64,000 nucleotides of DNA. Source: Patescibacteria group bacterium. Lineage in GTDB: Bacteria; Patescibacteriota; Minisyncoccia; Phycocordibacterales; DATDWN01. Each line of letters starts with the position of its first letter. The stretch's first letter is position 1. This document shows, in pieces, positions 1 through 64,000 of this stretch. The DNA is taken from assembly GCA_040384485.1 (NCBI GenBank), contig JAZKJH010000002.1:22235-86234 (forward strand), in the 5' to 3' direction. Under the pieces are notes generated by a model. That model searched no databases and was not told the origin of the DNA. It saw nothing but the letters and a program-made list of their open reading frames with translations. Made by a program: the position numbers and the translations under genes.

Positions 1-1
1 G

Positions 2-1183
2 ATTGCAGACAGTAGGGTAGTTATTACAACAGCTCACGGTTCAAAGGGATTAGAGTATGACTATGTGTTTGTTCCTTACGCAACGGATGAATCATGGGTA
101 GGCAGAAGCCACGGACGGAGTTTTGTTTTACCACAAGAAAAAGGGGAAGGTGATGAAATAAAAGATGCTAGAAGACTTTTTTATGTAGCAATAACACGTG
201 CCAAAAGTCATGTAAGTATTCTTACTCCGAAAATGGATATGGATGGCAAGACTTTAACTCCTGTCAGATTTCTGGAAGAAATAGACAGTCGGTTTGTGTC
301 GAGTAAAAACTTTGTTGGAAAACTACCTATCACAACTAGTGTTTATGGAGATATAAAGAAAAAAGAGAAAAAAGAACTAGTAGAGTACGCCAAAAATATA
401 TTACAAGAAAAAGGTTTGTCAGTAACTGCAGTAAACCACTACTTTACTTGTACAAGACAATTTCTATATAAAAGTATTTTGAAAATACCTGAGCCCCCGA
501 CTCCAAGTTCAGAAAAAGGTATTGCTATGCATAAAGCATTCGCAGAGGTTTGGAGTTTGGACAAGAAGGATGTAAAAAGTATTGAGAAAACAATTAACTA
601 TGTAGTTGCTAAACACATAAAGGAATCCTTGCTTACACCGACCGATAAAGAAAATGTTTTGGAAGAGTTACTTAAAGATTCCTCAGCAGTCAGTAGTTCA
701 ATGGTAGAGCACTTTAACCTAGAAGGCAGAGTACTTACAGAAAACTGGAATGAGAAAAGTTTTGTAACTAATTTCGAGGATAAACAGCTGGTTATAAACC
801 TTCATGGGCAACTAGATGCGATAGTAGATACTGAGAAAAAGGTTTTTGTATTTGACTATAAAACCAAAAAACCTATGAGTGAAAAAGCAATAAAAGGGGA
901 AACTCAAAGCGATGACGGGAACTACTGGAGACAACTCGTCTTTTATCGAATGTTGCTCGACGGGAATCATAATTACAAAAATAAAGCCATTCAACCTAGT
1001 TTGTGGTTTGTAAAACCGGACAATGGGGTATGCAAGGAGGCAGTGTTGCCAATAGAGGAGAGTGACATAGAGACGTTACAAAAAGAACTAACTGTTTTAG
1101 TAGAGGATGTATGGAGCGGAAAATTTATTGATAAAAAATGTAGTGATCCTAAGTGTAAATGGTGCGCGATGATTGAGCTATAA
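2..1183 (+). CDS. UvrD/PcrA-like helicase C-terminal region fused to a PD-(D/E)xK RecB/AddA-type nuclease domain with a C-terminal Cys cluster; 5'-partial, the frame is open from the window start
   Basis: Frame 2 reads ...VITTAHGSKGLEYDYVFV... and then ITRAKSHV (helicase motif VI-like). The C-terminal region has GQLDAI, FDYKTKK and a QxxxY-like YRML nuclease signature, plus CSDPKCKWC. Confidence 0.6.
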   Translation: MADSRVVITTAHGSKGLEYDYVFVPYATDESWVGRSHGRSFVLPQEKGEGDEIKDARRLFYVAITRAKSHVSILTPKMDMDGKTLTPVRFLEEIDSRFVSSKNFVGKLPITTSVYGDIKKKEKKELVEYAKNILQEKGLSVTAVNHYFTCTRQFLYKSILKIPEPPTPSSEKGIAMHKAFAEVWSLDKKDVKSIEKTINYVVAKHIKESLLTPTDKENVLEELLKDSSAVSSSMVEHFNLEGRVLTENWNEKSFVTNFEDKQLVINLHGQLDAIVDTEKKVFVFDYKTKKPMSEKAIKGETQSDDGNYWRQLVFYRMLLDGNHNYKNKAIQPSLWFVKPDNGVCKEAVLPIEESDIETLQKELTVLVEDVWSGKFIDKKCSDPKCKWCAMIEL

Positions 1184-1205
1184 TTAAGTATCCTCTTTTC
1201 AACAT

Positions 1206-1295
1206 TATTATTTTTTGAGACTTCGCAGACGGGTAGTCGAGACAGAGCAAAATCGTACCAACGATTTATGCGTGCTCTAAAAATGATAATGTTGA
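1206..1295 (+). repeat. Conserved about 85-nt intergenic motif, copy 1 (core gagacttcgcagacgggtagtcgagac...caacgatttatgcgtgctct), immediately followed by a terminator hairpin; candidate structured sRNA/repeat
   Basis: About 80-85% identical to 4392..4478, with one compensatory change in the internal hairpin aaatcgt/acgattt. Confidence 0.4.
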
Positions 1296-1302
1296 ACGAG
1301 AA

Positions 1303-1333
1303 AAAACAACTGCTAATGAGCAGTTGTTTTATT
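1303..1333. terminator. Intrinsic terminator hairpin acaactgct-aatga-gcagttgt followed by a T-run; sits between convergent genes
   Basis: Perfect 8-9 bp stem followed by TTTTATT. Confidence 0.6.
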
Positions 1334-1360
1334 CGTATATATTGAATTCGTATGCTTGTA

Positions 1361-2056
1361 TTACTCTAGTACCGCATCGATAACTGACTTCAAGTTCTCG
1401 TAAGGTTGAGCACCTACGATTGTTGTTTTTGTTCCGTCCTTTGTGATAAGGATAGAGTTAGGAGTACCTGTTCCACCTGCTTTCACTGCATCTTCGTAGT
1501 GAGCTTGAACTTTGGCTGTAAATTTTCCACTTGATAGACAAGTGTTAAAAGCTGCAACATCTAGACCAACTGTTCCAGCCATTCTTGGTAGTTCTGATTC
1601 TGGTAGAGAGTCGTTTGAGTTTGTTGTGTCATACAACAAGTTGGTGTATTCCCAGAACTTACTTGGACCACCTAAGTCATTTGCACACTCTAGAGCCTCA
1701 GCCTCTTTTCTAGCTTTTCTGTGTAGCTGGTCTATTGGGAAGTGTCGATATACCCAAGCCACTTTTCCACTGTCCCCATATTCTGCCATAACTCTTTTCA
1801 TTGTAGTGTGGAATGTTTTACAGAAAGGACACTCTGTATCAGAGTACTCCACGATAATAACTTCAGCATTTGGATTACCAAGTATGTGGTCGTCAGCACT
1901 AACTGGTCTCATGTCCACTTCCCCTGTATTAACTCCAGGGTTATTGAAAACAGCCTGTTTGGAGTCTACTTTTCCTCCTGAATAATAAAGCGAAACAGCA
2001 ATTAGTGCTCCTGCTATAACTATTGCTATCGGTACCGACAATTTTTCCATGGTCAT
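1361..2056 (-). CDS. Membrane-anchored DsbA-like thiol:disulfide oxidoreductase (thioredoxin fold, CPFC active site)
   Basis: N-terminal TM helix, then the ...YSDTECPFCKTFH... motif. Confidence 0.7.
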   Translation of the reverse strand: MTMEKLSVPIAIVIAGALIAVSLYYSGGKVDSKQAVFNNPGVNTGEVDMRPVSADDHILGNPNAEVIIVEYSDTECPFCKTFHTTMKRVMAEYGDSGKVAWVYRHFPIDQLHRKARKEAEALECANDLGGPSKFWEYTNLLYDTTNSNDSLPESELPRMAGTVGLDVAAFNTCLSSGKFTAKVQAHYEDAVKAGGTGTPNSILITKDGTKTTIVGAQPYENLKSVIDAVLE

Positions 2057-2089
2057 AATATAATGCGAAATTAACGAATAATTTTTACT

Positions 2090-2893
2090 ATGGTAACATT
2101 ATATACCATGGATATTTTAACAGCAATTATACTAGGTTTTGTGGAAGGAGCGACAGAATTTATACCAGTTTCCTCATCAGGGCATCTCATTTTAGCTCGA
2201 GAAATTTTGGGAATAACTGAGGGTGGACTTTCATTTGATGCAGTTCTGCAGTTATCTGCCTCTTGTGCGTTACTGGTTTATTTTTGGAAGGACATATTGC
2301 ACATATTCAAGACTGCTTTTTTGTGGATTAAAAAAGATAAAGTATTAGATGATGATAAAATACTAATCAAGGCAATTTTTTGGGGTACCATTCCAGCTGT
2401 TATTTTTGGACTACTGCTTGAGGATTATATGGATACGGCCTTTAGGAATATTGATTTAGTTGCTGTAACACTTATTCTAGGAAGTATACTTTTTTACGTC
2501 GCACAGAAATTTGCAAAACAAAATGAGACTCTCACTTTAGGAAAGGGAATTATGATCGGTGTGTTTCAATGTCTCGCACTGGTTCCAGGTGTATCACGAT
2601 CGGGCGCTACTATTTCTGGAGGGCTTTTGGCTGGACTTAAACAAGTAGATGCTGTTAGGTTTAGTTTTCTACTATCCATACCTGTTGTTTTTGGTGCAGG
2701 GCTCAAGAAACTGTTTGAAGTTTGGTCAACTATACAGGGGGATGTTGTGATGGCACTTATTATTGGCTCAATTACTGCTTTTATTACTGGTTTAGTTGCA
2801 ATAGGGTTTTTAATACGATTTTTGAAGAACAACAGTCTAAATATTTTTATAGTTTACCGTATAGTCTTGGCCGTAATTATCTTGTCTCTATAA
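2090..2893 (+). CDS. uppP: Undecaprenyl-diphosphatase UppP/BacA (the start may instead be the ATG at 2108)
   Basis: GFVEGATEFIPVSSSGHL motif and multiple TM segments. Confidence 0.85.
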   Translation: MVTLYTMDILTAIILGFVEGATEFIPVSSSGHLILAREILGITEGGLSFDAVLQLSASCALLVYFWKDILHIFKTAFLWIKKDKVLDDDKILIKAIFWGTIPAVIFGLLLEDYMDTAFRNIDLVAVTLILGSILFYVAQKFAKQNETLTLGKGIMIGVFQCLALVPGVSRSGATISGGLLAGLKQVDAVRFSFLLSIPVVFGAGLKKLFEVWSTIQGDVVMALIIGSITAFITGLVAIGFLIRFLKNNSLNIFIVYRIVLAVIILSL

Positions 2894-3061
2894 GTCCTTA
2901 TTTCTAGCTATATTTACATCCTAAAAACACCTTAGGTCTGAACAGATACAAAATATCGGTAGTTCTATTGACAACTCTAAATAATTGTGCTAGACTAGTA
3001 CCAGAGCAAGTATCAGCAATCCCACCATATCGGTATCTGCCGATTTCTCAGGAGACACATA

Positions 3062-3622
3062 GTGAAGCACACAATTGAAGAGTATGTTGACAACGGCCTT
3101 CGGATTCTGCTCGGTGAAGTTGATGCTGCGGTCGGTGAGTCCACTGGACGACCCGTTATCCCCGCATATCAGCTCCCCAGCAACCTGAAGAAGGTGACCA
3201 AGGAGATCCAACTTCTCACAGAGAAGGAGGGAACCTCGGAAGAAGAGCTTCTCGTCATCAAGGAAAAGATCAAGAAGACGCGAGGCATCCTTCGCAACAG
3301 CCAGTTGCGACACTGCGTCGACGGCATGCCTGGACTCACGCAACGCTACGAGTCCCTGCCGAAGTCGCTGCGGACGCCTGAGCTTCTGGCGCACAAGGAA
3401 GCATTCGAGTCTGCGGTCACCCTGATCAACGAGAAGAAGATCTGGTACCCGGCCGACATCTCGAAGCTCGCCTGGGCTTACCGTGACGCGATTTGCGAAG
3501 CGGAGGAAAGCCGGGCTGCGCAGAGGGCTCGTGTTACCCAGCAGAAGAGGATCAGCAAGGAACGGGCCGTCGGGCGCCGGACCATTGCTGAACAGATCAT
3601 GGATCTGGTGGGAGCACAGTAG
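3062..3622 (+). CDS. Hypothetical protein encoded in a GC-rich (about 55%) island; GTG start; its own promoter-like TTGACA-17-TAGACT and an AGGAGA RBS
   Basis: GC content is far above the flanks. A protein-like ORF is present only on the plus strand. A terminator follows immediately. Confidence 0.5.
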   Translation: MKHTIEEYVDNGLRILLGEVDAAVGESTGRPVIPAYQLPSNLKKVTKEIQLLTEKEGTSEEELLVIKEKIKKTRGILRNSQLRHCVDGMPGLTQRYESLPKSLRTPELLAHKEAFESAVTLINEKKIWYPADISKLAWAYRDAICEAEESRAAQRARVTQQKRISKERAVGRRTIAEQIMDLVGAQ

Positions 3623-3628
3623 CAACAA

Positions 3629-3671
3629 CCGGTTGATAAGGAAAAAGTTTCCTTATCGACCGGTTTTTTTA
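3629..3671 (+). terminator. Intrinsic terminator (ccgg-t-gataagg...ccttatc-ga-ccgg followed by TTTTTTT)
   Basis: Long hairpin followed by a T7 run. Confidence 0.65.
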
Positions 3672-3718
3672 TATTTAGATTTTTAGTTATCATTAGTTAT
3701 CCAAGGGATGCCCTTGGA

Positions 3719-4300
3719 TTAGAACAAAGACTGGGTTTTGATATCATTCACTTCTTCCCAATGCTTTGTATCAAGTTTTATTTCTTTTTTGAAAGGTCCC
3801 TCTTTGAACAAAAGCTTTTTATTTTTTACGGCGTACTCATAAACGTCTTTTGTTATTTTTACATCATCTAGGCAGTATTTACGCACCTTATCAACCTCTC
3901 CCTGTCTCCACCAAGTCACAGCTTCTAAACCGTTTCCGCTTTTGTTTATATTGAAAGTGCCTTCTGCTATTTGATCTAGTCGCATTCTGCGTCCATACGA
4001 GTTTCTGATTTCCTTTAGTAAGTCGAGTGACCGGATTTCAGTAAGGTCTCCTAAGCCTGCTTTTCGGTAGTATTTGTTAAGCAGAGGAATGTCGAAATGA
4101 TCCCCGTTAAAAGTAATTAACATTGAACTGTTCTTAATTATTTCCCACATAATAGGAAATTCTTCTTCGACAAAACTCTGGTATTTTCCGGTTTCATAGT
4201 CGTACAACCCGACAACTGATATATCCAAATCCTCGGCTCGGTTTGAGCCCACGTCTTGGAAAATATTCTTAGTCTCAATATCAAAAACAATTTTTCTCAT
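3719..4300 (-). CDS. DnaQ/PolB-exo-like 3'-5' exonuclease (RNase H-like fold)
   Basis: FDIET (Exo I), FNGDHFDIP (Exo II) and YCLDDVKITKDVY (Exo III YxxxD) motifs. Confidence 0.6.
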   Translation of the reverse strand: MRKIVFDIETKNIFQDVGSNRAEDLDISVVGLYDYETGKYQSFVEEEFPIMWEIIKNSSMLITFNGDHFDIPLLNKYYRKAGLGDLTEIRSLDLLKEIRNSYGRRMRLDQIAEGTFNINKSGNGLEAVTWWRQGEVDKVRKYCLDDVKITKDVYEYAVKNKKLLFKEGPFKKEIKLDTKHWEEVNDIKTQSLF

Positions 4301-4391
4301 AATTTATATACGAATAATACTAAATACGGATACCTACAAATGTCTACGAATGAACATAGGGAACAATCATAATATAAAACTCGATGAAAGC

Positions 4392-4478
4392 TTATTATTT
4401 CAGGAGACTTCGCAGGCGGGTAGCCGAGACGGAGGAAAATTTTAACAACAATTTATCCGTGCTCTTGAAATAATAAGT
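4392..4478 (+). repeat. Conserved about 85-nt intergenic motif, copy 2 (see 1206..1295)
   Basis: gagacttcgcaggcgggtagccgagacggaggaaaat...caacaatttatccgtgctct; followed by an AT-rich hairpin. Confidence 0.4.
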
Positions 4479-4491
4479 TAAATAAAAGTTT

Positions 4492-5769
4492 TTAACTATT
4501 CACTATATTCACCACTTCCTCTATCTTAACTTTTACCTCAGATCCAGTTTCCATGTTTTTGACTGGATAAGTATCGGTTTTTATCTCATCTTCGCCAACA
4601 ACTAGAACAAACGGAACTTTCTGTCGGTCTGCAGTTTTTATTTGGTCACCCAGCTTTTTATCAGTTATATCTACTATCACATTTAGTCCTTCATTTCTTA
4701 GGCTATCAGCAATCTGAATGGCGTTAGGAATGTACTCAGATTTCACGGTAGCGATATACAAATCTGTAGCAGGCTTGTAGTCTGGGAGGAGTTTATGAGC
4801 CTCAAGGAAGTCACGAGCAGTAACATCTCCAGCTCCAAAACCAACGGTTGGAACTTTTCTGCTACCAAATATATCAAGTAAGTCGTCATATCTTCCACCG
4901 CCGAATACAGAGCGATTGTTGTCTGGGTGTAGGTCGAATACTTCAAAAACTATTCCAGTATAGTAGTCAAAACCTCGCATTAAAGTTGGGTCGAATATAA
5001 CATTCTTTATCCCTGAACTAGATAGTTTTTCAATAAGTGTGACTATTTCTTGGACATTTGAATCACTTTCGCCGATATACTGTAAAAGTTTTTCGTCAGA
5101 AGATAGTAAAGTTGAAAACTCAGTTCCTCGTTCACCCATAATCTCCGTTAAGGCATTAACAAAATCCTCGTTAGAAATTTTATTTTTCTTGTCTATTATT
5201 TTAGATACCTTATATGAAGAGTCAGAATCAAGATCAAACTTTGCATACAAAGCATTCATTAGTTTTCTGTTGTTTATTTTTACAACATAATCTGACTCCG
5301 ATGCTCCGAATTCTTTCATTATTTTACAAGCAACAGTTATGATTTCTGTGTCAGCATCGTTTGAGTCTATACCAAACAAGTCAACATTGAGTTGCCAGTG
5401 CTCTCGCAACCTTCCTCTTTGAGGTTTCTCGTATCTAAAAAGGTTAGGAATAGAATACCAACGTAGTGGGAAAACCAACTCTCTTTCTTTCTGAGCCACA
5501 AGTCTAGCTACTGTAGGAGTCATTTCTGGACGCAGAGTAACCTCTCTTTCACCTCTATCTATGAATGTATATGTTTGCTCGTTTACTATCTCGCTTCCAG
5601 TTTTTGCCCTGTATAACTCTGCAGGTTCCAGTATGGATGCATCGTACTGGACATATCCGAAACTTTCCACAACCTTTTTCCATTTAGAAAAAATGTAGTT
5701 CTGGATAAAGTAATCTTCTGGGTAAAAGTCTCGAACACCTTTGTAGCTTTCTGTGCTTATTTTTGACAT
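4492..5769 (-). CDS. hisS: Histidyl-tRNA synthetase
   Basis: Class II aaRS motifs and a HisRS-like N-terminus (RGVRDFYPED, TLRPEMTP), about 425 aa. Confidence 0.9.
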   Translation of the reverse strand: MSKISTESYKGVRDFYPEDYFIQNYIFSKWKKVVESFGYVQYDASILEPAELYRAKTGSEIVNEQTYTFIDRGEREVTLRPEMTPTVARLVAQKERELVFPLRWYSIPNLFRYEKPQRGRLREHWQLNVDLFGIDSNDADTEIITVACKIMKEFGASESDYVVKINNRKLMNALYAKFDLDSDSSYKVSKIIDKKNKISNEDFVNALTEIMGERGTEFSTLLSSDEKLLQYIGESDSNVQEIVTLIEKLSSSGIKNVIFDPTLMRGFDYYTGIVFEVFDLHPDNNRSVFGGGRYDDLLDIFGSRKVPTVGFGAGDVTARDFLEAHKLLPDYKPATDLYIATVKSEYIPNAIQIADSLRNEGLNVIVDITDKKLGDQIKTADRQKVPFVLVVGEDEIKTDTYPVKNMETGSEVKVKIEEVVNIVNS

Positions 5770-5842
5770 GTTTTATTATAATTTTCGCAACTCTTACTTG
5801 TCGAGTTTCAAATTTTTCTTATATGTTATAGTGTATCAAAAT

Positions 5843-6610
5843 ATGGAAAAACAGAAAGGTCTACATTTGGTGTATAAAAAGTTGGGGGAGACGCCCTTGG
5901 AAGCCATCCAAAGGTTAAAAATAGATGAACCAGAATCGGCAGGTCTACCGATTACTTACGCAGGAAGACTCGATCCTATGGCAGAGGGGCTTCTTATTTT
6001 GTTGTCCGGAGAAGAAGTGCATAACAAGGAGAAATACAATGAATTATCAAAAACCTATGAAGTTGAGGTTTTGTGGGGTTTTGAGACTGACACTTTGGAT
6101 GTGCTCGGTTTGGTTAAAAGCTTAGATCCAAAACTTATCAACTTAAAAGTCGCTGATTTAGAAAATGCGTTAGCGGAAACAGTTCGAGTATTTGAACAAA
6201 AGTATCCAGCCTATTCTTCAAAGCCAGTTGAAGGAAAGTCCCTTTTTATCTGGGCACGAGAGGGGAAGTTGGGTGATATTGAAATACCAAGCCATCAGGT
6301 TGAAATTTTCAGTTCAAAGTTTCTAAACAGAAGAACGATAATCGGGTCCGACTTACTAAAAGAAATAAAAGAAAAAATAGATCTTGTTTCTGGAGACTTT
6401 AGGCAGCAAGAAACTATAAGTAAATGGGGCGAAGAGTTGAAAGACAGATTGGAAGAAGAATTTTTCCTAGATAAGGTTGAACTAGAAGTCTCATCGGGAT
6501 TTTACGTACGACAGTTTGTATACGATCTGGCCAAATCATTTAATGAGAATGCTATTACATTTCATATAAAAAGAACAAAAGTTGGTGAATATAACCTTGC
6601 AAACATTTAG
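5843..6610 (+). CDS. truB: tRNA pseudouridine(55) synthase TruB
   Basis: YAGRLDPMAEGLLIL catalytic Asp motif. The start is taken at MEKQKG; the ORF-track start at 5753 is unlikely. Confidence 0.8.
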   Translation: MEKQKGLHLVYKKLGETPLEAIQRLKIDEPESAGLPITYAGRLDPMAEGLLILLSGEEVHNKEKYNELSKTYEVEVLWGFETDTLDVLGLVKSLDPKLINLKVADLENALAETVRVFEQKYPAYSSKPVEGKSLFIWAREGKLGDIEIPSHQVEIFSSKFLNRRTIIGSDLLKEIKEKIDLVSGDFRQQETISKWGEELKDRLEEEFFLDKVELEVSSGFYVRQFVYDLAKSFNENAITFHIKRTKVGEYNLANI

Positions 6611-6682
6611 AAAAAGTGGTTAGATATTGTTTGGAAGTTCACGTAAGTAAAATTAACGTCGTTCGTTCGGGAAGGAAATCGG

Positions 6683-6976
6683 ATGTCACAAAGTATGACA
6701 AAACAGGAAGCTCGCGACTTTTTCAATGGGAGAGTCAAGGAGTTTCTTGTGAGGTGCAGTATAAAAGGGGAAGACCTTTGTGCAAGAACGGGTCTCCTCA
6801 AGACGACTCTGGGTGCTGTTTTGCAAGGAAACTTTACTCGATGCCATCATGACGATTTGTTATCAGTGGCGAAGGTGATTTTTCCTCCAGCCGACAACCC
6901 TAAGTCATACGGAGATATGGAACGTGCCATTCACGTTATCTTCGATGTCGTCCAGTCAGGTAATGTAACCGTTTAG
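6683..6976 (+). CDS. Small HTH (XRE-like) DNA-binding protein in a GC-rich island
   Basis: ...GEDLCARTGLLKTTLGAVLQG... helix-turn-helix pattern; GC-rich; followed by a terminator. Confidence 0.45.
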   Translation: MSQSMTKQEARDFFNGRVKEFLVRCSIKGEDLCARTGLLKTTLGAVLQGNFTRCHHDDLLSVAKVIFPPADNPKSYGDMERAIHVIFDVVQSGNVTV

Positions 6977-6984
6977 ACACATAA

Positions 6985-7022
6985 CCACTGCAGTTGCTAG
7001 GACAACTGCAGTGGTTTTTTTA
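6985..7022 (+). terminator. Intrinsic terminator ccactgcagttg-ctagga-caactgcagtgg followed by T8
   Basis: Perfect 12-bp stem and a T-run. Confidence 0.7.
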
Positions 7023-7078
7023 TTTGCATAATTTTTGTATTAGGTATTTAATAATATAGGAAACTGACTGGAGGTCAC

Positions 7079-7426
7079 TTGGGCAGAAAGATTCAGCGCA
7101 CAGCACTTGCCAGGGCAATGGGTCGGGAAATTCGCGATTGGAGAGATAGATTCTCCCGCGAGCAAATCGTTGAGATATCAAGAGTCAAGAAGAACACGAT
7201 TATCAAAATCGAACATGGTAAATGTCAGCATGTTTCTTCGCGTGACATTAACCGGGTGATTACCGCTCTTTCTCGGCTTAACAAAATCAACGAAGACAGG
7301 CTCCTGCGGATCAAGGATCTTGCCAAAAGGATCACTGAGCCTAAAAACGGCGTTAAAAAAAGGATTGCTCACCGAGTAATGCCATTTAAGCACAGAACTT
7401 TTCGTAGAGGCCTTCGCAAGAAGTGA
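7079..7426 (+). CDS. Small HTH (XRE-like) DNA-binding protein in a GC-rich island; TTG start after a GGAGG RBS
   Basis: ...FSREQIVEISRVKKNTIIKIEHGK... HTH pattern; GC-rich; TGA stop. Confidence 0.45.
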   Translation: MGRKIQRTALARAMGREIRDWRDRFSREQIVEISRVKKNTIIKIEHGKCQHVSSRDINRVITALSRLNKINEDRLLRIKDLAKRITEPKNGVKKRIAHRVMPFKHRTFRRGLRKK

Positions 7427-7444
7427 CCTTTCAAAAACCCCCCA

Positions 7445-7479
7445 GACTTTATAAGCTGGGGGATTTTTTCAACATATTT
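7445..7479. terminator. Bidirectional intrinsic terminator (cccccag...ctggggg, T-run) between convergent genes
   Basis: A-run, hairpin, then T-run. Confidence 0.6.
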
Positions 7480-9260
7480 TATTTCGCTTTCAAGATTTTC
7501 TTTCTAAGTCTAGTTGATTTCGGAGTTATTTCTATGTATTCATCTCCAGACATTATTTCCATGGCTTTCTCGATGTCGAGTTTGTAAGTAGCTGCTAAAT
7601 ACACACTTCCATCAGAACCAGAGGCACGCATGTTAGTAAGCTGTTTTCCTTTGGTAGGGTTTACATACAAGTCTTCACCTTTTGAGGTGTTTCCAATAAC
7701 CATTCCTTCATAAACTTCTGTTCCAGGGTCTACATACAGTGTTCCTCTTTGTTGTAGGTTATCCAATGCAAATGCCAGAACTTTTCCAGATGTCATAGAC
7801 ACCATAGAACCATACTGAGTCTTTTTTATTTCACCAACATACTCTCTAAATTCAATAAATCGAGAAGACAGTATTCCTAATCCTTTTGTATCCACAACGA
7901 ACTGACCTCGGTAACCTAAGAGTCCTCTTGTTGGAATTTCAAAAACCAATCTCTGGTGTCCTTCTGATTGTCTAACATTCATAAGTAGACCTTTTCTTTC
8001 TGTAAGTCGTGAGATAACTGAGCTTGCCATTTCTTCCGGCACGTCTATCGTCACTTCCTCAAAAGGTTCAGTTTTAGCACCTGCTTCTTCTTTTATAATA
8101 ACCTGTGGTTGTGATACCTGAAGTTCAAAACCTTCTCGTCTCATGTTTTCAAGTAGGATAGCGATGTGAAGTTCTCCACGTCCATACACTGTGAAGAATT
8201 CGTTTGCGTTCCAATCCACCTTTAGTCCAACGTTCACTTCAAGTTCTTTTTCTAGTCGGTCTCGGATTTGTCTACCAGTTACAAACTTTCCTTCCTTTCC
8301 AGCAAAAGGGGAGTCGTTAACGAAAAAGTTAAGTGAGATGGTTGGTTCATCGATGTTAATAGAAGGAAGTCTCTCGGCTGACTCATCTTTACAAACTGTG
8401 TCACCGATATATACAGTCGGAAGTCCAGCTATCATAACGATGTCACCAGCAGAAGCGTTATCTGTCTCAACTCTTTTTGTTCCTTCAAATGTAAAAGCTT
8501 TTGTTATTTTACCAGTTATTACTTTTCCGTCAGTTTGTTTTACAAAAACATTGTCTCCAGTTTTGATAGTTCCTTCATAAACTCTACATACCGCCATTCT
8601 CCCAAGGAAGTTGTCGTAAGCTAGGTTAAAAGGCTGAAGTCTGGCTGGAAGTGTAACATCTCCTTTTGCAGGTGGAACCTCGGACAAAATAGTTTCAAGA
8701 AGTGGGAAAAGGTTCTCTGATTCTTCATTCAGTTTCATTTTAGCAATTCCTTTTACTCCAATAGCGTAGACAGTAGTAAAGTCTAATTGCTCGTCGTTTG
8801 CCCCTAGTTCCATGAAAAGCTCCAGTACCATTTCGTGTACTTCATCAGGTCTTGCAGCTGGTTTATCTATCTTGTTTATAACTACAATAGGTTTCAAACC
8901 AAGTTCAAGAGACTTCTTAAGAACAAACCGTGTTTGCGGCATAGGTCCTTCTTGAGCATCCACAAGTAAAAGCACAGTATCAATAGAACGAAGTACTCGT
9001 TCTACTTCAGACCCGAAGTCGGAGTGTCCTGGTGTATCTACAATGTTTATTTTGGTAACTTCTCTTCCTGATTCTGGAGTAGGGTAGTAAACAGAGGTGT
9101 TTTTAGCATATATGGTAATGCCGCGCTCTTGTTCTAGGGCGTTAGAGTCCATACTTACTCCTTCGGCAGTTACCATTCCAGTCTGGCGCATAAGAGCGTC
9201 TGTCAGGGTAGTCTTTCCGTGGTCCACGTGCGCTATAATAGCTATATTTCGAATCTCCAT
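7479..9260 (-). CDS. typA: Translational GTPase TypA/BipA
   Basis: IAIIAHVDHGKTTL G1 motif, DTPGH, NKIDK and an EF-G-like domain order, about 593 aa. Confidence 0.9.
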   Translation of the reverse strand: MEIRNIAIIAHVDHGKTTLTDALMRQTGMVTAEGVSMDSNALEQERGITIYAKNTSVYYPTPESGREVTKINIVDTPGHSDFGSEVERVLRSIDTVLLLVDAQEGPMPQTRFVLKKSLELGLKPIVVINKIDKPAARPDEVHEMVLELFMELGANDEQLDFTTVYAIGVKGIAKMKLNEESENLFPLLETILSEVPPAKGDVTLPARLQPFNLAYDNFLGRMAVCRVYEGTIKTGDNVFVKQTDGKVITGKITKAFTFEGTKRVETDNASAGDIVMIAGLPTVYIGDTVCKDESAERLPSINIDEPTISLNFFVNDSPFAGKEGKFVTGRQIRDRLEKELEVNVGLKVDWNANEFFTVYGRGELHIAILLENMRREGFELQVSQPQVIIKEEAGAKTEPFEEVTIDVPEEMASSVISRLTERKGLLMNVRQSEGHQRLVFEIPTRGLLGYRGQFVVDTKGLGILSSRFIEFREYVGEIKKTQYGSMVSMTSGKVLAFALDNLQQRGTLYVDPGTEVYEGMVIGNTSKGEDLYVNPTKGKQLTNMRASGSDGSVYLAATYKLDIEKAMEIMSGDEYIEITPKSTRLRKKILKAK

Positions 9261-9386
9261 TTAGGGTTTTAAGTTAATGATTTTAAAAACCGGGCTAGCC
9301 GGCAATTTGACCATAATTAAAGCAAAATTTTGACTTTAAGTCAATGTGAATAGTTTTCTGTCTTTAAAACTGATAATATAGTATTC

Positions 9387-9986
9387 ATGCCTTCAATCGA
9401 TGAAATACTCTTTGTTCTGGAACAGTACAAATACTGGGTTATTTTTCCCGCGGTGATAATAGACGGCCCGATTATTACAGTTCTTTCTGGATTTCTGGTT
9501 CATATGGGAGTTTTGGGGGGGTTGGTAACATATGTAATCCTGGTAGTAGGTGATGTTATTGGGGATACAAAGTACTTCCTTATAGGTAAGTACTCACGTA
9601 AATTCTCTTGGGCAAAAAAGGCAACTACTTTTCTGGGATACACCGAGGAGAGAGAAAAAAGCTTGCAGAAACATTTTCAAACCCACGCTTACAAGACTTT
9701 TTTTATGGCCAAACTTTCGCAAGGTCTTGGTGGGGGAGTTTATGTGGTTGCTGGTATGACCGGGTTCAATTTTAGAAAATTTATTTGGATAAGTTTCTTA
9801 GGGACCTTGCCTAAGACATTTATATTTATGGTTATTGGGTACTACATGGGTAATTCATATGTAAAAATAAGTGAGTACATGAACTCAATAGCTACCGCCA
9901 GTATCCTAGTAGTATTCTTTTTGGTTCTTTATTTTACCTTCAAAAAGCACATAAAGAATTTCTTAAACAAAAGAGATAGTTTTTAA
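9387..9986 (+). CDS. DedA/VTT-family membrane protein
   Basis: Multi-TM protein with the DedA-like G(x)nF/Y...GK..R pattern. Confidence 0.6.
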   Translation: MPSIDEILFVLEQYKYWVIFPAVIIDGPIITVLSGFLVHMGVLGGLVTYVILVVGDVIGDTKYFLIGKYSRKFSWAKKATTFLGYTEEREKSLQKHFQTHAYKTFFMAKLSQGLGGGVYVVAGMTGFNFRKFIWISFLGTLPKTFIFMVIGYYMGNSYVKISEYMNSIATASILVVFFLVLYFTFKKHIKNFLNKRDSF

Positions 9987-10013
9987 TTTTTTACTTTTTG
10001 ATACAATATATAC

Positions 10014-10259
10014 ATGATAAACACTAGTCCTATACTTCCGGCGAGTATAAATTTTAATTTATTTTCATTTGTGGAGGGGAATGTGCTCGGTATTATTTTG
10101 GTCCTATTTTTTTTATTTTACTGTGCGGTGAGTGTGGCATTGTTTTATCACTGGGTAAAATACGGCATGTCAGCAGGAATATACCTAGCTGAGGCGGTAT
10201 TTTTGGCTGGTTCAGTCTTGTTATTTACAGTATCCCTATTATCACTTAACTACTACTAG
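10014..10259 (+). CDS. Small two-TM membrane protein; its stop overlaps the next gene's start
   Basis: Hydrophobic 81-aa ORF. TAG at 10257 overlaps the ATG at 10261. Confidence 0.35.
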   Translation: MINTSPILPASINFNLFSFVEGNVLGIILVLFFLFYCAVSVALFYHWVKYGMSAGIYLAEAVFLAGSVLLFTVSLLSLNYY

Positions 10260-10260
10260 C

Positions 10261-10812
10261 ATGTTATATCACGCACTGAATCTAGAAAAAGATGAACATG
10301 TTATCCAAGAAGTCAGAAAGCACTGGATAGTTTTTGTGGGTCAAGGATTCGTTACAGGTTTTTTGGGTCTGTTTCCTGTTTTTTTGAAAGGGATTGTTGA
10401 TGTATTTATGCCAGGTATTTTAGACGTGCCTGTTCCTGGTAACGTAAATGCTTTATTGTTGTTTTTGTACTCTATTTGGCTTTTGTTCTTATGGTTGTGG
10501 TTCTTTATCGACTGGACCAAGTACTATCTAGATGTTTGGTATGTTACGGAAAAGCGCATCATTATCGTTAATCAGAAAAAAATTTTTGATAGAGAAGTTT
10601 CAAACCTGCGCTTCGACAAAATACAAGATATAACTTTGGATGTTCATGGTTTTTTGTCCACGCTTTTAAATTTTGGAACCATTCGAGTTCAAACAGCGAG
10701 TGAAGATAGTAAAAGCTTTCAAATCAGCGCAGTTAGATATCCAGAAAAAATTCGAAAGGTTATTTTCAGCCAACAAAATAAAAACAGTCACAACTACACT
10801 AGCAGTGCATAA
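10261..10812 (+). CDS. Membrane protein with a bacterial PH (bPH2/YdbS-like) domain
   Basis: Two N-terminal TM helices, then a ...YYLDVWYVTEKRIIIV... bPH-like segment. Confidence 0.5.
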   Translation: MLYHALNLEKDEHVIQEVRKHWIVFVGQGFVTGFLGLFPVFLKGIVDVFMPGILDVPVPGNVNALLLFLYSIWLLFLWLWFFIDWTKYYLDVWYVTEKRIIIVNQKKIFDREVSNLRFDKIQDITLDVHGFLSTLLNFGTIRVQTASEDSKSFQISAVRYPEKIRKVIFSQQNKNSHNYTSSA

Positions 10813-10882
10813 CTTTATTGTGAGTGAACGCGGTGAGGTAGTATAATATATACTGTTCTTATTAATAGCATAATTTTAAATT

Positions 10883-11101
10883 ATGAAGTCATTACATATG
10901 GTAACCTTTATCCTTCTAGTTGTAGGAGGACTAAATTGGTTGTTAGTAGCATTTGGATACAACTTGGTAGATGGCATTTTTGGAGTTGATTCATCAATCT
11001 CTATGATTGTTTACATACTAGTTGGACTATCTGCTTTACATCAAGTTTTGACACACAAGAAAGGTTGCAAAGAATGTGCCCCATCTGGGTCTTCAATGTA
11101 A
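10883..11101 (+). CDS. DUF378-family small membrane protein
   Basis: ...VVGGLNWLLVAFGYNLVDGIFG... DUF378 signature. Confidence 0.55.
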   Translation: MKSLHMVTFILLVVGGLNWLLVAFGYNLVDGIFGVDSSISMIVYILVGLSALHQVLTHKKGCKECAPSGSSM

Positions 11102-11120
11102 GTTTTCTACTTAAGAAACA

Positions 11121-11147
11121 AAAAACCGCCCAGGCGGTTTTTTGTTT
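11121..11147 (+). terminator. Intrinsic terminator accgcc-cag-gcggt followed by T6
   Basis: Hairpin and T-run directly after the stop at 11101. Confidence 0.6.
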
Positions 11148-11160
11148 TGAGTAAATAAAA

Positions 11161-11195
11161 AATCGCACAGAGACCAGTTGGTTTCTGTGCGATTG
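11161..11195 (-). terminator. Long hairpin (15-bp stem, aatcgcacagagacc/ggtttctgtgcgatt) acting as a minus-strand terminator for the GC-rich gene 11201..12400
   Basis: On the minus strand the hairpin is followed by TTTTTTATTT. Confidence 0.55.
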
Positions 11196-11200
11196 GGCTT

Positions 11201-12400
11201 TTATCCTGCAAACGGTCGGCATACCCGGCGTTTGAGGTTGTGCCATCGGAGCTCAAGAGTCTGGTGGTTTTTCGGGAGACTCTTGTAAGCGAATGCACTT
11301 TTATTTCTTTCGGTTGAACAGGCAAGAAATCTTACAGATTCTTCAAGTTCAGCTTTTCTTCGTATTTTGGCGAGTTCCACGTTTTTCCATTGTCGCTCTT
11401 TGATTTTTGGTTCGAGCTTTGTAAAGGTGTATAGTCCACCGATACCAAGAACAACGAGGACTGCAGCCCACAACACAAGAGTGTAAATTGACTTGAACTC
11501 TCGCACAATGAAGTACCAGATTCTTTCAAGTCCAACTCCTGTGTAGGAAACCAGCAGGAAATGCGTAGTCGCTAAAAGTATTCCGAAGAGAGGCGACACT
11601 AGCAGTCTGTATGACTTGTTGTTGCCTTGGGTGTCTTCAACGCACCAGTAAGAGGGGCGGGGTTTGCTTCCACTGATCCACACTTCGTCTGCGACATCAA
11701 GCTCATGTTGCCATATAGCTTTGAAGTTCAAACCTCTTGCACATAATGAGGCTAGGCAGACAAACTTGATAGTCCTGAATACTCCAATAAGGAGTGAGGT
11801 TGCTGCAACCAACATGAGTGCTGGCAGGGCAAGTACTGCTCTCTTGCGGAAGTGACAGTCATCCCGAGTCTTTCCTTCAAAACGATTGTTGATGAGCTCG
11901 GTGATCCATTTCGGCCTCTCTTTTGCGAAATGACGACTGTCCACAGTGATTTCAGTAACTGCGTCTGGACCAGCCTCAACAGGCTGAAATTGTCTCTCTA
12001 TGTGGCCTTCAGTAAACCTGATACTGCCGTTGGAAACGAGTTTGAGATAATAGTCGAATTGACTATATTTCTCTGTGAGGTTTTTGAAAAACTTCTCTGG
12101 CTCGTAGTCATCTCTTTCTTCTTTTTTTACCACCGCAACACTCGCCAAAACTTTGTGAGTGCCCGGAAAACGGAAGGTGAGGGGCATAACACCATCACTC
12201 AGGTTTCTGAGGAAGCGTTCTTCTTTGCCGTTATCGTAAACGACACAGATAATTACCTTTGCAAATTCATCCCCAATTAGTCTCTCTGCTGTCCTTTTTG
12301 ATAAGCACCAGCGAACAAAGATTGTGGGGTTTTCGGGTCTAGTACTTTCAACTAGTAATTTGATCACGAGTCCTCTTCTCTTGTTTGGCGTAATTGCCAA
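11201..12400 (-). CDS. Hypothetical protein with a cytoplasmic N-terminal domain and C-terminal TM helices, encoded in a higher-GC island
   Basis: 399-aa ORF with GC-shifted composition and several hydrophobic helices in the middle and C-terminal parts. Confidence 0.4.
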   Translation of the reverse strand: MAITPNKRRGLVIKLLVESTRPENPTIFVRWCLSKRTAERLIGDEFAKVIICVVYDNGKEERFLRNLSDGVMPLTFRFPGTHKVLASVAVVKKEERDDYEPEKFFKNLTEKYSQFDYYLKLVSNGSIRFTEGHIERQFQPVEAGPDAVTEITVDSRHFAKERPKWITELINNRFEGKTRDDCHFRKRAVLALPALMLVAATSLLIGVFRTIKFVCLASLCARGLNFKAIWQHELDVADEVWISGSKPRPSYWCVEDTQGNNKSYRLLVSPLFGILLATTHFLLVSYTGVGLERIWYFIVREFKSIYTLVLWAAVLVVLGIGGLYTFTKLEPKIKERQWKNVELAKIRRKAELEESVRFLACSTERNKSAFAYKSLPKNHQTLELRWHNLKRRVCRPFAG

Positions 12401-12492
12401 CGAACGAAATTCTGCTCAAAACAATATAGTATTTATTATCTTTGTCAAATAAAAACTACCCAGTTGTCGCAGTGACAAAAGGGTAGTTATTA

Positions 12493-12714
12493 CTAAACAT
12501 CGAGGTACATCTCGTCTGCAGTCGGGATGTGCCGCACTGGTGGGAATGCCTTGCTCCAGCAGGTTGGGCAACGTTGCCCACTGCATTCAATGTACAACCC
12601 CATACGACGCGGGTGATCTATGTGTAAGTTCCATGGAAACCCCATATCGACTCCACACCCTTTGCACGTTTCGTTCTCAACTGTCGACGCTTTTTGCTCC
12701 AACTGTTGTTCCAT
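12493..12714 (-). CDS. Small zinc-ribbon-like protein (CxxC...CxxC), GC-rich
   Basis: CKGCGV...CSGQRCPTCW. Separated from the downstream gene by a strong hairpin at 12455-12490. Confidence 0.35.
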   Translation of the reverse strand: MEQQLEQKASTVENETCKGCGVDMGFPWNLHIDHPRRMGLYIECSGQRCPTCWSKAFPPVRHIPTADEMYLDV

Positions 12715-12835
12715 AGTATCTCCTTGGAGAGTTTACGAACGGATACAGAAAACGATATCTAGGTATAATTCAATATTAAATGAGCATTTGTGTCAAGTAA
12801 GCAGTCTGGTAGATTGGTTGTATCCAACAACTAGC

Positions 12836-13192
12836 TTATTTCTTAGCAGGTTTTCTTTTCGGAGTTACTTTTTTACCACTTAGAACTTTCCAGTGCTTTT
12901 TTAGATCAGTAGCTAGGTCAGCTATTTCTTCATTGGTAGCTTTCTTTGCTTTTTCGTATTTTGAAGCAATCTCGTCTATCACTTGTGTATATTTTACTTC
13001 GTTCATGTCTTTAGCCATCTCAAGTTTTTCAATAACATCTGCTTTCATTTTTATGGCCCAGGCTTTAGCATACTTCTGGTGCTTTTTTCCTTTCGGTCCT
13101 AGGAAAAAGTAAGCTGTTGCAGCTATTCCCGCGATTCCTAGTCCAACTAATGCTGTTTTTACTCCGTCATCGTTTTTTGTTGCTTTTTTCAT
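12836..13192 (-). CDS. YtxH/DUF948-like membrane-anchored coiled-coil (general stress-type) protein
   Basis: N-terminal TM (ALVGLGIAGIAATAYFFLGPKGKK) followed by a charged helical region. Confidence 0.4.
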   Translation of the reverse strand: MKKATKNDDGVKTALVGLGIAGIAATAYFFLGPKGKKHQKYAKAWAIKMKADVIEKLEMAKDMNEVKYTQVIDEIASKYEKAKKATNEEIADLATDLKKHWKVLSGKKVTPKRKPAKK

Positions 13193-13206
13193 TTTATGTA
13201 TTTTAT

Positions 13207-13470
13207 TTAATTATCTTTTTTAATTTTTCTTTTAGTACTGCTCTTTGGGAATAGAAACCGAAACAAAATGTTTCTTTCAAACCTATCAACCAAATCAGTT
13301 ACGAACTCCTCGGATTCGTTATAACTATTCTTTAATAAATTCGACAATTCGCGCAAATTTCTAGCTGCTTTTATTAAGTAGAAAAACAGAATTGATAAAA
13401 GGATTGTGAGTATAACTGTTGCTGTCGAAGATATAAAAAAGAATATGTCTGCTTTTATAAGTGAATCCAT
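13207..13470 (-). CDS. Small membrane-anchored protein (DUF948-like)
   Basis: N-terminal TM followed by a charged helical tail. Confidence 0.3.
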   Translation of the reverse strand: MDSLIKADIFFFISSTATVILTILLSILFFYLIKAARNLRELSNLLKNSYNESEEFVTDLVDRFERNILFRFLFPKSSTKRKIKKDN

Positions 13471-13479
13471 GTTTTAATG

Positions 13480-13833
13480 TTATTCTTGGTTTTCTAATTT
13501 AACTGCTGCTTCCGGAGTAGATACAGTTTTACTCATTAGGAAGATTTTTATAATACCGATGGCTATTACCCAATATACAAACATAGCCAATAATGTTGTC
13601 CACTCAAATATACTACCAGAAACTCGTGAAGTTTTAAATACGGATATGAAAGGGTATACGAAAGGGTGTGAGACGGTGTAGATAATATCAGTAAATGCTG
13701 CTCCGGTGTTGGCTCCCAATAATTTCATTGCAAAACGGAAGGCTAGAAGTACCTCAATAAAACCCAAGATATACCATGTTATTTGTGTTCCTCGAAAAAG
13801 CGGTTTTGTAGAAGGTGAGCTATAAGAATCCAT
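13480..13833 (-). CDS. YggT-family-like small membrane protein (start taken at MDSYSS; the ORF track extends to 13890)
   Basis: Two TM segments with a T.P...P motif between them. Confidence 0.35.
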   Translation of the reverse strand: MDSYSSPSTKPLFRGTQITWYILGFIEVLLAFRFAMKLLGANTGAAFTDIIYTVSHPFVYPFISVFKTSRVSGSIFEWTTLLAMFVYWVIAIGIIKIFLMSKTVSTPEAAVKLENQE

Positions 13834-13973
13834 ATGTTTATTATTTAATGTTAATTTAATAATTATGTTCCTATTTTGTGTGATAGTCAATGCTATAGCT
13901 CTTAGGCTGTGAATAAGGTTGTTAACGTTAAGTTAATGGAGACTTTACTATTTTTTGGATATATAGTATAAAT

Positions 13974-14651
13974 ATGGATATGACAATTTTAATAATCGAG
14001 GATGAAAAGAAGCTGGTAGATATACTGAAAAAAGCGCTTAAAAGCGAGCGGTATTCTGTCGACACTGCGCTCGATGGACAGGAGGGACTAAGTAAGGCAA
14101 AAAAGAATAAATATGAATTAATCATACTGGATCTTATGTTACCTAAAAAGGATGGGATTGAAATTTGTAAAGAACTTAGAGCCGGCAATATCCATACTCC
14201 TATTATTATGCTAACAGCGATGGGCACAGTGGATGACAGAGTAAAAGGTTTGAATATCGGAGCTGATGATTACCTAGTAAAGCCTTTTGGTATCAATGAA
14301 CTATTCGCGAGAATACGTGCAGTTCTGCGAAGAAGAAAAACAACAGATTCAGATGTCTGGAAAGTAGGGGATTTGGTAATGGACAAAGTAAGACATGAGG
14401 TAACTCGAGCTGGAAAACTAGTTGAGCTTACACCAAAAGAGTATAAAATTTTAAACACCCTAATAACACATACTGGAGAAGCGATAAGTCGAGAACAACT
14501 AATAAATGATGTATGGGGTCCGGCATTCAAAGAGTCCAACAACGAGCTCAACGTGCATGTACGATATCTAAGAAAGAAAATAGAAAAGAAAGGTGCAAAA
14601 CCTCTAGTTCACACCGTTCGAGGAGTCGGCTTTATGATCAAGGATAAGTAG
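13974..14651 (+). CDS. OmpR-family two-component response regulator
   Basis: Receiver domain (ILIIEDE...DLMLP...K) followed by a winged-helix trans_reg_C domain. Confidence 0.85.
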   Translation: MDMTILIIEDEKKLVDILKKALKSERYSVDTALDGQEGLSKAKKNKYELIILDLMLPKKDGIEICKELRAGNIHTPIIMLTAMGTVDDRVKGLNIGADDYLVKPFGINELFARIRAVLRRRKTTDSDVWKVGDLVMDKVRHEVTRAGKLVELTPKEYKILNTLITHTGEAISREQLINDVWGPAFKESNNELNVHVRYLRKKIEKKGAKPLVHTVRGVGFMIKDK

Positions 14652-14704
14652 CTCTTTCCTTATCTACCATTATGTGGTATAGATGTAGTTAGATAGGGGG
14701 AGTG

Positions 14705-15550
14705 ATGACAAAACAAGTAGCCGGCCTTAAGCAAAAACTAGAGGTCAGTCTTGGCCTCTCTCAGTTAGCTATCCAAAAAATGGAAAGCAAGTGGAATGAA
14801 ATTGTGGAGAATGATCCATACGCCTTTATCCCACATGAACTCAAAGGAAAAATGTCCACCTCGGATGCTTTTTTGGAGAACATGCGGTTTGGAAGTTTTT
14901 CATCCAGCGCCTTTGCTAAAGTGCTTCGTACTTCTAATACACTCGACAGACGACGAAGATACCTAGAAGGTAAAAAACTCGTTGCTGTTGGTGGTGGGAG
15001 GGCCTACGACGCCAATTGGATTGAGGAAGCTGTGTTGTACGGGGGCTTGGGTGTAACATGGGTGGATGTTTCGGAAAAAGCTTGTGAGTTCTTACGACGC
15101 AGTGTCGAAGAGCAGTTTGTGAGATTGGAGAGGAATAAACATATCCATTTCATAGACAGGTTACGACCAAAGGTTGTTAAAGCGGAGATCAGAACTGCAC
15201 TTTTAAACCCTAGTCTGATTGATTTACCAGATCTTACTTCTGTTGAGGTCTGGTATCTCGCAAGGACACTGGGATGTCTGTCCACCCGTTCAGCGAAAAT
15301 TGTGCTGAGGCTTATGGGTCAGTCACTTTCAAGTGAAAGCGATCCCTTCAAGGAAAACTGCATATTTATTGTAAGTGCCTTGCGGGACGACAACCCATCT
15401 AGAGTTGCTAAATCGAGTAAGCTTTATACTCTCAACACAATCAAATCCAACCTTCGACTTGGGTCAAAGCGTCAAGTTAAGGCTGAAATTATTGAGCGAC
15501 ATTCCTACTTTGGGCAGGAATACTCAGCCGTTCTGTTTAGAGCGAAGTAA
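14705..15550 (+). CDS. Hypothetical protein with intermediate GC (about 45%), inserted between the response regulator and histidine kinase genes; possible Rossmann-like G-rich motif (LVAVGGGRAYDA...VTWVDVS)
   Basis: 282-aa ORF with shifted composition, followed by a 17-bp-stem hairpin. Confidence 0.35.
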   Translation: MTKQVAGLKQKLEVSLGLSQLAIQKMESKWNEIVENDPYAFIPHELKGKMSTSDAFLENMRFGSFSSSAFAKVLRTSNTLDRRRRYLEGKKLVAVGGGRAYDANWIEEAVLYGGLGVTWVDVSEKACEFLRRSVEEQFVRLERNKHIHFIDRLRPKVVKAEIRTALLNPSLIDLPDLTSVEVWYLARTLGCLSTRSAKIVLRLMGQSLSSESDPFKENCIFIVSALRDDNPSRVAKSSKLYTLNTIKSNLRLGSKRQVKAEIIERHSYFGQEYSAVLFRAK

Positions 15551-15551
15551 A

Positions 15552-15592
15552 AATGGCGGATGAGAGCAACATTGCTCTCATCCGCCATTTAT
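15552..15592 (+). terminator. Strong hairpin (aaatggcggatgagagc / gctctcatccgccattt) with a weak T-tract
   Basis: Perfect 17-bp inverted repeat. Confidence 0.5.
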
Positions 15593-15614
15593 TGTATTGT
15601 AGTAGTATATTTAT

Positions 15615-17204
15615 ATGATTTCTGATCAAATTACTCAAATCAATCAAACAGTACTGGATTGTCTTCGTAAGCCAGATGAGGCAAGTGTAGTAAAGGCTTT
15701 TACTGAGGTAGGGTTAAAAACTCTCGGGGCAGATTATGGGTTTGTGTGGCTTAACTCACTAGACTCAAATGAGCTTGAACTAGTATATAAAACGAGTGGA
15801 CTTCCTTTTGAGCCACATAAACCAAGAGAAGGTGGAAGAAATTATACTGCCTTGGAAAGTGCAGTTCCTGACTTCGTGGACAATATCGAAGACAAACCGG
15901 ATGCTAACTATCTAGATGGGTTTATAAAAAGTTTCGTAATAATTCCTCTAACTTACAAAGAGAAAGTTTACGGCACTATGGTTCTTTGTTTTAAAAATAA
16001 AGAACTTTTTTCAAAAGAGAAGAGAACTCTCTGTGTTTTTATTGGAAATAGTGCGGCTCAAGCTATAACTATAAATCGTCTTGTTTCAAAAGAACATATC
16101 GCACGACTTGCTTCCGAGCAACAAGAAGCTTATTTTCGAGCTCTTATCGAGAACAGTTATGAGGTTATAGTTTTGATAGATCGTAACGGGACTATTCTAT
16201 ATATTAGTCCATCCGTATACAAAGTTTTTGGACATAAAGCATCCAATCTTTTGGGAGAAAAAGTAGGGGATTTTGTATACCAAAGTAATCCAGAAAAAGT
16301 GACTGGATATCTTGAAAAAATTGTAGATGCGCCAAGCGTAATACACGCCATAGAATTTCACTATACTCAAAAAGACGGTACCGTTTGTACTATGGAGTGC
16401 AACGCCTTAAATCTTTTGAATAATCCTCATGTAAAAGGGATAGTACTAAACGTTCGTGACATAACAGAGCAAAAAAAAGCAGAAATTTTAAGAGCTGCTC
16501 AAATCCAGTTAAAGGAAGAGAAACAAAAGAACCAGTTTATTGCCAATGCTGCGCACGAATTCCGAACACCACTTTCCATAATAAAAGGCAATGCTGAGTT
16601 ATCTCTCAGGGAAAAGAACGCTTCAGTAAAATCTCTAAGAAGTACCTTGCGAGCAATCAACGTAGAGGTGGATCACCTCGCTTGTTTAGTTTCTGATATG
16701 GCCCTGCTCACAAACAGAATAGACCATCTTCAAAATATGTCCAATAAGGAAAAAGTGAACCTCAGTGAGTTGATTGCTGTTTTAGTAAAGAGAGTAACAG
16801 TATTAGCTGAGGAAAGAGAGATAGGAGTCAAATTTAAAAACCTGGAAGATGTATATGTTTTAGGTGATGTGGGTTATTTGGATAAGCTTTTTATTAACCT
16901 TATAAAAAACGCAATTATATACGGTAAAAAGAAAGGGTATGTATCTATTGAGATCACTAAGGTGAAGAATCAAGTTTCTGTTAGGATTGAGGATAACGGT
17001 ATCGGAATTTCTAAAGACGATCTTCCACATATTTTTGAAAGATTCTATCGAGCAGATAAATCCCGCACAGGTAGAGAGAGTGGAACTGGACTAGGACTCG
17101 CAATAGTAAAATGGATTGTTATTGCTCACGGAGGGAACATAACAGTAGAAAGTGCTGAAGGAGAAGGTACTATTTTCCTGGTTACGCTACCTACATTAAA
17201 CTAG
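15615..17204 (+). CDS. Sensor histidine kinase with GAF and PAS sensor domains
   Basis: H-box AAHEFRTPLSIIKGNAE, and N, G1 and G2 boxes (NLIKNAIIYG, DNGIGI, GTGLGLAI). Confidence 0.85.
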   Translation: MISDQITQINQTVLDCLRKPDEASVVKAFTEVGLKTLGADYGFVWLNSLDSNELELVYKTSGLPFEPHKPREGGRNYTALESAVPDFVDNIEDKPDANYLDGFIKSFVIIPLTYKEKVYGTMVLCFKNKELFSKEKRTLCVFIGNSAAQAITINRLVSKEHIARLASEQQEAYFRALIENSYEVIVLIDRNGTILYISPSVYKVFGHKASNLLGEKVGDFVYQSNPEKVTGYLEKIVDAPSVIHAIEFHYTQKDGTVCTMECNALNLLNNPHVKGIVLNVRDITEQKKAEILRAAQIQLKEEKQKNQFIANAAHEFRTPLSIIKGNAELSLREKNASVKSLRSTLRAINVEVDHLACLVSDMALLTNRIDHLQNMSNKEKVNLSELIAVLVKRVTVLAEEREIGVKFKNLEDVYVLGDVGYLDKLFINLIKNAIIYGKKKGYVSIEITKVKNQVSVRIEDNGIGISKDDLPHIFERFYRADKSRTGRESGTGLGLAIVKWIVIAHGGNITVESAEGEGTIFLVTLPTLN

Positions 17205-17343
17205 CATTAAGTTATTCACAGTTTATAAACATATTATCCTAATTCAGGCCTGTTTTTTCGTTGACTTACTGGTTTTCTGATAATAGAATATTAATATTAG
17301 ATTAAATATCTAATACATTAGTAACTGTAATTAAAACAAATAT

Positions 17344-17604
17344 ATGTTAACCAAACTTAAAGTACTCACTAAAAAGTGGGCCAAACAAGAGGGGGGTAGA
17401 TTCCCAAAAACCAAAAATTTTAGAGCTCTAACTATGTGTAAGCAATGCTACACATTCTATTATAAAAACTCATGGCACTTTGAAATGCCTAACGAGATAG
17501 ATGGTGATAGCGAAACTCAAGTTCCAGTAAGATTTACTCAGTGTCCAGCATGCATAGAGCAAGAGCTAGCATTATACGATACAGAATCTGGGGCTTTTGC
17601 TTAG
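17344..17604 (+). CDS. Small zinc-ribbon protein (CxxC...CxxC)
   Basis: CKQCYTFYY...CPACIE. Confidence 0.35.
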   Translation: MLTKLKVLTKKWAKQEGGRFPKTKNFRALTMCKQCYTFYYKNSWHFEMPNEIDGDSETQVPVRFTQCPACIEQELALYDTESGAFA

Positions 17605-17640
17605 ATATTAGTATCCTTTATCATTTAACCTGTAAACAAC

Positions 17641-17751
17641 ATGGACTTAAGAAAAATGACCAAGTATCAATCTAACGATTTTGATCGAGCGATGGGATGG
17701 GCTACCTTTGCCTGGCTCTGCTTATTCTCTATCGTACTTGCACTAATATAA
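17641..17751 (+). CDS. Possible 36-aa single-TM micropeptide
   Basis: The ATG-initiated ORF MDLRKMTKYQSNDFDRAMGWATFAWLCLFSIVLALI is followed by a terminator. Low support. Confidence 0.2.
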   Translation: MDLRKMTKYQSNDFDRAMGWATFAWLCLFSIVLALI

Positions 17752-17778
17752 AAATGTACATTCCTAAATTTGCTAAAT

Positions 17779-17809
17779 AAAATAACAGCCCTCGAGCTGT
17801 TATTTTTTT
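17779..17809. terminator. Bidirectional intrinsic terminator aataacagc-cctcga-gctgttatt followed by T7
   Basis: Perfect 9-bp stem flanked by A/T runs. Confidence 0.65.
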
Positions 17810-17827
17810 ATCATTATTTTAAATTAC

Positions 17828-20086
17828 TTAATACAGGACTAGCTCGGTTGACGTAGATATTATTTGTATATCAGTTGATGTTCCAGTTATAGGAGACGGT
17901 TCAGGTGTAAGTGTTGCGAGTGCCCACGCTTGGACTGGATATTCCCATAATGCAAACTGTGGGTCTCTCCACGGGTTCTGAGGTTCACCTTCTTGAGGAT
18001 TTTCCTTGTTTACCCAGTAAAGGATATCGTGAACTCCGAGTTCGGGGCTTGGGTTCCAGTTGCCTTTTAATACTTCAGGAATCTCAGCAAACTCAGCCAT
18101 AGGAGTTGGTTTTGTGAAAGGTTTAGAAGGGTAGTTTTTTTTCATTGCATAGTCCATAACCTCGTGCCATAAAGGCGCCGCACTAGCTTCTGCAATTCTT
18201 CGAAGCATCGGGCTGTTGTCGTTGTTTCCAGCCCAAACACCAATAGCTATGGAGCTGTTGTAGCCAATTATCCATGCATCTCTGAAGTCGTTGGTAGTTC
18301 CAGTTTTAGCCGCGACTTGTGCGTTAGGAAAGTACAAAGCAGAGTTCCATCCGAATTCCGGTGCTCTAGCAGGATTGTCCGACAAGATATCTGAAATAGT
18401 TCTAGCAATCTCTACATCCAAGACTTGTGTGCTTGATGTGGTATACGTTTCCAATATCTCACCTTTACTATTTTCAACAGAAAGTATTCCCGTTGTAGGA
18501 TTCTTTACACCGTCGTTGGCAAATACACCATAGGCTCCCGTGATATCTAGAAGTGTGACTTCACCTCCTCCCAATACCAGTGATAAACCAAAACGATTTC
18601 TTTGTCCCAAGGTGCTTATTCCCAAAGATTCAGCCATATCGATTGAATCATTTATTCCTGCCAAGTACAAAACTTTAACGGAAGCTATGTTTACTGACTG
18701 TGCCAATGCACTTCTCATGCTAATTGGCCCGTGGATCTTGTCTCCATAGTTGCTCGGTGAGTAACAGATGTCGGTAGTGACAAAGTTATTGGGTTCACAA
18801 GCAGTAGAAAATTGGGTTTTAAGGTCAAAAATTATAGTCTCAGGAGTGTATCCTTTTTTGAAAGCTGTAGCATAGGCAAAAGGCTTAAAAGAGGATCCCG
18901 GCTGTCTCTTTGCAACAGCAATATTTACCATGCCGTCTATTTTTTTATCAAAATATCCGCGTGATCCAACCATGGCTAGAATATGTCCAGTCTTCGGCTC
19001 AATAGCAACTAACCCAGCGTTAGATGCACGCAATCTTGTTTCGTTCTGTAGGGCTTTTTTTGTAAGTAGTTCCTCAGACTTTTTTTGTAGATCCCAATCT
19101 AGTGTTGTGATAACTTTTAATCCTCCTTTTTCTACCAGGTCGGCACCATATTTTTTGATTAGCTGGTCTTTAATATAGAACACAAAATGGGGAGCTTTGA
19201 TTCCTAAGTTGGTTCTGTCAGAAAACTCAACTTTTTCAGCTAGTGCAATGTTGTATTCCTCCTCTGTTATGTAACCCTCTTTTTGCATCTCTTTTAGGAT
19301 CATGTTTTTTCGGCTCTCAAGTAGATCTCTATTTTTACCATATGGAGAGTAAAAAGTTGGACCTTTTGGTAATGCAGCTAAGTATGCTGATTGTTCAATA
19401 GATAGGTCTTTTGCATTTACACCAAAGTAATACTGGCTAGCTTCTTCTACTCCATAAACAACTCCACCATATGGAGTTTCATTGAGGTAAGCTTCAAGTA
19501 TCTCGTCTTTAGTATATTTTTGTTCCAAGCGTATAGCCAGTATAACCTCCTTAAGTTTTCGACTTATTGTTTTTTCGTTTGAGAGTAGGGTGTTCTTAAC
19601 TAGCTGTTGAGTTATAGTGGAACCACCTTGCTCAAGTTCCCATGAACTCAAATCCTCTTTGAGGGCTCGGATTATAGCGGTTACGCTAAAACCGGAATGT
19701 TTATAAAAATCTTTGTCTTCTGTGGCAATGGTCGCTTTCAGCATATGAGGTGCAATTTCATTTAAATCCACCTGAGTTCTTCTAACCTCTCCGTGGATAT
19801 CATATAAAAGAATTTTACCAGTTCTGTCATATATCTTCGTCGATTCGGTGACTTGTCTGTTGTGGAAATTCTCAATGTGGGGTAGGGGTCTAAAGAAAGT
19901 CCAGACAACAAAAATAAAAAAAAGTGCAAAAAAGGAGTACAACACTTTTAAAACAACCTTCTTATCTGAGAGATTATATTTTTGGGCAACCAACTGCACC
20001 TTGTTTTCTGCCTGGTTAAATTTTACCAAAAACATTTTCCAGTACTTTTTTATTGAAACTTTTATTTTTTTCTTATCGATTATCAT
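17828..20086 (-). CDS. Class A penicillin-binding protein (glycosyltransferase plus transpeptidase), PBP1A-like
   Basis: GT51 motifs (EDKDFYKHSG, GGSTITQQLVKN) and transpeptidase SxxK, SxN and KTGT motifs. Confidence 0.85.
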   Translation of the reverse strand: MIIDKKKIKVSIKKYWKMFLVKFNQAENKVQLVAQKYNLSDKKVVLKVLYSFFALFFIFVVWTFFRPLPHIENFHNRQVTESTKIYDRTGKILLYDIHGEVRRTQVDLNEIAPHMLKATIATEDKDFYKHSGFSVTAIIRALKEDLSSWELEQGGSTITQQLVKNTLLSNEKTISRKLKEVILAIRLEQKYTKDEILEAYLNETPYGGVVYGVEEASQYYFGVNAKDLSIEQSAYLAALPKGPTFYSPYGKNRDLLESRKNMILKEMQKEGYITEEEYNIALAEKVEFSDRTNLGIKAPHFVFYIKDQLIKKYGADLVEKGGLKVITTLDWDLQKKSEELLTKKALQNETRLRASNAGLVAIEPKTGHILAMVGSRGYFDKKIDGMVNIAVAKRQPGSSFKPFAYATAFKKGYTPETIIFDLKTQFSTACEPNNFVTTDICYSPSNYGDKIHGPISMRSALAQSVNIASVKVLYLAGINDSIDMAESLGISTLGQRNRFGLSLVLGGGEVTLLDITGAYGVFANDGVKNPTTGILSVENSKGEILETYTTSSTQVLDVEIARTISDILSDNPARAPEFGWNSALYFPNAQVAAKTGTTNDFRDAWIIGYNSSIAIGVWAGNNDNSPMLRRIAEASAAPLWHEVMDYAMKKNYPSKPFTKPTPMAEFAEIPEVLKGNWNPSPELGVHDILYWVNKENPQEGEPQNPWRDPQFALWEYPVQAWALATLTPEPSPITGTSTDIQIISTSTELVLY

Positions 20087-20433
20087 AGCTAAGGAGTTTA
20101 GATTTTAATATATTCTTAATATCCTACATTTTAAAAAAATAAAGTCAATTTTTTGGTGTATAAGGTGGGGATATTTGTCGTATATTTTGACGCTCGCGGT
20201 GTCAATATATTACTACTCTAAATTATTATTTACATTAAAACTAGATTAAAGTCGTTTTATGTGTTGTAAAGGTTTTTTGGAGTTGATTTTTATCAATATT
20301 AAGTTTATATTAAATAGAGTACTGGAATACAAACTCTCGCTTTTCGTAAGAAAGGCACTTAGAGGGCGTCTTCTAAGTTACATGAGTTACTTACTTAACT
20401 CATAAATATTTATTAGTAAATTAATTTTTAATC

Positions 20434-21132
20434 ATGAAAAATATAAAAATGTTCCAAAGTAATATAGTTCGCTCAATATTCGGAGCGGGAATGGTATTAA
20501 GTTTTGTTTTTGGAATAATGCTTCCATTAAGTGCATCTGCTGCTCCACTATATAGACAGCTGCAGCTTGGAATGCGAGGCGGAGACGTTTCTGATTTGCA
20601 AGTATTTCTTGCAACAAATCCAAGTATCTATCCTTCAGGATTGGTAACTGGTTATTTCGGTTCACTTACTCAGTCTGCTGTCCAAAGATTTCAGGCCGCA
20701 AATGGTATTGTGAGTTCAGGTACACCTAGCACAACTGGTTACGGACGCGTAGGTCCAACTACTATGGCCACAATAAACGCGCAAATGGGAGGTGGAGTTA
20801 CAACTGGTGTAGATAGAATGTCTCCAATTATCGGCGCAGTTACAGTGAGTGCTGGTAACAGCTCAAGTGTTATCAACTGGAACACAAGTGAGAATGCATC
20901 AGCAATAATTTATTACAGTACTTCACCACTATTTATGATGGAGGGAAGTGCAACTACTGGGGTAACTATCTCAGGAGCGAGTAACTTAGTTCACAGTGAT
21001 TTGAAAGCATCTCACTCTGCTAATCTTACTGGTCTACAAGCAAATACAACATATCACTATGTAGTATACGTAAGAGATGTAAATGGTAACGAAAGTATCA
21101 CATGGCCATCAACTTTCCGAACAACTAACTAG
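20434..21132 (+). CDS. Secreted protein with a signal peptide, a peptidoglycan-binding (PG_binding_1-like) domain and a C-terminal FN3-like domain
   Basis: GDVSDLQVFLATNP...GYFGSLTQSAVQRFQAANGI, then ...NTTYHYVVYVRDVNGNES... Confidence 0.5.
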   Translation: MKNIKMFQSNIVRSIFGAGMVLSFVFGIMLPLSASAAPLYRQLQLGMRGGDVSDLQVFLATNPSIYPSGLVTGYFGSLTQSAVQRFQAANGIVSSGTPSTTGYGRVGPTTMATINAQMGGGVTTGVDRMSPIIGAVTVSAGNSSSVINWNTSENASAIIYYSTSPLFMMEGSATTGVTISGASNLVHSDLKASHSANLTGLQANTTYHYVVYVRDVNGNESITWPSTFRTTN

Positions 21133-21152
21133 ATGTTAGGTAGGTAACTAGA

Positions 21153-21180
21153 AAAACCACTACTTTAAGTGGTTTTTCTT
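21153..21180 (+). terminator. Intrinsic terminator aaccact-actttaa-agtggtt followed by a T-run
   Basis: Hairpin followed by TTTTTC. Confidence 0.55.
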
Positions 21181-21228
21181 TAGAAGATCTTGGGTTTAAA
21201 GATAAAATTATTTAATTAAAAAAAATTT

Positions 21229-22317
21229 ATGAGCACAAAACTTGTAGTAGGCTTGGTTATCGGAATCGCGGTGCTTCTCATGGGTTTTCTTTACTTCACC
21301 TCAGATTCATATGATAACGAAGTAGAGAACAACGTAGCTACCACAACCCCAGTAGATAATACTCCTGTGACAGGACAACCTTCTGTCCCAGTGGTGGTAA
21401 CTAGTGCATCCGTGTCAGCATCTGATAATGCAGTGATGGTTAACGGTACAGTTAATCCAAGAGGAGCCTTTACTACTTATTGGTATGAATATGGATTTAC
21501 AACAGCCTTGGGTTCTAAAACAAATAACCAAACAATTGGATCGGGATTTTCGTCCATTCAGGCTCCGATATAGATATCCAATGTTAAAAAAATTACCAGC
21601 TACTATTATAGACTCGTAGCGGAAAATGAGAACGGTCGGGTTTATGGTAGTCAGTATTCATTTAGAACCACTGACGGCGGGACGGCTCCAGTAGGCAGTA
21701 TTCCAACTCTTCGAACACTTTCCGCAAACAACATAACTCAAACAGGAGTTAAGATGAATGGAGAGGTTACACCTAACAGAGTGACAACTCAGTATTGGTT
21801 TGAGTACGGTAAAACTACATCTCTAGGAAATATTTCAGCATTTTCTTCTGCTGGGGATGGGACAGCTAGAGTTCCAGTTTCTGTTTCATTGGCTAACTTG
21901 GAGAGTGGCACTACGTACTATTTTAGATTGAATGCCCAAAATCAGTACGGAACTGTAAATGGTACTATCTTGAACTTTAAAACTGATGGACCTGCTCCAA
22001 GTACTACTCAATCCGCACCATCTGTAGTTACCAAGAACGCTACGGCTGTCACAGGAAGTACAGCAAAGCTCAACGCTACTGTTAGCCCAAACAACCTCTC
22101 TACTATATATTGGTTTGAATACAGTACAGACTCATTGCTAGGTGCATTGGTCGTTAAAACTACCAACCAAGTAACATTAGCTGAAATGCGTGACCCATCC
22201 AATGTATGGGCCGATGTAAGCAGCTTAGCCGGAAACACAACTTATTATTTCCGTGTAGTTGCAGAAAATAGTCGGGGAGTTGTTCGGGGGGAAAAATTAA
22301 CATTTAAAACAAACTAA
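21229..22317 (+). pseudogene. Secreted/membrane-anchored protein with three FN3-like repeats (YWFEYG...TTYYFR), interrupted by a single in-frame TAG at 21571-21573. The frame is otherwise open across 21229..22317.
   Basis: ORFs 21229..21573 and 21754..22317 are in the same frame. Translation through the stop continues the repeat (...APIxISNVKKITSYYYRLVAENENG...). Confidence 0.5.
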
Positions 22318-22321
22318 ACAT

Positions 22322-22471
22322 ATGTTATCAACAATAGCAATTATTCTTGTAGTGCTTTGGTTACTAGGAATAGTAACATCGTACACTATAGGAGGATTTA
22401 TTCACGTATTACTTGTGGTCGCCATCATAATGGTACTACTCAGATTCATACGAGGAGAAAGAGTTTTATAG
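22322..22471 (+). CDS. lmo0937-family 49-aa small membrane protein
   Basis: MLSTIAIILVVLWLLGIVTSYTIGGFIHVLLVVAIIMVLLRFIRGERVL matches the family pattern. Confidence 0.45.
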   Translation: MLSTIAIILVVLWLLGIVTSYTIGGFIHVLLVVAIIMVLLRFIRGERVL

Positions 22472-22488
22472 GTAACAGATTATAATAA

Positions 22489-22518
22489 AAACACCGGCTA
22501 AATAGTCGGTGTTTTTAT
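22489..22518. terminator. Bidirectional terminator acaccg-gctaaatagt-cggtgt flanked by A5/T5
   Basis: Hairpin between convergent genes. Confidence 0.6.
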
Positions 22519-23381
22519 TATAATCTTTCCAAAATACTTTTTAGAATAGGTGTCTCCGGCTCTTCCAAGGAAGTATCGTCGGGAGAATCCTGCGTCTGCT
22601 GGTTTTTGTCATTAGTTTGGAGTGTTGTGTTTACTTCGGCATTTTTTTCAGTTGAGGTGCTCGTTTCTGTTACTATCCGAGATTCCATCATTAGTGTGGC
22701 ACTAGCCGGTTCAATTTTAGCGTCTTCTTCAGGGGTTTTTTTGTTCGAAGTATATTCTTTGTTATTTTTGTTACGTTTGTTGTCGTAATAATCAGCATTG
22801 TTTTCTTCAGTCTTTTTTTCTAAGATTTTATCAACTACGCCTTTGTACTTTGTTAGAGAACTTTCTATATTGATTTTTATCTTGTTTGCATTTTTTCTGT
22901 TACCTTGAGAGTTAAGTGTATTTATGTGCTCCACGGCATTTTTTATATCTGATTTAAAACCTGACTCTATATCCGCTTTCCTAGTACCGTCGAGTTTGTT
23001 AGCAGTTTGTAGTGTCTCTGCTTCCATAAGTCGGTTGTCGATATGTTTTATCTCTACTAAAGCTTTGGTTTCAGTATCAAAAGACATAAAAGATTCTAGC
23101 TTTTCATTCACATTTATCTTGACTGGGTACAGCAAATCTCCAGGAAGTGCGTATTGAGCAACAGAAGATGTTCCGCCGGTTACTGAGACAATAAGAACCA
23201 GCATCGCCATAGACCCCAAGAGCATTCTATGGGTAGCAAAAAAGGTATGGTAGAAAGGGGATGGTGTGGCTGCTTCCTTAACAGGATGTTGAGCCATGAA
23301 TGACTTGATAGAATTAAGTCCCGCAAGCTTTTCATCTTGGGTCATCTTCTCTTCTTTTATTTTTTTAAAAAAGTCTTTCAT
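22518..23381 (-). CDS. Putative anti-sigma factor (single-TM, low-complexity extracytoplasmic tail) co-transcribed downstream of the ECF sigma gene
   Basis: Its start overlaps the sigma gene's stop. The N-terminal cytoplasmic segment, one TM helix and the K/N/T-rich tail fit an anti-sigma arrangement. Confidence 0.45.
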   Translation of the reverse strand: MKDFFKKIKEEKMTQDEKLAGLNSIKSFMAQHPVKEAATPSPFYHTFFATHRMLLGSMAMLVLIVSVTGGTSSVAQYALPGDLLYPVKINVNEKLESFMSFDTETKALVEIKHIDNRLMEAETLQTANKLDGTRKADIESGFKSDIKNAVEHINTLNSQGNRKNANKIKINIESSLTKYKGVVDKILEKKTEENNADYYDNKRNKNNKEYTSNKKTPEEDAKIEPASATLMMESRIVTETSTSTEKNAEVNTTLQTNDKNQQTQDSPDDTSLEEPETPILKSILERL

Positions 23382-23385
23382 GTGT

Positions 23386-23919
23386 TTATTTGCTATTATT
23401 TTTGGATTCTAACAATTCCTTTAGTTTTTTTATGCCTCGATTGAGTCTTACCGAAATTACGTTGGGTGTTTCTCCAATTACTTCCGATATTTCTGTGACC
23501 GATAGTTCTTCGGCATACTTCATAAGTAGAACTGTAGAGTAAATTTGCGGGAGCTCTTGGATTACTTTCATGATCTCTTTTCCATCCAAATGGTTGGAGA
23601 GCACTTCCAATTCATTTATATCCAAACTTGGTTCAAAACCTTCTTCGTTTAGCCCATCCAAAGAGGAGGTTAGATGGTCCTTTCTTCCTCTTTTTCTGTA
23701 CTCGTCAATAACCAAGTGACCAGCTACTGTATATAAAAATGCCTTGGTGTTATCTATTGCTTGGTTTTTAGACATGTGGAGCCAGGTTTTCATAAAGGTC
23801 TCCTGAACCAGGTCCAGAGTCCTTTCTCGGTCATTTAGTTTAAAGAATATGAACCTGAATATTGCATCAGAATGCTGTTCATAGGCTATAAGAAAGGATT
23901 TTTCGAGATCTTGGTTCAT
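23386..23919 (-). CDS. ECF-type RNA polymerase sigma-70 factor
   Basis: Sigma-70 region 2 (...LVQETFMKTWLH...) and region 4 (LSVTEISEVIGETPNVISVRLNRGIKKL). Confidence 0.8.
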   Translation of the reverse strand: MNQDLEKSFLIAYEQHSDAIFRFIFFKLNDRERTLDLVQETFMKTWLHMSKNQAIDNTKAFLYTVAGHLVIDEYRKRGRKDHLTSSLDGLNEEGFEPSLDINELEVLSNHLDGKEIMKVIQELPQIYSTVLLMKYAEELSVTEISEVIGETPNVISVRLNRGIKKLKELLESKNNSK

Positions 23920-24115
23920 GTTTTTAGACGAAATAGCCCTCTATTTCTTACGGCAAGAGCATTTTTTCACTTACATATTATAGCCTATTTTTGGAAAAAT
24001 AAAGCATTCTGGAAGCATGTTGTGTAATTTTATAAGCTGTAAGATGGCTAGCTTGCTGGCGTCAGTATAAACATGTCGATATTTAATAGTTAATTAATAT
24101 TGATATAACAAAAAT

Positions 24116-25027
24116 ATGAACAAAAAAAACAGCATTATAATCGGAGCGTTAGCTTTGGCAATTCTGGGAGTATCACCAAGCCAGACTAATGCTTTGAACC
24201 TAAACTTAAGTAATGAATCAGAAGTTAGAATTAACGATAAAATCGAATCTTACTTGGAATTAAAAGCAGATGCCAAGGAAGACGTTAGAAAGGATGGAGA
24301 AAGAATTAATAACGATAATGCCCGTGCCTCAGTTACTTTAGAGTCAAAAGCTAAGGTTGAGGACAAGAAGGAGATAAGGCAGGAAAATAGATTCGCTAAT
24401 TGGTTGAAGCAATTTATCAAGAAAGAAAACAAGGTCAATCAATTGAGAATTAATGGTGGCCATCTAGTGTCTGCAACATCAACAGCGAGTATTTCATGGA
24501 AGACCAATGTACAAGCTGAAGGATATGTTATGTTCAGCGAGGATAGAAATATAGCTACCTCAAGTACTAAAATTGTGAGTAGTACAGGACTAAGTACAGA
24601 ACACAAGGTTACACTAAGCGGTCTAAAACCTGGTACAGTTTATTACTATGCAATAGGTTCTAAGGATGCATCTGGTAAAGTTTTAGAAGAAAAGATAAAA
24701 AGCTTCAAAACTAAGAAAGAAGCAGTAGTAGAAAATGCCGCGTTGAAAGTATTGTTTGCGAACGAATTTAACATCGAAGCAACAAAAGCAAATGTTATCT
24801 GGATAACAAACAAGCCAACAAACTCTAAAATTTGGGTTAGTGCTACGAGTACAGTAGATACTACCGGTACACCTACACTAAGTTTTACAGAGATGTCGTA
24901 CTTTCATAACCTTAGTCTAGCTAACCTTGCTACTAGTACCACATACTACTATGTAGCTGGGGGAGTGGATGCTGAAGGTAACACGATTCTGAGTACAAAA
25001 GGATCATTTACTACAGAAGCGAGATAA
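24116..25027 (+). CDS. Secreted protein with two FN3-like repeats
   Basis: Signal peptide, then ...LKPGTVYYYAIGSKDASG... and ...TSTTYYYVAGGVDAEGN... Confidence 0.45.
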   Translation: MNKKNSIIIGALALAILGVSPSQTNALNLNLSNESEVRINDKIESYLELKADAKEDVRKDGERINNDNARASVTLESKAKVEDKKEIRQENRFANWLKQFIKKENKVNQLRINGGHLVSATSTASISWKTNVQAEGYVMFSEDRNIATSSTKIVSSTGLSTEHKVTLSGLKPGTVYYYAIGSKDASGKVLEEKIKSFKTKKEAVVENAALKVLFANEFNIEATKANVIWITNKPTNSKIWVSATSTVDTTGTPTLSFTEMSYFHNLSLANLATSTTYYYVAGGVDAEGNTILSTKGSFTTEAR

Positions 25028-25046
25028 ATAAAATCTAATAACAAAC

Positions 25047-25073
25047 AAAGCCCCGAAAGGGGTTTTGTTTTAT
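25047..25073 (+). terminator. Intrinsic terminator agcccc-gaaa-ggggtt followed by a T-tract
   Basis: GNRA-loop hairpin followed by TTTGTTTT. Confidence 0.55.
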
Positions 25074-25097
25074 GAATTCCAAAAAGTATTATGTTAA

Positions 25098-25122
25098 AAC
25101 CCGTCCTTGGACGGGTTCTAAG
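25098..25122 (-). terminator. Hairpin aacccgtcc-ttgg-acgggtt serving the minus-strand gene 25125..25328
   Basis: 8-bp stem preceded by an A/T-rich stretch. Confidence 0.45.
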
Positions 25123-25124
25123 AA

Positions 25125-25328
25125 CTAGTTTCTCACATCTTTTATTTGAACTCGTACATGAGATTTAAAATTCTCTGTACCAAGTAATTCCTTCGAAACA
25201 TTGGCTTGAATTTTGTTTATCGCCTCGACTTTACTGGAAGCTGGGACGTTGGTTGTTCCCGAGGTTTGTCTTGGTTTGATCGTGGGATGTTTAAATCTCC
25301 ACTGACCCTCCCATGTACGTTGCTGCAT
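25125..25328 (-). CDS. DUF2188-like small protein
   Basis: W..W.FK...G....F..K.EAI..A pattern. Confidence 0.4.
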   Translation of the reverse strand: MQQRTWEGQWRFKHPTIKPRQTSGTTNVPASSKVEAINKIQANVSKELLGTENFKSHVRVQIKDVRN

Positions 25329-25413
25329 ATACTACTCCTACTTACAAAATATTCAATTCCGCTGACTTTGTCAATGATGGTGTTACTTGGACACTTTATG
25401 CTATACTGATTGT

Positions 25414-27126
25414 ATGAAAATACTTGCTGCACAAATAAATATGGTTGTCGGTGATTTGGATGGTAATACTAAAAAAATTAGCGATATCGTGGATCAGTAC
25501 AAAAATGTGACGGATGTTCTTGTTTTTCCCGAGCTGTCTATAACAGGGTACCCACCGCTAGACCTCATCGAACAGTCAGGATTCTTCGAGGAACAGTATT
25601 CATGTTTAGAAAAAATTGCAGACTTAACTCAGGACAGTAACATAACGGTTATACTAGGTTATTTTGATAAACACGAAGGGAACGGTAAGCCGTTCCATAA
25701 CGGACTGGCAGTTTTGTCGAACGGAATTATTTCCCACAAATATTTTAAACGTTTGTTACCTACCTACAACATATTCGATGAAAGTAGACATTTTGAAGCA
25801 GGTAAAGATATTAAGGTTATAGAGATCCAAGGAATAAAAGTCGGGCTACTTATTTGTGAAGATATGTGGAACGACAAAGCTATTACAAATAATTTTATTT
25901 ATCCAATAAACCCTATAGAAGAAACTGTGAAAGCCGGTGCAGAAATATTAATAAGCATCAACGCTTCACCCTCTCAGGTAGGTAAACCGAGGTATCGTTT
26001 GGAGAAATTCGCTAAAATTACAAAAAACTATGGGGTGCCGCTGGTTTATGTAAACCAAGTTGGTGGCAATGATGATATTGTGTTTGACGGTACCAGCTTC
26101 GTAGCGGATGGAACGGGCTCCTTGGTTTCTGTGCTAAAGAGTTTTGAAGAGGATCAAGCTATTTTTGATATTATCAAAAATGACGAAAAAATATCTATAC
26201 AGGTCGTTAAAGGGGATGCGGTTTCAAGCACCTTACCAAAAACCTCTTCGGAGTTTTATTTCAAACAAATCGTTTTAGGGATAAGAGAATACATAAAAAA
26301 ATGTGGCTTTAAAAAGGTAGTAATTGCGTCGAGTGGTGGTGTGGATTCAGCTTTGGTGCTAGCGCTGGCAGTAGAGGCAGTGGGGGGAGAAAATGTTGTG
26401 GCTATCACTATGCCGTCTGCTGTCAGTTCTACCGGAAGTGTTACTGACTCTGAAAGGTTGTGTCAAAATTTGGGTGTAAAACTTTATAATTACGCTATCA
26501 AATCTCACGTGGATCTATTTATGGATGATTTTGCAAAATATATAAAGAAATCAGAAAAAAGTCTTACAGTAGAAAATATGCAAGCTCGTTTTCGAGGTAT
26601 GGTACTTATGGCATTTTCTAATGAATACCCTGAGTACTTACCTTTGACCACTGGAAATAAAAGTGAGTCAGCAGTGGGATACTGTACGTTGTATGGAGAT
26701 ATGAATGGTGGGCTAGCTCCAATTTCTGATTTGTATAAAACAGAGGTGTGGGATTTATGTCGGTATATCAATGATTTTCATGGTAAGGAAATAATTCCTA
26801 CTACTATTATTGATAAAGCTCCTTCTGCAGAATTGTACGATGGTCAAAAAGATACTGATTCGCTCCCACCTTATCCAGTACTCGATTCTATTCTTATTCC
26901 TTATATTGAAGGGAGGGCGATTGACCCTCAAGTACTAGAGCAGTGTAAAAAAATAGTTACTGAATCTGGTTTTACCGACTTTGCAAAAATTCATCGCATG
27001 GTTGATAGGGCAGAGTTCAAAAGGAGACAGGCTGCACCTACGATCCGTGTTCACGAGAAAGCTTGGGGTGCGGGTAGGAGATTTCCGATTGCTCAGAACC
27101 ATAAACCTTTCAATAATTTGATTTAG
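25414..27126 (+). CDS. nadE: Glutamine-dependent NAD+ synthetase (N-terminal nitrilase/CN-hydrolase domain plus C-terminal NAD synthetase)
   Basis: PP-loop VVIASSGGVDSALV. N-terminal CN-hydrolase with FPEL...E, K and C (LICED) elements. Confidence 0.85.
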   Translation: MKILAAQINMVVGDLDGNTKKISDIVDQYKNVTDVLVFPELSITGYPPLDLIEQSGFFEEQYSCLEKIADLTQDSNITVILGYFDKHEGNGKPFHNGLAVLSNGIISHKYFKRLLPTYNIFDESRHFEAGKDIKVIEIQGIKVGLLICEDMWNDKAITNNFIYPINPIEETVKAGAEILISINASPSQVGKPRYRLEKFAKITKNYGVPLVYVNQVGGNDDIVFDGTSFVADGTGSLVSVLKSFEEDQAIFDIIKNDEKISIQVVKGDAVSSTLPKTSSEFYFKQIVLGIREYIKKCGFKKVVIASSGGVDSALVLALAVEAVGGENVVAITMPSAVSSTGSVTDSERLCQNLGVKLYNYAIKSHVDLFMDDFAKYIKKSEKSLTVENMQARFRGMVLMAFSNEYPEYLPLTTGNKSESAVGYCTLYGDMNGGLAPISDLYKTEVWDLCRYINDFHGKEIIPTTIIDKAPSAELYDGQKDTDSLPPYPVLDSILIPYIEGRAIDPQVLEQCKKIVTESGFTDFAKIHRMVDRAEFKRRQAAPTIRVHEKAWGAGRRFPIAQNHKPFNNLI

Positions 27127-27132
27127 TGTTAA

Positions 27133-27172
27133 CAAAAAAAACTCCCTCTATGTTTATAGAGGGAGTTTTTTG
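27133..27172. terminator. Bidirectional terminator A8-actccctctat-gttt-atagagggagt-T6
   Basis: Perfect 11-bp stem. Confidence 0.7.
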
Positions 27173-27180
27173 TATTTCAC

Positions 27181-27429
27181 TTATTTTCTAACCGCCTTCA
27201 CTATTGCTATTAACACTATTGCACCTATTAGAGCGACAATAAAGCTGTAAACATTGAAGCCAGTTGTGCCTGATTCTCCGAGCATGTTCATAATCCATCC
27301 TCCAAGTACGGCACCTATAATACCAACTATTATATTCATTAAGGCACCTTGTTGTGCATCAGTTTTCATAATAAGTGATGCAATCCAACCAACCAGTGCT
27401 CCAAATATAATCCATAATATGAATCCCAT
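27181..27429 (-). CDS. GlsB/YeaQ/YmgE-family (transglycosylase-associated) small membrane protein
   Basis: [21 protein letters not shown]... family pattern. Confidence 0.65.
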
Positions 27430-27465
27430 ATTTTTATATATTATTTAGTAAATTAATTTTAAGTT

Positions 27466-27981
27466 CTATTTCTGATACTGTCTTACTTCCTCCGCACCAT
27501 TTTCCATGAAGATATCCATTGCGCTTGCATCATCAGCTCTACTCACAACCAAGACTCCTCCTCTTCGAACATGGTTTTCATACAGCTTGGCATCCTCGTC
27601 AGAGACTCCTAGCTGGCTCAGTCCTCCAATAAGACCACCTGCAGCGGCTCCTGTAGCTGCTCCAGCGACTGTAGTGGCTGCAGCTCCAGATAGACCTAGT
27701 GCTGTTGCCAAAGGCCCAGCTACGAACAGTGTACCCAACCCAGGCAGAATACCATTGGCTACAACTAAGCCAGCTATCGTTCCTAACACTGCGCCTGTGG
27801 TTGCACCAGCTACTGCTCCACCACCTACTTTTTCTCCAGTTTGGCTATCCTTCACATCACCTTCATGGTCTTTATAAACACATGAAATATCTTTATCAGA
27901 GATATTAATATCTCTTAATTGGTTGATTACTTCTTCAGCTTTCGCTTTGTTAGGAAATACTCCACTAGTTATTGTTGTCAT
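27466..27981 (-). CDS. DUF1269-like general stress protein with a Gly/Ala-rich membrane segment
   Basis: Charged N- and C-terminal domains flank a G/A-rich hydrophobic core. Confidence 0.45.
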   Translation of the reverse strand: MTTITSGVFPNKAKAEEVINQLRDINISDKDISCVYKDHEGDVKDSQTGEKVGGGAVAGATTGAVLGTIAGLVVANGILPGLGTLFVAGPLATALGLSGAAATTVAGAATGAAAGGLIGGLSQLGVSDEDAKLYENHVRRGGVLVVSRADDASAMDIFMENGAEEVRQYQK

Positions 27982-28016
27982 ATTTTATTTATTTAGAATT
28001 AGATATTTTTTTGTAT

Positions 28017-28289
28017 TTAAGCACTGTGCCAATTATGGTTGTTGTTAGATTTTTTGAATTCATTCCATTCGTCTTCCAGATTGGTCCAGGCACTATCTAC
28101 ACTTCCTTTGAAATCATCCCACTTGTCTTCTGCCACATCCTGCCACTTGTCTAAGTTTCTTTTGAACTCATCTCTAGTGCTCTCATATTGAGAGCGCATG
28201 TTCGACTTCCACTTTGAAGCCTCTTTATCCATGTTTTCTATTTTTGATGAATATCTATTTACATAACTTTCTTGATCTCGATGTGTCAT
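28017..28289 (-). CDS. Hypothetical Trp/acidic-rich small protein
   Basis: 90-aa ORF with no recognisable motifs. Confidence 0.3.
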   Translation of the reverse strand: MTHRDQESYVNRYSSKIENMDKEASKWKSNMRSQYESTRDEFKRNLDKWQDVAEDKWDDFKGSVDSAWTNLEDEWNEFKKSNNNHNWHSA

Positions 28290-28427
28290 GGTTTTTATGG
28301 TTATTTGTAATGTATTAGATATTTAATCTAATTTTAATATTATATTAGATATATGCAACAAAAGTCAATCAGATTTATCTACAGCATGTTAATATAAAGT
28401 TAATAAACTGTGGAAAAGAAAAAAGTC

Positions 28428-29237
28428 TTATTCACAGGCTGTAACTGAGCCGGATTCATAACCTTTATTAAAAGCAGAAATTCTTTGAGCTGAAGAACCA
28501 TGAGTCCAGGATTCTGGATTAACTCTACCTTGGGTTGTTGCTTGGATTCTATCGTCGCCTACAGCCGAAGCAGCATCAATGGCTTCATGTATTTCTCCAG
28601 GCTCAAACACTCCCAAATCTTTAATTGAGTATGCCCATAAACCAGCAAAACAATCCGCTTGCAATTCTGCTTGTATTGACTCGGCATTTGATTGGTCTTG
28701 TCTTAGTCCAAACAACTGTTGTTGAACATGGTGACCAACTTCATGAGCTATAACATATGCTTCGGCCACATCGCCACCAGTTGCACCAAAACGCCTTTGC
28801 AGCTCATCAAAAAAGGTTTCGTCCAGGTAGATAGTCTCGTCCAGTGGACAATAATGCGGGCCTACACTAGAGTCAGCCCCACCACATCCAGATGCAGTAC
28901 CTCCTCGAAACAGCACGAGTTTTGGCTCGTTATAAACTAAGTTATTTCTAGTAAAAACATCGGACCACATATCATTGGCTGAACCTAGTACAGTAGAAAC
29001 AAAAACTTCATATTCATCTGTTCCTTCAAAATCACTAGCGTTATACATCTGTGCATTTTGTGACGATACGTTTTGAAGCTGATTTAAAACATCACCCACA
29101 TCTCCACCCCCAAGAAAGTTCATAAGTAAAACTAGTACTATCCCTGTTATTCCTAAACCCCCGCCTATCATAGTGGCAGGGGATCCACGTCTATCTTCCA
29201 CATTTCCTCGGCCCCCAAGTTTGTTCCATATGGCCAT
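28428..29237 (-). CDS. Putative neutral zinc metallopeptidase (YpfJ-like), membrane-anchored
   Basis: HEVGHHVQ HExxH motif and an N-terminal TM. Confidence 0.65.
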   Translation of the reverse strand: MAIWNKLGGRGNVEDRRGSPATMIGGGLGITGIVLVLLMNFLGGGDVGDVLNQLQNVSSQNAQMYNASDFEGTDEYEVFVSTVLGSANDMWSDVFTRNNLVYNEPKLVLFRGGTASGCGGADSSVGPHYCPLDETIYLDETFFDELQRRFGATGGDVAEAYVIAHEVGHHVQQQLFGLRQDQSNAESIQAELQADCFAGLWAYSIKDLGVFEPGEIHEAIDAASAVGDDRIQATTQGRVNPESWTHGSSAQRISAFNKGYESGSVTACE

Positions 29238-29368
29238 AGTTTTTAAATGAGTTAAGCTTGTAAGTATATATCTTAAAACTTAATATATTTTTAATCAAGT
29301 TTACTTTTTTAAATATATAAAAATAGTCACTTTGTTTAAGAACAACAAAGTGACTATTCGTGTTTGAT

Positions 29369-29740
29369 TCAGGCAATATCCGATGGGTACATGAACTTTC
29401 CACCCGGGTATTTTCTGATTAGTTGAAAAAAAGAACGCAAATCATCTCGACCAGCCTCTGGTGTAAAGACGATAATGTCCAAAAGCTCATCTTTCCTGCT
29501 CGGTTCTTCCGAGCCACTCAAGAGCTGAATACCATTTGGTAGGTATTGCGCTGCGAGACGCACTAAGTGTGGATTGGCAGAAGGAGGAATTGCATGATGC
29601 ATGTAGGAACTGATGAGCGCCTTGAGTAGATCTGCAAGCGCTGCTGGCAATTCCTGGCTTCGCACACGTCCCTCAAGGTCTTGCCAGAACTCTGAGCGTA
29701 AAACAGTGAGAGGTTGTTCGCTAGTTGTGGTTGTTGTCAA
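29369..29740 (-). CDS. Hypothetical protein (GC-rich island)
   Basis: GC-rich 123-aa ORF. Confidence 0.35.
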   Translation of the reverse strand: MTTTTTSEQPLTVLRSEFWQDLEGRVRSQELPAALADLLKALISSYMHHAIPPSANPHLVRLAAQYLPNGIQLLSGSEEPSRKDELLDIIVFTPEAGRDDLRSFFQLIRKYPGGKFMYPSDIA

Positions 29741-29762
29741 CGTGTTCTCCTCGGAAAAGAAT

Positions 29763-30065
29763 CTATCTGCTGAAAATGAAATGAGCTTCGTAGTTTTCGT
29801 TATAGCCAGGTGAGTCGTACTTCACTTTCCATCCTGCTGCCCGGTATGCTTCTTCAACGTTCAGCCACTTACTTGAAAACCTGCGACTACCGTTCAGTTT
29901 TGCAATGATGAGTTTGGAAACTTCGGGAGTTTCGATTTTTGCCCTACCATCGGCAAAGTTTTGAGCGATGAGCTCATCGAAAGCCTCAAAGACCTCAGGT
30001 GGGAAACTTTCTCGCTGTCTTGCTCCAACCTCACTCGGCTTCATAGGTCCAGTACGTTTAGCCAT
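29763..30065 (-). CDS. Hypothetical protein (GC-rich island)
   Basis: GC-rich 100-aa ORF, 23 bp upstream of the previous gene on the same strand. Confidence 0.35.
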   Translation of the reverse strand: MAKRTGPMKPSEVGARQRESFPPEVFEAFDELIAQNFADGRAKIETPEVSKLIIAKLNGSRRFSSKWLNVEEAYRAAGWKVKYDSPGYNENYEAHFIFSR

Positions 30066-30114
30066 TCGGCCTCCTTTGGAACATTACCATTTATATGAGA
30101 TATGTCAAATAAAA

Positions 30115-31020
30115 CTAATCAAATATTTTTATTAGATACTGGTTGATTTCTCTCTGGTCTAAGTCGTAAAAGAATTTATTTTCATTACGTAATTTGGTTG
30201 CAAGTTCAACACCGACGAAACGCCAATGCCATGGTTCGTATTGATAAAAAGTGTTGTTTTTAGGGTAGGAGAGTATGAACCCGAAACGATGGGCGTTTTT
30301 TGTCAGCCATTCATATCCTTGAGTCTTATCGAAACTGTTTAAGAGTTCACCTGCAGTGGAGTTAGTAAAATCCACAGTACTTCCAAGTTGGTGTTCCGAG
30401 TATCCCTGGTCTGCAGAAAATTGGTTTGCACCGGATCCATAGACTATTTTGTAGTTAGCTTTCAGGTTCGCCTGAGTATTGAATGAACGATATCCAGATA
30501 AAACTAGAAGATTAACTCCCTCAGCTTCCGCAGTTTTAATCATGTTTTCCAAGTAAGGTTTTACGTTGGAGTGAATGGTTTCAGGTTTGTCCTTCCTTAA
30601 TAAAAAGGTCGTCTCTATGGGTGCCAAAGAAGAGGGGAGAAAATACTCGTTCAAAAAATATACCTTCGAATATTTCTGAAGGAGTTCCTCATCAGTTTTA
30701 CTAAGCTTGTCTAGAATACCAACAGTAGATGATAGAGACTGAATTTGCTGGAAAAAAGAATCGTTTCGTAAAGTCTCTCCAGTTAGTTTGGTGTAAAGCT
30801 CAGAGTTCTCTGTTTTTGCAACTAGTAGATGTTGAGTTTTTTCTTCCAGTGCTTTGGTTGTAGAGGCGAGTTCGTTTTGTGTGGCAAGTAAGTTAGTATT
30901 CAAGTCTTTGTATCTAAAACTGCCGAATACAATAAAACCAATGAGTGCTAAAAGTACCAAACTTAGTATGTATGTAGAAGCGGGTATTGAAGACAAATAA
31001 TATTTAAATTTGTGGGACAT
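30115..31020 (-). CDS. M15-family D-alanyl-D-alanine carboxypeptidase (VanY-like), with an N-terminal TM and a coiled-coil
   Basis: SGYRSF..Q, SEHQLGSTVDF and EPWHWRFVG (zinc-binding H/D/H) motifs. Confidence 0.7.
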   Translation of the reverse strand: MSHKFKYYLSSIPASTYILSLVLLALIGFIVFGSFRYKDLNTNLLATQNELASTTKALEEKTQHLLVAKTENSELYTKLTGETLRNDSFFQQIQSLSSTVGILDKLSKTDEELLQKYSKVYFLNEYFLPSSLAPIETTFLLRKDKPETIHSNVKPYLENMIKTAEAEGVNLLVLSGYRSFNTQANLKANYKIVYGSGANQFSADQGYSEHQLGSTVDFTNSTAGELLNSFDKTQGYEWLTKNAHRFGFILSYPKNNTFYQYEPWHWRFVGVELATKLRNENKFFYDLDQREINQYLIKIFD

Positions 31021-31067
31021 AAATACAATTATAGCATGTCCAAAAACTATGTTTTATATAAAGCAAA

Positions 31068-31108
31068 ACCCGCGCGATTGCACGGATCGTGCTATCGGCG
31101 GGTGTTTT
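31068..31108 (-). terminator. GC-rich long hairpin (acccgcgcgattgcacg...cgtgctatcggcgggt) terminating the minus-strand genes of island 31120..32438
   Basis: Imperfect about 15-bp stem, followed on the minus strand by a T-rich tract. Confidence 0.45.
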
Positions 31109-31119
31109 GAGAGAGTTAT

Positions 31120-31323
31120 TTATTTCTTCTGACGTTTCTCCCATTTGTCCAGAGCCTTAACTGCCTGGGCAAAGGTCAGATCACCCTCACGGAATGCATT
31201 TAGGATGCCACCCGGGGTGGAGCTGTAACCCACCTTTAAATGGCGTGGTTTCTTTTTCAGAATTTTAGAGATTATGTTCGCTGTCTCGACTAAACCTCTC
31301 CACTCGTTGTCTGTCTTCGGCAT
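31120..31323 (-). CDS. Hypothetical small basic protein (GC-rich island)
   Basis: 67-aa ORF with shifted GC. Confidence 0.3.
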   Translation of the reverse strand: MPKTDNEWRGLVETANIISKILKKKPRHLKVGYSSTPGGILNAFREGDLTFAQAVKALDKWEKRQKK

Positions 31324-31493
31324 CGGACCTCCCGCTGTTAGAATGACATAATAAAATTATAATGTCAAACATGGTGGTTGATAGTGCAGTTTTTATTCAT
31401 AAGAATCATTTTGAAGGAACATTTCACAAGAAAACATGTAAAAAAAGAGCCCGTGCAGAGGGGGTGTAATACTACACGAACTCTTTCACGGAC

Positions 31494-31892
31494 TCAAACC
31501 TCGCAACCTTCCTTGCGAAGGGCTTCGAGGTATTCGGGTGTCGGACGCTTTGCTTCCGCCGCTTCCTCAATCTGGCTGTCTTTGGCTACAAAGGTGCGAA
31601 GGGCATCCAGGATTTGGGGGACAAGGATTTCCCACGAAAACATTGGACTTTTCAACATCTGGATTTGATATCGGTTGTAGGAAATCCTCTCTTCCATTCC
31701 ATCCAGGGCACTGATTGCCTGAGAGAAGTTGATGAGACCATCAGTGTTGATAGCTTCTTTCTCAAACTCCTCTTTGGCACGATCGGAGATGCTGAAGTGA
31801 GAAAAAACAAGGATGCTTCCACGAATGAGACGTTGATCGACGTGAATCTGCAAGCAGTTGGGATTCGGACAATATTCAATCTGGTATTTCAA
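31494..31892 (-). CDS. Hypothetical protein (GC-rich island), N-terminal YCPNPNC zinc-finger-like motif
   Basis: 132-aa ORF. Confidence 0.35.
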   Translation of the reverse strand: MKYQIEYCPNPNCLQIHVDQRLIRGSILVFSHFSISDRAKEEFEKEAINTDGLINFSQAISALDGMEERISYNRYQIQMLKSPMFSWEILVPQILDALRTFVAKDSQIEEAAEAKRPTPEYLEALRKEGCEV

Positions 31893-32021
31893 AACTCACC
31901 TCCAAAGTTGGTCTAATAAAAAGCTAGCACAATTTTAGCATGTGTCAATGTGTACTCTGAGGCTATGGGTATTTTTGAGATACAGAAACCGCTCGCATAG
32001 CGAGCGGTGGTCTTTGAATCT

Positions 32022-32438
32022 CTAGAGTTTGCGGCAATTGATTGCCCAAACAATGGCTTTCCATTCTTCTTTTGTAAGCTTCGACTTGCCTAGCTTTGCT
32101 GTTCTTAATGTCTGAGAGATTGATTTCTTACGCTCCTTCTCTCGGTCTCTCTCCGCGCGAGCTTTCAATCTTTCTGCATGTTTACCGAAGCAGTCGGGTT
32201 GTCCCATGAGAAGTCTGACATTTTGTTTGTAACGCTCACAGAGTCCTTTGTACTTCTCAGTTTCGAAACTTCGGCTTGAATCCTGCCTCGCTCGAGTTAT
32301 TAGTTTTTTCGCATGGCTCCCGTAGCAATCTGGTGATCGATCGTCCGAGTACACGACCTTTTCATTGTACTTACCACAAAGAAATTCGTATTCCCGGATA
32401 TCGTCAGAGATTGCACTCATAATACTGCCCATATACAC
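32022..32438 (-). CDS. Hypothetical protein with an internal repeat of P-D-C-[YF]-G-x-H-A-[KE]-[KR]-L...RA (GC-rich island)
   Basis: ...SPDCYGSHAKKLITRAR... and ...QPDCFGKHAERLKARAERD... are both present. Confidence 0.35.
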   Translation of the reverse strand: MYMGSIMSAISDDIREYEFLCGKYNEKVVYSDDRSPDCYGSHAKKLITRARQDSSRSFETEKYKGLCERYKQNVRLLMGQPDCFGKHAERLKARAERDREKERKKSISQTLRTAKLGKSKLTKEEWKAIVWAINCRKL

Positions 32439-32501
32439 CTCTACTTTTAAAGATAGGGTTTAGTGATAAAAAAGTCAAATAATGGATTTTTAAATGTGTT
32501 C

Positions 32502-32554
32502 CACAGCTTTACTCCCGCAACGCAAAAAACGCCTTTCGGCGTTTCTCTTGCTCC
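32502..32554. repeat. Direct repeat copy 1 (53 nt, 3 mismatches) of the tRNA-Asn 3'-flank terminator plus the last 4 nt of the tRNA
   Basis: cacagctttactcccgcaacgcaaaaaacgcctttcggcgtttctcttgctcc versus 32942..32994. Confidence 0.7.
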
Positions 32555-32607
32555 AAACTTGTAACTATGTTCGAAATGGTATATCAGAAGGATAGACGGG
32601 AATTAAA

Positions 32608-32745
32608 TTAAAACTTAACCACTAATAGAACACCTATAACAATAGCTGCGATTGCAGAAATTACCCCTGAGTGCTTAAAGGGATAAAAATGGCTTATACC
32701 AAAAACAAGAAAGAATACGACTTGAGCGATAGTGAGTAGTGACAT
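32608..32745 (-). CDS. Possible 45-aa hydrophobic micropeptide lying between the two direct repeats
   Basis: The minus-strand ORF MSLLTIAQVVFFLVFGISHFYPFKHSGVISAIAAIVIGVLLVVKF is not in the ORF track (under 60 aa). Speculative. Confidence 0.2.
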   Translation of the reverse strand: MSLLTIAQVVFFLVFGISHFYPFKHSGVISAIAAIVIGVLLVVKF

Positions 32746-32941
32746 ACAAGAAAAATGTTAAAAAACTTTATAATAGATGCTTTTATAATTATAGCATGAA
32801 CAAACTTTTCATATGTGCTTTCCTGGCTACTGCGGGGAGGGGTATCGAAACTTACAGTTTCAGTACACCTTTTCTATTTTTTACTTCACAAAGTTTGTAA
32901 AAAATTATCACAGGTTTTCGATCCCTAACGTAAAGCTGTAA

Positions 32942-32994
32942 CACAGCTTTACTCACGCAACGCAAAAAACGCCTTTCAGCGTTTTTCTTGCTCC
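32942..32994. repeat. Direct repeat copy 2; this one is the functional terminator of tRNA-Asn and overlaps the tRNA 3' end
   Basis: cacagctttactcacgcaacgcaaaaaacgcctttcagcgtttttcttgctcc. Confidence 0.7.
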
Positions 32995-33062
32995 GCGGGT
33001 AGGGATCGAACCTACGACCAATCGCTTAACAGGCGATTGCTCTACCACTGAGCTACCGCGGA
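32991..33062 (-). tRNA. tRNA-Asn (anticodon GTT)
   Basis: Reverse complement TCCGCGGTAGCTCAGTGGTAGAGCAATCGCCTGTTAAGCGATTGGTCGTAGGTTCGATCCCTACCCGCGGAG: 7-bp acceptor stem, anticodon loop CTGTTAA, T-loop TTCGATC. Confidence 0.85.
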
Positions 33063-33201
33063 ATGGGGTGTTTGTTGGTTGCAAACACAAAATCATAATA
33101 TCAAAAATAGAGGATAATGCAATTAAATGCAGACATGCCAACAAAAACTGGTAGCTTATATTGACTTTTAATATAAATATAGTATAATATAAGAGGAGAC
33201 A

Positions 33202-33489
33202 ATGATGAATAGAAACTCTTTGTGGATGGCCATTTCAGGCGTCACAGGGTTTCTATTCTTCCTTGTGGCTAACTTATCCGAACTGTTTGTCGGACTTAAC
33301 TTACTTGCAGGGTCGTTGCAACTCTGCCTCAATATCTTCGTGTTTACGGTTTGGCTAAAAGCTTTCCGTGAATTAAAAGGCTTGAAAAAATTTGTGGCTT
33401 TTTGGGGAGTCTGTGTGCCAGTCGTAATGGCTAGTTACACTCTCTACAAGGTTTTTCTACCGACTTTGCAGCAATACATGCGAAGCTAA
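33202..33489 (+). CDS. Small three-TM membrane protein
   Basis: Hydrophobic 95-aa ORF followed by a terminator. Confidence 0.35.
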   Translation: MMNRNSLWMAISGVTGFLFFLVANLSELFVGLNLLAGSLQLCLNIFVFTVWLKAFRELKGLKKFVAFWGVCVPVVMASYTLYKVFLPTLQQYMRS

Positions 33490-33490
33490 C

Positions 33491-33523
33491 ACCCTCAAGG
33501 AGTCTATCCTTGAGGGTTTTTTC
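33491..33523 (+). terminator. Intrinsic terminator accctcaagga-gtctat-ccttgagggt followed by T6
   Basis: Perfect 10-bp stem. Confidence 0.7.
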
Positions 33524-33585
33524 ATGTTATTTTAATTATCCACTTTTATGTTTGTCCGAGTTTTTTGAGGTGATATAATGAACTT

Positions 33586-33957
33586 ATGAATATAAAAATA
33601 CGTTCAACAAATTTCGAATTAACACCAGCTATAGAAGAATACGTATACAAAAAACTTTCTTCTCTAGATAAGTTTTTCGTAAGTGAAGCGTTATGTGAGG
33701 TAGAGATAGGTAAGTCTACGAATGCACATAAAACAGGAGATATATTCAAAGCTGAAATAAATATAGTTGGAGGCGGGATAGACCAAGTGTATGTCACAAC
33801 TGAAGAAATAGATTTATATACTGCAATAGATATTGTTCGAGATGAGGCAGAAAGAAGTATCGTTAATAAAAAGAAAAAGAAGGACACCATGATAAGAAAG
33901 GGAGGAGCGATGGTAAAAAATTTACTTAAACGATTGGACTTTAGAAAACCACGCTAA
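33586..33957 (+). CDS. hpf: Ribosome hibernation promoting factor (HPF/RaiA family)
   Basis: MNIKIRSTNFELTPAIEEYVYKKL... canonical N-terminus. Confidence 0.85.
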   Translation: MNIKIRSTNFELTPAIEEYVYKKLSSLDKFFVSEALCEVEIGKSTNAHKTGDIFKAEINIVGGGIDQVYVTTEEIDLYTAIDIVRDEAERSIVNKKKKKDTMIRKGGAMVKNLLKRLDFRKPR

Positions 33958-34121
33958 TGGAATTATCGAATCGATTAAAACAGAAGGCAAGTAATGGCTT
34001 GGTGCTGTTTGTTCTAGCTTGCACTATTATAATTGTCGGACTGCTGTATGTTATGCAAAAAGCAGAAGCGACTCGGGAACACTTGAATGAACAATCAGAC
34101 TTCGAAAGTTATTTGAATTAA
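33957..34121 (+). CDS. Small single-TM protein (54 aa) translationally coupled to hpf
   Basis: TAATG overlap at 33955-33959; hydrophobic core LVLFVLACTIIIVGLLYV. Confidence 0.3.
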   Translation: MELSNRLKQKASNGLVLFVLACTIIIVGLLYVMQKAEATREHLNEQSDFESYLN

Positions 34122-34990
34122 TGTATTCCGTTTAGATAATCCTGATGCGCTATTTCTTTGCCTCCCTCAGGGGTAACTTTTTCTATAGTAAAAACTCCGT
34201 TCTGAATACTAGCTTTTCTTATTACCACCCGCTTGTTTTTGTTGTTTAAGTCAAAAAAATGTGGGTTTAAATGTTGATATGCTCTTACTTTTTTAATATT
34301 AACAACTGGGTCGTCACTAAGGTTAACTAAGGCATCTTTTTTGTCTAATTTTTGGCAGAACGTAGCCAGACTATGGTTTTGCTCTAAGGGTTCTATTGTT
34401 CTATTTATTATTTTTTCAAAAACAGGAATTAAAATTTCTACACTTTTTTTAGCAAGTTTCTGCTCGAGGTCGTCGGCATATGGCGGATTATTTTCCTCTA
34501 TATCAACTGTCTTTTCTTGTGCCAGTATTGGTCCGTGATCCATCTCTTCATCAAGTTTAATAATAGTTACACCGGTTTCCTTTTCTGACAAAATTGCACT
34601 CTCAATAGGGGAGGCTCCTCGAAGTTTTGGAAGAAGGGAAGGATGCACGTTTATTGTTCCGTGTTCCGGTATATCTAAAATGTTTTTAGGTATTATTTTT
34701 CCATAAGAAGCTACTACAGTAAGATCAATATTATCCCCTGAAGTTTTTTTTATTTCTTGAAACGCCTCATCGGTTCTCAAGGTTTTCAGTTGAAGAAAAG
34801 GTATTTTGTTCGATTCAGCCCATATTTTTACCGGGGGTGGGGTTAAAACAAGTTTTCTTCCCTGAGGTTTGTCCTCTGTTGTGACAACAAGCATCGGCAT
34901 AATGCCATACTTTTTTAGCTCATCAAGAATAATTACAGAAAACTTGGATGTTCCAAAGAAAATCCATTTCAATTTATTTAGTTGTTCCAT
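34118..34990 (-). CDS. fmt: Methionyl-tRNA formyltransferase
   Basis: N-terminal Rossmann (IFFGTSKFS), the HPSLLPKLRG motif and a C-terminal domain. Confidence 0.85.
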   Translation of the reverse strand: MEQLNKLKWIFFGTSKFSVIILDELKKYGIMPMLVVTTEDKPQGRKLVLTPPPVKIWAESNKIPFLQLKTLRTDEAFQEIKKTSGDNIDLTVVASYGKIIPKNILDIPEHGTINVHPSLLPKLRGASPIESAILSEKETGVTIIKLDEEMDHGPILAQEKTVDIEENNPPYADDLEQKLAKKSVEILIPVFEKIINRTIEPLEQNHSLATFCQKLDKKDALVNLSDDPVVNIKKVRAYQHLNPHFFDLNNKNKRVVIRKASIQNGVFTIEKVTPEGGKEIAHQDYLNGIH

Positions 34991-35525
34991 CTTTTTTGGG
35001 TAAGATTTCTTCTAAATCTTTTGCTTTATCTATAAAAAGGATACCGTCCAGGTGATCTATCTCATGCTGGAATATTTGTGCCAAAAGTCCAGTTCCTCCT
35101 CGGCTAAATTTTTTTCCGTTTTCGTCCAATGCCTCAACAGTTGCTTTTTCTGACCTTTTAACTTTTCCGTATAGATATCTAACTGAAAGACAACCTTCTT
35201 CTAGAACTTTCTTTTCTTTGGATATTTTTTTAATAATTGGGTTGATGTATACAGAGTCTTTATATAGTGATTCCGTTTCTGGAGTAACCTTTTTGTTCAT
35301 CATTGCCACCTTCCTAGAAACAACAAAAATTCGGAGTGAATATCCTATCTGGGGAGCAGCAATAGCCACACCATCGTCTTGGGAATCAAGAGATTCTCTC
35401 ATCTCCTTTAGGATTTTCTGTATTTTACTGTAAGGGATTTCCCGAGGGTCTACTTCTTTGGCGACCTCACGAAGTACCGCGGAGTCTTTTTGGACTATTT
35501 TCTTCATAAGGTTAAAATACCACAA
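34974..35525 (-). CDS. def: Peptide deformylase
   Basis: GVAIAAPQIG, EGCLS and HEIDHLDG motifs; overlaps the fmt start. Confidence 0.85.
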   Translation of the reverse strand: MWYFNLMKKIVQKDSAVLREVAKEVDPREIPYSKIQKILKEMRESLDSQDDGVAIAAPQIGYSLRIFVVSRKVAMMNKKVTPETESLYKDSVYINPIIKKISKEKKVLEEGCLSVRYLYGKVKRSEKATVEALDENGKKFSRGGTGLLAQIFQHEIDHLDGILFIDKAKDLEEILPKKDGTTK

Positions 35526-35534
35526 AAAAAACCA

Positions 35535-37436
35535 TTATAAAAGCGAAGAAGGGTTAACCTTTATTGCAAAGCTCAGAGGCAGTTCTCTCAATTTTCTTAG
35601 TAAATCTCTATTAACCCATTCAGCTTCTTCCATGGAAATAAGCCCATGTCCGGTGTATTTTGCATCTCCTCCCGGTCTCCATCCTGGGAAAATAGAAAGC
35701 TCGTGGGGTTTTAAAAACAATGCCACACTCTCCATGTTTTTTTTGACTGCTAGCTTCTCGCCCTCAGTTGTGATTTTTATGTACAGTGCAAAAGGAGGGT
35801 AGCCAATATTTTTTCTGTCGGCTATCTCATCCTTATAAAAGTCGAGCAGGTTTCCTCTCACAGCATATTCAAATATTTTTAACCCGAAAGAATCTGGCTC
35901 TTGCCTTGTTTGTATAAGAAAGTTTCTTTGAGTAAGTGCACGCATTTCTAGTAGGATGTGAAATATTTTTTCGTTAATTTGAAAATCAGGTATCGAAAAA
36001 TATGAATCAATCGATGCGACAGCAGAGTTTTCTAGCTCTTGGTTTAAATAAGATATAGCCATTTCAGTTCCTATGAGCACGCTTCCTGGGGTACTGTAAA
36101 AAGCATCTCTCATTTTTACTGCCTGCTTGTGGGTTTTTACATTGTCTTTATCCATCACAAACACTGCCATTCCAGGAAACAAAGTAAGTATTTCCTCTTT
36201 TATTTTTTCTGTGCCAATTCCGAGTGGGGTGAGTCTCCACCCGTTACAGTGCACACACAGCTCTTCAGCCACTCTTCTTTCTCCACAATGATTACAAACA
36301 AACATATGTTTACTTACACCTTCTTTTTTGCCATACAATACTATCGGAGCCTTGCAGTTTTTACATGCCACGGTAGTGCCACAGTCACTACACACAGTGA
36401 TAGGATACATACCTTTTCTACCGCAGAATACAAAAGTGCGTTCGTTGTTCTCTTTGGTTTTTTCCAATATTGCTTTTAGTTCAGGACTTAGTAGCGAGAA
36501 CTCCTTTTTTTTCATATCCTTGGAATGGTTGTTTTGGATGATTTCACATTTCGCGCTCGTTAGAGATCTGAATTTTAGGGGAGCTAGGGCTGTGTATTTT
36601 CCGCTTTTTTCCTTCCACAAAGTTTCAACTCGCAAAAGGATGTCTCCAAATATTATTTTTGTTTTTGTTTCCTTGGCGATTGTCTCGGCAACATGACGGA
36701 TATCTAGAAAAGGTCTAGCTTGCATTTTGTATCCTCGAGAACTTTCTTTGTCTAAAATAATAACTCCAATATCTTTTCTTGGTATAGATAAAAAGGACCC
36801 TGTTCCTATGATTAGCACAGGGTGGGGGTTTTGAACAACCTCGTTCCATTTAGTTTCCATATCTTTTTTGGAAAGACCCCCATGAAAAATATATGTATAC
36901 GGTTCGATACCTTTTTCTAGGGTGTTTTTACTATTTAAAATATCTTCTGTAGTAGGTAAGCAAAAGAACACACTTCGATTTTTTGCAAATTCTTCTCTTA
37001 TAATACTCCTGTATGTAGCGTATCTTTCTTCAGTTTCTGTTTGGAGCAACTGAGTTTCATAAAAGTTTTCTATTTCTCCTTCAGTGGCTTCTTGTAAATT
37101 CGGAGACTCAAGTATGGACTGAGGCAATAGGGAATATATAGTTGAACCCAAACTTGCTGCTGCATAGTCGGCCACCTTTTCACAACTTTTGATAAATGAA
37201 TTTAAAAATATTTTTTTTCCGTTCCCTTTGTTTATTTTCCTAATTCCATAAGGAAGGTTTTTAATTTCCGACTTAATATCCTTTACTTCTTTTGTTTCCA
37301 CAACCAAACCAAAGCTTTCTTTGTTTCTTATGGGTATAGATACCACAGATCCTATGGCTATATCTTGGTTTGTAAAATAAGTGAGTGTGTCTGTACCTAT
37401 CCCTTTTTTTATCGGTATTACAGTTACAGTTTGCAT
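35535..37436 (-). CDS. priA: Primosomal protein N' (PriA) homolog with degenerate Walker A and Walker B motifs
   Basis: N-terminal 3'-BD-like domain, Cys-rich zinc-binding region (CSDCG...CKNC...CNHCG...CVHCNG) and C-terminal domain. LLQTETEERY sits where the GxGKT P-loop is expected, and DKES where DEEH is expected. Confidence 0.65.
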   Translation of the reverse strand: MQTVTVIPIKKGIGTDTLTYFTNQDIAIGSVVSIPIRNKESFGLVVETKEVKDIKSEIKNLPYGIRKINKGNGKKIFLNSFIKSCEKVADYAAASLGSTIYSLLPQSILESPNLQEATEGEIENFYETQLLQTETEERYATYRSIIREEFAKNRSVFFCLPTTEDILNSKNTLEKGIEPYTYIFHGGLSKKDMETKWNEVVQNPHPVLIIGTGSFLSIPRKDIGVIILDKESSRGYKMQARPFLDIRHVAETIAKETKTKIIFGDILLRVETLWKEKSGKYTALAPLKFRSLTSAKCEIIQNNHSKDMKKKEFSLLSPELKAILEKTKENNERTFVFCGRKGMYPITVCSDCGTTVACKNCKAPIVLYGKKEGVSKHMFVCNHCGERRVAEELCVHCNGWRLTPLGIGTEKIKEEILTLFPGMAVFVMDKDNVKTHKQAVKMRDAFYSTPGSVLIGTEMAISYLNQELENSAVASIDSYFSIPDFQINEKIFHILLEMRALTQRNFLIQTRQEPDSFGLKIFEYAVRGNLLDFYKDEIADRKNIGYPPFALYIKITTEGEKLAVKKNMESVALFLKPHELSIFPGWRPGGDAKYTGHGLISMEEAEWVNRDLLRKLRELPLSFAIKVNPSSLL

Positions 37437-37679
37437 CTGTAAATTATAGCCTAAAACGCTGTAAATTAGCCATTTTATTAGAAAATACAGGGCTCAAGAA
37501 GTAAATATTGACAATATACATAATAAGGTGTATAATAGTAAAAGTAGTTCTTTCAAAACAAGATCGTAACCTGTATAAATCAGGCCTTTTAGGATAGCAC
37601 TTTGAACGCCATTTTGGTTTTTAAAGTGCTACCCTTAAGGAGCTGTGTGACGAGCAAGAACTCGTTATGGAGTTATCAA

Positions 37680-38501
37680 ATGATGCGAAAGTTTTTCCTT
37701 GCAATGGTTTTGGTCTGCCTCGGCATGTCCAGTGTCGCTTGCAGTGCGGTTTCCCCGGACGCTGGCTACGAAGCCGTGTTGGTGAAGAAGCCGTGGTTGT
37801 TTGGGTCTGGTGGTATTGATCCCACGCCGATCAAGGCCGGCAAGACAACGTACGTTGCATTAAGCACCGAGGTTGTGTATGTGAACATGCAGCCTCAGGA
37901 GACTGAGATCGAATTCAAGGACGCCATGACCTCGACGGGTGTTCCTGTTGAATTCCACTCAGCAATGCAGTGGAAGTTTAATGACAGCGTCAAGGCGGTC
38001 TCGGACTTCGGAGTCGACGCTGGCTTTTTCTCTCGGAATATCGAGCAGAAATATCGTATGTCGGTTCGGGATGCAGTCAAAAAGCAGTCCCTGATCGCGA
38101 TTGCCATCGATGCGTCGGCGGCAGAAACCGTTGACTTGGAAGTGAAAACTGCAACGCTGGCAGTCATTAAAGAAGTGGGTGCCCCGATGGAGTTGTTAGG
38201 CGTAACTCTCGGTAAAGCCAACCCTCCTGACGCAGTGAAGACACAGCGTATCCACACTGCCGAACAGCAGCAGCGTCAGGAAACGGAACGGCAGGGCAAG
38301 TTGGCCGAAGATGCGCGAAAATTCCATGAGGAAAGTCGTGCCGAGGCTGACATGGCATATCTCCGAAAGATGAATCTGTCGCCTGAGCAGTTTATTCAGC
38401 TCAAGCAGATCGAAACATTGAAGCAGGTGTGTGCCTGGGAACGTGGCAACTGCACGTTCGTCACAGGCAACACCGGCGGTGCCATGTTCACCATTAAGTA
38501 A
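37680..38501 (+). CDS. SPFH/band-7 domain lipoprotein encoded in a GC-rich island (start taken at MMRKFF...; ORF track start 37602)
   Basis: Signal peptide with a lipobox-like LGMSSVAC, an SPFH-like core, and a C-terminal coiled coil rich in Q/E/R/A. Confidence 0.5.
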   Translation: MMRKFFLAMVLVCLGMSSVACSAVSPDAGYEAVLVKKPWLFGSGGIDPTPIKAGKTTYVALSTEVVYVNMQPQETEIEFKDAMTSTGVPVEFHSAMQWKFNDSVKAVSDFGVDAGFFSRNIEQKYRMSVRDAVKKQSLIAIAIDASAAETVDLEVKTATLAVIKEVGAPMELLGVTLGKANPPDAVKTQRIHTAEQQQRQETERQGKLAEDARKFHEESRAEADMAYLRKMNLSPEQFIQLKQIETLKQVCAWERGNCTFVTGNTGGAMFTIK

Positions 38502-38518
38502 CAGAATTTTGCAAGACA

Positions 38519-38556
38519 CAGGGCCTAGACGTATATGCGTCTAGGCCCTTTTTTAT
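38519..38556. terminator. Intrinsic terminator gggcctagacg-tatatg-cgtctaggccc followed by T6
   Basis: Perfect 11-bp GC-rich stem. Confidence 0.7.
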
Positions 38557-39293
38557 ATAGCTACCTGCATTAACATCTGGTTATCATCTATATATATAGT
38601 TTTCTCTGTTTCCACCACAAAAAAAGGATCCTTACCTTTGTAGATAGGCATGAAGTTTTGAGTCCCGACTTTGCTGACTTCTATAGCATAGATAGCTCCA
38701 CCGGCTGAAAACATAACCACATCAGTTCTATTTTTATAAAAATCCAGGTTTTTAATCTTCACTTCAGATTTCAGTACTTCCAAAGTCTCTCCATTTTTTA
38801 CAGCAAAAATTGTATTATCTTTTACAAATATTTTTACATCTTCAGTTTTATGTACTTTGGGAGTATTCTCATCAGGTAACTTATTTTCTAGGATGCTTTT
38901 TTTGATAGCTCGATAATCTTTATCTGTTTCTCCAATAATATAACCAGATGGATTTTGTGGAACGAACATTGGGTTCAATGTTACGAGTCCCTTGCTTGGC
39001 ATGACAATATCTTTGGTCCAAGGATAAAATTCTTTTAGAGCAACTATAATTTTATGAGTTTTAGGAGAAACTTTTTTTTCAATACTCTCATTCTCTACAA
39101 TAGTTGTTATTTTTTGGTCGTCATTTATATAAACATCAGTTCCTATGTATGGAGTGTTGATGACCAATGTTCCTGTTTTTCCTATGCCAACTTCAGATGT
39201 TATTCTCCACCCACTTACATACATAATTATTAAAAACAATACGAAGGCTAGAGCTATTGACCACAAGATTTTCTGTTTTTTATCTTTGTTCAT
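38553..39293 (-). CDS. Hypothetical membrane-anchored (N-terminal TM) extracytoplasmic protein
   Basis: 246-aa ORF with one TM near the N-terminus. Confidence 0.35.
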   Translation of the reverse strand: MNKDKKQKILWSIALAFVLFLIIMYVSGWRITSEVGIGKTGTLVINTPYIGTDVYINDDQKITTIVENESIEKKVSPKTHKIIVALKEFYPWTKDIVMPSKGLVTLNPMFVPQNPSGYIIGETDKDYRAIKKSILENKLPDENTPKVHKTEDVKIFVKDNTIFAVKNGETLEVLKSEVKIKNLDFYKNRTDVVMFSAGGAIYAIEVSKVGTQNFMPIYKGKDPFFVVETEKTIYIDDNQMLMQVAI

Positions 39294-39335
39294 TCCTGTT
39301 AGAAATTGGTTATTATTTATGGTATTCTACCCTAT

Positions 39336-40349
39336 ATGGGAATTTTTTCAAAAAAGCTCGGAATAGACTTAGGAACTGCCAACATCTTAGTTTTTTTGCC
39401 TGGCAGAGGAGTCGTATTAAATGAGCCATCTGTTGTTGCTGTGTCAGAAGAGGATAACAGGATAATTGCTATTGGTCTAGAAGCAAAAGAGATGATAGGC
39501 AGAACTCCTGACAATATAATTGCTTACAGACCAATGAAGGATGGAGTGATAGCTGATTATAGAGTGACAGAGGCGATGCTACGATACTATATAGATAAAG
39601 CACTAGGAAAATGGAATTTTGTTAAACCAGAGGTTTTAGTTTCTGTTCCTGCCGGGGTAACATCTACGGAAAGACGAGCCGTGATAGAAGCAGCGGTTAG
39701 AGCAGGGGCCAAAAATGCGTATGTGGTGAAAGAACCTATTCTTGCAGCTATCGGGGCGGGCATCCCTATCAATGAAGCGATGGGACACATGATAGTGGAT
39801 ATAGGAGGAGGAACAACTGACGTTGCTGTAATATCGCTTTCCGGAATAGTTGCATCCACTTCTGTAAAATGTGCAGGAAATAAAATCGATCACGCTATTA
39901 CTGACTATATCAAAAAAACTTTTAACCTAGCTATCGGAGATAAAACCGCAGAAGATATAAAAATAAAAATTGGTTCAGCTATTCCACTTGAGGAAGAATT
40001 GTCTATGATGATAAAAGGCCGAGACTTTGTTACCGGACTTCCGCGAAGTGTAGAAATAAAAACAAATGAGATAGTAAAAGCTATAAGTAAGGACCTTCGA
40101 GAAATGATAAAAGCTATCAAGGATGTGCTTCAAGAAACTCCACCGGAACTTTCATCAGACATTATAGACAAAGGAATTATTATGACAGGAGGAACATCTC
40201 AACTTAGAAATTTTCCAGAGCTTGTATTTAGACGAACTGGAGTGAAGTCAGTTCTAGCAAAGGATCCGTTGTATTGTGTAGTAAAGGGAACAGGGATTGC
40301 ATTAGAACATTTAGATACCTACAAGCGGCTTATTATATCCAAAAGATAG
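39336..40349 (+). CDS. mreB: Rod shape-determining protein MreB (paralog 1)
   Basis: MGIFSKKLGIDLGTANILVF...NEPSVVAV...DIGGGTTD actin-fold motifs. Confidence 0.85.
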   Translation: MGIFSKKLGIDLGTANILVFLPGRGVVLNEPSVVAVSEEDNRIIAIGLEAKEMIGRTPDNIIAYRPMKDGVIADYRVTEAMLRYYIDKALGKWNFVKPEVLVSVPAGVTSTERRAVIEAAVRAGAKNAYVVKEPILAAIGAGIPINEAMGHMIVDIGGGTTDVAVISLSGIVASTSVKCAGNKIDHAITDYIKKTFNLAIGDKTAEDIKIKIGSAIPLEEELSMMIKGRDFVTGLPRSVEIKTNEIVKAISKDLREMIKAIKDVLQETPPELSSDIIDKGIIMTGGTSQLRNFPELVFRRTGVKSVLAKDPLYCVVKGTGIALEHLDTYKRLIISKR

Positions 40350-40398
40350 GATTTGAATTTATTTATAAAAATGATAGTGTTCTATCCGGAGGTTAGTT

Positions 40399-40602
40399 AT
40401 GTGGACGATTGAATACGGTTCTAAAAACTACGGAGCACTTCACTCAGAAGAGGAGGCCAATGAGTTTCTGTTGAATAAAGGCTGGAAACGAGTTACCGGC
40501 ACACGAAAGCGACGCACGTTTTCCAAAAAGATTGATGGAAATATCAAACTAGCTACAGTTAAGCAAGTCTTCTCATATGAGAGCTACACCCTGTTGCCCT
40601 GA
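40399..40602 (+). CDS. Small basic protein of unknown function, paralog A (MWTIEYGSKNYG...LLP), higher GC
   Basis: GGAGG RBS, its own terminator, and a paralogue of the next ORF. Confidence 0.4.
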   Translation: MWTIEYGSKNYGALHSEEEANEFLLNKGWKRVTGTRKRRTFSKKIDGNIKLATVKQVFSYESYTLLP

Positions 40603-40610
40603 TCGTTCAA

Positions 40611-40640
40611 AATCCAGCAGACTACTCGCTGGATTTTTTG
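40611..40640 (+). terminator. Intrinsic terminator aatccagc-agactact-cgctggatt followed by T6
   Basis: Hairpin and T-run. Confidence 0.6.
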
Positions 40641-40736
40641 TATAAGAAACAGATTTCCAAGAGGTGATCGAAGCACCCAGTAGGTTGCTTGAGAAAATAC
40701 AAAAGGATGCTACTATCTTTGTGGAGGTGTTTAGAA

Positions 40737-40948
40737 TGTGGACCATTGAATACGAAGGTAAATTCTACGGGGAATTCCGTGAAGACCAGTCCGCTATTAT
40801 GTTTTTGATAAACAGGGGCTGGCGATACCGCCCACGTAGATTTTCTCAGCGCAGGTATTTGAGAGGAGTGGGGAGTCGTCTTAAGATGGTTCAGGTTGTG
40901 TGGAAGGCAGGTTTCTTTATTGCTGAAGATCGAGAGCTACTTCCATAG
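40737..40948 (+). CDS. Small basic protein of unknown function, paralog B (MWTIEYEGKFYG...LLP); start taken at the internal ATG after a GGAGGTG RBS
   Basis: Clear N-terminal and C-terminal identity to paralog A. Confidence 0.4.
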
Positions 40949-40956
40949 AATTGTTG

Positions 40957-40996
40957 AATCCAGTGATAGCATCGTGCTGTTACTGGATTTTTTTAT
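40957..40996 (+). terminator. Intrinsic terminator atccagt-gatagcatcgtgctgtt-actggat followed by T8
   Basis: Hairpin and T-run. Confidence 0.55.
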
Positions 40997-41039
40997 TTGC
41001 CGACATTTCGGTGACGATTTGATATACTGGGATATATTT

Positions 41040-41708
41040 ATGCAAACATTTTTTGAGTCATACAAGAATTCTGGAGATTTGCACCATGCCTATTTTTTAG
41101 TGGGGGATACAAAACACATCCTCTCAAACCTTATCCCTTTCCTGAAGGATAAGGTAGGGGTGTCGGTCCAAGGTTCAGCAGATTTTTGGCATGGCAAGTT
41201 CCACAACATGACAGTGGAGGAGACAAAAAGCATCTACGCAATGTCACAAAACAAGGACTTCGCTCGAGGCAAAAAGATTTTTATAATTGAAACTGATTTT
41301 ATAACAGAGGAAGCTCAGAACACCATGCTCAAGTTTTTTGAAGAGCCTACCCCAGGCACTCACTTTTTTATTGTGTCACCTCAAGACTTTCTACTTCCTA
41401 CTTTGCAATCTAGAATAATCAAGATTCACACGATTGCTAGATCCTCGGAAACAAAAGAAAGTATCTTGAGTTTAAATTTAAAAGAAAGGATAGATAGAGT
41501 AAAAGTAATTACCGAGTCAATTAAGGACGACGAGGGCACAAAACAGGATGCCATAAGTTTGTTAAATGACATAGAAAAGGAACTCTATACTGATGGAGTA
41601 GAAAAAAACTATGACAGGTTGGAGTTATGTCAGAAAACTAGGCAATCTCTATATGATAGAGGTGCTCCAATTAAAATCGTGTTGGAAAACCTACTTATTT
41701 CAATTTAA
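41040..41708 (+). CDS. holB: DNA polymerase III delta'-like subunit (clamp-loader, inactive AAA+)
   Basis: HAYFLVGD (no P-loop Lys), Walker B-like FIIETD, SRC-like region TLQSRI. Confidence 0.55.
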   Translation: MQTFFESYKNSGDLHHAYFLVGDTKHILSNLIPFLKDKVGVSVQGSADFWHGKFHNMTVEETKSIYAMSQNKDFARGKKIFIIETDFITEEAQNTMLKFFEEPTPGTHFFIVSPQDFLLPTLQSRIIKIHTIARSSETKESILSLNLKERIDRVKVITESIKDDEGTKQDAISLLNDIEKELYTDGVEKNYDRLELCQKTRQSLYDRGAPIKIVLENLLISI

Positions 41709-41736
41709 AGGACGGTTATGTTAATATCATAGCCAT

Positions 41737-42288
41737 ATGGCATACAATTTTTCACCATTTAAAACTGCAACAAAGGACACTGAAGAGTGGCTAAAAAGAG
41801 AATACTCAGGGATAAGAACAGGAAGAGCAACTCCCGCTATACTTGATGTCGTTTCTGTAGAAGCCTACGGTTCAATGATGCCAATAAACCAAGTAGCAAA
41901 CATATCTGTAGAGGACGCTCGAATGATTCGTATTTCTCCTTGGGATGCAACTCAGGCAAAAGCTATAGAAAAAGCTATTATGCTTTCTGATCTTGGACTT
42001 TCAGTTACAGTGGACGACAAAGGTCTTCGTGTAGTTTTTCCAGATCTTACTTCAGAAAGAAGACTATCTCTTGTAAAAATAGCCAAACAAAAACTTGAGG
42101 ATGCGAAAATTACTATGAGAGGAGAGAGAGAAAAAGTGCTAAAGGATTTGGATAGACAGGAAAAAGAGGACGGAATGTCAAAGGACGATGTTTTTAGATA
42201 TAAAACTGAACTTCAGAAATTAATAGACGAATCAACTCGGGCACTTGAGGAGTTATTCGAAAAGAAAGAGAAAGAAATAACAGAATAA
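41737..42288 (+). CDS. frr: Ribosome recycling factor
   Basis: ...LKREYSGIRTGRATPAILDVVSVEAYGSMMPINQVANISVEDARMIRI... Confidence 0.9.
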   Translation: MAYNFSPFKTATKDTEEWLKREYSGIRTGRATPAILDVVSVEAYGSMMPINQVANISVEDARMIRISPWDATQAKAIEKAIMLSDLGLSVTVDDKGLRVVFPDLTSERRLSLVKIAKQKLEDAKITMRGEREKVLKDLDRQEKEDGMSKDDVFRYKTELQKLIDESTRALEELFEKKEKEITE

Positions 42289-42291
42289 TCC

Positions 42292-43389
42292 ATGTCTATA
42301 ATTTTATTTATCATAATTTTAGCTGTTTTAATTTTGGTTCACGAGTTCGGGCATTTTATCGTAGCCAAAAAATCAGGAGTAAGGGTTGATGAATTTGGCC
42401 TAGGATTTCCTCCAAAACTTTGGGCAAAAAAATTTGGTGATACATTATATACACTTAACGCGATACCGTTTGGGGGATTTGTGAAAATATTTGGAGAGGA
42501 TCCACACAGCACTGAGATAAAAGAAGAAGACAAAGCAACAAGTTTTTACTATAAGCCAAAATGGATCCAAGCTTCTATTCTTGTTGCAGGAGTAGTGTTC
42601 AACCTTATTTTTGCTTGGTTGCTGATTTCCGGAACATTTATGATGGGTGTGCCAGCTACAGAGGGTCATTCAAGGTGGGGAGAGGTGATGGACGCAAAAA
42701 TGTCCATAACTGCAGTTGCACCAGATTCACCAGCAGCACTTGGTGGTATTGAAACAGGCGACACAGTTCTATTTGTTTCTTCTGAGGTCGGTTTTGCTCA
42801 AGGGGAGAGTCTGACTGTTGAGAATATACAAAAAGTTATAAGTGAGAGTGAGAGTCAAGTTGAGATTTTATATAAAGATCCATCAGGCGTAACTCAAACT
42901 GCCTTTATTGAACCAACCTTAGACGATGCTTCTGGTAGAAAAGTAATAGGTGTTTCTTTAGACAAAGTCGGAATATTGAGACTACCTGTTCACTATGCTT
43001 TTCTAGAAGGTGCGCGTACTACATATTTATTTACAAAAGCTACTGCAATAGGTTTAGGTGACTTTTTGTGGAATGTTGTTACTTTTAAATCAGACTTTTC
43101 TCAAGTCTCTGGCCCTGTCGGTATCGCTGGCATAGTTGGGGAAGCAAGCGGACTAGGTTTGGTATACGTTTTGTCACTTGTTGCAGTCATCTCAATCAAC
43201 CTTGCTATTATCAATCTTGTACCTTTTCCTGCTCTTGATGGGGGAAGACTACTCTTTGTACTAATAGAGTCTATAACCAGGCGTCCAATCAATCCAAAAT
43301 TCGCAATCTGGGCTAACACTATAGGTTTCGTACTTCTTATTATTCTAATGATAGTAGTGACTGGACACGACATATTCCGCCTATTTTAA
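42292..43389 (+). CDS. rseP: Site-2 protease RseP-like (M50 zinc metalloprotease with a PDZ domain)
   Basis: HEFGHFIVAK HExxH, PDZ region, C-terminal LDGG motif. Confidence 0.8.
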   Translation: MSIILFIIILAVLILVHEFGHFIVAKKSGVRVDEFGLGFPPKLWAKKFGDTLYTLNAIPFGGFVKIFGEDPHSTEIKEEDKATSFYYKPKWIQASILVAGVVFNLIFAWLLISGTFMMGVPATEGHSRWGEVMDAKMSITAVAPDSPAALGGIETGDTVLFVSSEVGFAQGESLTVENIQKVISESESQVEILYKDPSGVTQTAFIEPTLDDASGRKVIGVSLDKVGILRLPVHYAFLEGARTTYLFTKATAIGLGDFLWNVVTFKSDFSQVSGPVGIAGIVGEASGLGLVYVLSLVAVISINLAIINLVPFPALDGGRLLFVLIESITRRPINPKFAIWANTIGFVLLIILMIVVTGHDIFRLF

Positions 43390-43432
43390 GCCATTTTTTG
43401 ACCTAACAGTTTTTTTAAGATAAGATTTAAGA

Positions 43433-44680
43433 ATGTTACAATCAAAGCTATTTACAAAAACAAGAAAGGAATTTCCAGCTGACGAAACTTCAAAAAATGC
43501 TCAGTTGCTAATACGTGCTGGTTTTATATATAAAGAAATGGCAGGTGTTTATTCCATAATGCCTTTAGGTTTGATGGTGGTAAATAAAATCAAGAAAGTT
43601 GTAAATGAGGAGATGAAGAAAGTAGGTTCTACTGAAATTATAATGTCTACTTTGCAAAACAAAGAGATTTGGGAAACTACAAACAGATGGGATGATAATA
43701 AAGTAGATGTCTGGTTTAAATCCGCATTGAAAAGCGGCGCTGAAGTTGGATTCGGTTGGTCTCATGAGGAACCTATTACAAATATGATGAAAGATCATAT
43801 TTCTAGTTATAACGATCTTCCAAGTTATGTACATCAGTTTCAAAATAAATTAAGAAACGAAGTTCGAGCGAAAAGCGGAATAATGCGCTGTAGAGAATTT
43901 ATCATGAAAGATATGTATTCCTACACTGTAAATGAGGAACAGCACATGGAGTTTTATAACAAAACTATTGAGGCCTACATGAATGTATATAGAAGCCTTG
44001 GATTAGGCGACATTACTTTCGTGACTTCTGCTTCTGGTGGTGTGTTTACCGATAAATTCAGTCACGAATTTCAAACATTGTGTGAAGCAGGTGAAGACAA
44101 TATATATGTTCATGCAGATGGAAAAACTGCTTTAAATGAAGAAGTTTTCAGTGATGAAATGCTAGAAAAACTAAACCTTAAAAAGGAGGATTTTAGTATT
44201 AAAAAAGCAGCAGAAGTCGGAAATATTTTTACATTCGGTACTGCAAAATGCGAAGAACTCGGACTGTATTTTAATGATAAGGATGGTGTTAAAAAACCAG
44301 TTTATCTTGGTTCATATGGAATAGGTATCACAAGGCTTGTTGGGGTTATGGCTGAAACTTTTTCTGATGAAAAGGGACTTGTTTGGCCAAAAGAAGTGGC
44401 GCCTTTCCGTGTGCACTTGGTTCGCCTAGGAGAAAGTGAATCCGTAAAAACTTTTGCAGATGAGTTGTATACACAGTTATTAGAAAAGAATATAGAAGTT
44501 CTCTATGACGATAGAGAGCTACGTCCTGGTGAGAAATTTGCTGACTCTGACCTTATCGGTATTCCTACCCGTTTTGTAGTGAGCGAAAAGACTGTAGCTG
44601 AGGGCAAGGTGGAGATTAAGGATAGAAAGAGTGGGGAGGTCGTGATTGTTTCAAAGGAAGAAGCGGTATCTTCATTGTAA
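43433..44680 (+). CDS. proS: Prolyl-tRNA synthetase (short form lacking the INS editing domain)
   Basis: LLIRAGFI...GVYSIMPLG and class II motifs, with a C-terminal anticodon-binding domain. Confidence 0.75.
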   Translation: MLQSKLFTKTRKEFPADETSKNAQLLIRAGFIYKEMAGVYSIMPLGLMVVNKIKKVVNEEMKKVGSTEIIMSTLQNKEIWETTNRWDDNKVDVWFKSALKSGAEVGFGWSHEEPITNMMKDHISSYNDLPSYVHQFQNKLRNEVRAKSGIMRCREFIMKDMYSYTVNEEQHMEFYNKTIEAYMNVYRSLGLGDITFVTSASGGVFTDKFSHEFQTLCEAGEDNIYVHADGKTALNEEVFSDEMLEKLNLKKEDFSIKKAAEVGNIFTFGTAKCEELGLYFNDKDGVKKPVYLGSYGIGITRLVGVMAETFSDEKGLVWPKEVAPFRVHLVRLGESESVKTFADELYTQLLEKNIEVLYDDRELRPGEKFADSDLIGIPTRFVVSEKTVAEGKVEIKDRKSGEVVIVSKEEAVSSL

Positions 44681-44741
44681 TTTTGTACTTGTTTATTCAC
44701 CTGTCCGCGCAGGCAGGTAATGTTTTCTATTCGTAATACTT

Positions 44742-45803
44742 ATGATTAAAAACTTTGAACAACTGAAAAGATTTCTTTCCAACGATATCGGTATCGACCT
44801 TGGTACCGCTAATACACTCGTGTATTTAAGTGGAAAAGGAATAGTTCTTAATGAACCATCTGTTGTGGCAGTAAACCAAAAGACTGGTCGTGTTGTTGCG
44901 GTAGGAAAAGATGCAAAGCAAATGTTGGGTAGAACACCTGGGCATATTCTAGCAGTCCGGCCACTAGTTGATGGTGTTATTTCTGACTTCGAAGTCACAG
45001 AGGAAATGATTACTTATCTTTTAAATAAGGCACAAAAAAATAACAAAAAACTTTTGGGTCCTCGTGTTGTGGTAGGAGTTCCATCTGGAGTTACAAACGT
45101 TGAGACACGAGCTGTGCGAGATGCAACAAAAAACGCAGGAGCAAGTGAGGTTCATATAGTGGAAGAACCAATGGCGGCTGCAATTGGAATAAGACTTCCT
45201 ATCATGGAACCAGTTGGAAACATGATTGTTGATATAGGGGGAGGAACTAGTGACATTGCTGTTATATCTTTGGGTGGAGTTGTACGCTCTAAAAATCTAC
45301 GAATTGCGGGGGACAAACTGAACAACGATATTATTTCGTATGTACGTGGTGAGTTTAAAATTTTAATAGGTGAAAAGACTGCAGAAAATATAAAAATATC
45401 CATCGGGGCTATTTTACCCGGCGATACACCACTTGAAGCTTCTATAAAAGGGCGTGACTTGATTTCCGGTTTGCCACGAGAAGTTATTATTACTGATTCT
45501 GATATTCGGGAAGCTATCTCACAGTCTATAGATACCCTGATAGAGTCGATCAAAGAAGTTTTAGAGACCACACCACCAGAGGTTTTGTCGGATATAATGC
45601 AGAGAGGAATGTATCTAACAGGTGGAGGCGCTCTTATCAATGGACTTGCTCCTCTTATTGAGGAATATACAAAAATTCCTGTTCATGTAGCTCCAGATCC
45701 ACTAACTGCTGTTTGTAGGGGTACAGGTATTATTTTGGAAAATGTAGAAAAATATAGAGATGTGCTAATAGCCAACGAAGATGAACTACCCCCTAAAAAG
45801 TAA
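44742..45803 (+). CDS. mreB: Rod shape-determining protein MreB (paralog 2)
   Basis: IGIDLGTANTLVY...NEPSVVAV...DIGGGTSD. Confidence 0.85.
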   Translation: MIKNFEQLKRFLSNDIGIDLGTANTLVYLSGKGIVLNEPSVVAVNQKTGRVVAVGKDAKQMLGRTPGHILAVRPLVDGVISDFEVTEEMITYLLNKAQKNNKKLLGPRVVVGVPSGVTNVETRAVRDATKNAGASEVHIVEEPMAAAIGIRLPIMEPVGNMIVDIGGGTSDIAVISLGGVVRSKNLRIAGDKLNNDIISYVRGEFKILIGEKTAENIKISIGAILPGDTPLEASIKGRDLISGLPREVIITDSDIREAISQSIDTLIESIKEVLETTPPEVLSDIMQRGMYLTGGGALINGLAPLIEEYTKIPVHVAPDPLTAVCRGTGIILENVEKYRDVLIANEDELPPKK

Positions 45804-46572
45804 ACCAGGGAAAAGTCCGAACAGAAATAAGATAATTTTAATAGCTGTTGTTTTCCTGATTCTTTTAGGTACATCTTTTTTCTTTGCCCCTTCAGCCCGT
45901 AGCGGAGGAAGGTCCGTGCTGACACCTCTTTGGTCAGTTAGAACTGCTGTTTTACGCCCATTTAGTGCCATAGGACAATTTTTTAGTTTTAAAACAACTC
46001 TTATAGAAAAAAACAAAGTCTTAGAGGAAGAGAATGCAACATTGAGATTAAAATCATTTGATTACGATATTTTGCTTCAGGAAAACGAAAGTCTAAAAAG
46101 TAGTTTGGGTAGAAAGGAGAATGAATCTTTTCTTTTTGCAAAAGTTTTATCAAAACCACCAGTTTCTCCATACGATACCTTAGTTTTAGATATCGGTTCG
46201 GAGGATGGGGTTATGCTCGGGAGTAAAGTTTATTTATCAAGCAATGTAATTATTGGTTTGGTAAAGAATGTGACACCAAAAACAGCCTTGGTTGAACTTT
46301 TTTCAAGTAGCTCACAAGAAAATCAACTAACAGTTCTGAGAACAGGTTCTTCGTTTTTAATTGCAGGAAAAGGTGGAGGAAATTTGCAGTTAGAGGTACC
46401 AAAAGACACGGATATTGTGTGGGGTGATGTGTTTGTTTATCCGGATCTAAAAACATCTGTTTTAGGTACTGTGTATTATGTTGATGCGACATCTCAAGGT
46501 TCTTTTAAAACCATACACATCCGACTTTTTGCAAATATTTTTGAAATTAATTCTGTGTTTGTTGCGCGCTAA
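45781..46572 (+). CDS. mreC: Rod shape-determining protein MreC
   Basis: N-terminal TM, coiled-coil (LEEENATLRLK) and a beta-rich C-terminal domain; overlaps the mreB end. Confidence 0.65.
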   Translation: MNYPLKSKPGKSPNRNKIILIAVVFLILLGTSFFFAPSARSGGRSVLTPLWSVRTAVLRPFSAIGQFFSFKTTLIEKNKVLEEENATLRLKSFDYDILLQENESLKSSLGRKENESFLFAKVLSKPPVSPYDTLVLDIGSEDGVMLGSKVYLSSNVIIGLVKNVTPKTALVELFSSSSQENQLTVLRTGSSFLIAGKGGGNLQLEVPKDTDIVWGDVFVYPDLKTSVLGTVYYVDATSQGSFKTIHIRLFANIFEINSVFVAR

Positions 46573-46623
46573 TAGGTTTTGCAAAAAACCTAATTTTAAG
46601 TAGTATATTCTACGGAGGTTTGC

Positions 46624-46944
46624 TTGGTAGATTTTGTTAAGGGATTCTTTTTTCATTGGAGGATTGGGTTGTTGTTGTGGGTGCTCACAGCACTAGGAGG
46701 ATGTTTAAAGTACTCCAACTACCTAGCTCTGTTCATGTTTGTGTCTGGTGGGTTGTTTGGTTATGTTACAAAATTTTATAAACTGAGCCGATCACAGTTT
46801 TTTGTTTTCTGTCTCTTTTTTCTTTGGAAATACGAAGCATTTATGTGGTATGTTGGCGGTTCATTCGAAAGCAGCTTACCCGAATTTGCTCTTGGCTCAG
46901 TTTTGTTTTTTATTGGCACTTTTCTTTACCGGTTTAAACCCTAA
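46624..46944 (+). CDS. Small polytopic membrane protein (possible MreD-like)
   Basis: Hydrophobic 106-aa ORF at the mreD position. Confidence 0.3.
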   Translation: MVDFVKGFFFHWRIGLLLWVLTALGGCLKYSNYLALFMFVSGGLFGYVTKFYKLSRSQFFVFCLFFLWKYEAFMWYVGGSFESSLPEFALGSVLFFIGTFLYRFKP

Positions 46945-46992
46945 CCCGCTCGGCAGATACCTGCTTACGAGCGGGTTTTCTGTTGTGTTACA

Positions 46993-47256
46993 ATGTGTCG
47001 TATGAATAGTAAAAGACTGAGGATGCTAGCTGGTGTAGTGTTACTTATTTCTATCACGTTTGTTCCGTGGTGGGTGTCTTTTTTGTTGATGCTTGCTGCC
47101 GTAGTGTATTTTTACCTGTATGTGGAAGTTTTGTTTCTCGCCTTTTTGTTAGATTTAGTTTATTCACCAGTGTCTACTTTCCCATACGCGCTGCTCTGTA
47201 CTGCATTTGTGGTTTTAGTTTTGTCCGTGTTAATAAAAAGTACAATTAGAAAATAG
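46993..47256 (+). CDS. Small polytopic membrane protein (possible MreD)
   Basis: Hydrophobic 87-aa ORF immediately upstream of PBP2. Confidence 0.3.
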   Translation: MCRMNSKRLRMLAGVVLLISITFVPWWVSFLLMLAAVVYFYLYVEVLFLAFLLDLVYSPVSTFPYALLCTAFVVLVLSVLIKSTIRK

Positions 47257-47257
47257 T

Positions 47258-48958
47258 ATGTTTCATCAATTTAAAAAATTTTTTAAACAAAGAAGATATA
47301 CAAGAAACAAGGATATTGATCCCGATGAGATTTTTTTGGATTCACAAAACTTACCGGATTTTGATGTCAGTCAGTTCGAAGGCACTATCGAAAAACCTAT
47401 TCCAAAAAGTACTTTGAAAGCCCTACTATCTTTTTTACTTCTTGTTGGGGTGTTGTTCGGTTGGAAAGTGTGGGATTTGCAGGTGGTCCAAGGAGAGGAA
47501 CTTAGAAAAAGAAGTGACAATAACAGCTTAAGAAGAATATATATATATGCCGACAGGGGAGTAATCCAAGACAGAAATGGAAAACCACTAGTTTCCAACA
47601 CCATAAACCCGAATTCTGAGGATTTTTCTTTGAGGGTGTATGAGGGGGGATCTGGGTTGTCTACTGTGTTGGGGTACTTAAAGTATCCAACAAAAGACTC
47701 TTCAGGATTTTATTATCAAACCAAATTTGAGCCAAAAGATGGAGTGGAAAAAATATATGATAGTCTGTTATCTGGTGAAAATGGTATCAAAATAATAGAG
47801 ACAGATGTAAAAGGCAGTGTGGTGTCTGAGAGTGTCGTTCAACAGCCGAGAAACGGAACAAATGTTGTGTTGTCTATTGATGCTGGCTTACAAAAGAAAC
47901 TATACGAGTCCATGCTCGATGTCGCAAACAGAGCTGGTTACAAAGGTGGTTCAGGAGTTATTATGGATGTGAGAACAGGAGAGATTTTAGCAATGAGTAG
48001 TTTTCCTGAGTACGATTCGGGAGTAATGACAGACGGCGGTGACTCTGCAAAGATATCAGGTTGGTTACGCGATACCAACTATCCGTTTTTGAACCGTGCA
48101 GTAAATGGGTTGTATACACCAGGCTCTATTATGAAGTTATTTGTTGGTTTAGGTGTATTGGAAGAAGGAGTTATAAATCCCAGCAAGCAAATATTGAGTA
48201 CCGGAACCATGACAGTTCCGAACCCGTTTTTTCCTGACAAGCCGTCCGTTTTTGTTGATTGGAAGGCACACGGACTAGTCGACTTTAGGCGTGCCATTGC
48301 GGTGTCTTCCAACATATATTTCTATCAAGTAACAGGAGGGTACGGAGATCAAAAAGGAATTGGAATTGATAATATTGGAAAGTATGCAAGCATGTTTGGT
48401 TTTGGGCAAAAAACTAATATTAATTTTCCAGGAGAAAAGAACGGTACTATACCTAGTCCCGAGTGGAAGGAAAAAAATTTTGAAGGTGAGATTTGGAGAC
48501 TAGGAGATACTTACAACACTTCTATTGGACAATATGGTTTTCAAGTCTCTCCATTACAAGCTGTGAGAGCTGTCGCAGCTTTGGCTAATGGAGGCAAGCT
48601 CTACACCCCAACTTTACTGAAAGAGGGCGGAGGAGACTTTACATCGCTTCCAGAGCTAAAAGAAAGCAGTTACCGAATAGTAAAAGAAGGTATGAGGCAA
48701 GGAGTAACGGAGGGTACTTCAGGATCCCTGAACTTTCCATTTGTAAAAGTGGCTTCTAAAACAGGTACAGCTCAAATAGGTGTAGGTAATACTGGCGTTA
48801 ACTCTTGGGTAGTGGGTTTTTGGCCATATGAGGATCCAAAATATGCTTACGCAATTGTTATGGAAAGAGGCTCTCTAAATAACCAGTTCGGAGCAACTTT
48901 GGTGATGTATGAATTCCTAAATTGGGCTAGTCTGTATGCAGAGGAGTACTTAAAATAG
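47258..48958 (+). CDS. mrdA: Penicillin-binding protein 2 (elongasome transpeptidase)
   Basis: SIMK (SxxK), SSN and KTGTAQ motifs; N-terminal TM plus dimerisation domain. Confidence 0.8.
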   Translation: MFHQFKKFFKQRRYTRNKDIDPDEIFLDSQNLPDFDVSQFEGTIEKPIPKSTLKALLSFLLLVGVLFGWKVWDLQVVQGEELRKRSDNNSLRRIYIYADRGVIQDRNGKPLVSNTINPNSEDFSLRVYEGGSGLSTVLGYLKYPTKDSSGFYYQTKFEPKDGVEKIYDSLLSGENGIKIIETDVKGSVVSESVVQQPRNGTNVVLSIDAGLQKKLYESMLDVANRAGYKGGSGVIMDVRTGEILAMSSFPEYDSGVMTDGGDSAKISGWLRDTNYPFLNRAVNGLYTPGSIMKLFVGLGVLEEGVINPSKQILSTGTMTVPNPFFPDKPSVFVDWKAHGLVDFRRAIAVSSNIYFYQVTGGYGDQKGIGIDNIGKYASMFGFGQKTNINFPGEKNGTIPSPEWKEKNFEGEIWRLGDTYNTSIGQYGFQVSPLQAVRAVAALANGGKLYTPTLLKEGGGDFTSLPELKESSYRIVKEGMRQGVTEGTSGSLNFPFVKVASKTGTAQIGVGNTGVNSWVVGFWPYEDPKYAYAIVMERGSLNNQFGATLVMYEFLNWASLYAEEYLK

Positions 48959-49021
48959 CTTTGACCAAACCCTTATTTTCTGATATACTTTCGTCATTAA
49001 ATTTAATTCATTTCAAAACCA

Positions 49022-49480
49022 ATGAACGAACACGAGTATTTGACACAAGAGAAATTTGAAGAATTCACAAAAGAGTTAGCTCATCTTAAAAATGTCAAAA
49101 GAAAGGAAGTTGCAGAAAATCTAGAGTATGCAAAGTCACTTGGCGACTTGGCTGAGAATGCAGAATACCACGAGGCAAGAGATGTACAAGGAACTGTAGA
49201 GGATAGAATAATGAAACTTGAGCATTTGCTAAAGTATGCAAAAATCGTATCTGCTAGTTCAGGTGGAGTTGTTAGTATTGGTTCTACTGTGACTGTAAAC
49301 AAAGATGGCAAGAAAACAGACTATATTATCGTAGGTTCAGAGGAATCAAACATTGCTGAAGGAAAGATATCCATGAAATCACCATTTGGACAGGCTATCT
49401 TGGGTAAAAAGAAGGGAGATGAATTTAGTTTCAATGCTCCGAGCGGGGAGGTTTCCTATACAATTGTAGACGTAAAATAA
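49022..49480 (+). CDS. greA: Transcription elongation factor GreA
   Basis: ...GDLAENAEYHEARD... acidic coiled-coil tip and a C-terminal FKBP-like domain. Confidence 0.85.
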   Translation: MNEHEYLTQEKFEEFTKELAHLKNVKRKEVAENLEYAKSLGDLAENAEYHEARDVQGTVEDRIMKLEHLLKYAKIVSASSGGVVSIGSTVTVNKDGKKTDYIIVGSEESNIAEGKISMKSPFGQAILGKKKGDEFSFNAPSGEVSYTIVDVK

Positions 49481-49488
49481 ACGAAACA

Positions 49489-49516
49489 ACAAAAACCCGC
49501 CACTGGCGGTTTTTTG
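49489..49516 (+). terminator. Intrinsic terminator acccgcc-act-ggcgggt? (ccgcc/ggcgg) followed by T6
   Basis: A5 ... hairpin ... T6. Confidence 0.6.
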
Positions 49517-49555
49517 TGCCTTTTAACTTTATAACACATACTATATACTTAAATT

Positions 49556-51013
49556 ATGGCATCACTAGAAGAAATAAGAGAGGGTAGAGTCGCAAAATTA
49601 GAACTATTAAGAAGTAAGGGAATCAATCCTTACCCAGCAAAGGTTCCGAGAGATTTTTCTATTGCTGAACTAAAAACAGATTTTGATAAAAAAATACAAG
49701 AAGCTAAGCCTGTTTCAGTAGCTGGAAGAGTTATGGTAAAGCGCGGACAAGGGGCAATACTTTTTGCTGTTATGTTCGACGGCACAGAAAAAGTTCAGGC
49801 TATTTTCAAAAAAGATGCTATGAGTGAAGAAAGTTTTGCACTTTTTGGAGACACAGTGGATATGGGAGATTTTATTTCCATAACAGGAGTTCCAATGGTT
49901 TCTAAAACTGGAGAGAACAGTATTATGGTAGATACTTGGCTTATGGCTTCTAAATCACTTCTTCCTTTGCCTGAAAAGTGGCATGGACTACAGGATGTGG
50001 AGGAAAGATACAGAAAGCGATACCTGGATTTTTTGATGAACGATGAGTTGCGAGATTTGATATTGAAAAAATCAAAGTTTTGGTCAGCAACCAGAAACTT
50101 TATGATTAAAAAAGGTTTTCTAGAAGTAGAAACACCAACCCTTGAGACTACTACAGGTGGAGCAGAGGCAACACCGTTTAAAACCCACCACAACGATTTT
50201 GACCTGGATGTTTATATGCGTATTTCTATAGGAGAGTTGTGGCAGAAAAGACTCATGGCCGGTGGTTTTCCTAAAACTTTTGAAATAGGGAGGGCTTATA
50301 GAAACGAGGGAACTAGTCCTGAACATGCTCAGGAGTTTACTAACATGGAGTTTTACTGGTCTTTTGCTGACTTTAATGACGGAATGAACTTGGTTCGCGA
50401 AATGTACATCGAAATAGCTAATGAAGTTTTTGGTACTACAAAGTTCACTGCAAAAGGTCACACATTTGATTTGGGAGACGAGTGGACCAAAATAGATTAT
50501 GCTGGAGAAGTTTTAAAACAAACAGGCATAGATATTCACAGTGCCACGATGGAGGATATGGAGAAAAAGCTTCAAGAGCTTGGTGTAAAATATGATGGAG
50601 AAAATCGAGAGAGGCTTATGGATACTTTGTGGAAGTACTGCAGGAAAAACATTTCTGGTCCAGCTTTCCTAATAAACCACCCAACTATCGTAGCTCCACT
50701 TGCAAAAAGTAATGTTGACGGCAAAACAGTACAGAGATTTCAGCCTATTTTTGCGGGGAGTGAAGTGGGTAACGGTTACTCAGAGTTGAACGACCCAATA
50801 GATCAGCGAAATAGATTTGAAGAACAACAAAAACTAATAGACAAAGGAGATACAGAAGCTATGATGGCCGACTATGAATTCGTAGAGATGCTAGAACACG
50901 GAATGCCACCTACATGTGGTTTTGGTTTCGGGGAAAGAATGTTTGCAATCCTTGCAGACAAACCATTACGTGAACTACAAGCATTTCCACTCATGAGACC
51001 AAAAAGCGACTAG
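49556..51013 (+). CDS. lysS: Lysyl-tRNA synthetase (class II)
   Basis: N-terminal OB anticodon-binding domain and class II motifs (..FLEVETP.., ..GFGFGERM..). Confidence 0.9.
   Translation: MASLEEIREGRVAKLELLRSKGINPYPAKVPRDFSIAELKTDFDKKIQEAKPVSVAGRVMVKRGQGAILFAVMFDGTEKVQAIFKKDAMSEESFALFGDTVDMGDFISITGVPMVSKTGENSIMVDTWLMASKSLLPLPEKWHGLQDVEERYRKRYLDFLMNDELRDLILKKSKFWSATRNFMIKKGFLEVETPTLETTTGGAEATPFKTHHNDFDLDVYMRISIGELWQKRLMAGGFPKTFEIGRAYRNEGTSPEHAQEFTNMEFYWSFADFNDGMNLVREMYIEIANEVFGTTKFTAKGHTFDLGDEWTKIDYAGEVLKQTGIDIHSATMEDMEKKLQELGVKYDGENRERLMDTLWKYCRKNISGPAFLINHPTIVAPLAKSNVDGKTVQRFQPIFAGSEVGNGYSELNDPIDQRNRFEEQQKLIDKGDTEAMMADYEFVEMLEHGMPPTCGFGFGERMFAILADKPLRELQAFPLMRPKSD
50937..50997 (+). repeat. 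Direct repeat copy 1: the functional 3' end of lysS
   Basis: gaatgtttgcaatccttgcagacaaaccattacgtgaactacaagcatttccac... is repeated at 51401..51458. Confidence 0.7.
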
Positions 51014-51035
51014 TACTTATTAAGTTATCTAGATT

Positions 51036-51311
51036 ATGAGTCCAAAATTTAAAACAATATTATCTACCGTTCTTCTGTTGGCTATCATACCTGTCTGGTT
51101 TTGGAGTTTATTGATGGCAATGCTTACAGATGGCAGAGTTTGTTACGGTAGTGATGTTTGTTGGTATTCAGTATACTTTAGTTTGTATATTTTACCTCTT
51201 ACTCCGATCGCATATGTTACATATCTAATAACAAAAAAAGATATCTACTTTTATATTATTTTGAGTTTGTTTGGTTTTGCATGCCTAGCTTTTTTATTGA
51301 TGACTTTATAA
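51036..51311 (+). CDS. Small three-TM membrane protein located between the duplicated lysS 3'-end segments
   Basis: Hydrophobic 91-aa ORF. Confidence 0.35.
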   Translation: MSPKFKTILSTVLLLAIIPVWFWSLLMAMLTDGRVCYGSDVCWYSVYFSLYILPLTPIAYVTYLITKKDIYFYIILSLFGFACLAFLLMTL

Positions 51312-51400
51312 CAAACAAATGTAAGTAATATTTCTGCAATACACTTGGAGAATTTATTAACTGAATAAATAATTAGTAACATAAGCTGATTTTATAGAGA

Positions 51401-51458
51401 GAATGCTCGCAATCCTTGTAGACAAACCATTACGTGAACTACAAGCATTTCCATTGAG
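51401..51458 (+). repeat. Direct repeat copy 2: an orphan, slightly diverged fragment of the lysS 3' end (would encode ...ERMLAILVDKPLRELQAFPL...), with no upstream ORF
   Basis: About 93% identity to 50937..50992; in-frame stops lie immediately upstream. Confidence 0.7.
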
Positions 51459-51536
51459 GTGTCGTAATACAGTATAAAATTTGTTTTTCCTGGGGATGGA
51501 CTACTGTACCTAGATCTGATAGTCTTTTTCACAGAG

Positions 51537-51848
51537 GTGAAAATGTTCGAGTCAGTCAGGGAATTTCTTGCCAAATATAACATCAGTTTGTGGTCAACCG
51601 CTGAGAGCAAACCGAAGGAAGTCAAAAGACTGTATTTTGACTTCTCAGAAGCTGGATGGAATAGGCTGGTTGAGCTGTCAGAAGCTGCAGATCAGACACC
51701 CCAAGCTTTCGCGATCGATGCGATGCGGGAGTCCATGCTGTTTCGAGATCTTTTGGCCACAGCCAAAGCACAAGGCCACGATTTAGTCGTGGGGGTCATC
51801 CACGAAGACGGTTCTGCAGAAGAGATACCGCTTTTCAAAGCACAGTAA
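51537..51848 (+). CDS. Hypothetical protein (GC-rich island)
   Basis: GC-rich 103-aa ORF followed by a terminator. Confidence 0.35.
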   Translation: MKMFESVREFLAKYNISLWSTAESKPKEVKRLYFDFSEAGWNRLVELSEAADQTPQAFAIDAMRESMLFRDLLATAKAQGHDLVVGVIHEDGSAEEIPLFKAQ

Positions 51849-51854
51849 TTTTAA

Positions 51855-51888
51855 GGTCCTAACTACATCAGTAGTTGGGGCCTTTTTG
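51855..51888 (+). terminator. Imperfect hairpin aggtcctaactac/gtagttggggcct followed by T5
   Basis: About 13-bp stem with two mismatches or wobbles. Confidence 0.45.
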
Positions 51889-51986
51889 TTATCCACATAT
51901 AGAGTGGGATGCGGTGTTTCACAGTGGGAAGGAGTGGTATATAATGTTATCTAAGTGGGAAAGAGTGGGAAATTAATAAAAATGAA

Positions 51987-52421
51987 ATGCTCATAGGCGA
52001 ATACACACACGCAATAGACGATAAAAACAGATTGTCTTTGCCTGCAAAGTTTCGAAAAATAATGGGCAAGAAAGTTTATATAACTCCAGGACTCGATTCT
52101 TGCTTGTTCGTTTTTACACCAAAAGAGTGGGAGAAAATAGAAGAGAAACTTTCCCAATCTTCGATGGGTCAATCTGACAGTAGAAGTTTCAGTAGACATA
52201 TGTTTGCTGGTGCATCTGAAGCAGAGGTCGACTCTATTGGTCGTATACTCGTTCCTGATTTTCTACGAGAAAAAGCAAACCTAAAAAGCAAATGCGTGAT
52301 TATAGGTGTCTCAAGTAGAGTAGAAATATGGAATGAGAAAACTTGGATCGAGTATAAAAAGGTTGTTGAAAAACAAGCTGACAATCTCGCTGAAAAGTTG
52401 GGACAAGTAGGAGTGATTTAA
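51987..52421 (+). CDS. mraZ: Transcriptional regulator MraZ
   Basis: Two DxxxR-type repeats (DDKNRLSLP...; DSIGRILVP). Confidence 0.85.
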   Translation: MLIGEYTHAIDDKNRLSLPAKFRKIMGKKVYITPGLDSCLFVFTPKEWEKIEEKLSQSSMGQSDSRSFSRHMFAGASEAEVDSIGRILVPDFLREKANLKSKCVIIGVSSRVEIWNEKTWIEYKKVVEKQADNLAEKLGQVGVI

Positions 52422-52422
52422 T

Positions 52423-53322
52423 ATGATCCACAAATCAGTTCTTTTACATGAATCAATAGATGGTTTGGAAATAAAGAAAGGTGATGTTTTTGTTGATGGA
52501 ACTCTAGGCAACGGAGGACACACTGAAATTGTTGCAAAAAGGTTTGGCGATGCCGTTGTCATGATCGGTATCGACCTTGATCCTGAAGCTATATCACGCA
52601 CAAAGGAGCGTCTCGCTCCACTAAATGTGTCAGTAAAGTTTGCAGAAGAGAGTTTTCGCCACATAGATAAAGTTATAAAGTCGCTCGGTGTGGCCCAAGT
52701 AGACAAAATACTTTTAGACATCGGCCTTTCATCAAACCAGTTTGAAGAGTCAGGAAGGGGATTTTCTTTTCAAAAGAATGAACCTTTGATTATGTCTTTT
52801 AAAAAAGACCTAACTGAGAACGACCTGACAGCTCGAGAGATAGTAAACACCTGGGAGGCAGAAAACATCCAGGCGATACTATCTGGCTACGGTGAAGAAC
52901 AGTTTGCTTGGAAGATAGCCAAAGCAATAGTTGCCAGAAGGGAAGAAAGTCCTATTGAAACAACCTTTGACTTGGTGGAGATAATCAAAATAGCAACACC
53001 AAAGTTCTATCATCACAGAAAGATTCACCCAGCTACTAAAACATTCCAAGCTCTTCGTATCGCTGTGAACGACGAGTTGGAGAGCTTGAAGGATGGGTTG
53101 AAGAATGGTTTTGACTCACTCTCAGTCGGCGGAATGATTGCGGTCATATCTTTCCATAGTTTGGAGGACCGCATAGTAAAAAGGTTTTTTAAAGAAAAGG
53201 AAGAAAGCGAAAAAGGTGAGAGGGTTACCAAAAGACCTGTGACTGCCAAGGATTCAGAGTTAAAAGAGAATCCAAGAGCACGAAGTGCAAAACTAAGGAT
53301 ATTTAAGAAAACAGCGAACTAA
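52423..53322 (+). CDS. rsmH: 16S rRNA (cytosine1402-N4)-methyltransferase RsmH/MraW
   Basis: HKSVLLHE...DGTLGNGGHT SAM-binding motif. Confidence 0.85.
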   Translation: MIHKSVLLHESIDGLEIKKGDVFVDGTLGNGGHTEIVAKRFGDAVVMIGIDLDPEAISRTKERLAPLNVSVKFAEESFRHIDKVIKSLGVAQVDKILLDIGLSSNQFEESGRGFSFQKNEPLIMSFKKDLTENDLTAREIVNTWEAENIQAILSGYGEEQFAWKIAKAIVARREESPIETTFDLVEIIKIATPKFYHHRKIHPATKTFQALRIAVNDELESLKDGLKNGFDSLSVGGMIAVISFHSLEDRIVKRFFKEKEESEKGERVTKRPVTAKDSELKENPRARSAKLRIFKKTAN

Positions 53323-53352
53323 ATTATTAATTAACAAATACATATAAAAGTT

Positions 53353-53676
53353 ATGACAGAAAAGATTTTAAGTAAGGTTTCAACTTTGGACAAAGAGAGA
53401 GTGTTGTTTTGGGCCATGTTGTCGCTACTTGTTTTGTGTGCTGGTTTTTACATGTATTTCATAAACTCTACAGTTTACAATACTGTCGCGAGACAAAACT
53501 TTGAGACAGAGGCTTCAGCTCTTGCTCTAGAGATAGGAAAGGATGAATTTTCATATATAGCAAAAAGAAACACCATAACTGTGGATTTGGCTTATACACT
53601 AGGTTTCAAGGATGTTGCGGTGAAAAAATATGTTACACGAGGAAGTAGTGACAAGTTTGCATTCTTAGATAGATAG
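53353..53676 (+). CDS. FtsL-like small single-TM division protein (assigned by position)
   Basis: 107-aa ORF with one TM, lying between rsmH and ftsI. Confidence 0.4.
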   Translation: MTEKILSKVSTLDKERVLFWAMLSLLVLCAGFYMYFINSTVYNTVARQNFETEASALALEIGKDEFSYIAKRNTITVDLAYTLGFKDVAVKKYVTRGSSDKFAFLDR

Positions 53677-53736
53677 GTTTTTGTAGGTTTGTTAATCCTC
53701 CGTTTTCTGAGATAATAGAGCGAACCTAATATTTTA

Positions 53737-55440
53737 ATGAAAAGTAATACCAGAATACGTATTATCTCAATTTTTGTGTTTGCATTCGCTCTCGTGTTAA
53801 TAGGGAGATTGTATTTTGTGCAAATAGTTAACCATGACCTTTATATACAAAAGGGTGATAAACAGTACTCATCTACCTCAAAAAAAGTTTTTGACCGTGG
53901 GACCATATTCTTTCAAAACAAGGATGGTAGCTTAGTGTCTGCTGCCACTCTAAAATCTGGATACATAGTCGCCATAAATCCTGAGGTGCTTAAAAATCCT
54001 GATGATGCTTGGAAAAAGTATAACGAGATACTGCCAACAGAGCGGGATGTGTTTATGCAAAAAGTTGCTAAGAAAAATGACACGTATGAGGAGCTGGCTC
54101 AAAGAGTGGATACAGAGGTGGGTGAAAAAATTAATGCTTTAAAGATACCAGGGCTCCAAGCATACAAAGAAAGGTGGAGGTTTTACCCAGGTGGAAATAC
54201 TGCTAGTCGAGTTGTTGGGCTTTTGGGTTACAAAGGTGATGAATATGCAGGACGTTACGGTCTTGAACGGCAGTATGAAAACAATATGCTGAGACAGGAT
54301 GGAGGGTACGTAAACTTTTTTGCAGAAATTTTTTCTGACATAAAATCTTTCGCTGAGGAAAAAGGAGAAGTAGAGGCGGATATTGTAACTACTATAGAAC
54401 CGGCCTTACAATCATATTTGCAAGGGATTTTGAAAGAAACAACTCAGAAGTTCGGAGCAGAAACTATGGGTGGGATTATTATGAACCCTAAAACAGGGGA
54501 GATATATGCTATGGATGTTTATCCAACATTCGACCCCAACAATACCCAGGCTGAAAAGGATATAACGGTTTTTTCTAACCCTTTGGTTGAAAACGTATAC
54601 GAGATGGGTTCGGTAATAAAACCACTCACGGTTTCTGCAGGACTTGATGCTGGAGTTATTAAGGCGAGTACCACTTACTATGATCCGGGGTATCTTGTGG
54701 TGAACAACAAAAGAATATCTAACTTTGATGGTAAGGAAAGAGGGATGGTGGATATTCAGGAAGCACTGTCTCAGTCCCTAAACGTTGGGATGGCAAAGAT
54801 AACTAGTTTACTTGGTAACAAACTTTTTTCTGAGTATATGTATTCGTTTGGGATAGGTGAAAAAACTGGGATTGATTTGCCAAACGAAGGTAGAAACCTG
54901 GTGGATAACCTAAAGAGTCCGAGAGATATAGAGCATGTTACTGCTTCGTTCGGGCAGGGTTTGGCTTTAACTCCTATTTCCACAATACGTTCTTTGGCAG
55001 TTCTGGCAAACGGTGGATTTTTGGTAGAGCCACATGTGGTAAAAAGTATAAACTACAAGATAGGAATATCTAAAACTATAGAACCAAAAACTATACGACA
55101 AGTATTAAAACGAGAAACAACAGAAGAGATATCTCGAATGATGGTACATAGTATGGACAAGGTTTTGCTTGAAGGTAAGCTCAAATTGCCAAACTATAGT
55201 GTGGCCGTAAAAACAGGAACAGCTCAGATGGCAAAACCAGGTGGAGTCGGAGGGTATTACGATGATAAATTTTTACACTCGTTTGTAGGTTATTTCCCAG
55301 CATACGACGCCAAGTTTATTGTGTTCATGTACGTTATTAACCCTAGAGGAGTTAGATACGGATCCGAGACACTTTCCCAGCCATTTGCCGATCTGACAAA
55401 CTTTATCATCAACTACTACGAGGTGCCCCCAGACAGATAG
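53737..55440 (+). CDS. ftsI: Peptidoglycan D,D-transpeptidase FtsI (PBP3-like)
   Basis: N-terminal TM, SVIK (SxxK), SQSLN (SxN) and KTGTAQ motifs. Confidence 0.8.
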   Translation: MKSNTRIRIISIFVFAFALVLIGRLYFVQIVNHDLYIQKGDKQYSSTSKKVFDRGTIFFQNKDGSLVSAATLKSGYIVAINPEVLKNPDDAWKKYNEILPTERDVFMQKVAKKNDTYEELAQRVDTEVGEKINALKIPGLQAYKERWRFYPGGNTASRVVGLLGYKGDEYAGRYGLERQYENNMLRQDGGYVNFFAEIFSDIKSFAEEKGEVEADIVTTIEPALQSYLQGILKETTQKFGAETMGGIIMNPKTGEIYAMDVYPTFDPNNTQAEKDITVFSNPLVENVYEMGSVIKPLTVSAGLDAGVIKASTTYYDPGYLVVNNKRISNFDGKERGMVDIQEALSQSLNVGMAKITSLLGNKLFSEYMYSFGIGEKTGIDLPNEGRNLVDNLKSPRDIEHVTASFGQGLALTPISTIRSLAVLANGGFLVEPHVVKSINYKIGISKTIEPKTIRQVLKRETTEEISRMMVHSMDKVLLEGKLKLPNYSVAVKTGTAQMAKPGGVGGYYDDKFLHSFVGYFPAYDAKFIVFMYVINPRGVRYGSETLSQPFADLTNFIINYYEVPPDR

Positions 55441-55442
55441 TT

Positions 55443-56738
55443 ATGGATTATTTAAAACAAACAGCAAAAAAAATACTGCAATGGCAAGCAAAACGAGTGT
55501 TGCAAAAATATAACCCAAAGATAGTGGGGATTATTGGAGCAGTTGGAAAGACTGTTACGAAAGAAACCATATATACTGTTTTGTCTAAAAAAGTCTTTGT
55601 TCGTAAGTCTGAAAAAAGTTTTACTACAGAAGTAGGAGTCCCTTTAACCATACTTGGTCACGCATATGGCACAAACACACTTTTAGAGTGGTTACAGTGT
55701 ATTTTTTCTGGACTCAATTTGATTTTATTTAAAAAGACCTACCCAGAATGGCTTGTTTTAGAACTAGATAGCGACAAGCCAGGAGACCTGGAAGGAGTGA
55801 GTTCTTGGGTTAAACCGGATATATTAGTGGTAACTGCTATTGGAACGGTACCATCACATATAGAGTCTTTTGGGGATATTGAGAATTTTGTTAGGGAAAA
55901 GAGTTTTATGGTAGACGCGGTAAAGAGAGAGGGAGTCATTATTTACAATTCAGACGATGTGTTGGTGGAGAATCTAGTGAAGGATTCTGAAGTTAGAAAA
56001 GTATCCTGTGGAACAAACCCTTTAGCAAATATCAAAGGAGGGGAGCTCGAAATGTTGCTTGGGGGAAAAGACAGCTCAGTTCTCACGGGAATGAAATTTA
56101 ATATAATTTATCGAAAGAAAGAGTACTCTGTTTCTAGACTAGAGTGTGTAGGTATTCACATCGAATACGCTTCACTTCTAGCTTTTGCAGTTGGGCACGA
56201 GTTTCATTTTTCTTCCAAGGATATTGTTACATCCCTAAACAAAGTAAAACCTCTGCAGGGGCGTTCACGAATAATTCAAGGAATAAAAAATTCTGTACTA
56301 GTAGACGATACTTACAATGCTTCGCCACTGGCCACTCGAGAGTTTGTTGGTTTGCTAGGAAAAATAAATACAAATACTAGAAAAGTTTTAATTTTGGGAG
56401 ACATGTTGGAGCTCGGAAAGTATTCGGCAGTGGAGCACAGGAGTCTTGCAGTTTTAGTAAAACAAAATGCTAATTTTGTAGTTACTGTTGGATTTAGAAT
56501 GAGGAAACTAGTGGACGAGCTTTTGAACGAAGGATTTGATGAATCATTAATAATTTCTTTTGACTCGGTAGAAGAGGCCAATAAAACTATGGATAGTCTG
56601 ATACAGGAAGGGGATGTTGTTCTGGTAAAGGGTTCACAAGCGATGCGAATGGAAAAACTAGTGGAGGAGGTAATGCGACACCCAGAGGACGCAAAAAAAG
56701 TTTTGGTTAGACAAGAAGAGGAATGGATGAGTAGATAA
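55443..56738 (+). CDS. murF: Mur ligase, MurF-like (UDP-MurNAc-tripeptide--D-Ala-D-Ala ligase)
   Basis: GIIGAVGKTVTKE P-loop and the DDTYNASP motif typical of MurF. Confidence 0.65.
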   Translation: MDYLKQTAKKILQWQAKRVLQKYNPKIVGIIGAVGKTVTKETIYTVLSKKVFVRKSEKSFTTEVGVPLTILGHAYGTNTLLEWLQCIFSGLNLILFKKTYPEWLVLELDSDKPGDLEGVSSWVKPDILVVTAIGTVPSHIESFGDIENFVREKSFMVDAVKREGVIIYNSDDVLVENLVKDSEVRKVSCGTNPLANIKGGELEMLLGGKDSSVLTGMKFNIIYRKKEYSVSRLECVGIHIEYASLLAFAVGHEFHFSSKDIVTSLNKVKPLQGRSRIIQGIKNSVLVDDTYNASPLATREFVGLLGKINTNTRKVLILGDMLELGKYSAVEHRSLAVLVKQNANFVVTVGFRMRKLVDELLNEGFDESLIISFDSVEEANKTMDSLIQEGDVVLVKGSQAMRMEKLVEEVMRHPEDAKKVLVRQEEEWMSR

Positions 56739-56740
56739 AG

Positions 56741-56774
56741 AAACACCACCCTTTAGAGGTGGTGTGTTTTTTTT
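56741..56774. terminator. Bidirectional terminator acaccaccc-ttta-gaggtggtgt? (acaccacc/ggtggtgt) followed by T9
   Basis: Hairpin flanked by A- and T-runs between convergent genes. Confidence 0.65.
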
Positions 56775-57108
56775 AGCTGTACATTCCTTTTCGGTGTAGA
56801 TCCAGCTTCATTGTGATTTGCGGATCTGTAATTTTTTTGAATCGTGGAACAGTCTCACCATTCACGGTGACTGTTTCCATCCACATTTCAAGTGGTCGCA
56901 AGTCAAAAAGCTGACCATTTACATACACGGAGGCCTCCGGGTACAAGGGCCTGTAGATGACCATGTTTGCGTCTTCAGGTCTGCAATTGTCTTCTGTGTG
57001 GCAACCAACCCCTACAAGCTCGTAGGCATAGTTGTTCACAGATACGGTAGGGTCGTGTTTGTAGTGGTAATAATAACCACGCTCTGGAACTTGTGTCGGT
57101 ATTTTCAT
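56773..57108 (-). CDS. DUF1653-domain protein with a C-terminal extension
   Basis: ...GYYYHYKHDP...YELVGVGCHTE...MVIYRPLY pattern. Confidence 0.45.
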   Translation of the reverse strand: MKIPTQVPERGYYYHYKHDPTVSVNNYAYELVGVGCHTEDNCRPEDANMVIYRPLYPEASVYVNGQLFDLRPLEMWMETVTVNGETVPRFKKITDPQITMKLDLHRKGMYS

Positions 57109-57216
57109 AATTTCTCCTTTTGGAGTTTAGCATTTTGGTGGATGATTTCCAACACCGTTACTTAACTGTGAGTATTTACAATTAATTAAATAAATGGCAT
57201 ATTAAAAAAGGAAACA

Positions 57217-57819
57217 ATGAGAACATTAAATCAAAATTTGGACTATCAAACAATCGATGAGATGTTAAATCTCCTCGATGAACCCAACGGTTCTATTTGC
57301 AAACGTATTTTGGCGGACCACAGAGATCTGTTCGAGAAAGCTCACGGTTCGACTCATAACCATCAGACCTGGGAAGGTGGTTACATCGACCATATTACGG
57401 ATGCAATGAACTATACACGGCATCTGTATGTGTTTGATGGGGCGTTCGGAAGACCGCTTCCATTTTCACTTTCCGATGCTTTGCTTGTAATTTTTCTTCA
57501 CGATTTGGAGAAGCCGTGGAGAATATTGGTTCAAAACGGTCAAGTCTCTAACAGGAAAGGTTTGGCTACCAAAGAGGAGTTCAAAAAGTTTCGTGAGGAC
57601 AAGCTTACGGAATACGGGCTTGTTCTTACTCCAGATCAACTCAACGCTTTTACTTATGTTGAGGGGGAGTACAAGGAGTATTCATCCACTCACCGTGTGA
57701 TGAACGAACTCGCAGCCTTTTGTCACAAAGTCGACACCTGGTCTGCACGTGGGTGGTTTGATTATCCGAAAGCAGAAGGGGATGAGTGGACTGGCGCTGG
57801 AAGGTTTCGTTCGAATTGA
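57217..57819 (+). CDS. HD-domain (metal-dependent phosphohydrolase-like) protein
   Basis: H...H (AHGSTHNH), GGYIDH and FLHDLEKP motifs. Confidence 0.5.
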   Translation: MRTLNQNLDYQTIDEMLNLLDEPNGSICKRILADHRDLFEKAHGSTHNHQTWEGGYIDHITDAMNYTRHLYVFDGAFGRPLPFSLSDALLVIFLHDLEKPWRILVQNGQVSNRKGLATKEEFKKFREDKLTEYGLVLTPDQLNAFTYVEGEYKEYSSTHRVMNELAAFCHKVDTWSARGWFDYPKAEGDEWTGAGRFRSN

Positions 57820-57893
57820 TTCAAGTTCATAATAAGAAAAAACACGGCTTGAGGGTCGTGTTTTATTTTTGCAAATTTTGGGAGTACTTTGGT

Positions 57894-58124
57894 CTATTTA
57901 AATAATCTTACTCTCGCTAAGGCATCAACCTGAGCAACGTTGAAGGCGATGCTATCAAGTGGTGTTTGCACATTTTGTACCCAACCAATACCAATACCTC
58001 TTGTATGGATTTCGAGGTCGTTGATGGCTTTTTCCAGGTGAGGGATGTGTGTTTTCACCACCTCAAGTTGTTTTAGTATTTCCTTCTTAAGATACTCAAT
58101 CTCTGGACTGACATTTGTTTCCAT
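57894..58124 (-). CDS. Hypothetical small protein (start taken at METNV, with an AAGGAG RBS 7 nt upstream)
   Basis: 77-aa ORF. Confidence 0.3.
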   Translation of the reverse strand: METNVSPEIEYLKKEILKQLEVVKTHIPHLEKAINDLEIHTRGIGIGWVQNVQTPLDSIAFNVAQVDALARVRLFK

Positions 58125-58224
58125 CGAACTTCTCCTTCTGTTTGTAAAGTTAGCATACTGAATAACAACTTTCAATGAATTTGATTTTTAGTAAAAATCG
58201 GGTTATTGTTTACCTGTGTTCAAT

Positions 58225-58296
58225 GGCCTTATCGTCTAACGGTTAGGACGAAGCCTTCTCAAGGCTTAAATCCGGGTTCGATTCCCGGTAAGGTCA
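58225..58296 (+). tRNA. tRNA-Glu (anticodon CTC)
   Basis: GGCCTTATCGTCTAACGGTTAGGACGAAGCCTTCTCAAGGCTTAAATCCGGGTTCGATTCCCGGTAAGGTCA folds as a cloverleaf; anticodon loop TTCTCAA. Confidence 0.85.
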
Positions 58297-58357
58297 CATT
58301 AGAAAAATCAGATTCAGGGATAGAAAGTGAGTTGTTCTGTCAAAAATGTCAAATATA

Positions 58358-58388
58358 TATTGTTGCAAGTATGAAAGTATGCTATAAT
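58358..58388 (+). promoter_or_regulatory. Putative promoter (TTGTTG-17-TATAAT) with direct TGTCAAA repeats upstream. The ATG at 58395 lies only about 7 nt downstream, suggesting a leaderless repressor transcript.
   Basis: ctataatgg -10 box; tgtcaaaaatgtcaaa at 58338-58353. Confidence 0.35.
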
Positions 58389-58394
58389 GGAAGC

Positions 58395-59036
58395 ATGCAC
58401 AACAAACAAAAACAGCTTTTAGCTCTCATAGACACTGATCCAAACATTGGGTCATATAGCCTTAGAACAATAGCCGATAAGATTGGTGTGCCTGATAAGC
58501 CACAAATAGTGAAATACCATTTACAACAGCTTGAGAAAGCCGGAATGATTCAAATGAACCTTGAACAAGGGGTTATAAGGCCCGTAAAGCGAGGCCATGT
58601 GAAATCAACAGTTAATACCGTATTCTCACTCCCTGTGGTCGGAAGTGCAAATTGTGGTCCCGCAACAATATTTGCAGAACAAAATATTCAGCAGTATCTC
58701 AAGGTCTCGTCTTCTATGTTGCCATACAGCAAAAAAGATCTCTATTCTGTTATCGCAGACGGTAATAGTATGAATCTTGCAAAACCAGACGATAAAAATT
58801 CTATCGAAAATGGAGATTTCGTTTTAGTAGACAGTGGACACAAAAACTACAAGAACGGAGATATTGTTGTCGCTGTAATAGACGGCATGGCAACTATCAA
58901 GCGGTATAAGTATGACAAGGAAAATCAGCGCATAATACTTGAAGCAGATTCGACTGATAAGTATCTTCCGATATTTATTCACGAAGGTGATGATTTTCAG
59001 TTAAGTGGAAAAGTTGTTGGAATTATTAAAAGTTAA
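58395..59036 (+). CDS. LexA/CI-like repressor: N-terminal winged-HTH plus C-terminal S24 peptidase (self-cleaving) domain
   Basis: ...ADGNSMNLAKPDD...ENGDFVLVD...VVAVIDGMATIKRY..., with Ser in GNSM and Lys in IKRY. Confidence 0.6.
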   Translation: MHNKQKQLLALIDTDPNIGSYSLRTIADKIGVPDKPQIVKYHLQQLEKAGMIQMNLEQGVIRPVKRGHVKSTVNTVFSLPVVGSANCGPATIFAEQNIQQYLKVSSSMLPYSKKDLYSVIADGNSMNLAKPDDKNSIENGDFVLVDSGHKNYKNGDIVVAVIDGMATIKRYKYDKENQRIILEADSTDKYLPIFIHEGDDFQLSGKVVGIIKS

Positions 59037-59051
59037 TTTATTAAAACACAT

Positions 59052-59423
59052 ATGAAGAGAATATTTATCGCATTCGCTATTGAAGACAAAACATCTAGAG
59101 ATTTTTTAGTTGGTCAAGCAAAAAATGACAATTCGCCATTTGAGTTCGTTGATATGTCTGTAAAAACACCATGGGAAACGGACTGGGAATCCAAGTGCCG
59201 TACAAAGATAAAAGGTTGTGACGGTGTAATTGCACTTATTAGTAAAAATACACCTTCAGCAACAGGACAGTTGTTTGAGATCGCGACAGCAGAAGAAGAG
59301 AAAATTCCAACAATGTTGATGTACTCAACTAGTGATCGACCCACTCTTCCTTATTTTTTAAATAAACGAACCATTAATGTTTGGAGCTGGGCTAACATTA
59401 AATCGTTTTTGAGTAAACTTTAA
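59052..59423 (+). CDS. TIR-like (DUF1863/ThsB-type) protein, possibly degenerate (no Trp in the SxWxxxE-type motif)
   Basis: N-terminal RIFIAFAIEDK (compare the canonical xFISYSxxD), ...SATGQLFEIATAEEEKIP... Confidence 0.5.
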   Translation: MKRIFIAFAIEDKTSRDFLVGQAKNDNSPFEFVDMSVKTPWETDWESKCRTKIKGCDGVIALISKNTPSATGQLFEIATAEEEKIPTMLMYSTSDRPTLPYFLNKRTINVWSWANIKSFLSKL

Positions 59424-59427
59424 TATC

Positions 59428-60369
59428 ATGAGAAAAGCACTTGTAATTGGTATTAACGATTACCCAACCATTCCTCTTAGGGGGTGTATTAACGACGCCA
59501 CTGCTTTTGGCACAACAATTGAAAAAAATGGTGATGGATCTCCTAATTTTGCCGTTAAATTGGAAACTAATGTCACAACAAAGGCACAGCTAAAGACAAT
59601 GATTAGAGAGTTGTTTGAAGGTGATAGTGATATAGCTTTGTTTTACTTTTCCGGTCACGGTTTTTTTAGCGATCTTGGTGGTTTTATTGTCACACCAGAT
59701 CACCAGCAAAATGACGAAGGTGTTTCTATGGATGAAATACTTACTTTAGCAAATAAGTCGAAAGCAAAAGATAAGGTAATAATTTTAGACTGTTGTCATT
59801 CTGGAGCGTTCGGCACACCTGCGATAACTGGAAATAGCTCCTCTCAAATAATAGAGGGTGTCGTGATATTGACTGCTAGTAGACCAGCAGAAAGTGCTAT
59901 TGAAATTAATGGTCACGGTATTTTTACTAATCTGTTGATTGATGCCCTGCAAGGAGGAGCTGCAGACCTACGCGGACACATAACACCTGGCAGTGTTTAT
60001 GCCTACATCGACCAAGCTCTTGGTCCATGGGATCAACGACCAGTTTTTAAAACTAACGTCACAAGATTCACTTCTTTACGCACCATTAGTCCACAAGTAC
60101 CAATTGAAGTTTTGAGAAAAATTACTGAGTATTTTTCTGTTCCAGAACAAGAATATCAACTTGATCCAACTTATGAGTTCACCAATAAGGATGTAGCGAT
60201 TACGGAAAATGTGGTTATGCTAAAAAACTTACAGAAGTTAGTTAGTATAGGTTTAGTGATGCCTGTTGGAGAGGATCACATGTTTTACGTAGCCCAAAAT
60301 TCAAAGACCTGTAAATTAACTGCGCTCGGCTATCATTATTGGAGATTAGTTAAGGAGGGAAAAATATAA
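59428..60369 (+). CDS. Caspase-like (peptidase C14) protease with an unassigned C-terminal domain of about 120 aa
   Basis: KALVIGINDY..L.GCINDA, catalytic His in FYFSGHG and Cys in ILDCCHSGA. Confidence 0.6.
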   Translation: MRKALVIGINDYPTIPLRGCINDATAFGTTIEKNGDGSPNFAVKLETNVTTKAQLKTMIRELFEGDSDIALFYFSGHGFFSDLGGFIVTPDHQQNDEGVSMDEILTLANKSKAKDKVIILDCCHSGAFGTPAITGNSSSQIIEGVVILTASRPAESAIEINGHGIFTNLLIDALQGGAADLRGHITPGSVYAYIDQALGPWDQRPVFKTNVTRFTSLRTISPQVPIEVLRKITEYFSVPEQEYQLDPTYEFTNKDVAITENVVMLKNLQKLVSIGLVMPVGEDHMFYVAQNSKTCKLTALGYHYWRLVKEGKI

Positions 60370-60372
60370 ACC

Positions 60373-60780
60373 ATGAGACATTACAACATATTCATAAGTC
60401 ACTCTTGGGCATACAGTGATGCATATGACAAGCTTATAAAAATGCTTAACGCAGATCCTCGATTTAATTTTAAAGATTATTCAGTACCAAAGAACGACCC
60501 TATCCATAATGCGCCAAATTCTACTGCACTATCTCGAGCCATACAGGATCAGATGCGTTTTTGCGATGTTATCATTATTCTTGCTGGAGTGTATTCAAGC
60601 TACAGTGATTGGATTAATAAGGAGATCGCTCTTGCAAAAGGATTTACTAATCCAAAACCAATTCTGGCCATCGAGCCATGGGCAAGTGAAAAAACTTCGT
60701 CGGTAGTAAAGAAGAACGCAAATAGGATCGTAAAATGGAATACAAGTTCAATTATTGCAGGAATACGTGAGCTTTCGTAA
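60373..60780 (+). CDS. TIR domain protein (ThsB-like; candidate catalytic Glu in YSDWINKEIALA)
   Basis: NIFISHSWAYSD N-terminus and a SxWxxxE-type motif. Confidence 0.55.
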   Translation: MRHYNIFISHSWAYSDAYDKLIKMLNADPRFNFKDYSVPKNDPIHNAPNSTALSRAIQDQMRFCDVIIILAGVYSSYSDWINKEIALAKGFTNPKPILAIEPWASEKTSSVVKKNANRIVKWNTSSIIAGIRELS

Positions 60781-60879
60781 ATATACGAAAAATATGGAGA
60801 TATGTATTTTAACCGTCATATTGGTAAATATAGAATTTATATAGATACCATTGAAAGACATTGATCGCAGACGAAAAGC

Positions 60880-61146
60880 ATGACTAGATATAGAAAATTT
60901 AAAAAACGAAGTAGCTATTTTAAAAAAAGAGAAAATGAATTTGAAATACCCAAATGGATCTTTTACTTTTTAACCCTAACAATTTTATTTATTGTTTTTT
61001 TCTCTTTCAACTTTGTTTCTAATTGTATTATTGAATGGCCACCTAGGTGGGATGTTCGTACTTGCTGGAGTGAGCAGTTTGAACCTGCTAAAACAAAAGC
61101 AATTGAGAAATCTGCTCCATTTATGCCACAACTAAAAGTAAGGTAG
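60880..61146 (+). CDS. Small membrane protein
   Basis: Basic N-terminus followed by a TM helix; 88-aa ORF. Confidence 0.3.
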   Translation: MTRYRKFKKRSSYFKKRENEFEIPKWIFYFLTLTILFIVFFSFNFVSNCIIEWPPRWDVRTCWSEQFEPAKTKAIEKSAPFMPQLKVR

Positions 61147-61286
61147 TTCTACCAGTACCCAACCTCTCTAGGTTTGGCTCACAGGTTAAAACACTCAGAG
61201 AAATCTGGGTGTTTTAATTTATAAAAAAATCAGTTTTTTATTGACAAAAAATACCATTAACATACTATGTTTGGCAGGAGGTTCAT

Positions 61287-61958
61287 TTGAATAAATCACA
61301 GAACACGGATATCCCAGTCATCACTCTTGATGGGGATGCTGGTGCTGGAAAGGGTACAACTAGAATACTGGTTGCCCAAAGACTTGCTTGGAACGAACTT
61401 GATAGCGGAGTTCTTTATAGGCTCGTGGCCTATTTGGGTCAGGATTCTCCTACAGAGGACCATTACAGGATCATTGCGCAAGGACTAGTCGGAGTTCGAA
61501 TGTCGGAAGGAAAAGTTTTCTTGTTCGACAGAGTCCTCACAGACAAGGAACTCCGAACTTCTGCTATGGACGCTGCAGCTGCAAAAGTTGCTCGTGACAA
61601 AGAAGTAAGGCTTGCACTTCGAGAGATTCAGGAAAGGGCACGCAGTGGTCGTGGCTTGGTCACTGACGGTAGAGATATGGGAACGATTTTCATTGCTCCC
61701 AATGTTTATCGCTTTTACCTTACAGCCGATGCAGAAGTACGAGCTAGACGGCGTGTCGCTCAGGACCTAGATAAAGACGTGGTCCCGAGCGTGCTCGAAG
61801 TTCGGCGCAGTCTGGAGGAAAGAGATTTGATGGACAAGACAAGAGCAGTCAGTCCACTTACTCTTCATCCTGAAGCGGTGGTTGTTGATACCACTCACAT
61901 GAAGCCGGAAGAAGTGGCGGAACATATTATCAGCATCTATAAGTCCAAGGCAGCATAG
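61287..61958 (+). CDS. cmk: Cytidylate kinase, GC-rich (about 49% GC) xenolog-like copy; TTG start 5 nt after an AGGAGG RBS
   Basis: ITLDGDAGAGKGT P-loop, ...LDSGVLYR..., NMP-binding and LID regions. Confidence 0.7.
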   Translation: MNKSQNTDIPVITLDGDAGAGKGTTRILVAQRLAWNELDSGVLYRLVAYLGQDSPTEDHYRIIAQGLVGVRMSEGKVFLFDRVLTDKELRTSAMDAAAAKVARDKEVRLALREIQERARSGRGLVTDGRDMGTIFIAPNVYRFYLTADAEVRARRRVAQDLDKDVVPSVLEVRRSLEERDLMDKTRAVSPLTLHPEAVVVDTTHMKPEEVAEHIISIYKSKAA

Positions 61959-61961
61959 ATA

Positions 61962-61994
61962 TACCGAGAAGGTAACACCTTCTCGGTTTTTTTT
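61962..61994 (+). terminator. Intrinsic terminator ccgagaagg-taacacc-ttctcgg followed by T8
   Basis: Perfect 7-9 bp stem followed by a T-run. Confidence 0.7.
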
Positions 61995-62052
61995 ATTACA
62001 CAAATCTGTGGAAAACTATTTGACCTGTGCTTACTGTATCTGATACAATAAC

Positions 62053-62266
62053 ATTGTGAGTTTAGGTTGAGTTGGTTCGTTTGGAAGTTGCACATGCACT
62101 TCCGAACACCTCCTCAATCTGGCTCGCACCAGTATCACTACCGTCATCAAAGCTATAGCTTAGATGACACCAGTTCTTTTGTTCGCACGTTCTCCCGTTT
62201 TTGGACCATGTGGTCCACCCCTTACAACCTCTTGCCACGGCACGAGGTTTTTTATATATAAACTCA
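62053..62266 (+). ncRNA. Candidate structured ncRNA of about 210 nt. It is locally GC-rich with several hairpins, lies between a putative promoter (TTGACC-18-TACAAT at 62016-62045) and a terminator-like hairpin plus T6 at 62241-62266. Identity unknown.
   Basis: ORFs on both strands here (62062..62277 minus, 62067..62261 plus) have non-protein-like composition. Hairpins: ggaagt...acttcc, gtcatcaaagc-tata-gcttagatgac, ggaccatgtggtcc. Confidence 0.3.
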
Positions 62267-62334
62267 ATCCGACGCACTTTACATAGGTGAGACCTATGTA
62301 TTTATAGATGTGTGTTTCGTGTTATAATCCAAAA

Positions 62335-62682
62335 ATGATACAAAAAACCATAAATTCTTTCAGGTATGCACTAAGAGGTCTCAAAACAACTTGGTCAGAG
62401 GAACATAACTTTAGAACGGAAGTCTTTGCCACTGTACTTGTTGTTATTTCTATTTTTTATTTTGATTTTACTTTTGTTGAAGCAGCAATCCTAGTTCTTG
62501 CTGTTACTCTTGTTCTTTGTGCAGAGATCATAAACACGGTGGTTGAAGATTTATGTAATAAAGTAGAGCCATCGCACGATCCAATAATCGCCAAAATAAA
62601 AGACACTTCAGGAGCATTTGTTCTGGTCGCTGTTATCGGCGCAGTTGTTGCTGGAGTTTTTGTGCTACTAAATCATTTTTAA
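62335..62682 (+). CDS. dgkA: Diacylglycerol kinase/undecaprenol kinase family (DgkA). The ATG lies 7 nt after an extended -10 (TGtTATAAT), so the transcript is possibly leaderless.
   Basis: ...FRYALRGL...EEHNFR...CAEIINTVVE...DTSGAFVLVAVIGAV... three-TM prokaryotic DAGK pattern. Confidence 0.7.
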   Translation: MIQKTINSFRYALRGLKTTWSEEHNFRTEVFATVLVVISIFYFDFTFVEAAILVLAVTLVLCAEIINTVVEDLCNKVEPSHDPIIAKIKDTSGAFVLVAVIGAVVAGVFVLLNHF

Positions 62683-62686
62683 TTGA

Positions 62687-63385
62687 ATGTTGGACGATAT
62701 CTATCGGGAAATAAACAGGAGAGGTAATAAAATAAAAGCGCAACAAGCACAGAGATTTTTTAAAACTGGCGAAAGTAGTTACAGTAAAGGAGATGTGTTT
62801 TTAGGCTTGAATGCAAAGGATGTAGACTTTGTTTCAGAAAAGTATGTTGATTTGGGGATTCCGTTTGTTGTGAAGCTTTTAAAATCTGAAATACATGATT
62901 ATCGAGATGTGGCACTATCGATTTTGGTTTTGAAATATAAAAAAGGAGACAAGATTGTTAAAGACAAGGTAGTCAAAACTTATCTTGCTAACAAAAAATA
63001 TGTTAATAACTGGGATTTGGTGGATGGAAGTGCCTACAAAATACTTGGGGACTATCTTTTGGATAAAAGTAGAGATGTTTTATATAAACTGGCTTGTTCT
63101 AAGGTCATGTGGGACAGAAGAATAGCTATAGTTTCGACTTTTGCCTTTATACGTTCTGGCGATACAAAAGATGCTGTAAAAATTTCTAAAATTTTACTGA
63201 ATAATAGAGAAGACCTAATGCACAAGGCAGTTGGTTGGATGTTAAGAGAGGTTGGTAAAAAAGATGAAAAAATCTTGAAGGATTTTCTAAATAAAAATAT
63301 AAAAGTTATGCCCAGAACAACATTGAGATACTCAATAGAAAGATTTCCAGAAAATATTCGACAGTATTATCTAAAACTTAAGTAA
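62687..63385 (+). CDS. DNA alkylation repair enzyme (AlkD/AlkC-like HEAT-repeat glycosylase family)
   Basis: ...NNWDLVDGSAYKILGDYL...MWDRRIAIVSTFAFIR...HKAVGWMLREVGKKD... family pattern. Confidence 0.6.
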   Translation: MLDDIYREINRRGNKIKAQQAQRFFKTGESSYSKGDVFLGLNAKDVDFVSEKYVDLGIPFVVKLLKSEIHDYRDVALSILVLKYKKGDKIVKDKVVKTYLANKKYVNNWDLVDGSAYKILGDYLLDKSRDVLYKLACSKVMWDRRIAIVSTFAFIRSGDTKDAVKISKILLNNREDLMHKAVGWMLREVGKKDEKILKDFLNKNIKVMPRTTLRYSIERFPENIRQYYLKLK

Positions 63386-63425
63386 CTTTGTTTTCAAAAG
63401 AAGTAGTATTGTATATAATATACAT

Positions 63426-64000
63426 ATGAATCAAGAGAGTCTCCCTAAGTTCAATAGCCCTGAAGAGGAAATTGCTTTTTTGCGTCAGCAAATCTCAAAC
63501 AAAGAGTTAGAGCTTCGAGAAAAAAAGGAAGATTTTAAACTTGAAGAAGTTGTTCAAGACCAAATATCTAGATATAGAGACACTCTACCGAAGCAAGTTT
63601 TAGAAGAAACATATGAGTTATCAAAGCACGATGCTGAATCTATTGTTTTAAACCTGGAGCCAGAACAACACGACGACAAGATGAGCGAGCTTTTGGGTAT
63701 TATGAATGAAAAGGGTTTGAAAAATGCCATGACCGTTCTGTCTCACTTCAAGGACCCTCACCTAGAAGATGACTTCCACAGGTTTTTAGTGCAATACATA
63801 AAACACGGTTATGTGTCAAAAGATATTGATACATATAGCAAGGAATTGAGAGGTCTCAGTATGACTCTATATGAGGTGGTGATGCTTGAAAGTCAGGATG
63901 ATAATGATCCCAACAAAAATAAATCCTTAAAGGAAGTTATTTCAAGTATGGAGCAGTTTTTGTCCGGTATGATATCAGTGACAGCAAAGGACGAGACAAA
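63426..64000 (+). CDS. Hypothetical protein, 3'-partial (the ORF runs off the window end)
   Basis: Open frame from the ATG at 63426 to the window end. Acidic, helical composition. Confidence 0.3.
   Translation, partial: MNQESLPKFNSPEEEIAFLRQQISNKELELREKKEDFKLEEVVQDQISRYRDTLPKQVLEETYELSKHDAESIVLNLEPEQHDDKMSELLGIMNEKGLKNAMTVLSHFKDPHLEDDFHRFLVQYIKHGYVSKDIDTYSKELRGLSMTLYEVVMLESQDDNDPNKNKSLKEVISSMEQFLSGMISVTAKDET

Follow-up and report, generated by a model that had tools for sequence, protein, structure and literature searches.

Twelve short GC-rich islands interrupt a 64,000-nucleotide segment of a small, AT-rich Paceibacteria (Parcubacteria) chromosome, hereafter the window. They are probably horizontally acquired expression cassettes, most of one gene and occasionally of two or three, lodged in intergenic spacers. 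The verdict reached here is that these cassettes are moron-like, come from several sources and are not chimeras. A sequence-only reading of the window had proposed that small foreign cassettes of higher GC, bounded by terminators, were acquired repeatedly, and this proposal holds wherever it was tested, that is, in sibling absences, hot-spot junctions and phage or megaplasmid relatives. Of the twelve islands, seven (3, 4, 5, 6, 9 and, in part, 1 and 2) lie outside the regions covered by a close sibling, and most of these have no homologue; for them the evidence is composition and architecture.

Sliding GC (window mean 38.7%) peaks at each of the twelve intervals that the sequence-only reading had singled out (Table 1). 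For a codon-level test, the GC of each gene was compared with that expected from its own amino acids under backbone codon usage and expressed as a z score. All 18 island ORFs exceed expectation (z = +3.0 to +13.6), versus a mean z of -0.09 (sd 1.33, maximum 3.3) for the 62 backbone genes; GC3 is 0.41-0.71 in the former and about 0.22-0.40 in the latter. The GC steps coincide with ORF boundaries, and the adjoining promoters and spacers remain AT-rich. These data show that the coding parts of the islands use GC-ending codons foreign to the backbone. The strongest island by codon z, island 1, encodes an ORFan. Two further genes, YflT-like (27466-27981) and Zn-peptidase (28428-29237), owe their elevated GC to amino-acid composition (z < 0) and had rightly been left out of the list. 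Separately, one weak candidate absent from that list was noted at 33202-33489 (z = 3.3).

Table 1. Positions, strand and content of the GC-rich islands, with codon-level z scores and overlapping sliding-GC peaks.
Feature	Position	Strand	Content	GC peak (GC)
Island 1	2968-3672	+	186-aa ORFan 3062-3622, GC 0.58, GC3 0.71, z = +13.6	3001-3800 (0.55-0.59)
Island 2	6611-7478	+	97-aa ORF 6683-6976, z = +3.2; 115-aa HTH-like ORF 7079-7426, z = +5.3	6601-7400 (0.43-0.44)
Island 3	11150-12835	-	Zn-ribbon-like 73-aa gene 12493-12714, z = +4.6; 399-aa membrane protein 11201-12400, z = +7.3	11201-12800 (0.43-0.48)
Island 4	14652-15590	+	282-aa ORF 14702-15550, z = +4.9; predicted 18-bp-stem terminator 15551-15590	14801-15400 (0.46)
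Island 5	29300-30114	-	100-aa gene 29763-30065, z = +3.2; 123-aa gene 29369-29740, z = +3.5	29401-30000 (0.47)
Island 6	31030-32490	-	monocistronic 138 aa 32022-32438, z = +4.5; 132 aa 31494-31892, z = +6.5; 67 aa 31120-31323, z = +4.6	31201-32400 (0.43-0.47)
Island 7	37437-38548	+	SPFH/Band-7 lipoprotein 37680-38501, GC 0.53, GC3 0.63; predicted terminator	37601-38600 (0.50-0.53)
Island 8	40350-41039	+	tandem paralogous mini-proteins 40399-40602, z = +3.6, and 40736-40948, z = +3.0	40401-41200 (0.43)
Island 9	51476-51888	+	101-aa ORF 51543-51848, z = +4.2; predicted terminator	51401-52000 (0.45-0.46)
Island 10	56739-57873	.	divergent DUF1653 56773-57108 (-), z = +3.8, and HD-like 200-aa 57217-57819 (+), z = +3.7	56601-57800 (0.39-0.46)
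Island 11	61240-61994	+	cmk 61287-61958, z = +4.3; predicted TTGACA promoter and terminator	61401-62000 (0.48-0.50)
Island 12	62016-62290	+	promoter-like TTGACC-N17-TACAAT; about 210 nt of GC-rich structured sequence; predicted terminator	
Possible extra island	33202-33530	+	95-aa membrane protein, z = +3.3, GC3 0.50; own predicted promoter, 14-bp terminator	

The promoters and terminators considered here are predictions from consensus matches. A hairpin followed by a T-run was found behind 16 of the 18 island genes versus 38 of the 62 backbone genes, with a median stem of 13.5 versus 9 bp and a median of 6 versus 2 G-C pairs, and the 60 nt downstream fold at -20.5 kcal/mol for island genes versus -7.0 for backbone genes (p = 1.5e-6). 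The strict promoter pattern TTGAC-N16-18-TnnnnT occurs within 150 nt of 7/18 island genes versus 8/62 backbone genes, and an AGGAG/GGAGG ribosome-binding site precedes nearly all island genes. By these predicted signals, the genes of the islands form autonomous units that combine a Shine-Dalgarno (SD) site with a long hairpin terminator and often with a TTGACA-type promoter. The description of self-contained, terminator-bounded units is thereby upheld, whereas the idea that their terminators are unlike AT-rich native ones was overstated, because native operon-end terminators (e.g. NadE, GreA, h72) also have G+C cores. As the sequence-only reading had stated, no integrase accompanies the islands; neither a target-site duplication nor a recognisable recombination site was found for them, and the window contains no integrase, terminase or structural-gene fragments.

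Island 1, with its putative promoter TTGACA-17-TAGACT (2968-2996), SD and 18-bp-stem terminator (3627-3665), has the convergent uppP/bacA and RNase-H-like exonuclease genes on either side. Its protein matched only itself in a word-index search of 5.8 billion sequences and among 1.84 billion HMMER representatives. Island 2 lies between convergent truB and bipA, with a predicted terminator (6983-7016) behind the 97-aa ORF and another behind the 115-aa ORF. Of two XRE-type HTH proteins claimed earlier, one, the 115-aa product of this island, has a sub-threshold match to Pfam HTH_31 (E = 0.0034) and the other none. Both genes of island 3 carry a predicted TTGACA promoter and hairpin terminator (end terminator 11161-11194), and their products have no match in Pfam, PHROG, PADLOC or the sibling loci. 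Island 4 splits a response regulator from its histidine kinase; its product has no family match, the sole PDB hint being a non-significant match to a methyltransferase. Island 5 is a two-gene unit with a predicted TTGACA promoter and 18-bp terminator; its 100-aa product shares 32-42% identity with hypothetical proteins from the roseophages MD18, DSS3P8 and RpAliso. Each of the three genes of island 6, which adjoins tRNA-Asn, has its own predicted promoter and/or terminator. Island 9 is flanked by a lysS 3'-end remnant and by mraZ, and its protein weakly matches phrog_8557 (E = 0.0013).

The island 7 protein matches Pfam Band_7, in accordance with its earlier identification as SPFH, and phrog_200 'lipoprotein'. 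Its gene, behind a predicted promoter TTGACA-17-TATAAT (37505-37533), is inserted, with its signals, inside a former h246-priA operon. Copies 78% and 66% identical occur in other CPR contigs; each of these three CPR genomes has the gene in a context of its own, and all three copies are GC-rich. It is 55-56% identical to genes on three phage-like contigs (GC 0.47-0.60), L086 (with terminase, ERF and YqaJ genes), L087 and L094 (with ThyX and SLT genes), of which L087 and L094 are called phage-like by gene content, and 44% identical to a Tunturiibacter phage lipoprotein. The tandem mini-proteins of island 8 are 33% identical, which bears out their description as paralogues; a putative AATCCAG...CTGGATT terminator follows each, and a new promoter-like stretch precedes holB, whose true start is at 41040. 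In island 10, where each divergent gene has a predicted terminator and DUF1653 was confirmed by Pfam, the HD-like protein shares 67% identity with a gene of a 206-kb IMG/VR phage contig (jumbo phage, GC 0.53), 66% with one on a Variovorax megaplasmid (GC 0.60) and 47% with a protein of huge phage LR745206; the gene has native composition in both the jumbo phage and the megaplasmid. Overall, the best non-CPR relatives of three cargo genes lie on phage or megaplasmid DNA of 47-63% GC, to which the genes are compositionally native. Judged by similarity, these matches show that the cargo genes whose source can be traced are most closely related to genes on phage or megaplasmid DNA from bacteria of higher GC. 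The single high-GC donor suggested earlier is not borne out, given the spread of island GC3 and the heterogeneity of the mobile gene pools that are traceable as sources.

Comparison with siblings was used to examine presence and absence. Contig L084 is 78% identical to the window at the nucleotide level and exactly lacks island 7 (37441-38548; only 4-6 nt separate its neighbours there) and island 8 (40360-41038; mreB-holB gap of 10 nt), so that both are exact insertions relative to this sibling; with one close sibling per region, a loss in the sibling is formally indistinguishable from a gain in the window. At the exo-bacA and truB-bipA junctions, eight more distant siblings (L001, L002, L003, L006, L008, L009, L014, L024) carry segments of 350-1300 bp with a GC of 0.45-0.56, whose proteins show no similarity, or only 24-29%, to those of the window. 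Thus, the 115-aa protein of island 2 is 24-29% identical to GC-rich ORFs at truB-bipA in L002, L003 and L014, while the ORFs at the island 1 junction are unrelated. The comparison shows some junctions to be turnover hot spots, occupied by different GC-rich genes in different lineages. Across 83 sibling loci, with GC-rich ORFs defined as exceeding the backbone by more than 0.06 GC, such ORFs make up 19% of orphan ORFs versus 1% of those conserved in 10 or more loci, being about 15 times commoner among variable than among conserved genes; 56 of the 83 loci have at least one.

The cmk region calls for a different reading. The product of island 11 matches Pfam Cytidylate_kin, as expected from its annotation. 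In sibling L085, tRNA-Glu, cmk (59% identity) and DAGK (82% identity) are syntenic and cmk is also GC-elevated; the relatives ranking next share about 40% identity and, if named, belong to Legionella or other Gammaproteobacteria. Since it is syntenic and similarly GC-elevated in L085, cmk is an older resident: its GC elevation stands, its status as a recent foreign insert does not. Island 12, by contrast, is absent from L085, where the cmk-DAGK gap is 62 nt. It has no SD and no credible ORF (62060-62270), has no Rfam match at E <= 0.1 and folds with z = -5.4. It looks non-coding and is a candidate small RNA. The claim that every island carries one to three small ORFs therefore fails for island 12 and holds for the others, which account for the 18 ORFs.

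Four other explanations were weighed. The islands might be what is left of larger integrated elements (prophages or integrative islands) after the decay of all their other genes, rather than one-by-one insertions. Some cargo does have phage relatives; island 6 lies by tRNA-Asn and island 9 by lysS, where direct repeats of 57-64 nt duplicate the gene 3' end, as in integrative elements, and a 2.9-kb insertion of native GC adjoins tRNA-Glu. However, these repeats bracket AT-rich inserts and not the GC-rich islands, the SPFH and mini-protein inserts are clean additions of 1.1 and 0.7 kb relative to L084, with intact flanking genes and no remnant DNA, and the window lacks the element-gene fragments mentioned above. 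Decay is accordingly unlikely. Slightly less likely still is that the GC-rich genes are native and fast-evolving, with selection, or else GC-biased gene conversion at recombination hot spots, keeping their GC high. Such a model would accommodate GC elevation at the same junctions in siblings only 65-70% identical in HisS, the cmk found syntenic and GC-elevated in two lineages, and the fact that most island proteins are ORFans, so that no donor can be named for them. It sits poorly with the two islands missing from the closest sibling, with the unrelated proteins occupying one junction and with GC steps that stop at ORF boundaries next to AT-rich spacers. Moreover, the 66-67% identity to proteobacterial plasmid and phage genes far exceeds cross-phylum vertical similarity, and frr, greA, mreB and bipA, probably highly expressed backbone genes, have low GC3.

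In AT-rich genomes, RNA genes stand out by their GC, and the fold of island 12, together with that of the island 1 region (z = -4.5 versus shuffles), raises the question of whether the islands are structured non-coding RNA genes. This is very improbable as a general explanation: Rfam is empty for every island even at E <= 0.1, the other islands have SD-preceded ORFs with a coding-type GC1/GC2/GC3 pattern, three contain Pfam domains and several have protein homologues. The least probable explanation is that the mosaic is an artefact of chimeric assembly or mis-binning, a concern raised by the metagenomic source of the contig (NCBI Patescibacteria MAG, 331,679 bp). Every insert has intact syntenic backbone genes on both sides with junctions in spacers, and the style of promoter, SD and terminator is common to island genes and backbone. 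The mosaic also recurs in 56 of 83 independent assemblies, and L081 and L082, from different samples and separate metagenome assemblies, are base-identical over 11.6 kb across one mosaic junction. The earlier doubt about chimerism was thus rightly resolved in favour of genuine inserts.

Horizontally acquired cassettes of this kind resemble the morons of HK97/HK022-type phages, which comprise their own promoter, a ribosome-binding site, one small ORF and a strong terminator and differ from their neighbours in base composition (PMC3594210). The window likewise has single extra genes with their own predicted promoter and terminator, of deviant GC, between genes adjacent in relatives, and part of the cargo, the SPFH lipoprotein, is a frequent accessory gene of phages in its own right (phrog_200). 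Here, however, the cassettes sit in a cellular chromosome rather than a prophage, among housekeeping operons (priA, mreB, holB, hisS, mraZ), and nothing in the window ties their expression to lysogeny. Genomic islets and integrase-free hot spots of transfer between core genes are a general feature of bacterial genome evolution. They share with the islands atypical codon usage, patchiness among relatives, recurrent core-gene junctions, a lack of mobility genes and many ORFans. Acquired DNA tends to be AT-richer in most bacteria, whereas here it is GC-richer than the recipient, and each unit is insulated and, at 0.3-1.7 kb, unusually small. The accessory cargo, with its foreign composition, also recalls tRNA-linked integrative islands and integron cassettes, the latter being likewise small promoterless-to-short ORF units, but the islands have no integrase and no att or attC repeats, are scattered rather than arrayed, and have a predicted promoter and Rho-independent terminator per unit. 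Competence, horizontal transfer, genomic islands of 2.7-45 kb and prophages have been described in groundwater Patescibacteria, with individual transfers found by phylogeny (PMC12455944). That study concerns the same phylum and class Paceibacteria, proposes competence, phage or conjugation, and lists nucleotide-metabolism and regulatory genes among acquisitions; the promoter-to-terminator cassettes of less than 1.7 kb and the junction hot spots reported here fall below its size range.

The proposed scenario starts from the phages or mobile elements of co-resident bacteria of higher GC, possibly the host. Their DNA would enter the cell, probably through the natural competence typical of Patescibacteria or by abortive phage injection. 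Integration would follow by illegitimate or micro-homology recombination, no dedicated integrase being involved; this step is conjecture because none of the corresponding marks was found. A cassette would persist where no essential transcript is broken, at convergent gene ends, or in spacers where it supplies its own terminator and a promoter restarting the downstream gene. Its composition would drift toward that of the AT-rich backbone, so that the most GC-rich islands (ORFan island 1, SPFH) would be young inserts and old residents such as cmk would retain a residual excess. One point speaks against this: simple amelioration predicts fading, yet cmk and the HTH gene are still GC-elevated in long-diverged lineages, which requires repeated replacement or some selection on composition. 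The cargo would be accessory, comprising a phage-type SPFH lipoprotein, small regulators, membrane proteins and nucleotide-salvage enzymes. Since several islands trace to phage and megaplasmid gene pools of higher-GC bacteria, the mosaic is genuine horizontal gene transfer of a fairly ordinary kind, though unusually tidy.

Sliding-window analysis found a local GC maximum at 12/12 of the intervals that the sequence-only reading had listed, for a window mean of 38.7%. Because richness of a protein in Gly, Ala, Arg or Pro can by itself raise GC, the GC of each gene was compared with the value that its amino acids would give at the codon usage of the backbone (the AT-rich native genes), and the difference was standardised as z. 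Backbone genes gave z = -0.09 ± 1.33 (n = 62, maximum 3.3), whereas z was at least +3.0 for 18/18 island ORFs and reached +13.6, the highest values being those of the island 1 ORF (13.6), the SPFH lipoprotein gene of island 7 (11.9) and the gene for the 399-aa protein of island 3 (7.3). Two genes that the sequence-only reading had not listed, one YflT-like and one encoding a Zn-peptidase, are also GC-elevated, but this is amino-acid driven (z < 0). The GC steps coincide with ORFs, while adjoining promoters and spacers remain AT-rich. The mosaic is therefore a codon-level phenomenon, far beyond chance, and the description of the window as about ten GC-rich islands in an AT-rich backbone holds on statistically strong grounds. 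GC does not, however, provide a clean gradient of insert age by amelioration: island 8, which carries tandem mini-proteins, is recent yet only mildly GC-rich, and the donors therefore differ in GC.

The island genes also differ from the backbone in their build. An AGGAG/GGAGG site lies upstream of nearly every island ORF, and a consensus-level terminator, a hairpin followed by a T-run, was found for 16/18 island genes versus 38/62 backbone genes. Median stem length is 13.5 bp versus 9 bp, with 6 versus 2 G-C pairs, and the 60 nt downstream of genes fold with -20.5 versus -7.0 kcal/mol (p = 1.5e-6). The strict promoter pattern TTGAC-N16-18-TnnnnT occurs no more than 150 nt upstream of 7/18 island and 8/62 backbone genes, and a perfect TTGACA-17-TATAAT lies 175 nt upstream of the island 7 gene. 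Promoter-like sequences inside the inserts of islands 7 and 8 face priA and holB, respectively. The GC-rich stems reported for island terminators are real, but the accompanying claim that native terminators are AT-rich is overstated, as those at operon ends (NadE, GreA and the backbone ORF h72) likewise have G+C cores; what truly sets island genes apart is that they are monocistronic, each with a terminator of its own. The islands measure 0.3-1.7 kb. As had been stated, no integrase accompanies them, none being present among the annotated window ORFs, and a direct-repeat scan of the window found no direct repeats bracketing a GC island. Island 4 may uncouple transcription of the two genes between which it lies.

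The large ORFs of the window are ordinary Patescibacteria housekeeping genes (hisS, truB, bipA, uppP, a class A PBP, nadE, fmt/def, priA, two mreB, mreC, PBP2, frr, rseP, greA, lysS and mraZ-rsmH-ftsI-mur, plus tRNA-Asn and tRNA-Glu); such chromosome genes flank the islands, and their synteny is kept across Paceibacteria. The HisS of the window had no exact match on record. Scanning a genome collection with it gave 80 loci of at most 71% amino-acid identity, labelled almost all as Paceibacterota, Parcubacteria, Zambryskibacteria or Taylorbacteria, in which the order PDDEXK, dsbA, bacA (uppP), exo (an RNase-H-like exonuclease), hisS, truB, bipA, VTT, h81, bPH, h72 is conserved. The island ORFs from 1-16 kb, including islands 1-3, had no tblastn match in these loci. 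Islands 1 and 2 both occupy convergent gene-end junctions, exo/bacA and truB/bipA, and the same two junctions hold segments of 350-1300 bp and GC 0.45-0.56 in other loci (L001, L002, L003, L006, L008, L009, L014, L024 and others) from genomes with an overall GC of 0.37-0.43. At exo/bacA the sibling ORFs are unrelated to that of the window; at truB/bipA their identity to the HTH-like protein of island 2 is no more than 24-29%, far less than the 50-86% of the flanking genes. Both junctions are hot spots of turnover.

The closest sibling, L084, was found by a metagenome scan with PriA and shares 78% nucleotide and 65-98% amino-acid identity with the window over 13.5 kb. Its alignment makes two jumps, from which it follows that islands 7 and 8 are exactly absent: there, priA directly follows the backbone ORF h246, and holB follows mreB, at 4-10 nt. 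No target-site duplications were seen at these two exact insertion junctions. Both mreB paralogues of the window, which are 48% identical and 4.4 kb apart, are conserved at 98% in L084.

Table. Coordinates of features in the window and in two contigs carrying relatives of the SPFH gene
Feature	Location	Description
85-nt repeat	1205-1289 / 4392-4476	82% identity; in two intergenic regions
Island 1	3062-3622	ORFan
Response regulator	13974-14651	upstream neighbour of island 4
Island 4	14652-15590	282-aa protein; 18-bp-stem terminator
Histidine kinase	15615-17204	presumed partner of the response regulator
tRNA-Asn repeat	32491-32554 / 32931-32994	64-nt direct repeat, 89% identity; copies last 6 nt of tRNA-Asn and its terminator; brackets a 376-bp AT-rich insert with small ORFs only
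L084 alignment jump, island 7	37440 to 38549	SPFH lipoprotein
mreB paralogues	39306-40349 and 44742-45803
L084 alignment jump, island 8	40359 to 41039	tandem mini-proteins
holB start	41040	moved here by the L084 comparison
lysS repeat	50933-50989 / 51397-51453	direct repeat of the lysS 3' end, 57 nt at 93% identity; second copy encodes dead C-terminus ERMLAILVDKPLRELQAFPLRCRNTV (stop)
Membrane ORF	51036-51311	91 aa, AT-rich; between the lysS repeat copies
Native-GC block	58298-61200	directly downstream of tRNA-Glu
Island 12	62016-62290	promoter-like motif and own terminator
ORF next to SPFH gene	L081, 10990-11391	133 aa, GC 0.62
OmpA-domain protein	L083, 3114-4961	615 aa, GC 0.59 (GC3 0.74); beside a PBP2 gene of GC 0.35

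A contig carrying a cmk homologue, L085, gave a different result for island 11. Its order is h93 (a backbone ORF), tRNA-Glu, cmk, DAGK, which makes cmk an old, syntenic resident, and its cmk has a GC of 0.475 in a backbone of 0.39. Island 12 is absent from L085, where cmk and DAGK are adjacent with a 62-nt gap. The sibling comparison proposed in the sequence-only reading therefore divides: islands 7 and 8 (versus L084) and 12 (versus L085) are missing at the syntenic site, as horizontally acquired DNA would be, while cmk is present and GC-elevated. The block that follows tRNA-Glu in the window is a separate insertion of native GC and is likewise absent from L085, where cmk directly follows the tRNA gene. 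It encodes an S24/LexA-like peptidase, a 123-aa ORF, a caspase-like Peptidase_C14 protein and ORFs of 135 and 88 aa, and may serve in defence or abortive infection. GC-rich insertions are not the only kind in this genome.

The pattern is lineage-wide. When ORFs were called in 83 loci and scored against the median GC of the conserved genes of their own locus, an excess above +0.06 was found for 19% of orphan ORFs and 18% of ORFs found in only 1-2 other loci, versus only 1% of those conserved in at least 10 loci; the AT-rich tail was half as frequent as the GC-rich one, and 56/83 loci had at least one GC-rich ORF. In a Pfam search 8/10 sibling GC-rich ORFs matched a family, including glutamine synthetase (L034/L035), a NUDIX hydrolase, a PEP-CTERM protein (L013) and four independent ADK-family nucleotide kinases (L012, L023, L026, L044); L032 has a GC-rich variable cmk. 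Such kinases, along with further enzymes of salvage or metabolism, recur among the GC-rich variable ORFs of other Paceibacteria. The PEP-CTERM sorting signal is known mainly from Gram-negative bacteria.

The relatives of several cargo genes lead to mobile elements. The closest of the many SPFH relatives (78% and 66% identity) lie in different gene contexts on two other CPR-type contigs and have a GC of 0.52-0.54 among backbone genes of 0.35-0.42. The next tier, at 55-56%, is on three phage-like contigs of GC 47-60% to which the gene is compositionally native: L086 (terminase, ERF and YqaJ genes), L094 (ThyX, SLT and large tail-like ORFs) and L087 (small ORFs in long arrays). Copies on bacterial chromosomes, one of them named Vicinamibacterales, follow at 50-51%. 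INPHARED contains a lipoprotein of a Tunturiibacter (Acidobacteria) phage at 44% and many SPFH proteins of Stenotrophomonas and Xanthomonas phages, and the PHROGs match is phrog_200, 'lipoprotein'. The SPFH copies have no cassette boundary in common: their alignment (72% nucleotide identity) is confined to the coding region, with neither promoter nor terminator shared. Two CPR contigs, L081 and L083, carry ORFs that stand out in GC more strongly still (Table).

The 200-aa HD-like protein of island 10, a label that rests only on an HDLEKP motif spotted by eye, is 67% identical to the product of a gene on a 206-kb IMG/VR jumbo phage contig of uniform 53% GC, 47% identical to a protein of huge phage LR745206, and 66% identical to a hypothetical protein of Variovorax megaplasmids, whose gene (GC 0.60) adjoins NUDIX and nucleoside 2-deoxyribosyltransferase genes. 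This cross-phylum identity of 66-67% is far above that of housekeeping proteins and, because it is the CPR copy that departs in composition from its surroundings, the simplest reading is that the CPR genome imported the gene. Judged by identity values, the closest homologues of the HD-like protein, and of SPFH after the two CPR copies, lie outside the lineage. The 100-aa protein of island 5 matches roseophage proteins at 32-42%, while the IMG/VR matches of island 5 span 17 residues only and were disregarded. Cmk has two or three relatives at 46-59% and others at about 40%, where the named ones are from Legionella or other Gammaproteobacteria. Most other cargo is ORFan: the island 1 protein had no relative but itself in a word-indexed search of 5.8 billion sequences and when HMMER was run exhaustively against 1.84 billion representatives, and IMG/VR scans gave nothing for islands 1, 3, 4 and 9, DUF1653 or SPFH. 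Across Pfam, PHROGs and PADLOC only Band_7, Cytidylate_kin, DUF1653 and phrog_200 were significant, with no defence system matched in PADLOC. A PDB sequence search gave nothing significant for the HD-like and 282-aa proteins, and for the latter a methyltransferase-like character is only a hint.

The best explanation of the islands is that small insulated cassettes were acquired horizontally, again and again, from mobile gene pools that are heterogeneous and of higher GC. The analysis establishes foreign codon usage, an autonomous-unit build at consensus level, insertion-type presence/absence, hot spots and mobile-element relatives. Repeated acquisition of small cassettes, as first proposed, is borne out by the codon z values, the L084 and L085 absences and the phage and megaplasmid relatives; a single high-GC donor and an origin from the host are unproven. 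A chimeric assembly does not fit: the inserts have intact syntenic genes on both flanks, the mosaic recurs in independent assemblies, and L081 and L082, from different samples, are identical over 11.6 kb across a mosaic junction. Cmk and the HTH gene may be native genes held GC-rich by selection or biased gene conversion, but such a reading leaves unexplained that indels are exact, that one junction has occupants unrelated to each other, and that relatives lie on phages and plasmids.

GC islands of AT-rich genomes can be structured non-coding RNA genes, and island 12 alone is a small RNA candidate, with a promoter-like motif, its own terminator, a fold z of -5.4 over about 210 nt, and neither SD nor ORF. 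It matches no Rfam family; indeed Rfam was empty for the islands even at E <= 0.1, and those other than 12 have clear coding signals. Islands 6 and 9 may descend from larger mobile elements, since next to them the 3' ends of tRNA-Asn and lysS are duplicated over 57-64 nt; these repeats, however, bracket AT-rich inserts, and the two measurable GC-rich inserts are clean single cassettes. The tRNA-Asn repeat itself seems to be what a small integration or duplication at the 3' end of the tRNA gene left behind. The two AT-rich inserts are not related elements, their sequences being unrelated. The 85-nt repeat folds into a hairpin with a z of about -5.8; terminal inverted repeats close it, and the differences between its copies appear compensatory. 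It has one partial match in sibling L010 and none in Rfam, and may represent a small RNA or a MITE-like element.

Among known systems, acquired cassettes of this build match the moron of phage biology (PMC3594210): a single ORF with its own promoter and factor-independent terminator, here at consensus level (16/18 terminators, 7/18 strict promoters plus island 7), differing in GC from its surroundings and lying between genes that are adjacent in relatives (h246/priA and mreB/holB in L084, cmk/DAGK in L085). The recipient here is a cellular chromosome with housekeeping flanks, not a phage or prophage genome, and the islands are therefore moron-like in build rather than strict morons. Classical integrative genomic islands differ in having an integrase or recombinase, direct repeats, tRNA linkage and usually more than 10 kb. 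Integron gene cassettes carry attC after each ORF and are arrayed beside intI, whereas the islands are dispersed without intI and end in hairpins, then T-runs, of no common sequence family. Natural competence or phage injection might bring cassette DNA into the cell, and for Patescibacteria either route is plausible (PMC12455944). Integration would be illegitimate and integrase-free, as neither target-site duplication nor recombinase was found; retention might be favoured where transcription of neighbours stays preserved, for example by the promoter-like sequences facing priA and holB, and gradual amelioration would follow.

Acquisition of atypical composition is a textbook event and the novelty is modest; the value is that of a clear-cut example with sharp limits and of a marker for practical use rather than of a new principle, the useful features being clean cassettes, a GC-rich rather than AT-rich direction, hot spots and phage links. 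A bolder proposal, which I consider improbable, is that Paceibacteria routinely and selectively capture single phage or megaplasmid genes of the higher-GC bacteria they live on, by an integrase-independent route into few tolerated junctions, GC-rich nucleotide kinases (cmk and the four ADK-like sibling genes) being adaptive salvage piracy. If so, past exposure to hosts and phages could be read from the cassettes, and their composition and homology could be used to infer the hosts of these episymbionts. Genomic islands reported for the phylum span 2.7-45 kb (PMC12455944); the cassettes fall below this range, and horizontal transfer in Patescibacteria may therefore be under-counted. Junction hot spots and GC contrast make cassettes easy to harvest from MAGs by the thousand. 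Host interaction and phage defence are candidate functions for them, and their relatives might hint at the cohabitants of uncultured episymbionts. The usual theme of the reduced Patescibacteria genomes is gene loss; here, about 15% of a housekeeping region is made up of genes that were gained recently and are insulated one by one, at least some of them coming from the phage and plasmid pools of unrelated, GC-richer bacteria.

What the first reader, a model, noticed from the sequence alone, without database searches (positions are those of the whole stretch)
32502..33062. 53-nt direct repeat of the tRNA-Asn 3' flank (terminator plus last 4 nt of the tRNA) bracketing a 45-aa hydrophobic micro-ORF: att-like signature
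The segment cacagctttactc[c/a]cgcaacgcaaaaaacgcctttc[g/a]gcgttt[c/t]tcttgctcc occurs at 32502..32554 and 32942..32994, with 3 mismatches. The second copy overlaps the 3' end of tRNA-Asn and forms its terminator.

The 390 bp between the copies hold only a 45-aa hydrophobic ORF (minus strand, 32608..32745). GC-rich foreign genes lie immediately beyond copy 1.

Duplication of a tRNA 3' end or flank is the footprint of site-specific integration (attL/attR). The absence of an integrase suggests a degraded element, or a small cassette mobilised in trans. The lysS locus at 50937-51888 has the mirror-image architecture.
Basis: seen in the sequence. Interest (0 to 1): 0.55.

Follow-up and report, generated by a model that had tools for sequence, protein, structure and literature searches.

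The report
Duplicated tRNA-Asn terminator brackets inserted gene
Two copies of the terminator that follows a tRNA-Asn gene in an uncultured Patescibacteria genome bracket a 440-bp inserted block, which holds a leftover tRNA end and a real, widely conserved 45-aa membrane-protein gene; this is a recombination scar at a tRNA hot spot, not a self-contained mobile element.

Summary
The repeat is real. It is 64 nt at 89% identity, with a 53-nt core carrying 3 mismatches, spaced 440 bp, and none is expected by chance. An independent assembly contains both copies.

Each copy is a terminator-like hairpin. Copy 2 follows tRNA-Asn and copy 1 follows the 45-aa ORF.

That ORF belongs to a 45-aa protein family found across Paceibacteria (52 clusters) and is under purifying selection.

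The spacer also holds a pseudo 3' end of tRNA-Asn inside an inverted-repeat unit built from tRNA-Asn sequence.

One relative (L030) has a single terminator of this type and no insert, so it serves as an empty site. Another relative (L025) carries the whole block at 85-89% identity. Its flanking genes are only about 70% identical and saturated at synonymous sites, so the block has moved laterally.

The GC-richer 138-aa gene beyond copy 1 is a conserved neighbour of tRNA-Asn in two relatives and is not cargo. No recombinase gene lies in the 64 kb.

I favour recombination anchored on the invariant tRNA and its terminator (0.45) over integrase-mediated integration (0.30). The lysS locus shows the same pattern.

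The parts
32991..33062 (-). tRNA-Asn (GTT), uninterrupted, no encoded CCA
   Evidence: Rfam tRNA 73.5 bits; ARAGORN
32931..32994 (-). Repeat copy 2 (R2). It comprises the last 4 nt of the tRNA plus C, the terminator-like hairpin, and GCGTTGCGTGAG plus the start of a second hairpin. It serves as the tRNA-Asn terminator.
32964..32986 (-). A-tract/GC hairpin/T-tract of copy 2 (AAAAACGCTGAAAGGCGTTTTTT on the tRNA strand). Its symmetry would let it act in both directions.
   Evidence: fold, z -4.8
32930..32952 (.). Perfect 23-nt palindrome or hairpin with a GTT loop. The equivalent hairpins in L025 have different stems but keep the pairing.
   Evidence: 6 of 9 pairs changed on both sides, 96% of cells paired, n=3
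32917..32927 (+). Antisense copy of the tRNA-Asn T arm (TTCGATCCCTA read on the + strand). It is invariant in the window, in two L025 units and in L029.
32877..32904 (.). AT-rich hairpin (TTTTTTAC...GTAAAAAA) at the centre of the inverted-repeat unit X
32826..32852 (-). Pseudo 3' end of tRNA-Asn (AGTTTCGATACCCCTCCCCGCAGTAGC), in the same orientation as the tRNA gene
   Evidence: local alignment to the tRNA; 4 of 2000 shuffles score as high in the window, 0 of 2000 for the L025 copy
32788..32796 (-). Extended -10-like element TGCTATAAT upstream of the micro-ORF. It is conserved in L025, and the same motif type precedes VanY and the 132-aa ORF.
   Evidence: (family D2). Function is inferred.
32608..32745 (-). 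Gene for a 45-aa protein, apparently two-helix and membrane-bound; a member of a conserved Paceibacteria family
32491..32554 (-). Repeat copy 1 (R1), with its hairpin at 32524-32545. It serves as the terminator of the micro-ORF and abuts the promoter region of the 138-aa gene.
   Evidence: Homology with L026 starts at about 32495.
32022..32438 (-). 138-aa gene (GC 0.446). It lies outside the repeat pair and is a conserved neighbour of tRNA-Asn in L026 and L028.
50933..50989 (+). Parallel case: the 3' end of lysS, first copy of a 57-nt repeat
51014..51888 (+). Parallel case: an ~875-bp insert between lysS and mraZ, absent in L031 and L032. It holds the 91-aa hydrophobic ORF (51036-51311), the orphan lysS 3' fragment (51397-51453) and the 103-aa GC-richer ORF (51537-51848).

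Best explanation
The two repeat copies are two versions of the native 3' flank of tRNA-Asn. Each holds a hairpin terminator plus an adjoining hairpin.

They bracket a composite block that accreted at the 3' end of the tRNA. The block contains two things:
- a roughly 125-nt inverted-repeat unit built from tRNA-Asn 3'-half sequence, ending in a displaced pseudo 3' end of the tRNA;
- a promoter plus a genuine 45-aa membrane-protein gene.

Copy 2 now terminates the tRNA transcript and copy 1 terminates the small gene.

**Proposed route (inferred)**
- The tRNA gene is 100% identical in the window and L026, and its exons are 100% identical in L025 and L028, although flanking genes compared with L025 are saturated at silent sites. 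It therefore acts as a portable homology anchor.
- Incoming DNA from relatives recombines in the tRNA on one side.
- On the other side it recombines either in the terminator (about 50-60 nt of near-identity) or at a short microhomology such as GGAG.
- Each such event installs a new flank next to the tRNA and pushes older 3' ends, terminators and genes outward.
- The window lineage most likely received the ready-made block (R2, X, promoter, ORF, R1) by a double crossover in the tRNA and in its own single terminator.

No element-encoded enzyme is needed. The cell's homologous recombination, possibly after DNA uptake, would suffice.

**Shown:** the repeat, the anatomy, the empty site, the lateral sharing, the reality of the gene, and the absence of a recombinase in the window.

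**Inferred:** the order of events and the recombination route.
For: **The repeat is real and independently assembled:**

**The terminator type is native to tRNA-Asn.**
- A block-free relative (L030) has one copy directly after the tRNA.
- Micro-ORF genes elsewhere (L033, L034) have unrelated terminators.

**The block is shared laterally.**
- Window 32508-32990 matches L025 3503-3979 at 85% (blastn) or 89% (MAFFT).
- Flanking genes are 65-76% identical, with synonymous difference 0.68-0.91, against 0.089 in the micro-ORF.

**High identity stops at the anchors.** It ends at the tRNA on one side and just after the R1 hairpin on the other, as expected if those were the crossover anchors.

**Flank swap between near-identical strains.** L029 and L030 are 98.3% identical over 2043 bp and become unrelated exactly after GGAGC, the tRNA end plus 1 nt.

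**Polarity in L025.** L025 has the same block further from the tRNA, behind extra units with a different terminator. This is consistent with the newest insert lying nearest the tRNA.

**A displaced pseudo 3' end lies inside the block**.

**The lysS locus repeats the pattern.**
- It has a conserved anchor gene, an orphan 3' fragment, a small ORF between the copies, and empty sites in L031 and L032.
- The two lysS copies are 93% identical, not 100%, as for alleles from two lineages.

**No recombinase in the window:** no integrase, resolvase or transposase domain in the window ORFs scanned. The unscanned ORFs are those whose counterparts in L022, L023 and L031 carry housekeeping Pfam families or none, never a recombinase or transposase family.

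**A documented precedent exists:** arrays built by homologous plus illegitimate recombination at the 3' end of a conserved gene (PMC5361080, found).
Against: - No direct evidence for the recombination route. Competence and RecA genes were not examined, and only 64 kb of a contig of at least 331 kb was available.
- The three X copies in L025 share the same derived changes in the pseudo 3' end. They are therefore copies of one another, not independent displacements, and an extra process (unequal crossing-over or repeated integration of one element) is needed.
- Pseudo 3' ends in two independent unit types (L025/window and L029) both begin in the T arm. This hints at a preferred site, as for integrases.
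- A serine-recombinase-like ORF starts 227 nt downstream of tRNA-Asn in a distant relative, L003.
- The conserved architecture of the unit (antisense acceptor, hairpin with covarying stem, antisense T arm) is not explained by passive accretion.
- The orphan lysS fragment has a sharp identity edge and a non-canonical tail, which simple displacement does not predict.
Confidence: 0.45

Rival explanations
1. Site-specific integration. A small circular DNA carrying a copy of the tRNA-Asn 3' end and/or terminator (attP) is integrated at the tRNA 3' end by a recombinase encoded elsewhere. The repeat copies and the pseudo 3' end are attL/attR remnants, and repeated integration gives the tandem units seen in L025.
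For: - Direct repeats bracket a discrete block with presence/absence among relatives.
- A significant pseudo 3' end of the tRNA starts in the T arm, a classic crossover region (the sublocation preference is from my own knowledge of tRNA-targeting integrases).
- Every junction falls exactly at GGAGC.
- L025 carries a tandem array of near-identical units.
- The hairpin is dyad-symmetric with covarying arms, as a protein-binding site could be.
- A Resolvase-like ORF lies next to tRNA-Asn in L003.
- The block has moved laterally.
Against: - No integrase, resolvase or transposase in the 64-kb window or in L025, L026, L028, L029 or L030 next to the site.
- The 53-64-nt repeat overlaps the tRNA by only 4 nt, and its copies differ at 7 of 64 positions, including the centre of the palindrome.
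- The GGAGC junction is equally expected from divergence of native flanks next to an invariant tRNA.
- The block's core sequences are absent from IMG/VR and from INPHARED phages.
- Block GC (0.365) is close to the window average (0.387).
Confidence: 0.3
2. Local tandem duplication of the tRNA 3' end plus flank, by slippage or unequal crossing-over. It was inherited vertically by the window and L025 lineages and kept similar by functional constraint (terminators, structured RNA).
For: - The layout can be read as two tandem units (3' end, terminator, hairpin, antisense T arm, AT-rich segment), with the promoter and ORF inserted in the second.
- L025 has three or more tandem X copies.
- Both copies have an obvious function as terminators.
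- The hairpin shows compensatory changes.
Against: - Synonymous difference in the micro-ORF between the window and L025 is 0.089, while seven flanking genes are at 0.68-0.91.
- The same ORF against other family members is at 0.88-0.93. Protein or terminator constraint cannot hold silent sites and about 480 nt of mixed sequence at 85-89%.
- Units in L025 are mosaic: the interior is the same but the terminator and hairpin stem differ.
- The block is absent from L026, L028 and L030, which are about as related as L025.
Confidence: 0.1
3. Assembly artefact: two strain variants of the tRNA flank were concatenated.
For: - The window is from a metagenome-assembled genome.
- Logan contigs break inside the tRNA at 33017.
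Against: - A separate k-mer assembly (L023) reads through both copies and the spacer.
- The copies share no exact stretch longer than 22 nt.
- L025, from another assembly (GCA_964483675.1), has the same block with the same internal junctions.
Confidence: 0.02

Closest known systems
att repeats of integrase-borne islands and prophages in tRNA genes (Campbell-type integration; my own knowledge, e.g. Williams 2002 on sublocation preference)
   Same: - A direct repeat involves the tRNA 3' end or flank and brackets an insert.
- A pseudo 3' end lies downstream of the intact tRNA.
- Relatives have an empty site.
- Tandem accretion occurs at one tRNA.
   Different: - No integrase is present.
- The insert is only 376 bp.
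- The main repeat lies almost entirely downstream of the tRNA (4-nt overlap), and its copies are 89-94% identical, not identical.
- Composition is native.
- The cargo is a conserved housekeeping-like small gene.
Sequential displacement arrays at the 3' end of a conserved gene, made by homologous plus illegitimate recombination (Vibrio cholerae T6SS effector/immunity arrays, PMC5361080; Rhs and CDI orphan modules, my own knowledge)
   Same: - A conserved anchor (tRNA-Asn, lysS).
- Orphan 3' fragments of the anchor lie downstream.
- Small genes sit between the fragments.
- The order is consistent with the newest unit lying nearest the anchor.
- No element-encoded recombinase.
   Different: - The anchor here is a tRNA and its terminator, not a toxin gene.
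- There is no effector/immunity logic.
- Only one or two displaced units.
- The route is inferred, not shown.
Intrinsic (Rho-independent) terminators
   Same: Each copy is a GC hairpin followed by a T-run directly after a transcription unit. The preceding A-tract makes it symmetric.
   Different: The repeat extends about 30 nt beyond the terminator into an antisense-acceptor segment and a second hairpin. More than a terminator was therefore duplicated.
MITEs and tRNA-derived repeat elements
   Same: Unit X is about 125 nt, AT-rich inside, and has imperfect terminal inverted repeats that mimic the tRNA 3' half.
   Different: - It is not dispersed: no other copy in the 64-kb window or in the roughly 430 kb of related loci.
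- It is always at tRNA-Asn.
- There is no clear target-site duplication.
Type I toxin or other small hydrophobic peptide genes flanked by long direct repeats (e.g. E. coli Ldr; my own knowledge)
   Same: A small hydrophobic peptide gene with its own promoter, flanked by long direct repeats, with a possible convergent structured RNA.
   Different: - The peptide is a conserved 45-aa family, nearly always exactly 45 aa, under purifying selection across many Paceibacteria.
- No antisense RNA is shown.
- No toxicity evidence.

Membership tests
tRNA-targeting integrative element (attL/attR) | Direct repeat of the tRNA 3' segment at both ends of the insert | tested here: inconclusive
   The 64-nt repeat includes only 4 nt of the tRNA. 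A 27-nt pseudo 3' end exists, but it lies inside the spacer rather than at its end.
tRNA-targeting integrative element (attL/attR) | Integrase or recombinase gene within or beside the insert | tested here: not met
   No Phage_integrase, Resolvase, Recombinase or transposase hit in the window ORFs scanned. The unscanned ORFs have counterparts with housekeeping Pfam families or none in L022, L023 and L031. None lies beside the site in the relatives either.
tRNA-targeting integrative element (attL/attR) | Empty site in related genomes | tested here: met
   L030 has tRNA-Asn followed by one terminator of the same type. L026 and L028 lack the block.
tRNA-targeting integrative element (attL/attR) | Excision to a circular form with a reconstituted attP | not testable with these tools
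   This needs reads or PCR from the sample.
tRNA-targeting integrative element (attL/attR) | Cargo of foreign composition | tested here: not met
   Block GC is 0.365 against 0.387 for the window. The GC-richer ORFs lie outside the repeat pair.
Sequential displacement by homology-anchored recombination | Highly conserved anchor sequence immediately upstream | tested here: met
   The tRNA-Asn gene is 100% identical in the window and L026, and its exons are 100% identical in L025 and L028. Flanking genes compared with L025 are saturated at silent sites. The lysS gene is 76-81% identical at the nucleotide level to L031 and L032.
Sequential displacement by homology-anchored recombination | Orphan 3' fragments of the anchor downstream, with older genes pushed outward | tested here: met
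   Pseudo 3' end at 32826-32852. Orphan lysS fragment at 51397-51453 in the middle of the insert.
Sequential displacement by homology-anchored recombination | Illegitimate junctions at microhomology, at variable positions | tested here: inconclusive
   R1 begins at a 4-5-nt GGAG(C) match, and the 57 nt before it are not tRNA-like. There are too few independent junctions to judge.
Sequential displacement by homology-anchored recombination | DNA uptake and RecA machinery in the organism | not tested
   Only 64 kb of the genome was available.
Intrinsic terminator | GC-rich hairpin followed by a U-run at the end of a transcription unit | tested here: met
   Fold, located directly after the tRNA and 53 nt after the ORF stop. 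The simple scanner did not call it. Termination itself was not tested.
MITE | Many dispersed copies with terminal inverted repeats and a target-site duplication | tested here: not met
   Inverted ends are present, but sensitive blastn finds no copy elsewhere.
Integron cassette (attC) | IntI integrase and attI, and cassettes ending in attC hairpins with conserved R/L boxes | tested here: not met
   No integrase. At lysS the repeat is coding sequence, not a hairpin.
Known RNA families (Rfam 15) | Covariance-model match for unit X or the repeat | tested here: not met
   At E<=1, only the tRNA matches within the repeat, spacer and unit X; the three other sub-threshold matches in 27000-36000 lie elsewhere. 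Only the tRNAs and group I introns match in the relatives.

The most novel reading that the evidence does not exclude
Unit X and the block around it may be a family of miniature (about 0.2-0.45 kb), integrase-less cassettes. They would be built from inverted mimics of the tRNA-Asn 3' half plus a covarying hairpin, and would insert precisely at the 3' end of tRNA-Asn in Paceibacteria. A recombinase encoded elsewhere, recognising the tRNA-like dyad, would mobilise them. They would carry their own terminator and could shuttle a conserved 45-aa membrane-protein gene between lineages. Alternatively, X may encode a tRNA-like small RNA convergent with tRNA-Asn.
Probability: 0.15. Interest if true: 0.65.

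Novelty: new member of a known kind. Interest (0 to 1): 0.35.

Why it matters
Patescibacteria have tiny genomes and few recognisable mobile elements, so how they exchange genes is poorly documented.

This locus gives a concrete case at nucleotide resolution. An invariant tRNA gene and its terminator mark the borders of a block that moved between lineages whose housekeeping genes are saturated at silent sites. A second case sits at lysS in the same window.

The work also turns an anonymous micro-ORF into a member of a conserved, unannotated 45-aa membrane-protein family. It flags a conserved tRNA-Asn-derived inverted-repeat unit of unknown function.

None of this overturns current ideas. It is a clean example of a known kind of hot spot in a little-studied phylum.

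Tried and rejected
- **Metagenome scan.** An exact scan for the 22-nt repeat core gave one hit, a chance match in a high-GC gut contig with no tRNA.
- **Virus and phage searches.** IMG/VR scans for the repeat core, the X core and the ORF core, and a blastn search of the block against INPHARED phages, all found nothing.
- **GTDB representatives.** The nearest species representative is only 54% identical in fmt, so that collection gave no close relative.
- **A second pseudo-tRNA before copy 1.** I suspected that the 57 nt just before copy 1 were a decayed tRNA 3' half. Alignment scores are no better than shuffles, so I rejected this.
- **A hammerhead in L029.** A hammerhead-like CUGAUGA...GAAAC string in the L029 unit is not supported by Rfam.
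- **Known RNA families.** Rfam finds nothing for unit X or the repeat.
- **Function of neighbouring ORFs.**
  - PHROGs and NCBIfam give nothing above threshold for the GC-richer ORFs, the 91-, 95- and 45-aa proteins; the only match is a weak PHROGs one for the 103-aa ORF (E 0.0013).
  - Pfam gives only sub-threshold matches for the subset scanned (132-aa ORF to Nfu_N, 20 bits against a cut-off of 27; micro-ORF to Na_H_antiport_1, 15 against 23.5).
- **Integron, MITE and Xer/dif-type explanations.** Considered and rejected:
  - no IntI;
  - X is not dispersed;
  - the palindrome has a 3-nt centre, unlike dif.
- **Selection from the window/L025 pair.** dN/dS of the micro-ORF between the window and L025 (0.76, only 10 differences) says little about selection. 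The family-wide comparison does.
Full report

Yes.
- The repeat finder reports 32491-32554 and 32931-32994, 64 nt at 89% identity, spaced 440 bp.
- A 28-nt core pattern with up to 3 mismatches occurs only at these two places. It occurred in none of 100 dinucleotide-preserving shuffles.
- tRNA-Asn(GTT) is on the minus strand at 32991-33062. Copy 2 therefore covers the last 4 nt of the tRNA (GGAG) and the following C.
- On the tRNA strand each copy folds as an A-tract, a GC hairpin with a GAAA loop, and a U-run. This is terminator-like. The simple scanner missed it, apparently because the T-run pairs with the A-tract.
- The structure is not an assembly artefact.
  - A Logan contig from run SRR26324625 (L023) reads through both copies.
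  - The copies share no exact stretch longer than 22 nt.

**2. What lies between and around the copies?**

Read in the direction of the tRNA, the order is as follows.
- tRNA-Asn.
- Copy 2 (R2).
- A perfect 23-nt hairpin (32930-32952).
- An antisense copy of the tRNA T arm (32917-32927).
- An AT-rich hairpin (32877-32904).
- A pseudo 3' end of tRNA-Asn in sense orientation (32826-32852). Its alignment to the tRNA is beaten by 4 of 2000 shuffles in the window and 0 of 2000 in L025.
- An extended -10-like TGCTATAAT (32788-32796).
- The 45-aa ORF (32608-32745).
- 53 nt that are not tRNA-like.
- Copy 1 (R1).
- The promoter region of the 138-aa gene.

The spacer is therefore not just a micro-ORF. 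It contains a tRNA-derived inverted-repeat unit, which I call X, and a complete small transcription unit. R2 ends the tRNA unit and R1 ends the ORF unit.

**3. Organism and relatives**

The window comes from a metagenome-assembled Patescibacteria (Paceibacteria-like) genome, on a contig of 331,679 bp. The order fmt, HPF, tRNA-Asn is conserved in relatives. What follows the tRNA differs in every relative.

| Locus | HPF identity to window | What follows tRNA-Asn |
|---|---|---|
| L030 | 78% | One terminator of the same type (…AACGCAAAAACGCC…GGCGTTTTTTGGCTCC), then a convergent gene. No repeat, no micro-ORF: an empty site. |
| L026 | 80% | A different terminator, about 520 bp of unrelated DNA, then a homologue of the 138-aa gene. 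|
| L028 | 88% | Also has the 138-aa homologue, about 0.9 kb from the tRNA. |
| L029 | 78% | A different terminator followed by an X-like unit with a different interior. |
| L025 | 82% | The whole block, but separated from the tRNA by extra X units and another terminator, across a scaffold gap. |

L029 and L030 are 98.3% identical over 2043 bp. They become unrelated exactly after GGAGC, the tRNA end plus 1 nt. The 3' end of this tRNA is therefore a recurrent recombination boundary.

**4. The block has moved laterally**

- Window 32508-32990 aligns to L025 3503-3979 at 85% (blastn) or 89% (MAFFT), with the same internal junctions.
- The genes on both sides are 65-76% identical at the nucleotide level.
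- Seven flanking genes have a proportion of synonymous differences of 0.68-0.91, which is saturated. In the micro-ORF it is 0.089, that is 3 synonymous and 7 non-synonymous differences.
- Constraint on the protein or the terminator cannot hold silent sites and about 480 nt of mixed sequence that similar.
- High identity ends at the tRNA on one side and just after the R1 hairpin on the other.

**5. The micro-ORF is a real, conserved gene**

- A search of 5.8 billion proteins found 52 clusters at 65-87% identity. Almost all are exactly 45 aa, and those that carry a source name come from Paceibacterota, Pacebacteria or Nomurabacteria.
- The consensus is MSLLTIAEVVFFLVFGISHFYPFKYS..I.AIAAIVVGVLLVVKF. 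By eye this is two hydrophobic helices joined by a conserved GISHFYPFK loop.
- Against L033 the synonymous difference is 0.88 and the non-synonymous 0.08. Against L034 they are 0.93 and 0.18. That is strong purifying selection.
- In those genomes the gene sits in other contexts, with no tRNA on the loci fetched and with unrelated terminators.
- So the R-type terminator belongs to the tRNA-Asn flank, and the small gene came to lie within it.
- No Pfam or NCBIfam family reaches threshold for this protein.

**6. The GC-rich genes**

- The ORFs beyond copy 1 are GC-richer (0.446-0.478 against 0.387). None reaches a family threshold in Pfam, PHROGs or NCBIfam; the best is a sub-threshold Nfu_N match for the 132-aa ORF.
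- They lie outside the repeat pair.
- The adjacent 138-aa gene is 77% and 53% identical in protein to genes downstream of tRNA-Asn in L026 and L028. That divergence is of the same order as their HPF identities (80% and 88%).
- L025 lacks these genes but has both terminator copies.
- The repeat is therefore not the boundary of that island.

**7. No recombinase**

- No integrase, resolvase or transposase domain was found in the window ORFs I scanned.
- The unscanned ORFs are those whose counterparts in L022, L023 and L031 carry housekeeping Pfam families or none, never a recombinase or transposase family.
- One distant relative (L003) has an ORF starting 227 nt after tRNA-Asn that matches the Resolvase N-terminal domain. 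It scores 22.9 bits against a cut-off of 23.3, and only 46 aa are on the contig.

**8. The lysS parallel**

- The last part of lysS (50933-50989) recurs at 51397-51453, 57 nt at 93% identity.
- L031 (LysS 93% identical) and L032 (84%) have lysS, a terminator and mraZ within about 300 bp.
- The window instead has an insert of about 875 bp (51014-51888). In order it holds a 91-aa hydrophobic ORF, the orphan lysS fragment, and a 103-aa GC-richer ORF.
- The orphan fragment is in the middle of the insert. That fits two successive arrivals.
- Its tail (FPLRCRNTV*) differs sharply from the conserved FPLMRPK. I cannot explain this.
- The 91-aa protein has only one other 50%-identity cluster representative among 1.84 billion.

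**9. How it most likely works**

Three routes give the same topology.

*(a) Homology-anchored recombination, favoured at 0.45.*
- The tRNA, which is invariant among these lineages, and its terminator are the only stretches similar enough for recombination between diverged genomes. DNA from a relative can therefore replace or extend the flank.
- Joins inside or next to the old tRNA end leave orphan 3' ends and old terminators further out.
- This explains several features:
  - the non-identical copies;
  - the 4-nt overlap, as a microhomology join;
  - the identity tract that ends at the tRNA and at R1;
  - the sharp swap between L029 and L030;
  - the lysS case;
  - the lack of any recombinase gene.
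- A documented precedent is the displacement arrays at conserved genes in Vibrio cholerae (PMC5361080).

*(b) Site-specific integration in trans, 0.30.*
- For: the pseudo 3' end starting in the T arm, the precise GGAGC junctions, the tandem near-identical units in L025, a dyad-symmetric hairpin whose arms covary (6 of 9 pairs changed on both sides, n=3), and the L003 resolvase.
- Against: no enzyme, no excision evidence, imperfect copies, and a repeat that lies almost wholly outside the tRNA.

*(c) Local tandem duplication with vertical descent, 0.10.* The silent-site result contradicts this.

An assembly artefact is effectively excluded (0.02). Both (a) and (b) are recombination scars at a tRNA hot spot. 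They differ in the enzyme and in whether the block can excise.

**10. Comparison with known systems**

- The locus works like an att-type scar or a displacement array, but it does not pass the membership test for an integrative element. There is no integrase, the composition is native, and the main repeat barely involves the tRNA.
- Unit X is not a MITE, because it is not dispersed. The locus is not an integron cassette, and X matches no Rfam family.
- X has a fixed architecture in three genomes: terminator, antisense acceptor, covarying hairpin with an invariant GTT loop, an invariant antisense T arm (TAGGGATCGAA), an AT-rich centre, and a sense pseudo 3' end.
- X folds better on the + strand (z -6.2 against -3.0). 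Its function is open.

**11. Verdict**

The att-like interpretation is partly supported.
- This is a new example of a known kind of feature, a recombination hot spot and scar at a tRNA 3' end, in a phylum where such events are little documented.
- Useful by-products are a conserved 45-aa protein family and an unexplained tRNA-derived inverted-repeat unit.
- Interest is moderate (0.35).

Noticed in passing
L025 4401-4635 and L028 3556-3809 (relatives; the window tRNA at 32991-33062 is uninterrupted): In two relatives the tRNA-Asn gene is split in the anticodon loop by a group I intron (Rfam RF00028, 57.2 and 63.5 bits against a gathering score of 50). The L028 intron carries a 107-aa ORF with a borderline HNH match (21.0 bits, cut-off 21.4). 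ARAGORN misses these tRNAs. Group I introns in Patescibacteria tRNAs are mentioned in PMC8172020.
   Followed up: partly
window 32608-32745: The 45-aa ORF belongs to an unannotated family, nearly always exactly 45 aa long. It forms 52 clusters at 90% identity, and the clusters that carry a source name come from Paceibacterota, Pacebacteria or Nomurabacteria. The loop GISHFYPFK is conserved. No Pfam or NCBIfam family reaches threshold.
   Followed up: partly
window 50933-51888: An insert of about 875 bp lies between lysS and mraZ, with an orphan lysS 3' fragment in its middle. It is absent from two relatives (L031, L032). The orphan has a sharp identity edge and a non-canonical tail.
   Followed up: partly
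window 1200-1295 and 4387-4482: Two copies (82% identical over 85 nt) of a roughly 95-nt long-hairpin element, with compensatory differences between the copies (z about -5.8). One follows a PD-(D/E)XK nuclease gene and the other follows hisS. They bracket 3.2 kb that includes a 186-aa ORF with GC 0.576. No Rfam match.
   Followed up: partly
window 58225-60780: tRNA-Glu(CTC) is followed by genes for an S24 peptidase (LexA/repressor-like), a 123-aa ORF, a caspase-like Peptidase_C14 and a ThsB-type TIR protein. This may be a small defence islet next to a tRNA.
   Followed up: no
L029 804 / L030 681: Two JGI contigs are 98.3% identical over 2043 bp (tRNA-Asn through def). They become unrelated exactly one base after the tRNA discriminator.
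   Followed up: yes
L003 7357-7494: In a distant relative (fmt 48% identical) an ORF beginning 227 nt downstream of tRNA-Asn matches the Resolvase N-terminal domain (22.9 bits, cut-off 23.3). The contig ends after 46 codons.
   Followed up: partly
window 32022-32438: The 138-aa protein has an internal duplication with the motif C..(x)..PDC[YF]G.HA..L..RA. It has homologues in L026 and L028 but matches no known family.
   Followed up: partly
window 31024-31044, 31928-31948, 32784-32804: A shared promoter-like motif (TTG..CATGCTA[TA]AAT on the minus strand) precedes VanY, the 132-aa ORF and the micro-ORF.
   Followed up: no
one search hit list (P0142, P0149, P0168, P0171, P0174, P0180): Some LysS proteins of this clade are about 630 aa long and carry a C-terminal PF09391 domain, so the lysS 3' end is variable in other ways too.
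   Followed up: no

Follow-up and report, generated by a model that had tools for sequence, protein, structure and literature searches.

A second copy of the lysS 3' end marks a lineage-specific insertion between lysS and mraZ in a Patescibacteria genome

How does the end of a housekeeping gene come to stand a second time downstream of itself, with an unrelated small gene in between? The question is raised by a 64,000-nucleotide stretch of DNA (the window) from a metagenome-assembled genome (MAG) of Patescibacteria, in which all features described here from lysS to mraZ lie on the + strand. The lysS gene (49556-51013) is intact and encodes a class II lysyl-tRNA synthetase of 485 amino acids, with a Pfam tRNA-synt_2 match (1.9e-63) and an OB anticodon-binding domain; the protein is 91-93% identical to its counterparts in the relatives L081 and L083. 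Part of its 3' end recurs as a direct repeat, in which positions 50933-50989 (copy 1, inside lysS) and 51397-51453 (copy 2) agree at 53 of 57 nucleotides with a start-to-start spacing of 464 nt. All four mismatches fall within the first 23 nt, and the final 34 nt are identical (50956-50989 and 51420-51453). A 45-nt pattern of the repeat, with three mismatches at most, was found at two sites in the 64 kb window and matched in 0 of 100 shuffles. The original prediction that the last ~60 nt of lysS recur at ~93% identity therefore holds for the repeat itself, which both the self-comparison proposed with it and the shuffling control upheld, with two copies only; its coordinates, on the other hand, were 4-8 nt off, and the repeat ends 24 nt before the gene does, the stop codon reaching to 51013. 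The last eight lysS codons including the stop (LMRPKSD and stop, 50990-51013) lie outside the well-matched repeat.

The second copy belongs to a longer relic of the gene. A nhmmer profile made from the lysS 3' ends of 60 relatives matched positions 51395-51466 (E 4.9e-14; envelope 51386-51477), from which we identify the orphan sequence as a pseudo-lysS 3' end of about 83 nt (51395-51477), in agreement with a 91-nt alignment and with its translation. It reads ...ERMLAILVDKPLRELQAFPLRCRNTV and closes with an in-frame stop at a distance equal to that in the real gene. When the C-termini of 80 relatives were compared, the working LysS terminus (...FPLMRPKSD and stop) proved typical of the family, whereas the orphan end (FPLRCRNTV and stop) breaks an M-[RK]-P motif that is invariant in 80 of 80 relatives. 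The working lysS tail CTCATGAGACCAAAA and the native tail of L083 CTAATGAGACCAAAA match at 14 of 15 positions. Along the 91-nt alignment, the perfect 34-nt core is flanked by strongly diverged sequence (0 of 34 versus 22 of 57 differences, or 39%; Fisher p = 6e-6). General conservation of lysS was considered as a cause of this core and rejected, the core ranking 202 among 270 windows. So sharp a contrast between core and flanks is not expected if a formerly functional end had simply decayed, and it needs gene conversion or cassette-borne gene tails. Five states are common to both lysS copies and differ from L081, indicating that both copies come from the present lineage or a close relative. 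A sliding comparison of lysS with 12 relatives revealed no clear change toward the 3' end of the kind that recombination would leave.

Since the sequence comes from a MAG, two strain variants of the region downstream of lysS might have been joined chimerically during assembly. Window positions 33017-50985 are matched at 100% identity by the Logan contig SRR26324625_629160, which comes from an independent assembly and halts at the repeat, so the path through the intervening small gene is not independently spanned. Logan contigs are built with k=31, and at position 50985 the final 31-mer specific to copy 1 ends, exactly where a 31-mer requires a second context. The stop is the behaviour expected of a k=31 graph at a 34-nt exact repeat and so lends independent support to the repeat. 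Collapsed overlaps, moreover, cannot produce the imperfect match between the copies, nor the non-lysS flank on the left of copy 2 and its private substitutions (CTC). We regard an assembly artefact as highly improbable.

Comparison with relatives establishes which part of the locus is added and which part is older. In L081, the closest relative, lysS is followed by ORF99 and then mraZ. ORF99 is a homologue of ORF103, the GC-rich gene beyond copy 2 in the window, and L081 has neither the repeat nor ORF91, the small gene between the copies. A 63-nt segment of the L081 lysS end (nt 7854-7916) aligns both to 50933-50995 and to 51397 onward, and relative to L081 the window carries a 464-nt insertion; judged by sequence comparison, L081 is the empty (unoccupied) arrangement. 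L083 has neither ORF91 nor ORF103 and shows a terminator and about 200 nt only. Most of the related loci retrieved keep the order greA-lysS-slot-mraZ-rsmH as far as their contigs extend, and the gap between lysS and mraZ is a hypervariable slot of 116-3479 nt whose cargo is unrelated among 163 loci and is accompanied by no lysS-tail scar. Clean replacement through the conserved flanks consequently looks like the rule, and the scarred event described here like the exception. A duplicated lysS end was found in 0 of these 163 related lysS loci, which does not support lysS as a recurrent attachment site in the clade; presence of the repeat in all relatives, which would have spoken against the original prediction, was not observed.

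The unique part of the insertion comprises 383 nt, and its sole open reading frame is ORF91 (51036-51311; 31% GC), which encodes a small orphan protein whose hydropathy profile shows three hydrophobic segments, just as the original prediction described a 91-residue, three-transmembrane ORF standing alone between the copies. A search of 5.8 billion proteins returned only ORF91 itself (NCBI V4690_00705). No match was found in Pfam or PHROG, and no homologue by tblastn in 165 related loci or in viral contigs. Exact-protein look-ups of LysS, ORF91, ORF103 (with both candidate starts) and RsmH returned no record. ORF91 has no terminator or strong promoter of its own and is therefore probably transcribed by read-through from lysS. 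It is followed by an AT-rich spacer (51312-51394; 22% GC), which ends at one novel joint at about 51386-51397 and shows no similarity to related loci, phage or plasmid. The insert had no match in viral contigs, the 1-kb locus none among phages and plasmids. An origin of ORF91 in tandem duplication of a lysS-ORF103 unit was rejected, given the absence of similarity and the difference in GC content (31% versus 48%).

These properties bear on the possibility of a purely local origin, in which slippage or repair would have duplicated the lysS end and ORF91 would have been born de novo in the intervening AT-rich DNA. ORF91 is indeed an orphan of low GC content with the hydrophobic residues typical of T-rich DNA, and each repeat copy is the closest relative of the other. 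However, the 383 unique nucleotides have no source within the window or the relatives, a stop-free run of the length of ORF91 (92 codons) appeared in only 32 of 5000 shuffles, and slippage yields tandem copies rather than a repeat split by unrelated DNA. We consider such an origin quite unlikely.

Beyond the pseudo-lysS end, the locus resumes the order of the closest relative. The leader of ORF103 (51478-51542) contains a Shine-Dalgarno sequence, GAGGTG, and aligns collinearly with the spacer between lysS and ORF99 in L081; the two leaders are homologous, and the distance from repeat end to ATG is 89 nt in the window versus 90 nt in L081. ORF103 (51543-51848) encodes 101 amino acids from its best start, the ATG at 51543, and is lineage-restricted. 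It has 48% GC against 38.7% for the window, and among 1.84 billion representatives it matched one homologue (P0002, E 1.4e-31). This only homologue (59% identity) lies directly between lysS and mraZ in L081, and the differences between the two are distributed 28/21/60 over the codon positions; ORF103 is a real gene. Its AlphaFold model is poor (pLDDT 59.8), and a Foldseek search with it returned nothing below E 0.07. Pfam gave no match, PHROG one weak match (phrog_8557, E 1.3e-3), and viral contigs none. A sequence match to a lectin in the PDB was dismissed as chance level (E 0.64), and residues 29-62, a beta-alpha-alpha arrangement, could be ribbon-helix-helix-like, a reading that we set aside as unsupported. 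An intrinsic terminator (51853-51890, or 51853-51884 by a narrower placement), with a stem of 14 pairs and a T run behind it, closes the lysS-ORF91-ORF103 unit, and an equivalent terminator stands after ORF99 in L081. The original prediction thus correctly described a GC-rich ORF with its own terminator beyond copy 2, but ORF103 is not cargo of an island: its homologue occupies the same place in L081 in the absence of the repeat, which places ORF103 outside the insertion as the older resident. The idea that ORF103 is itself an older att-flanked cassette was rejected as well, as neither a pattern search nor the lysS-end profile found a third lysS-end copy beyond ORF103 in the window. Homology to both L081 and L083 resumes at 51889 with the conserved mraZ promoter region (51889-51986), which contains repeated GTGGGA boxes and a promoter match of 11/12 (51918-51945) and delimits the variable slot on its right. 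It leads into mraZ (51987-52421; Pfam MraZ 1.6e-35), the first gene of a conserved cell-division cluster, with synteny across relatives.

The position of the orphan fragment, 65-89 nt upstream of ORF103 and inside one transcription unit, together with its perfect 34-nt core between flanks that are 39% different, might suggest a functional role that has preserved it, perhaps in the leader or promoter of ORF103 or as an RNA element. Yet the fragment has no Rfam match and no promoter match, it is present in this genome alone, and L081 expresses its homologue from an ordinary lysS end. Retention for a function appears to us very unlikely.

The main rival to the explanation that we favor is the site-specific integration of a non-autonomous, CIME-like mini-element at the lysS 3' end. 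The element would be a 464-bp unit made of ORF91 and a lysS-like attachment site, recombined by an integrase that acted in trans or was lost afterwards; its lysS-like arms would imitate the gene end, and the shared att core would be the 34-nt stretch of identity. The layout does resemble attL and attR, with flanking direct repeats of which one overlaps the 3' end of a conserved gene, that gene end left intact and the site unoccupied in L081. The island of perfect identity amid diverged lysS-like flanks is reminiscent of attP/attB homology, and LysS invariants are violated in the pseudo-copy to either side of the core, which a mimic that was never functional could show. Furthermore, tyrosine integrases of streptococcal ICEs are known to target the 3' end of lysS (PMC4701971), and the same genome contains cassettes that lack an integrase and are delimited by pseudo-tRNA-Asn ends; one such cassette is 86% identical to L167, with flanks at 70%. 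Against this, a Pfam scan of the insert, its surroundings and 20 of the larger ORFs of the window recognized no integrase or recombinase, and ORF91, the only ORF between the repeats, has no counterpart in Pfam or PHROG. The 34-mer core was missing from viral contigs and a 29-mer core from metagenome contigs, and the insert is likewise without relatives among phages, plasmids and viral contigs. The lysS-end repeat is confined to this genome among the related loci. A crossover in the core predicts a native distal tail, but RCRNTV was found, so that decay would still be needed. The lysS repeats and tRNA-Asn repeats, and their cassettes, share no sequence beyond an 11-mer (E 0.07).

Known elements of this kind provide a useful measure. 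Like the streptococcal ICEs, which use tyrosine integrases to enter the 3' ends of lysS or other housekeeping genes (PMC4701971), and their decayed derivatives, the cis-mobilizable elements or CIMEs (PMC5704250), the locus has direct repeats, one of them inside a gene 3' end that is kept functional, and an empty site in a relative; like CIMEs, it has no integration or transfer genes, and its repeats may be att sites. Unlike them, the unit is only 464 bp long, its repeat spans 57-83 nt versus 13-17 bp in the streptococcal lysS elements (PMC4701971), and no autonomous element with a cognate integrase sharing the repeat was found in the 163 related loci, viral and metagenome contigs, phages or plasmids. 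A transposon or insertion sequence was rejected, as the insert is not bordered by inverted repeats, no transposase was recognized, and the duplication is as long as 57-83 nt. The original prediction of an element integrated at the lysS 3' end consequently stands in part: the insertion footprint is lineage-specific and the site is empty in L081, while neither an integrase, among the ORFs tested, nor recurrent lysS-end repeats, among the related loci, were found. A mini-element is a possibility to be taken seriously, although a rather doubtful one.

Our preferred explanation, held tentatively, is that the locus is a recombination scar joining two alternative modules from downstream of lysS. One module would consist of a lysS end, ORF103 and terminator, as in L081, and the other of a lysS end with ORF91 behind it. 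Their junction would be out of register, with the AT-rich spacer after ORF91 attached at about -83 of the second lysS end, giving the product lysS-ORF91-spacer followed by pseudo-lysS-ORF103-mraZ. We infer both the route of recombination and the direction of transfer. In our view the DNA would most likely have come from a close relative; one end would have been resolved by homologous recombination within either of the conserved flanks, lysS or mraZ, and the other sealed by illegitimate recombination, in sum a homology-facilitated illegitimate recombination, a rare process that has been proposed for analogous arrays (PMC5361080). The proximal lysS end would remain under selection and the distal copy would be a non-functional, decaying relic. 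The insertion may have brought a replacement lysS end, but an identical sequence would arise if the crossover fell at or after the stop codon, or if a lysS-ORF91 genome had received an ORF103 module together with part of a donor lysS end. We regard the insertion at the lysS end as an ordinary recombination footprint that reveals no new system or mechanism.

The closest analogy is offered by the orphan arrays of Rhs, CdiA (CDI) and T6SS loci (PMC5361080), in which a new module lies beside a conserved upstream anchor gene, the older module is pushed downstream with a fragment of the anchor 3' end in front of it, and the older module lies directly behind the anchor in other genomes, as the ORF103 homologue does in L081. 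Two marks of such 3'-end displacement are present here, namely anchor genes around a variable slot and an orphan lysS fragment before ORF103. Unlike in these arrays, the anchor is a housekeeping aminoacyl-tRNA synthetase rather than a polymorphic toxin, the displacement is single, and the cargo has no toxin or immunity features and no known donor. Some observations count against the scar. The copies diverge unevenly, with a perfect core against diverged flanks. Homology-facilitated illegitimate recombination deletes more often than it duplicates, and this bias weighs together with its rarity. A known donor with a lysS-ORF91 arrangement is also absent, ORF91 being an orphan, and no genome with this haplotype was present in the collections searched. 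Finally, the tRNA-Asn locus 16 kb away has a similar layout and looks more like site-specific integration.

A broader reading is that Patescibacteria of this group carry miniature integrase-less cassettes, each a small membrane-protein gene with a decoy anchor 3' end, that insert repeatedly behind conserved genes (lysS, tRNA-Asn) and push older cargo outward, the 34-nt core serving as the recombination site. We think this unlikely; if true, it would amount to an integron-like accretion system with the end of a housekeeping gene as its platform. As in integron gene cassettes, a single promoterless ORF with a 3' sequence resembling a recombination site lies behind an expressed platform, and older content is pushed distally. 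Unlike them, the locus has no IntI, no attC structure and no R'/R'' core motifs, and what stands in for the site is copied from the end of a protein-coding gene; inspection of the pseudo-end found no GTTRRRY-type core, only an imperfect inverted repeat of 7-11 nt around a 17-nt loop.

The pseudo-lysS end has practical value as a marker with which sequencing reads can be screened for excision or for variant strains. Taken together, the lysS and tRNA-Asn loci suggest that small membrane-protein genes are common cargo of such slots. The locus represents a dated, base-resolved case of gene gain in an uncultured bacterium with a small genome, in which a new gene stands in a hypervariable slot between conserved genes and a scar marks the joint.

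Two segments at 50933-50989 and 51397-51453 form a direct repeat of 57 nt (53/57 positions identical) with a spacing of 464 nt. All four mismatches are confined to the first 23 nt and the final 34 nt are identical. The duplicated lysS end of the original prediction is borne out, since a 45-nt repeat pattern allowing up to three mismatches occurred at only two sites in the window and in none of 100 shuffles. Copy 1 is located within lysS (49556-51013; Pfam tRNA-synt_2, 1.9e-63) and stops 24 nt short of the gene end. A profile built from the last 300 nt of lysS in 60 relatives matched 51395-51466 (E 4.9e-14; envelope 51386-51477), so that the orphan copy is a pseudo-lysS end of about 83 nt. It translates as ...ERMLAILVDKPLRELQAFPLRCRNTV*, and its stop codon falls just as far along as that of the real lysS.

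The positions previously assigned to the two associated genes and to the terminator (51853-51884) also stood. Both genes are annotated in the MAG of a 'Patescibacteria group bacterium', their contig measuring 331,679 nt. ORF91 (51036-51311; NCBI V4690_00705), between the repeat copies, encodes an orphan protein of 91 aa with three hydrophobic segments. Its expression probably depends on transcription running on from lysS, since neither a terminator nor a good promoter of its own was found. That a local duplication was accompanied by the de novo birth of this reading frame is unlikely. ORF103, beyond copy 2 (ATG at 51543, ending at 51848; NCBI V4690_00710), is richer in GC (48%) than the window (38.7%). 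A search of 1.84 billion representative proteins gave a single homologue, P0002 (59% identity, E 1.4e-31), and the differences between the two by codon position (28/21/60 for positions 1/2/3) show ORF103 to be a real gene under purifying selection. No family could be assigned to ORF103; its structure model was poor and a fold search returned no matches.

P0002 is encoded in L081, a relative that shares the surrounding gene order of the window and a LysS that is 91% identical, and there it directly adjoins lysS and mraZ, between both. BLASTN alignment yielded two blocks, L081 3794-7916 with window 46879-50995 and L081 7854-13592 with window 51397-57132, that overlap in L081; a single 63-nt piece of its lysS end therefore aligns with both copies, and the window is 464 nt longer. 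Counted from the repeat end, the ORF103 start codon is reached after 89 nt in the window and after 90 nt in L081, with homology over the last ~50 nt of this leader. In a second relative, L083 (LysS 93% identical, MraZ identical), the space between lysS and mraZ contains nothing but a terminator and some 200 nt, with homology to the window restarting at 51889, in the mraZ promoter with its GTGGGA boxes. ORF103 thus holds the same position as in the repeat-less L081, and the new parts of the window are ORF91 and the extra lysS end. As predicted, an insertion has left a genuine footprint at the 3' end of lysS, with 464 extra nt relative to L081, but ORF103 lies outside it. The insertion may have supplied the working gene end.

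The LysS C-terminus reads FPLM[RK]P... in 80/80 genome relatives, and copy 1 reads on into FPLMRPKSD*. The nucleotides of this tail and of the native L083 tail agree at 14 of 15 positions, which codon bias might explain. In the orphan copy, family invariants are broken both left (Gly->Asp, Gly->Ile, Phe->Leu) and right (Met-Arg-Pro -> Arg-Cys-Arg) of the 34-nt core. A functional role of the fragment is unlikely. Within the 57 nt, five states are common to both copies and differ from L081, with two private changes in copy 1 (GAA, GCA) and two in copy 2 (CTC), which makes the two copies each other's closest relatives.

Divergence between the copies is uneven. Mismatches across 91 aligned nt are distributed, segment by segment, as 5/10, 4/23, 0/34 and 13/24 (core versus flanks, Fisher p = 6e-6), and the copy tails agree at 11/24 positions, only modestly over chance (p = 0.02). 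Within lysS the core is not specially conserved, ranking 202 among 270 windows, and the longest exact match of any relative to the window in this region (29 nt) falls outside it. Such an island of identity is predicted neither by neutral decay alone, acting on a displaced native end, nor by a duplication that is recent and clean. One of three processes is needed to account for it: gene conversion from copy 1, selection on the core of the kind acting on an attachment site, or cassette-borne gene tails that move with the downstream cassette, crossovers falling in the conserved part.

An independent assembly of the same strain touches this core. Logan contig SRR26324625_629160 (17,969 nt) is 100% identical to window 33017-50985 and stops exactly where the final unique 31-mer of copy 1 does. 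Logan assemblies use k=31, and a graph break at 50985 should be expected if the core has a second context; an assembly chimera is unlikely. The contig starts within tRNA-Asn (33017) and ends within copy 1, and both loci are therefore break points of the independent assembly.

Most of the related lysS loci (n = 163: 80 genome-derived, 80 metagenome-derived, plus L081, L083 and L085) conserve, as far as their contigs extend, the order PBP-greA-lysS-[gap]-mraZ-rsmH-ftsL-PBP. The gap is a hypervariable slot, spanning 116 to 3479 nt with unrelated cargo; no integrase was seen in it among these loci. The check proposed with the original prediction found a second copy of the locus's own lysS end in 0/163, and an ORF91 relative was likewise encoded in none. 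In six relatives (L004, L009, L015, L026, L064, L090) LysS extends past FPLM[RK]P by a C-terminal domain of ~135-145 aa, downstream of the lysS match (motifs ...AIIN.G..LE.WQ...AHL...FGARSKK.LFKFDS.KT...), apparently through a fusion at this variable slot. The fixed right edge of the slot is the region upstream of mraZ (51889-51986), where repeated GTGGGA boxes surround an 11/12 promoter match; this region is also present in L081 and L083 and is probably the MraZ operator.

The layout of the lysS locus recurs at tRNA-Asn (32491-33062, minus strand). The repeat there, of 64 nt (32931-32994 and 32491-32554, 89% identical), begins with the final 5 nt of the tRNA and takes in the tRNA terminator; its copies are separated by a 45-aa ORF with two TM segments (32745-32608) and a pseudo-tRNA 3' end (about 32830-32870), and ORFs of higher GC content follow further out. 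This cassette shares 86% identity with L167 (3500-4400), a relative's locus that has three or more copies of the pseudo-tRNA end and whose flanking genes are about 70% identical. Another, L168 (6013-6683), carries a decayed HAD-hydrolase gene in this slot, and window homology restarts just past copy 2 (32495). In L166 (3549-4098) and L167 (4394-4622) the tRNA is split at the anticodon loop by group I introns (Rfam RF00028, 63.5 and 57.2 bits, respectively), that of L166 with a 107-aa ORF; the split halves are 100% identical to the window tRNA, which has no intron.

Elsewhere in the window, a ~90-nt element occurs in two copies, 82% identical (1200-1295 and 4387-4482, plus strand), each predicted to form an extended, closed hairpin that branches internally (-31.3 and -31.5 kcal/mol, z = -5.8), pairing of the closing stem being kept through changes on both sides. 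It matched no Rfam family, and a hairpin resembling a terminator, with a T run, was seen by eye after copy 1; the element is a candidate undescribed structured RNA. ORFs with more GC than the genome (43-51%, as compared with 38.7% for the window) at 2990-3628, 11201-12400, 29369-30065, 31120-32438 and 37602-38501 may be further acquired genes. Most, including proteins of 399 and 212 aa, have no significant Pfam match; a 132-aa ORF (31494-31892) matches Nfu_N below threshold only, and 37602-38501 encodes a Band_7/SPFH protein.

In our tentative view the likeliest route is recombination anchored in homology, with a single illegitimate joint, a mechanism already put forward (PMC5361080) to explain the orphan arrays that follow T6SS, Rhs and CDI genes. 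We favour it because the slot turns over scarlessly in the 163 relatives, no integrase was found, and the displaced module is collinear with the native arrangement of a relative. A lysS-ORF103 genome would have taken up DNA of a lysS-ORF91 haplotype, with the anchor in lysS, or a lysS-ORF91 genome DNA of the lysS-ORF103 type, with the anchor in mraZ; either direction would give the identical final sequence, with one novel joint at about 51386-51397. The main rival, site-specific integration of a non-autonomous mini-element resembling a CIME (PMC5704250), is possible though rather doubtful. The locus layout and the identity island agree with it, streptococcal ICEs are known to target the 3' end of lysS, where their direct repeats measure 13-17 bp (PMC4701971), and the tRNA-Asn locus holds integrase-less cassettes with pseudo-tRNA ends. 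However, the lysS-end repeat is limited to this genome and has no sequence in common with the tRNA-Asn repeats, and neither a cognate integrase nor an autonomous relative was found. The integrative element originally proposed is not demonstrated. The lysS locus represents a fresh example of an already known type of scar, in a little-studied phylum.
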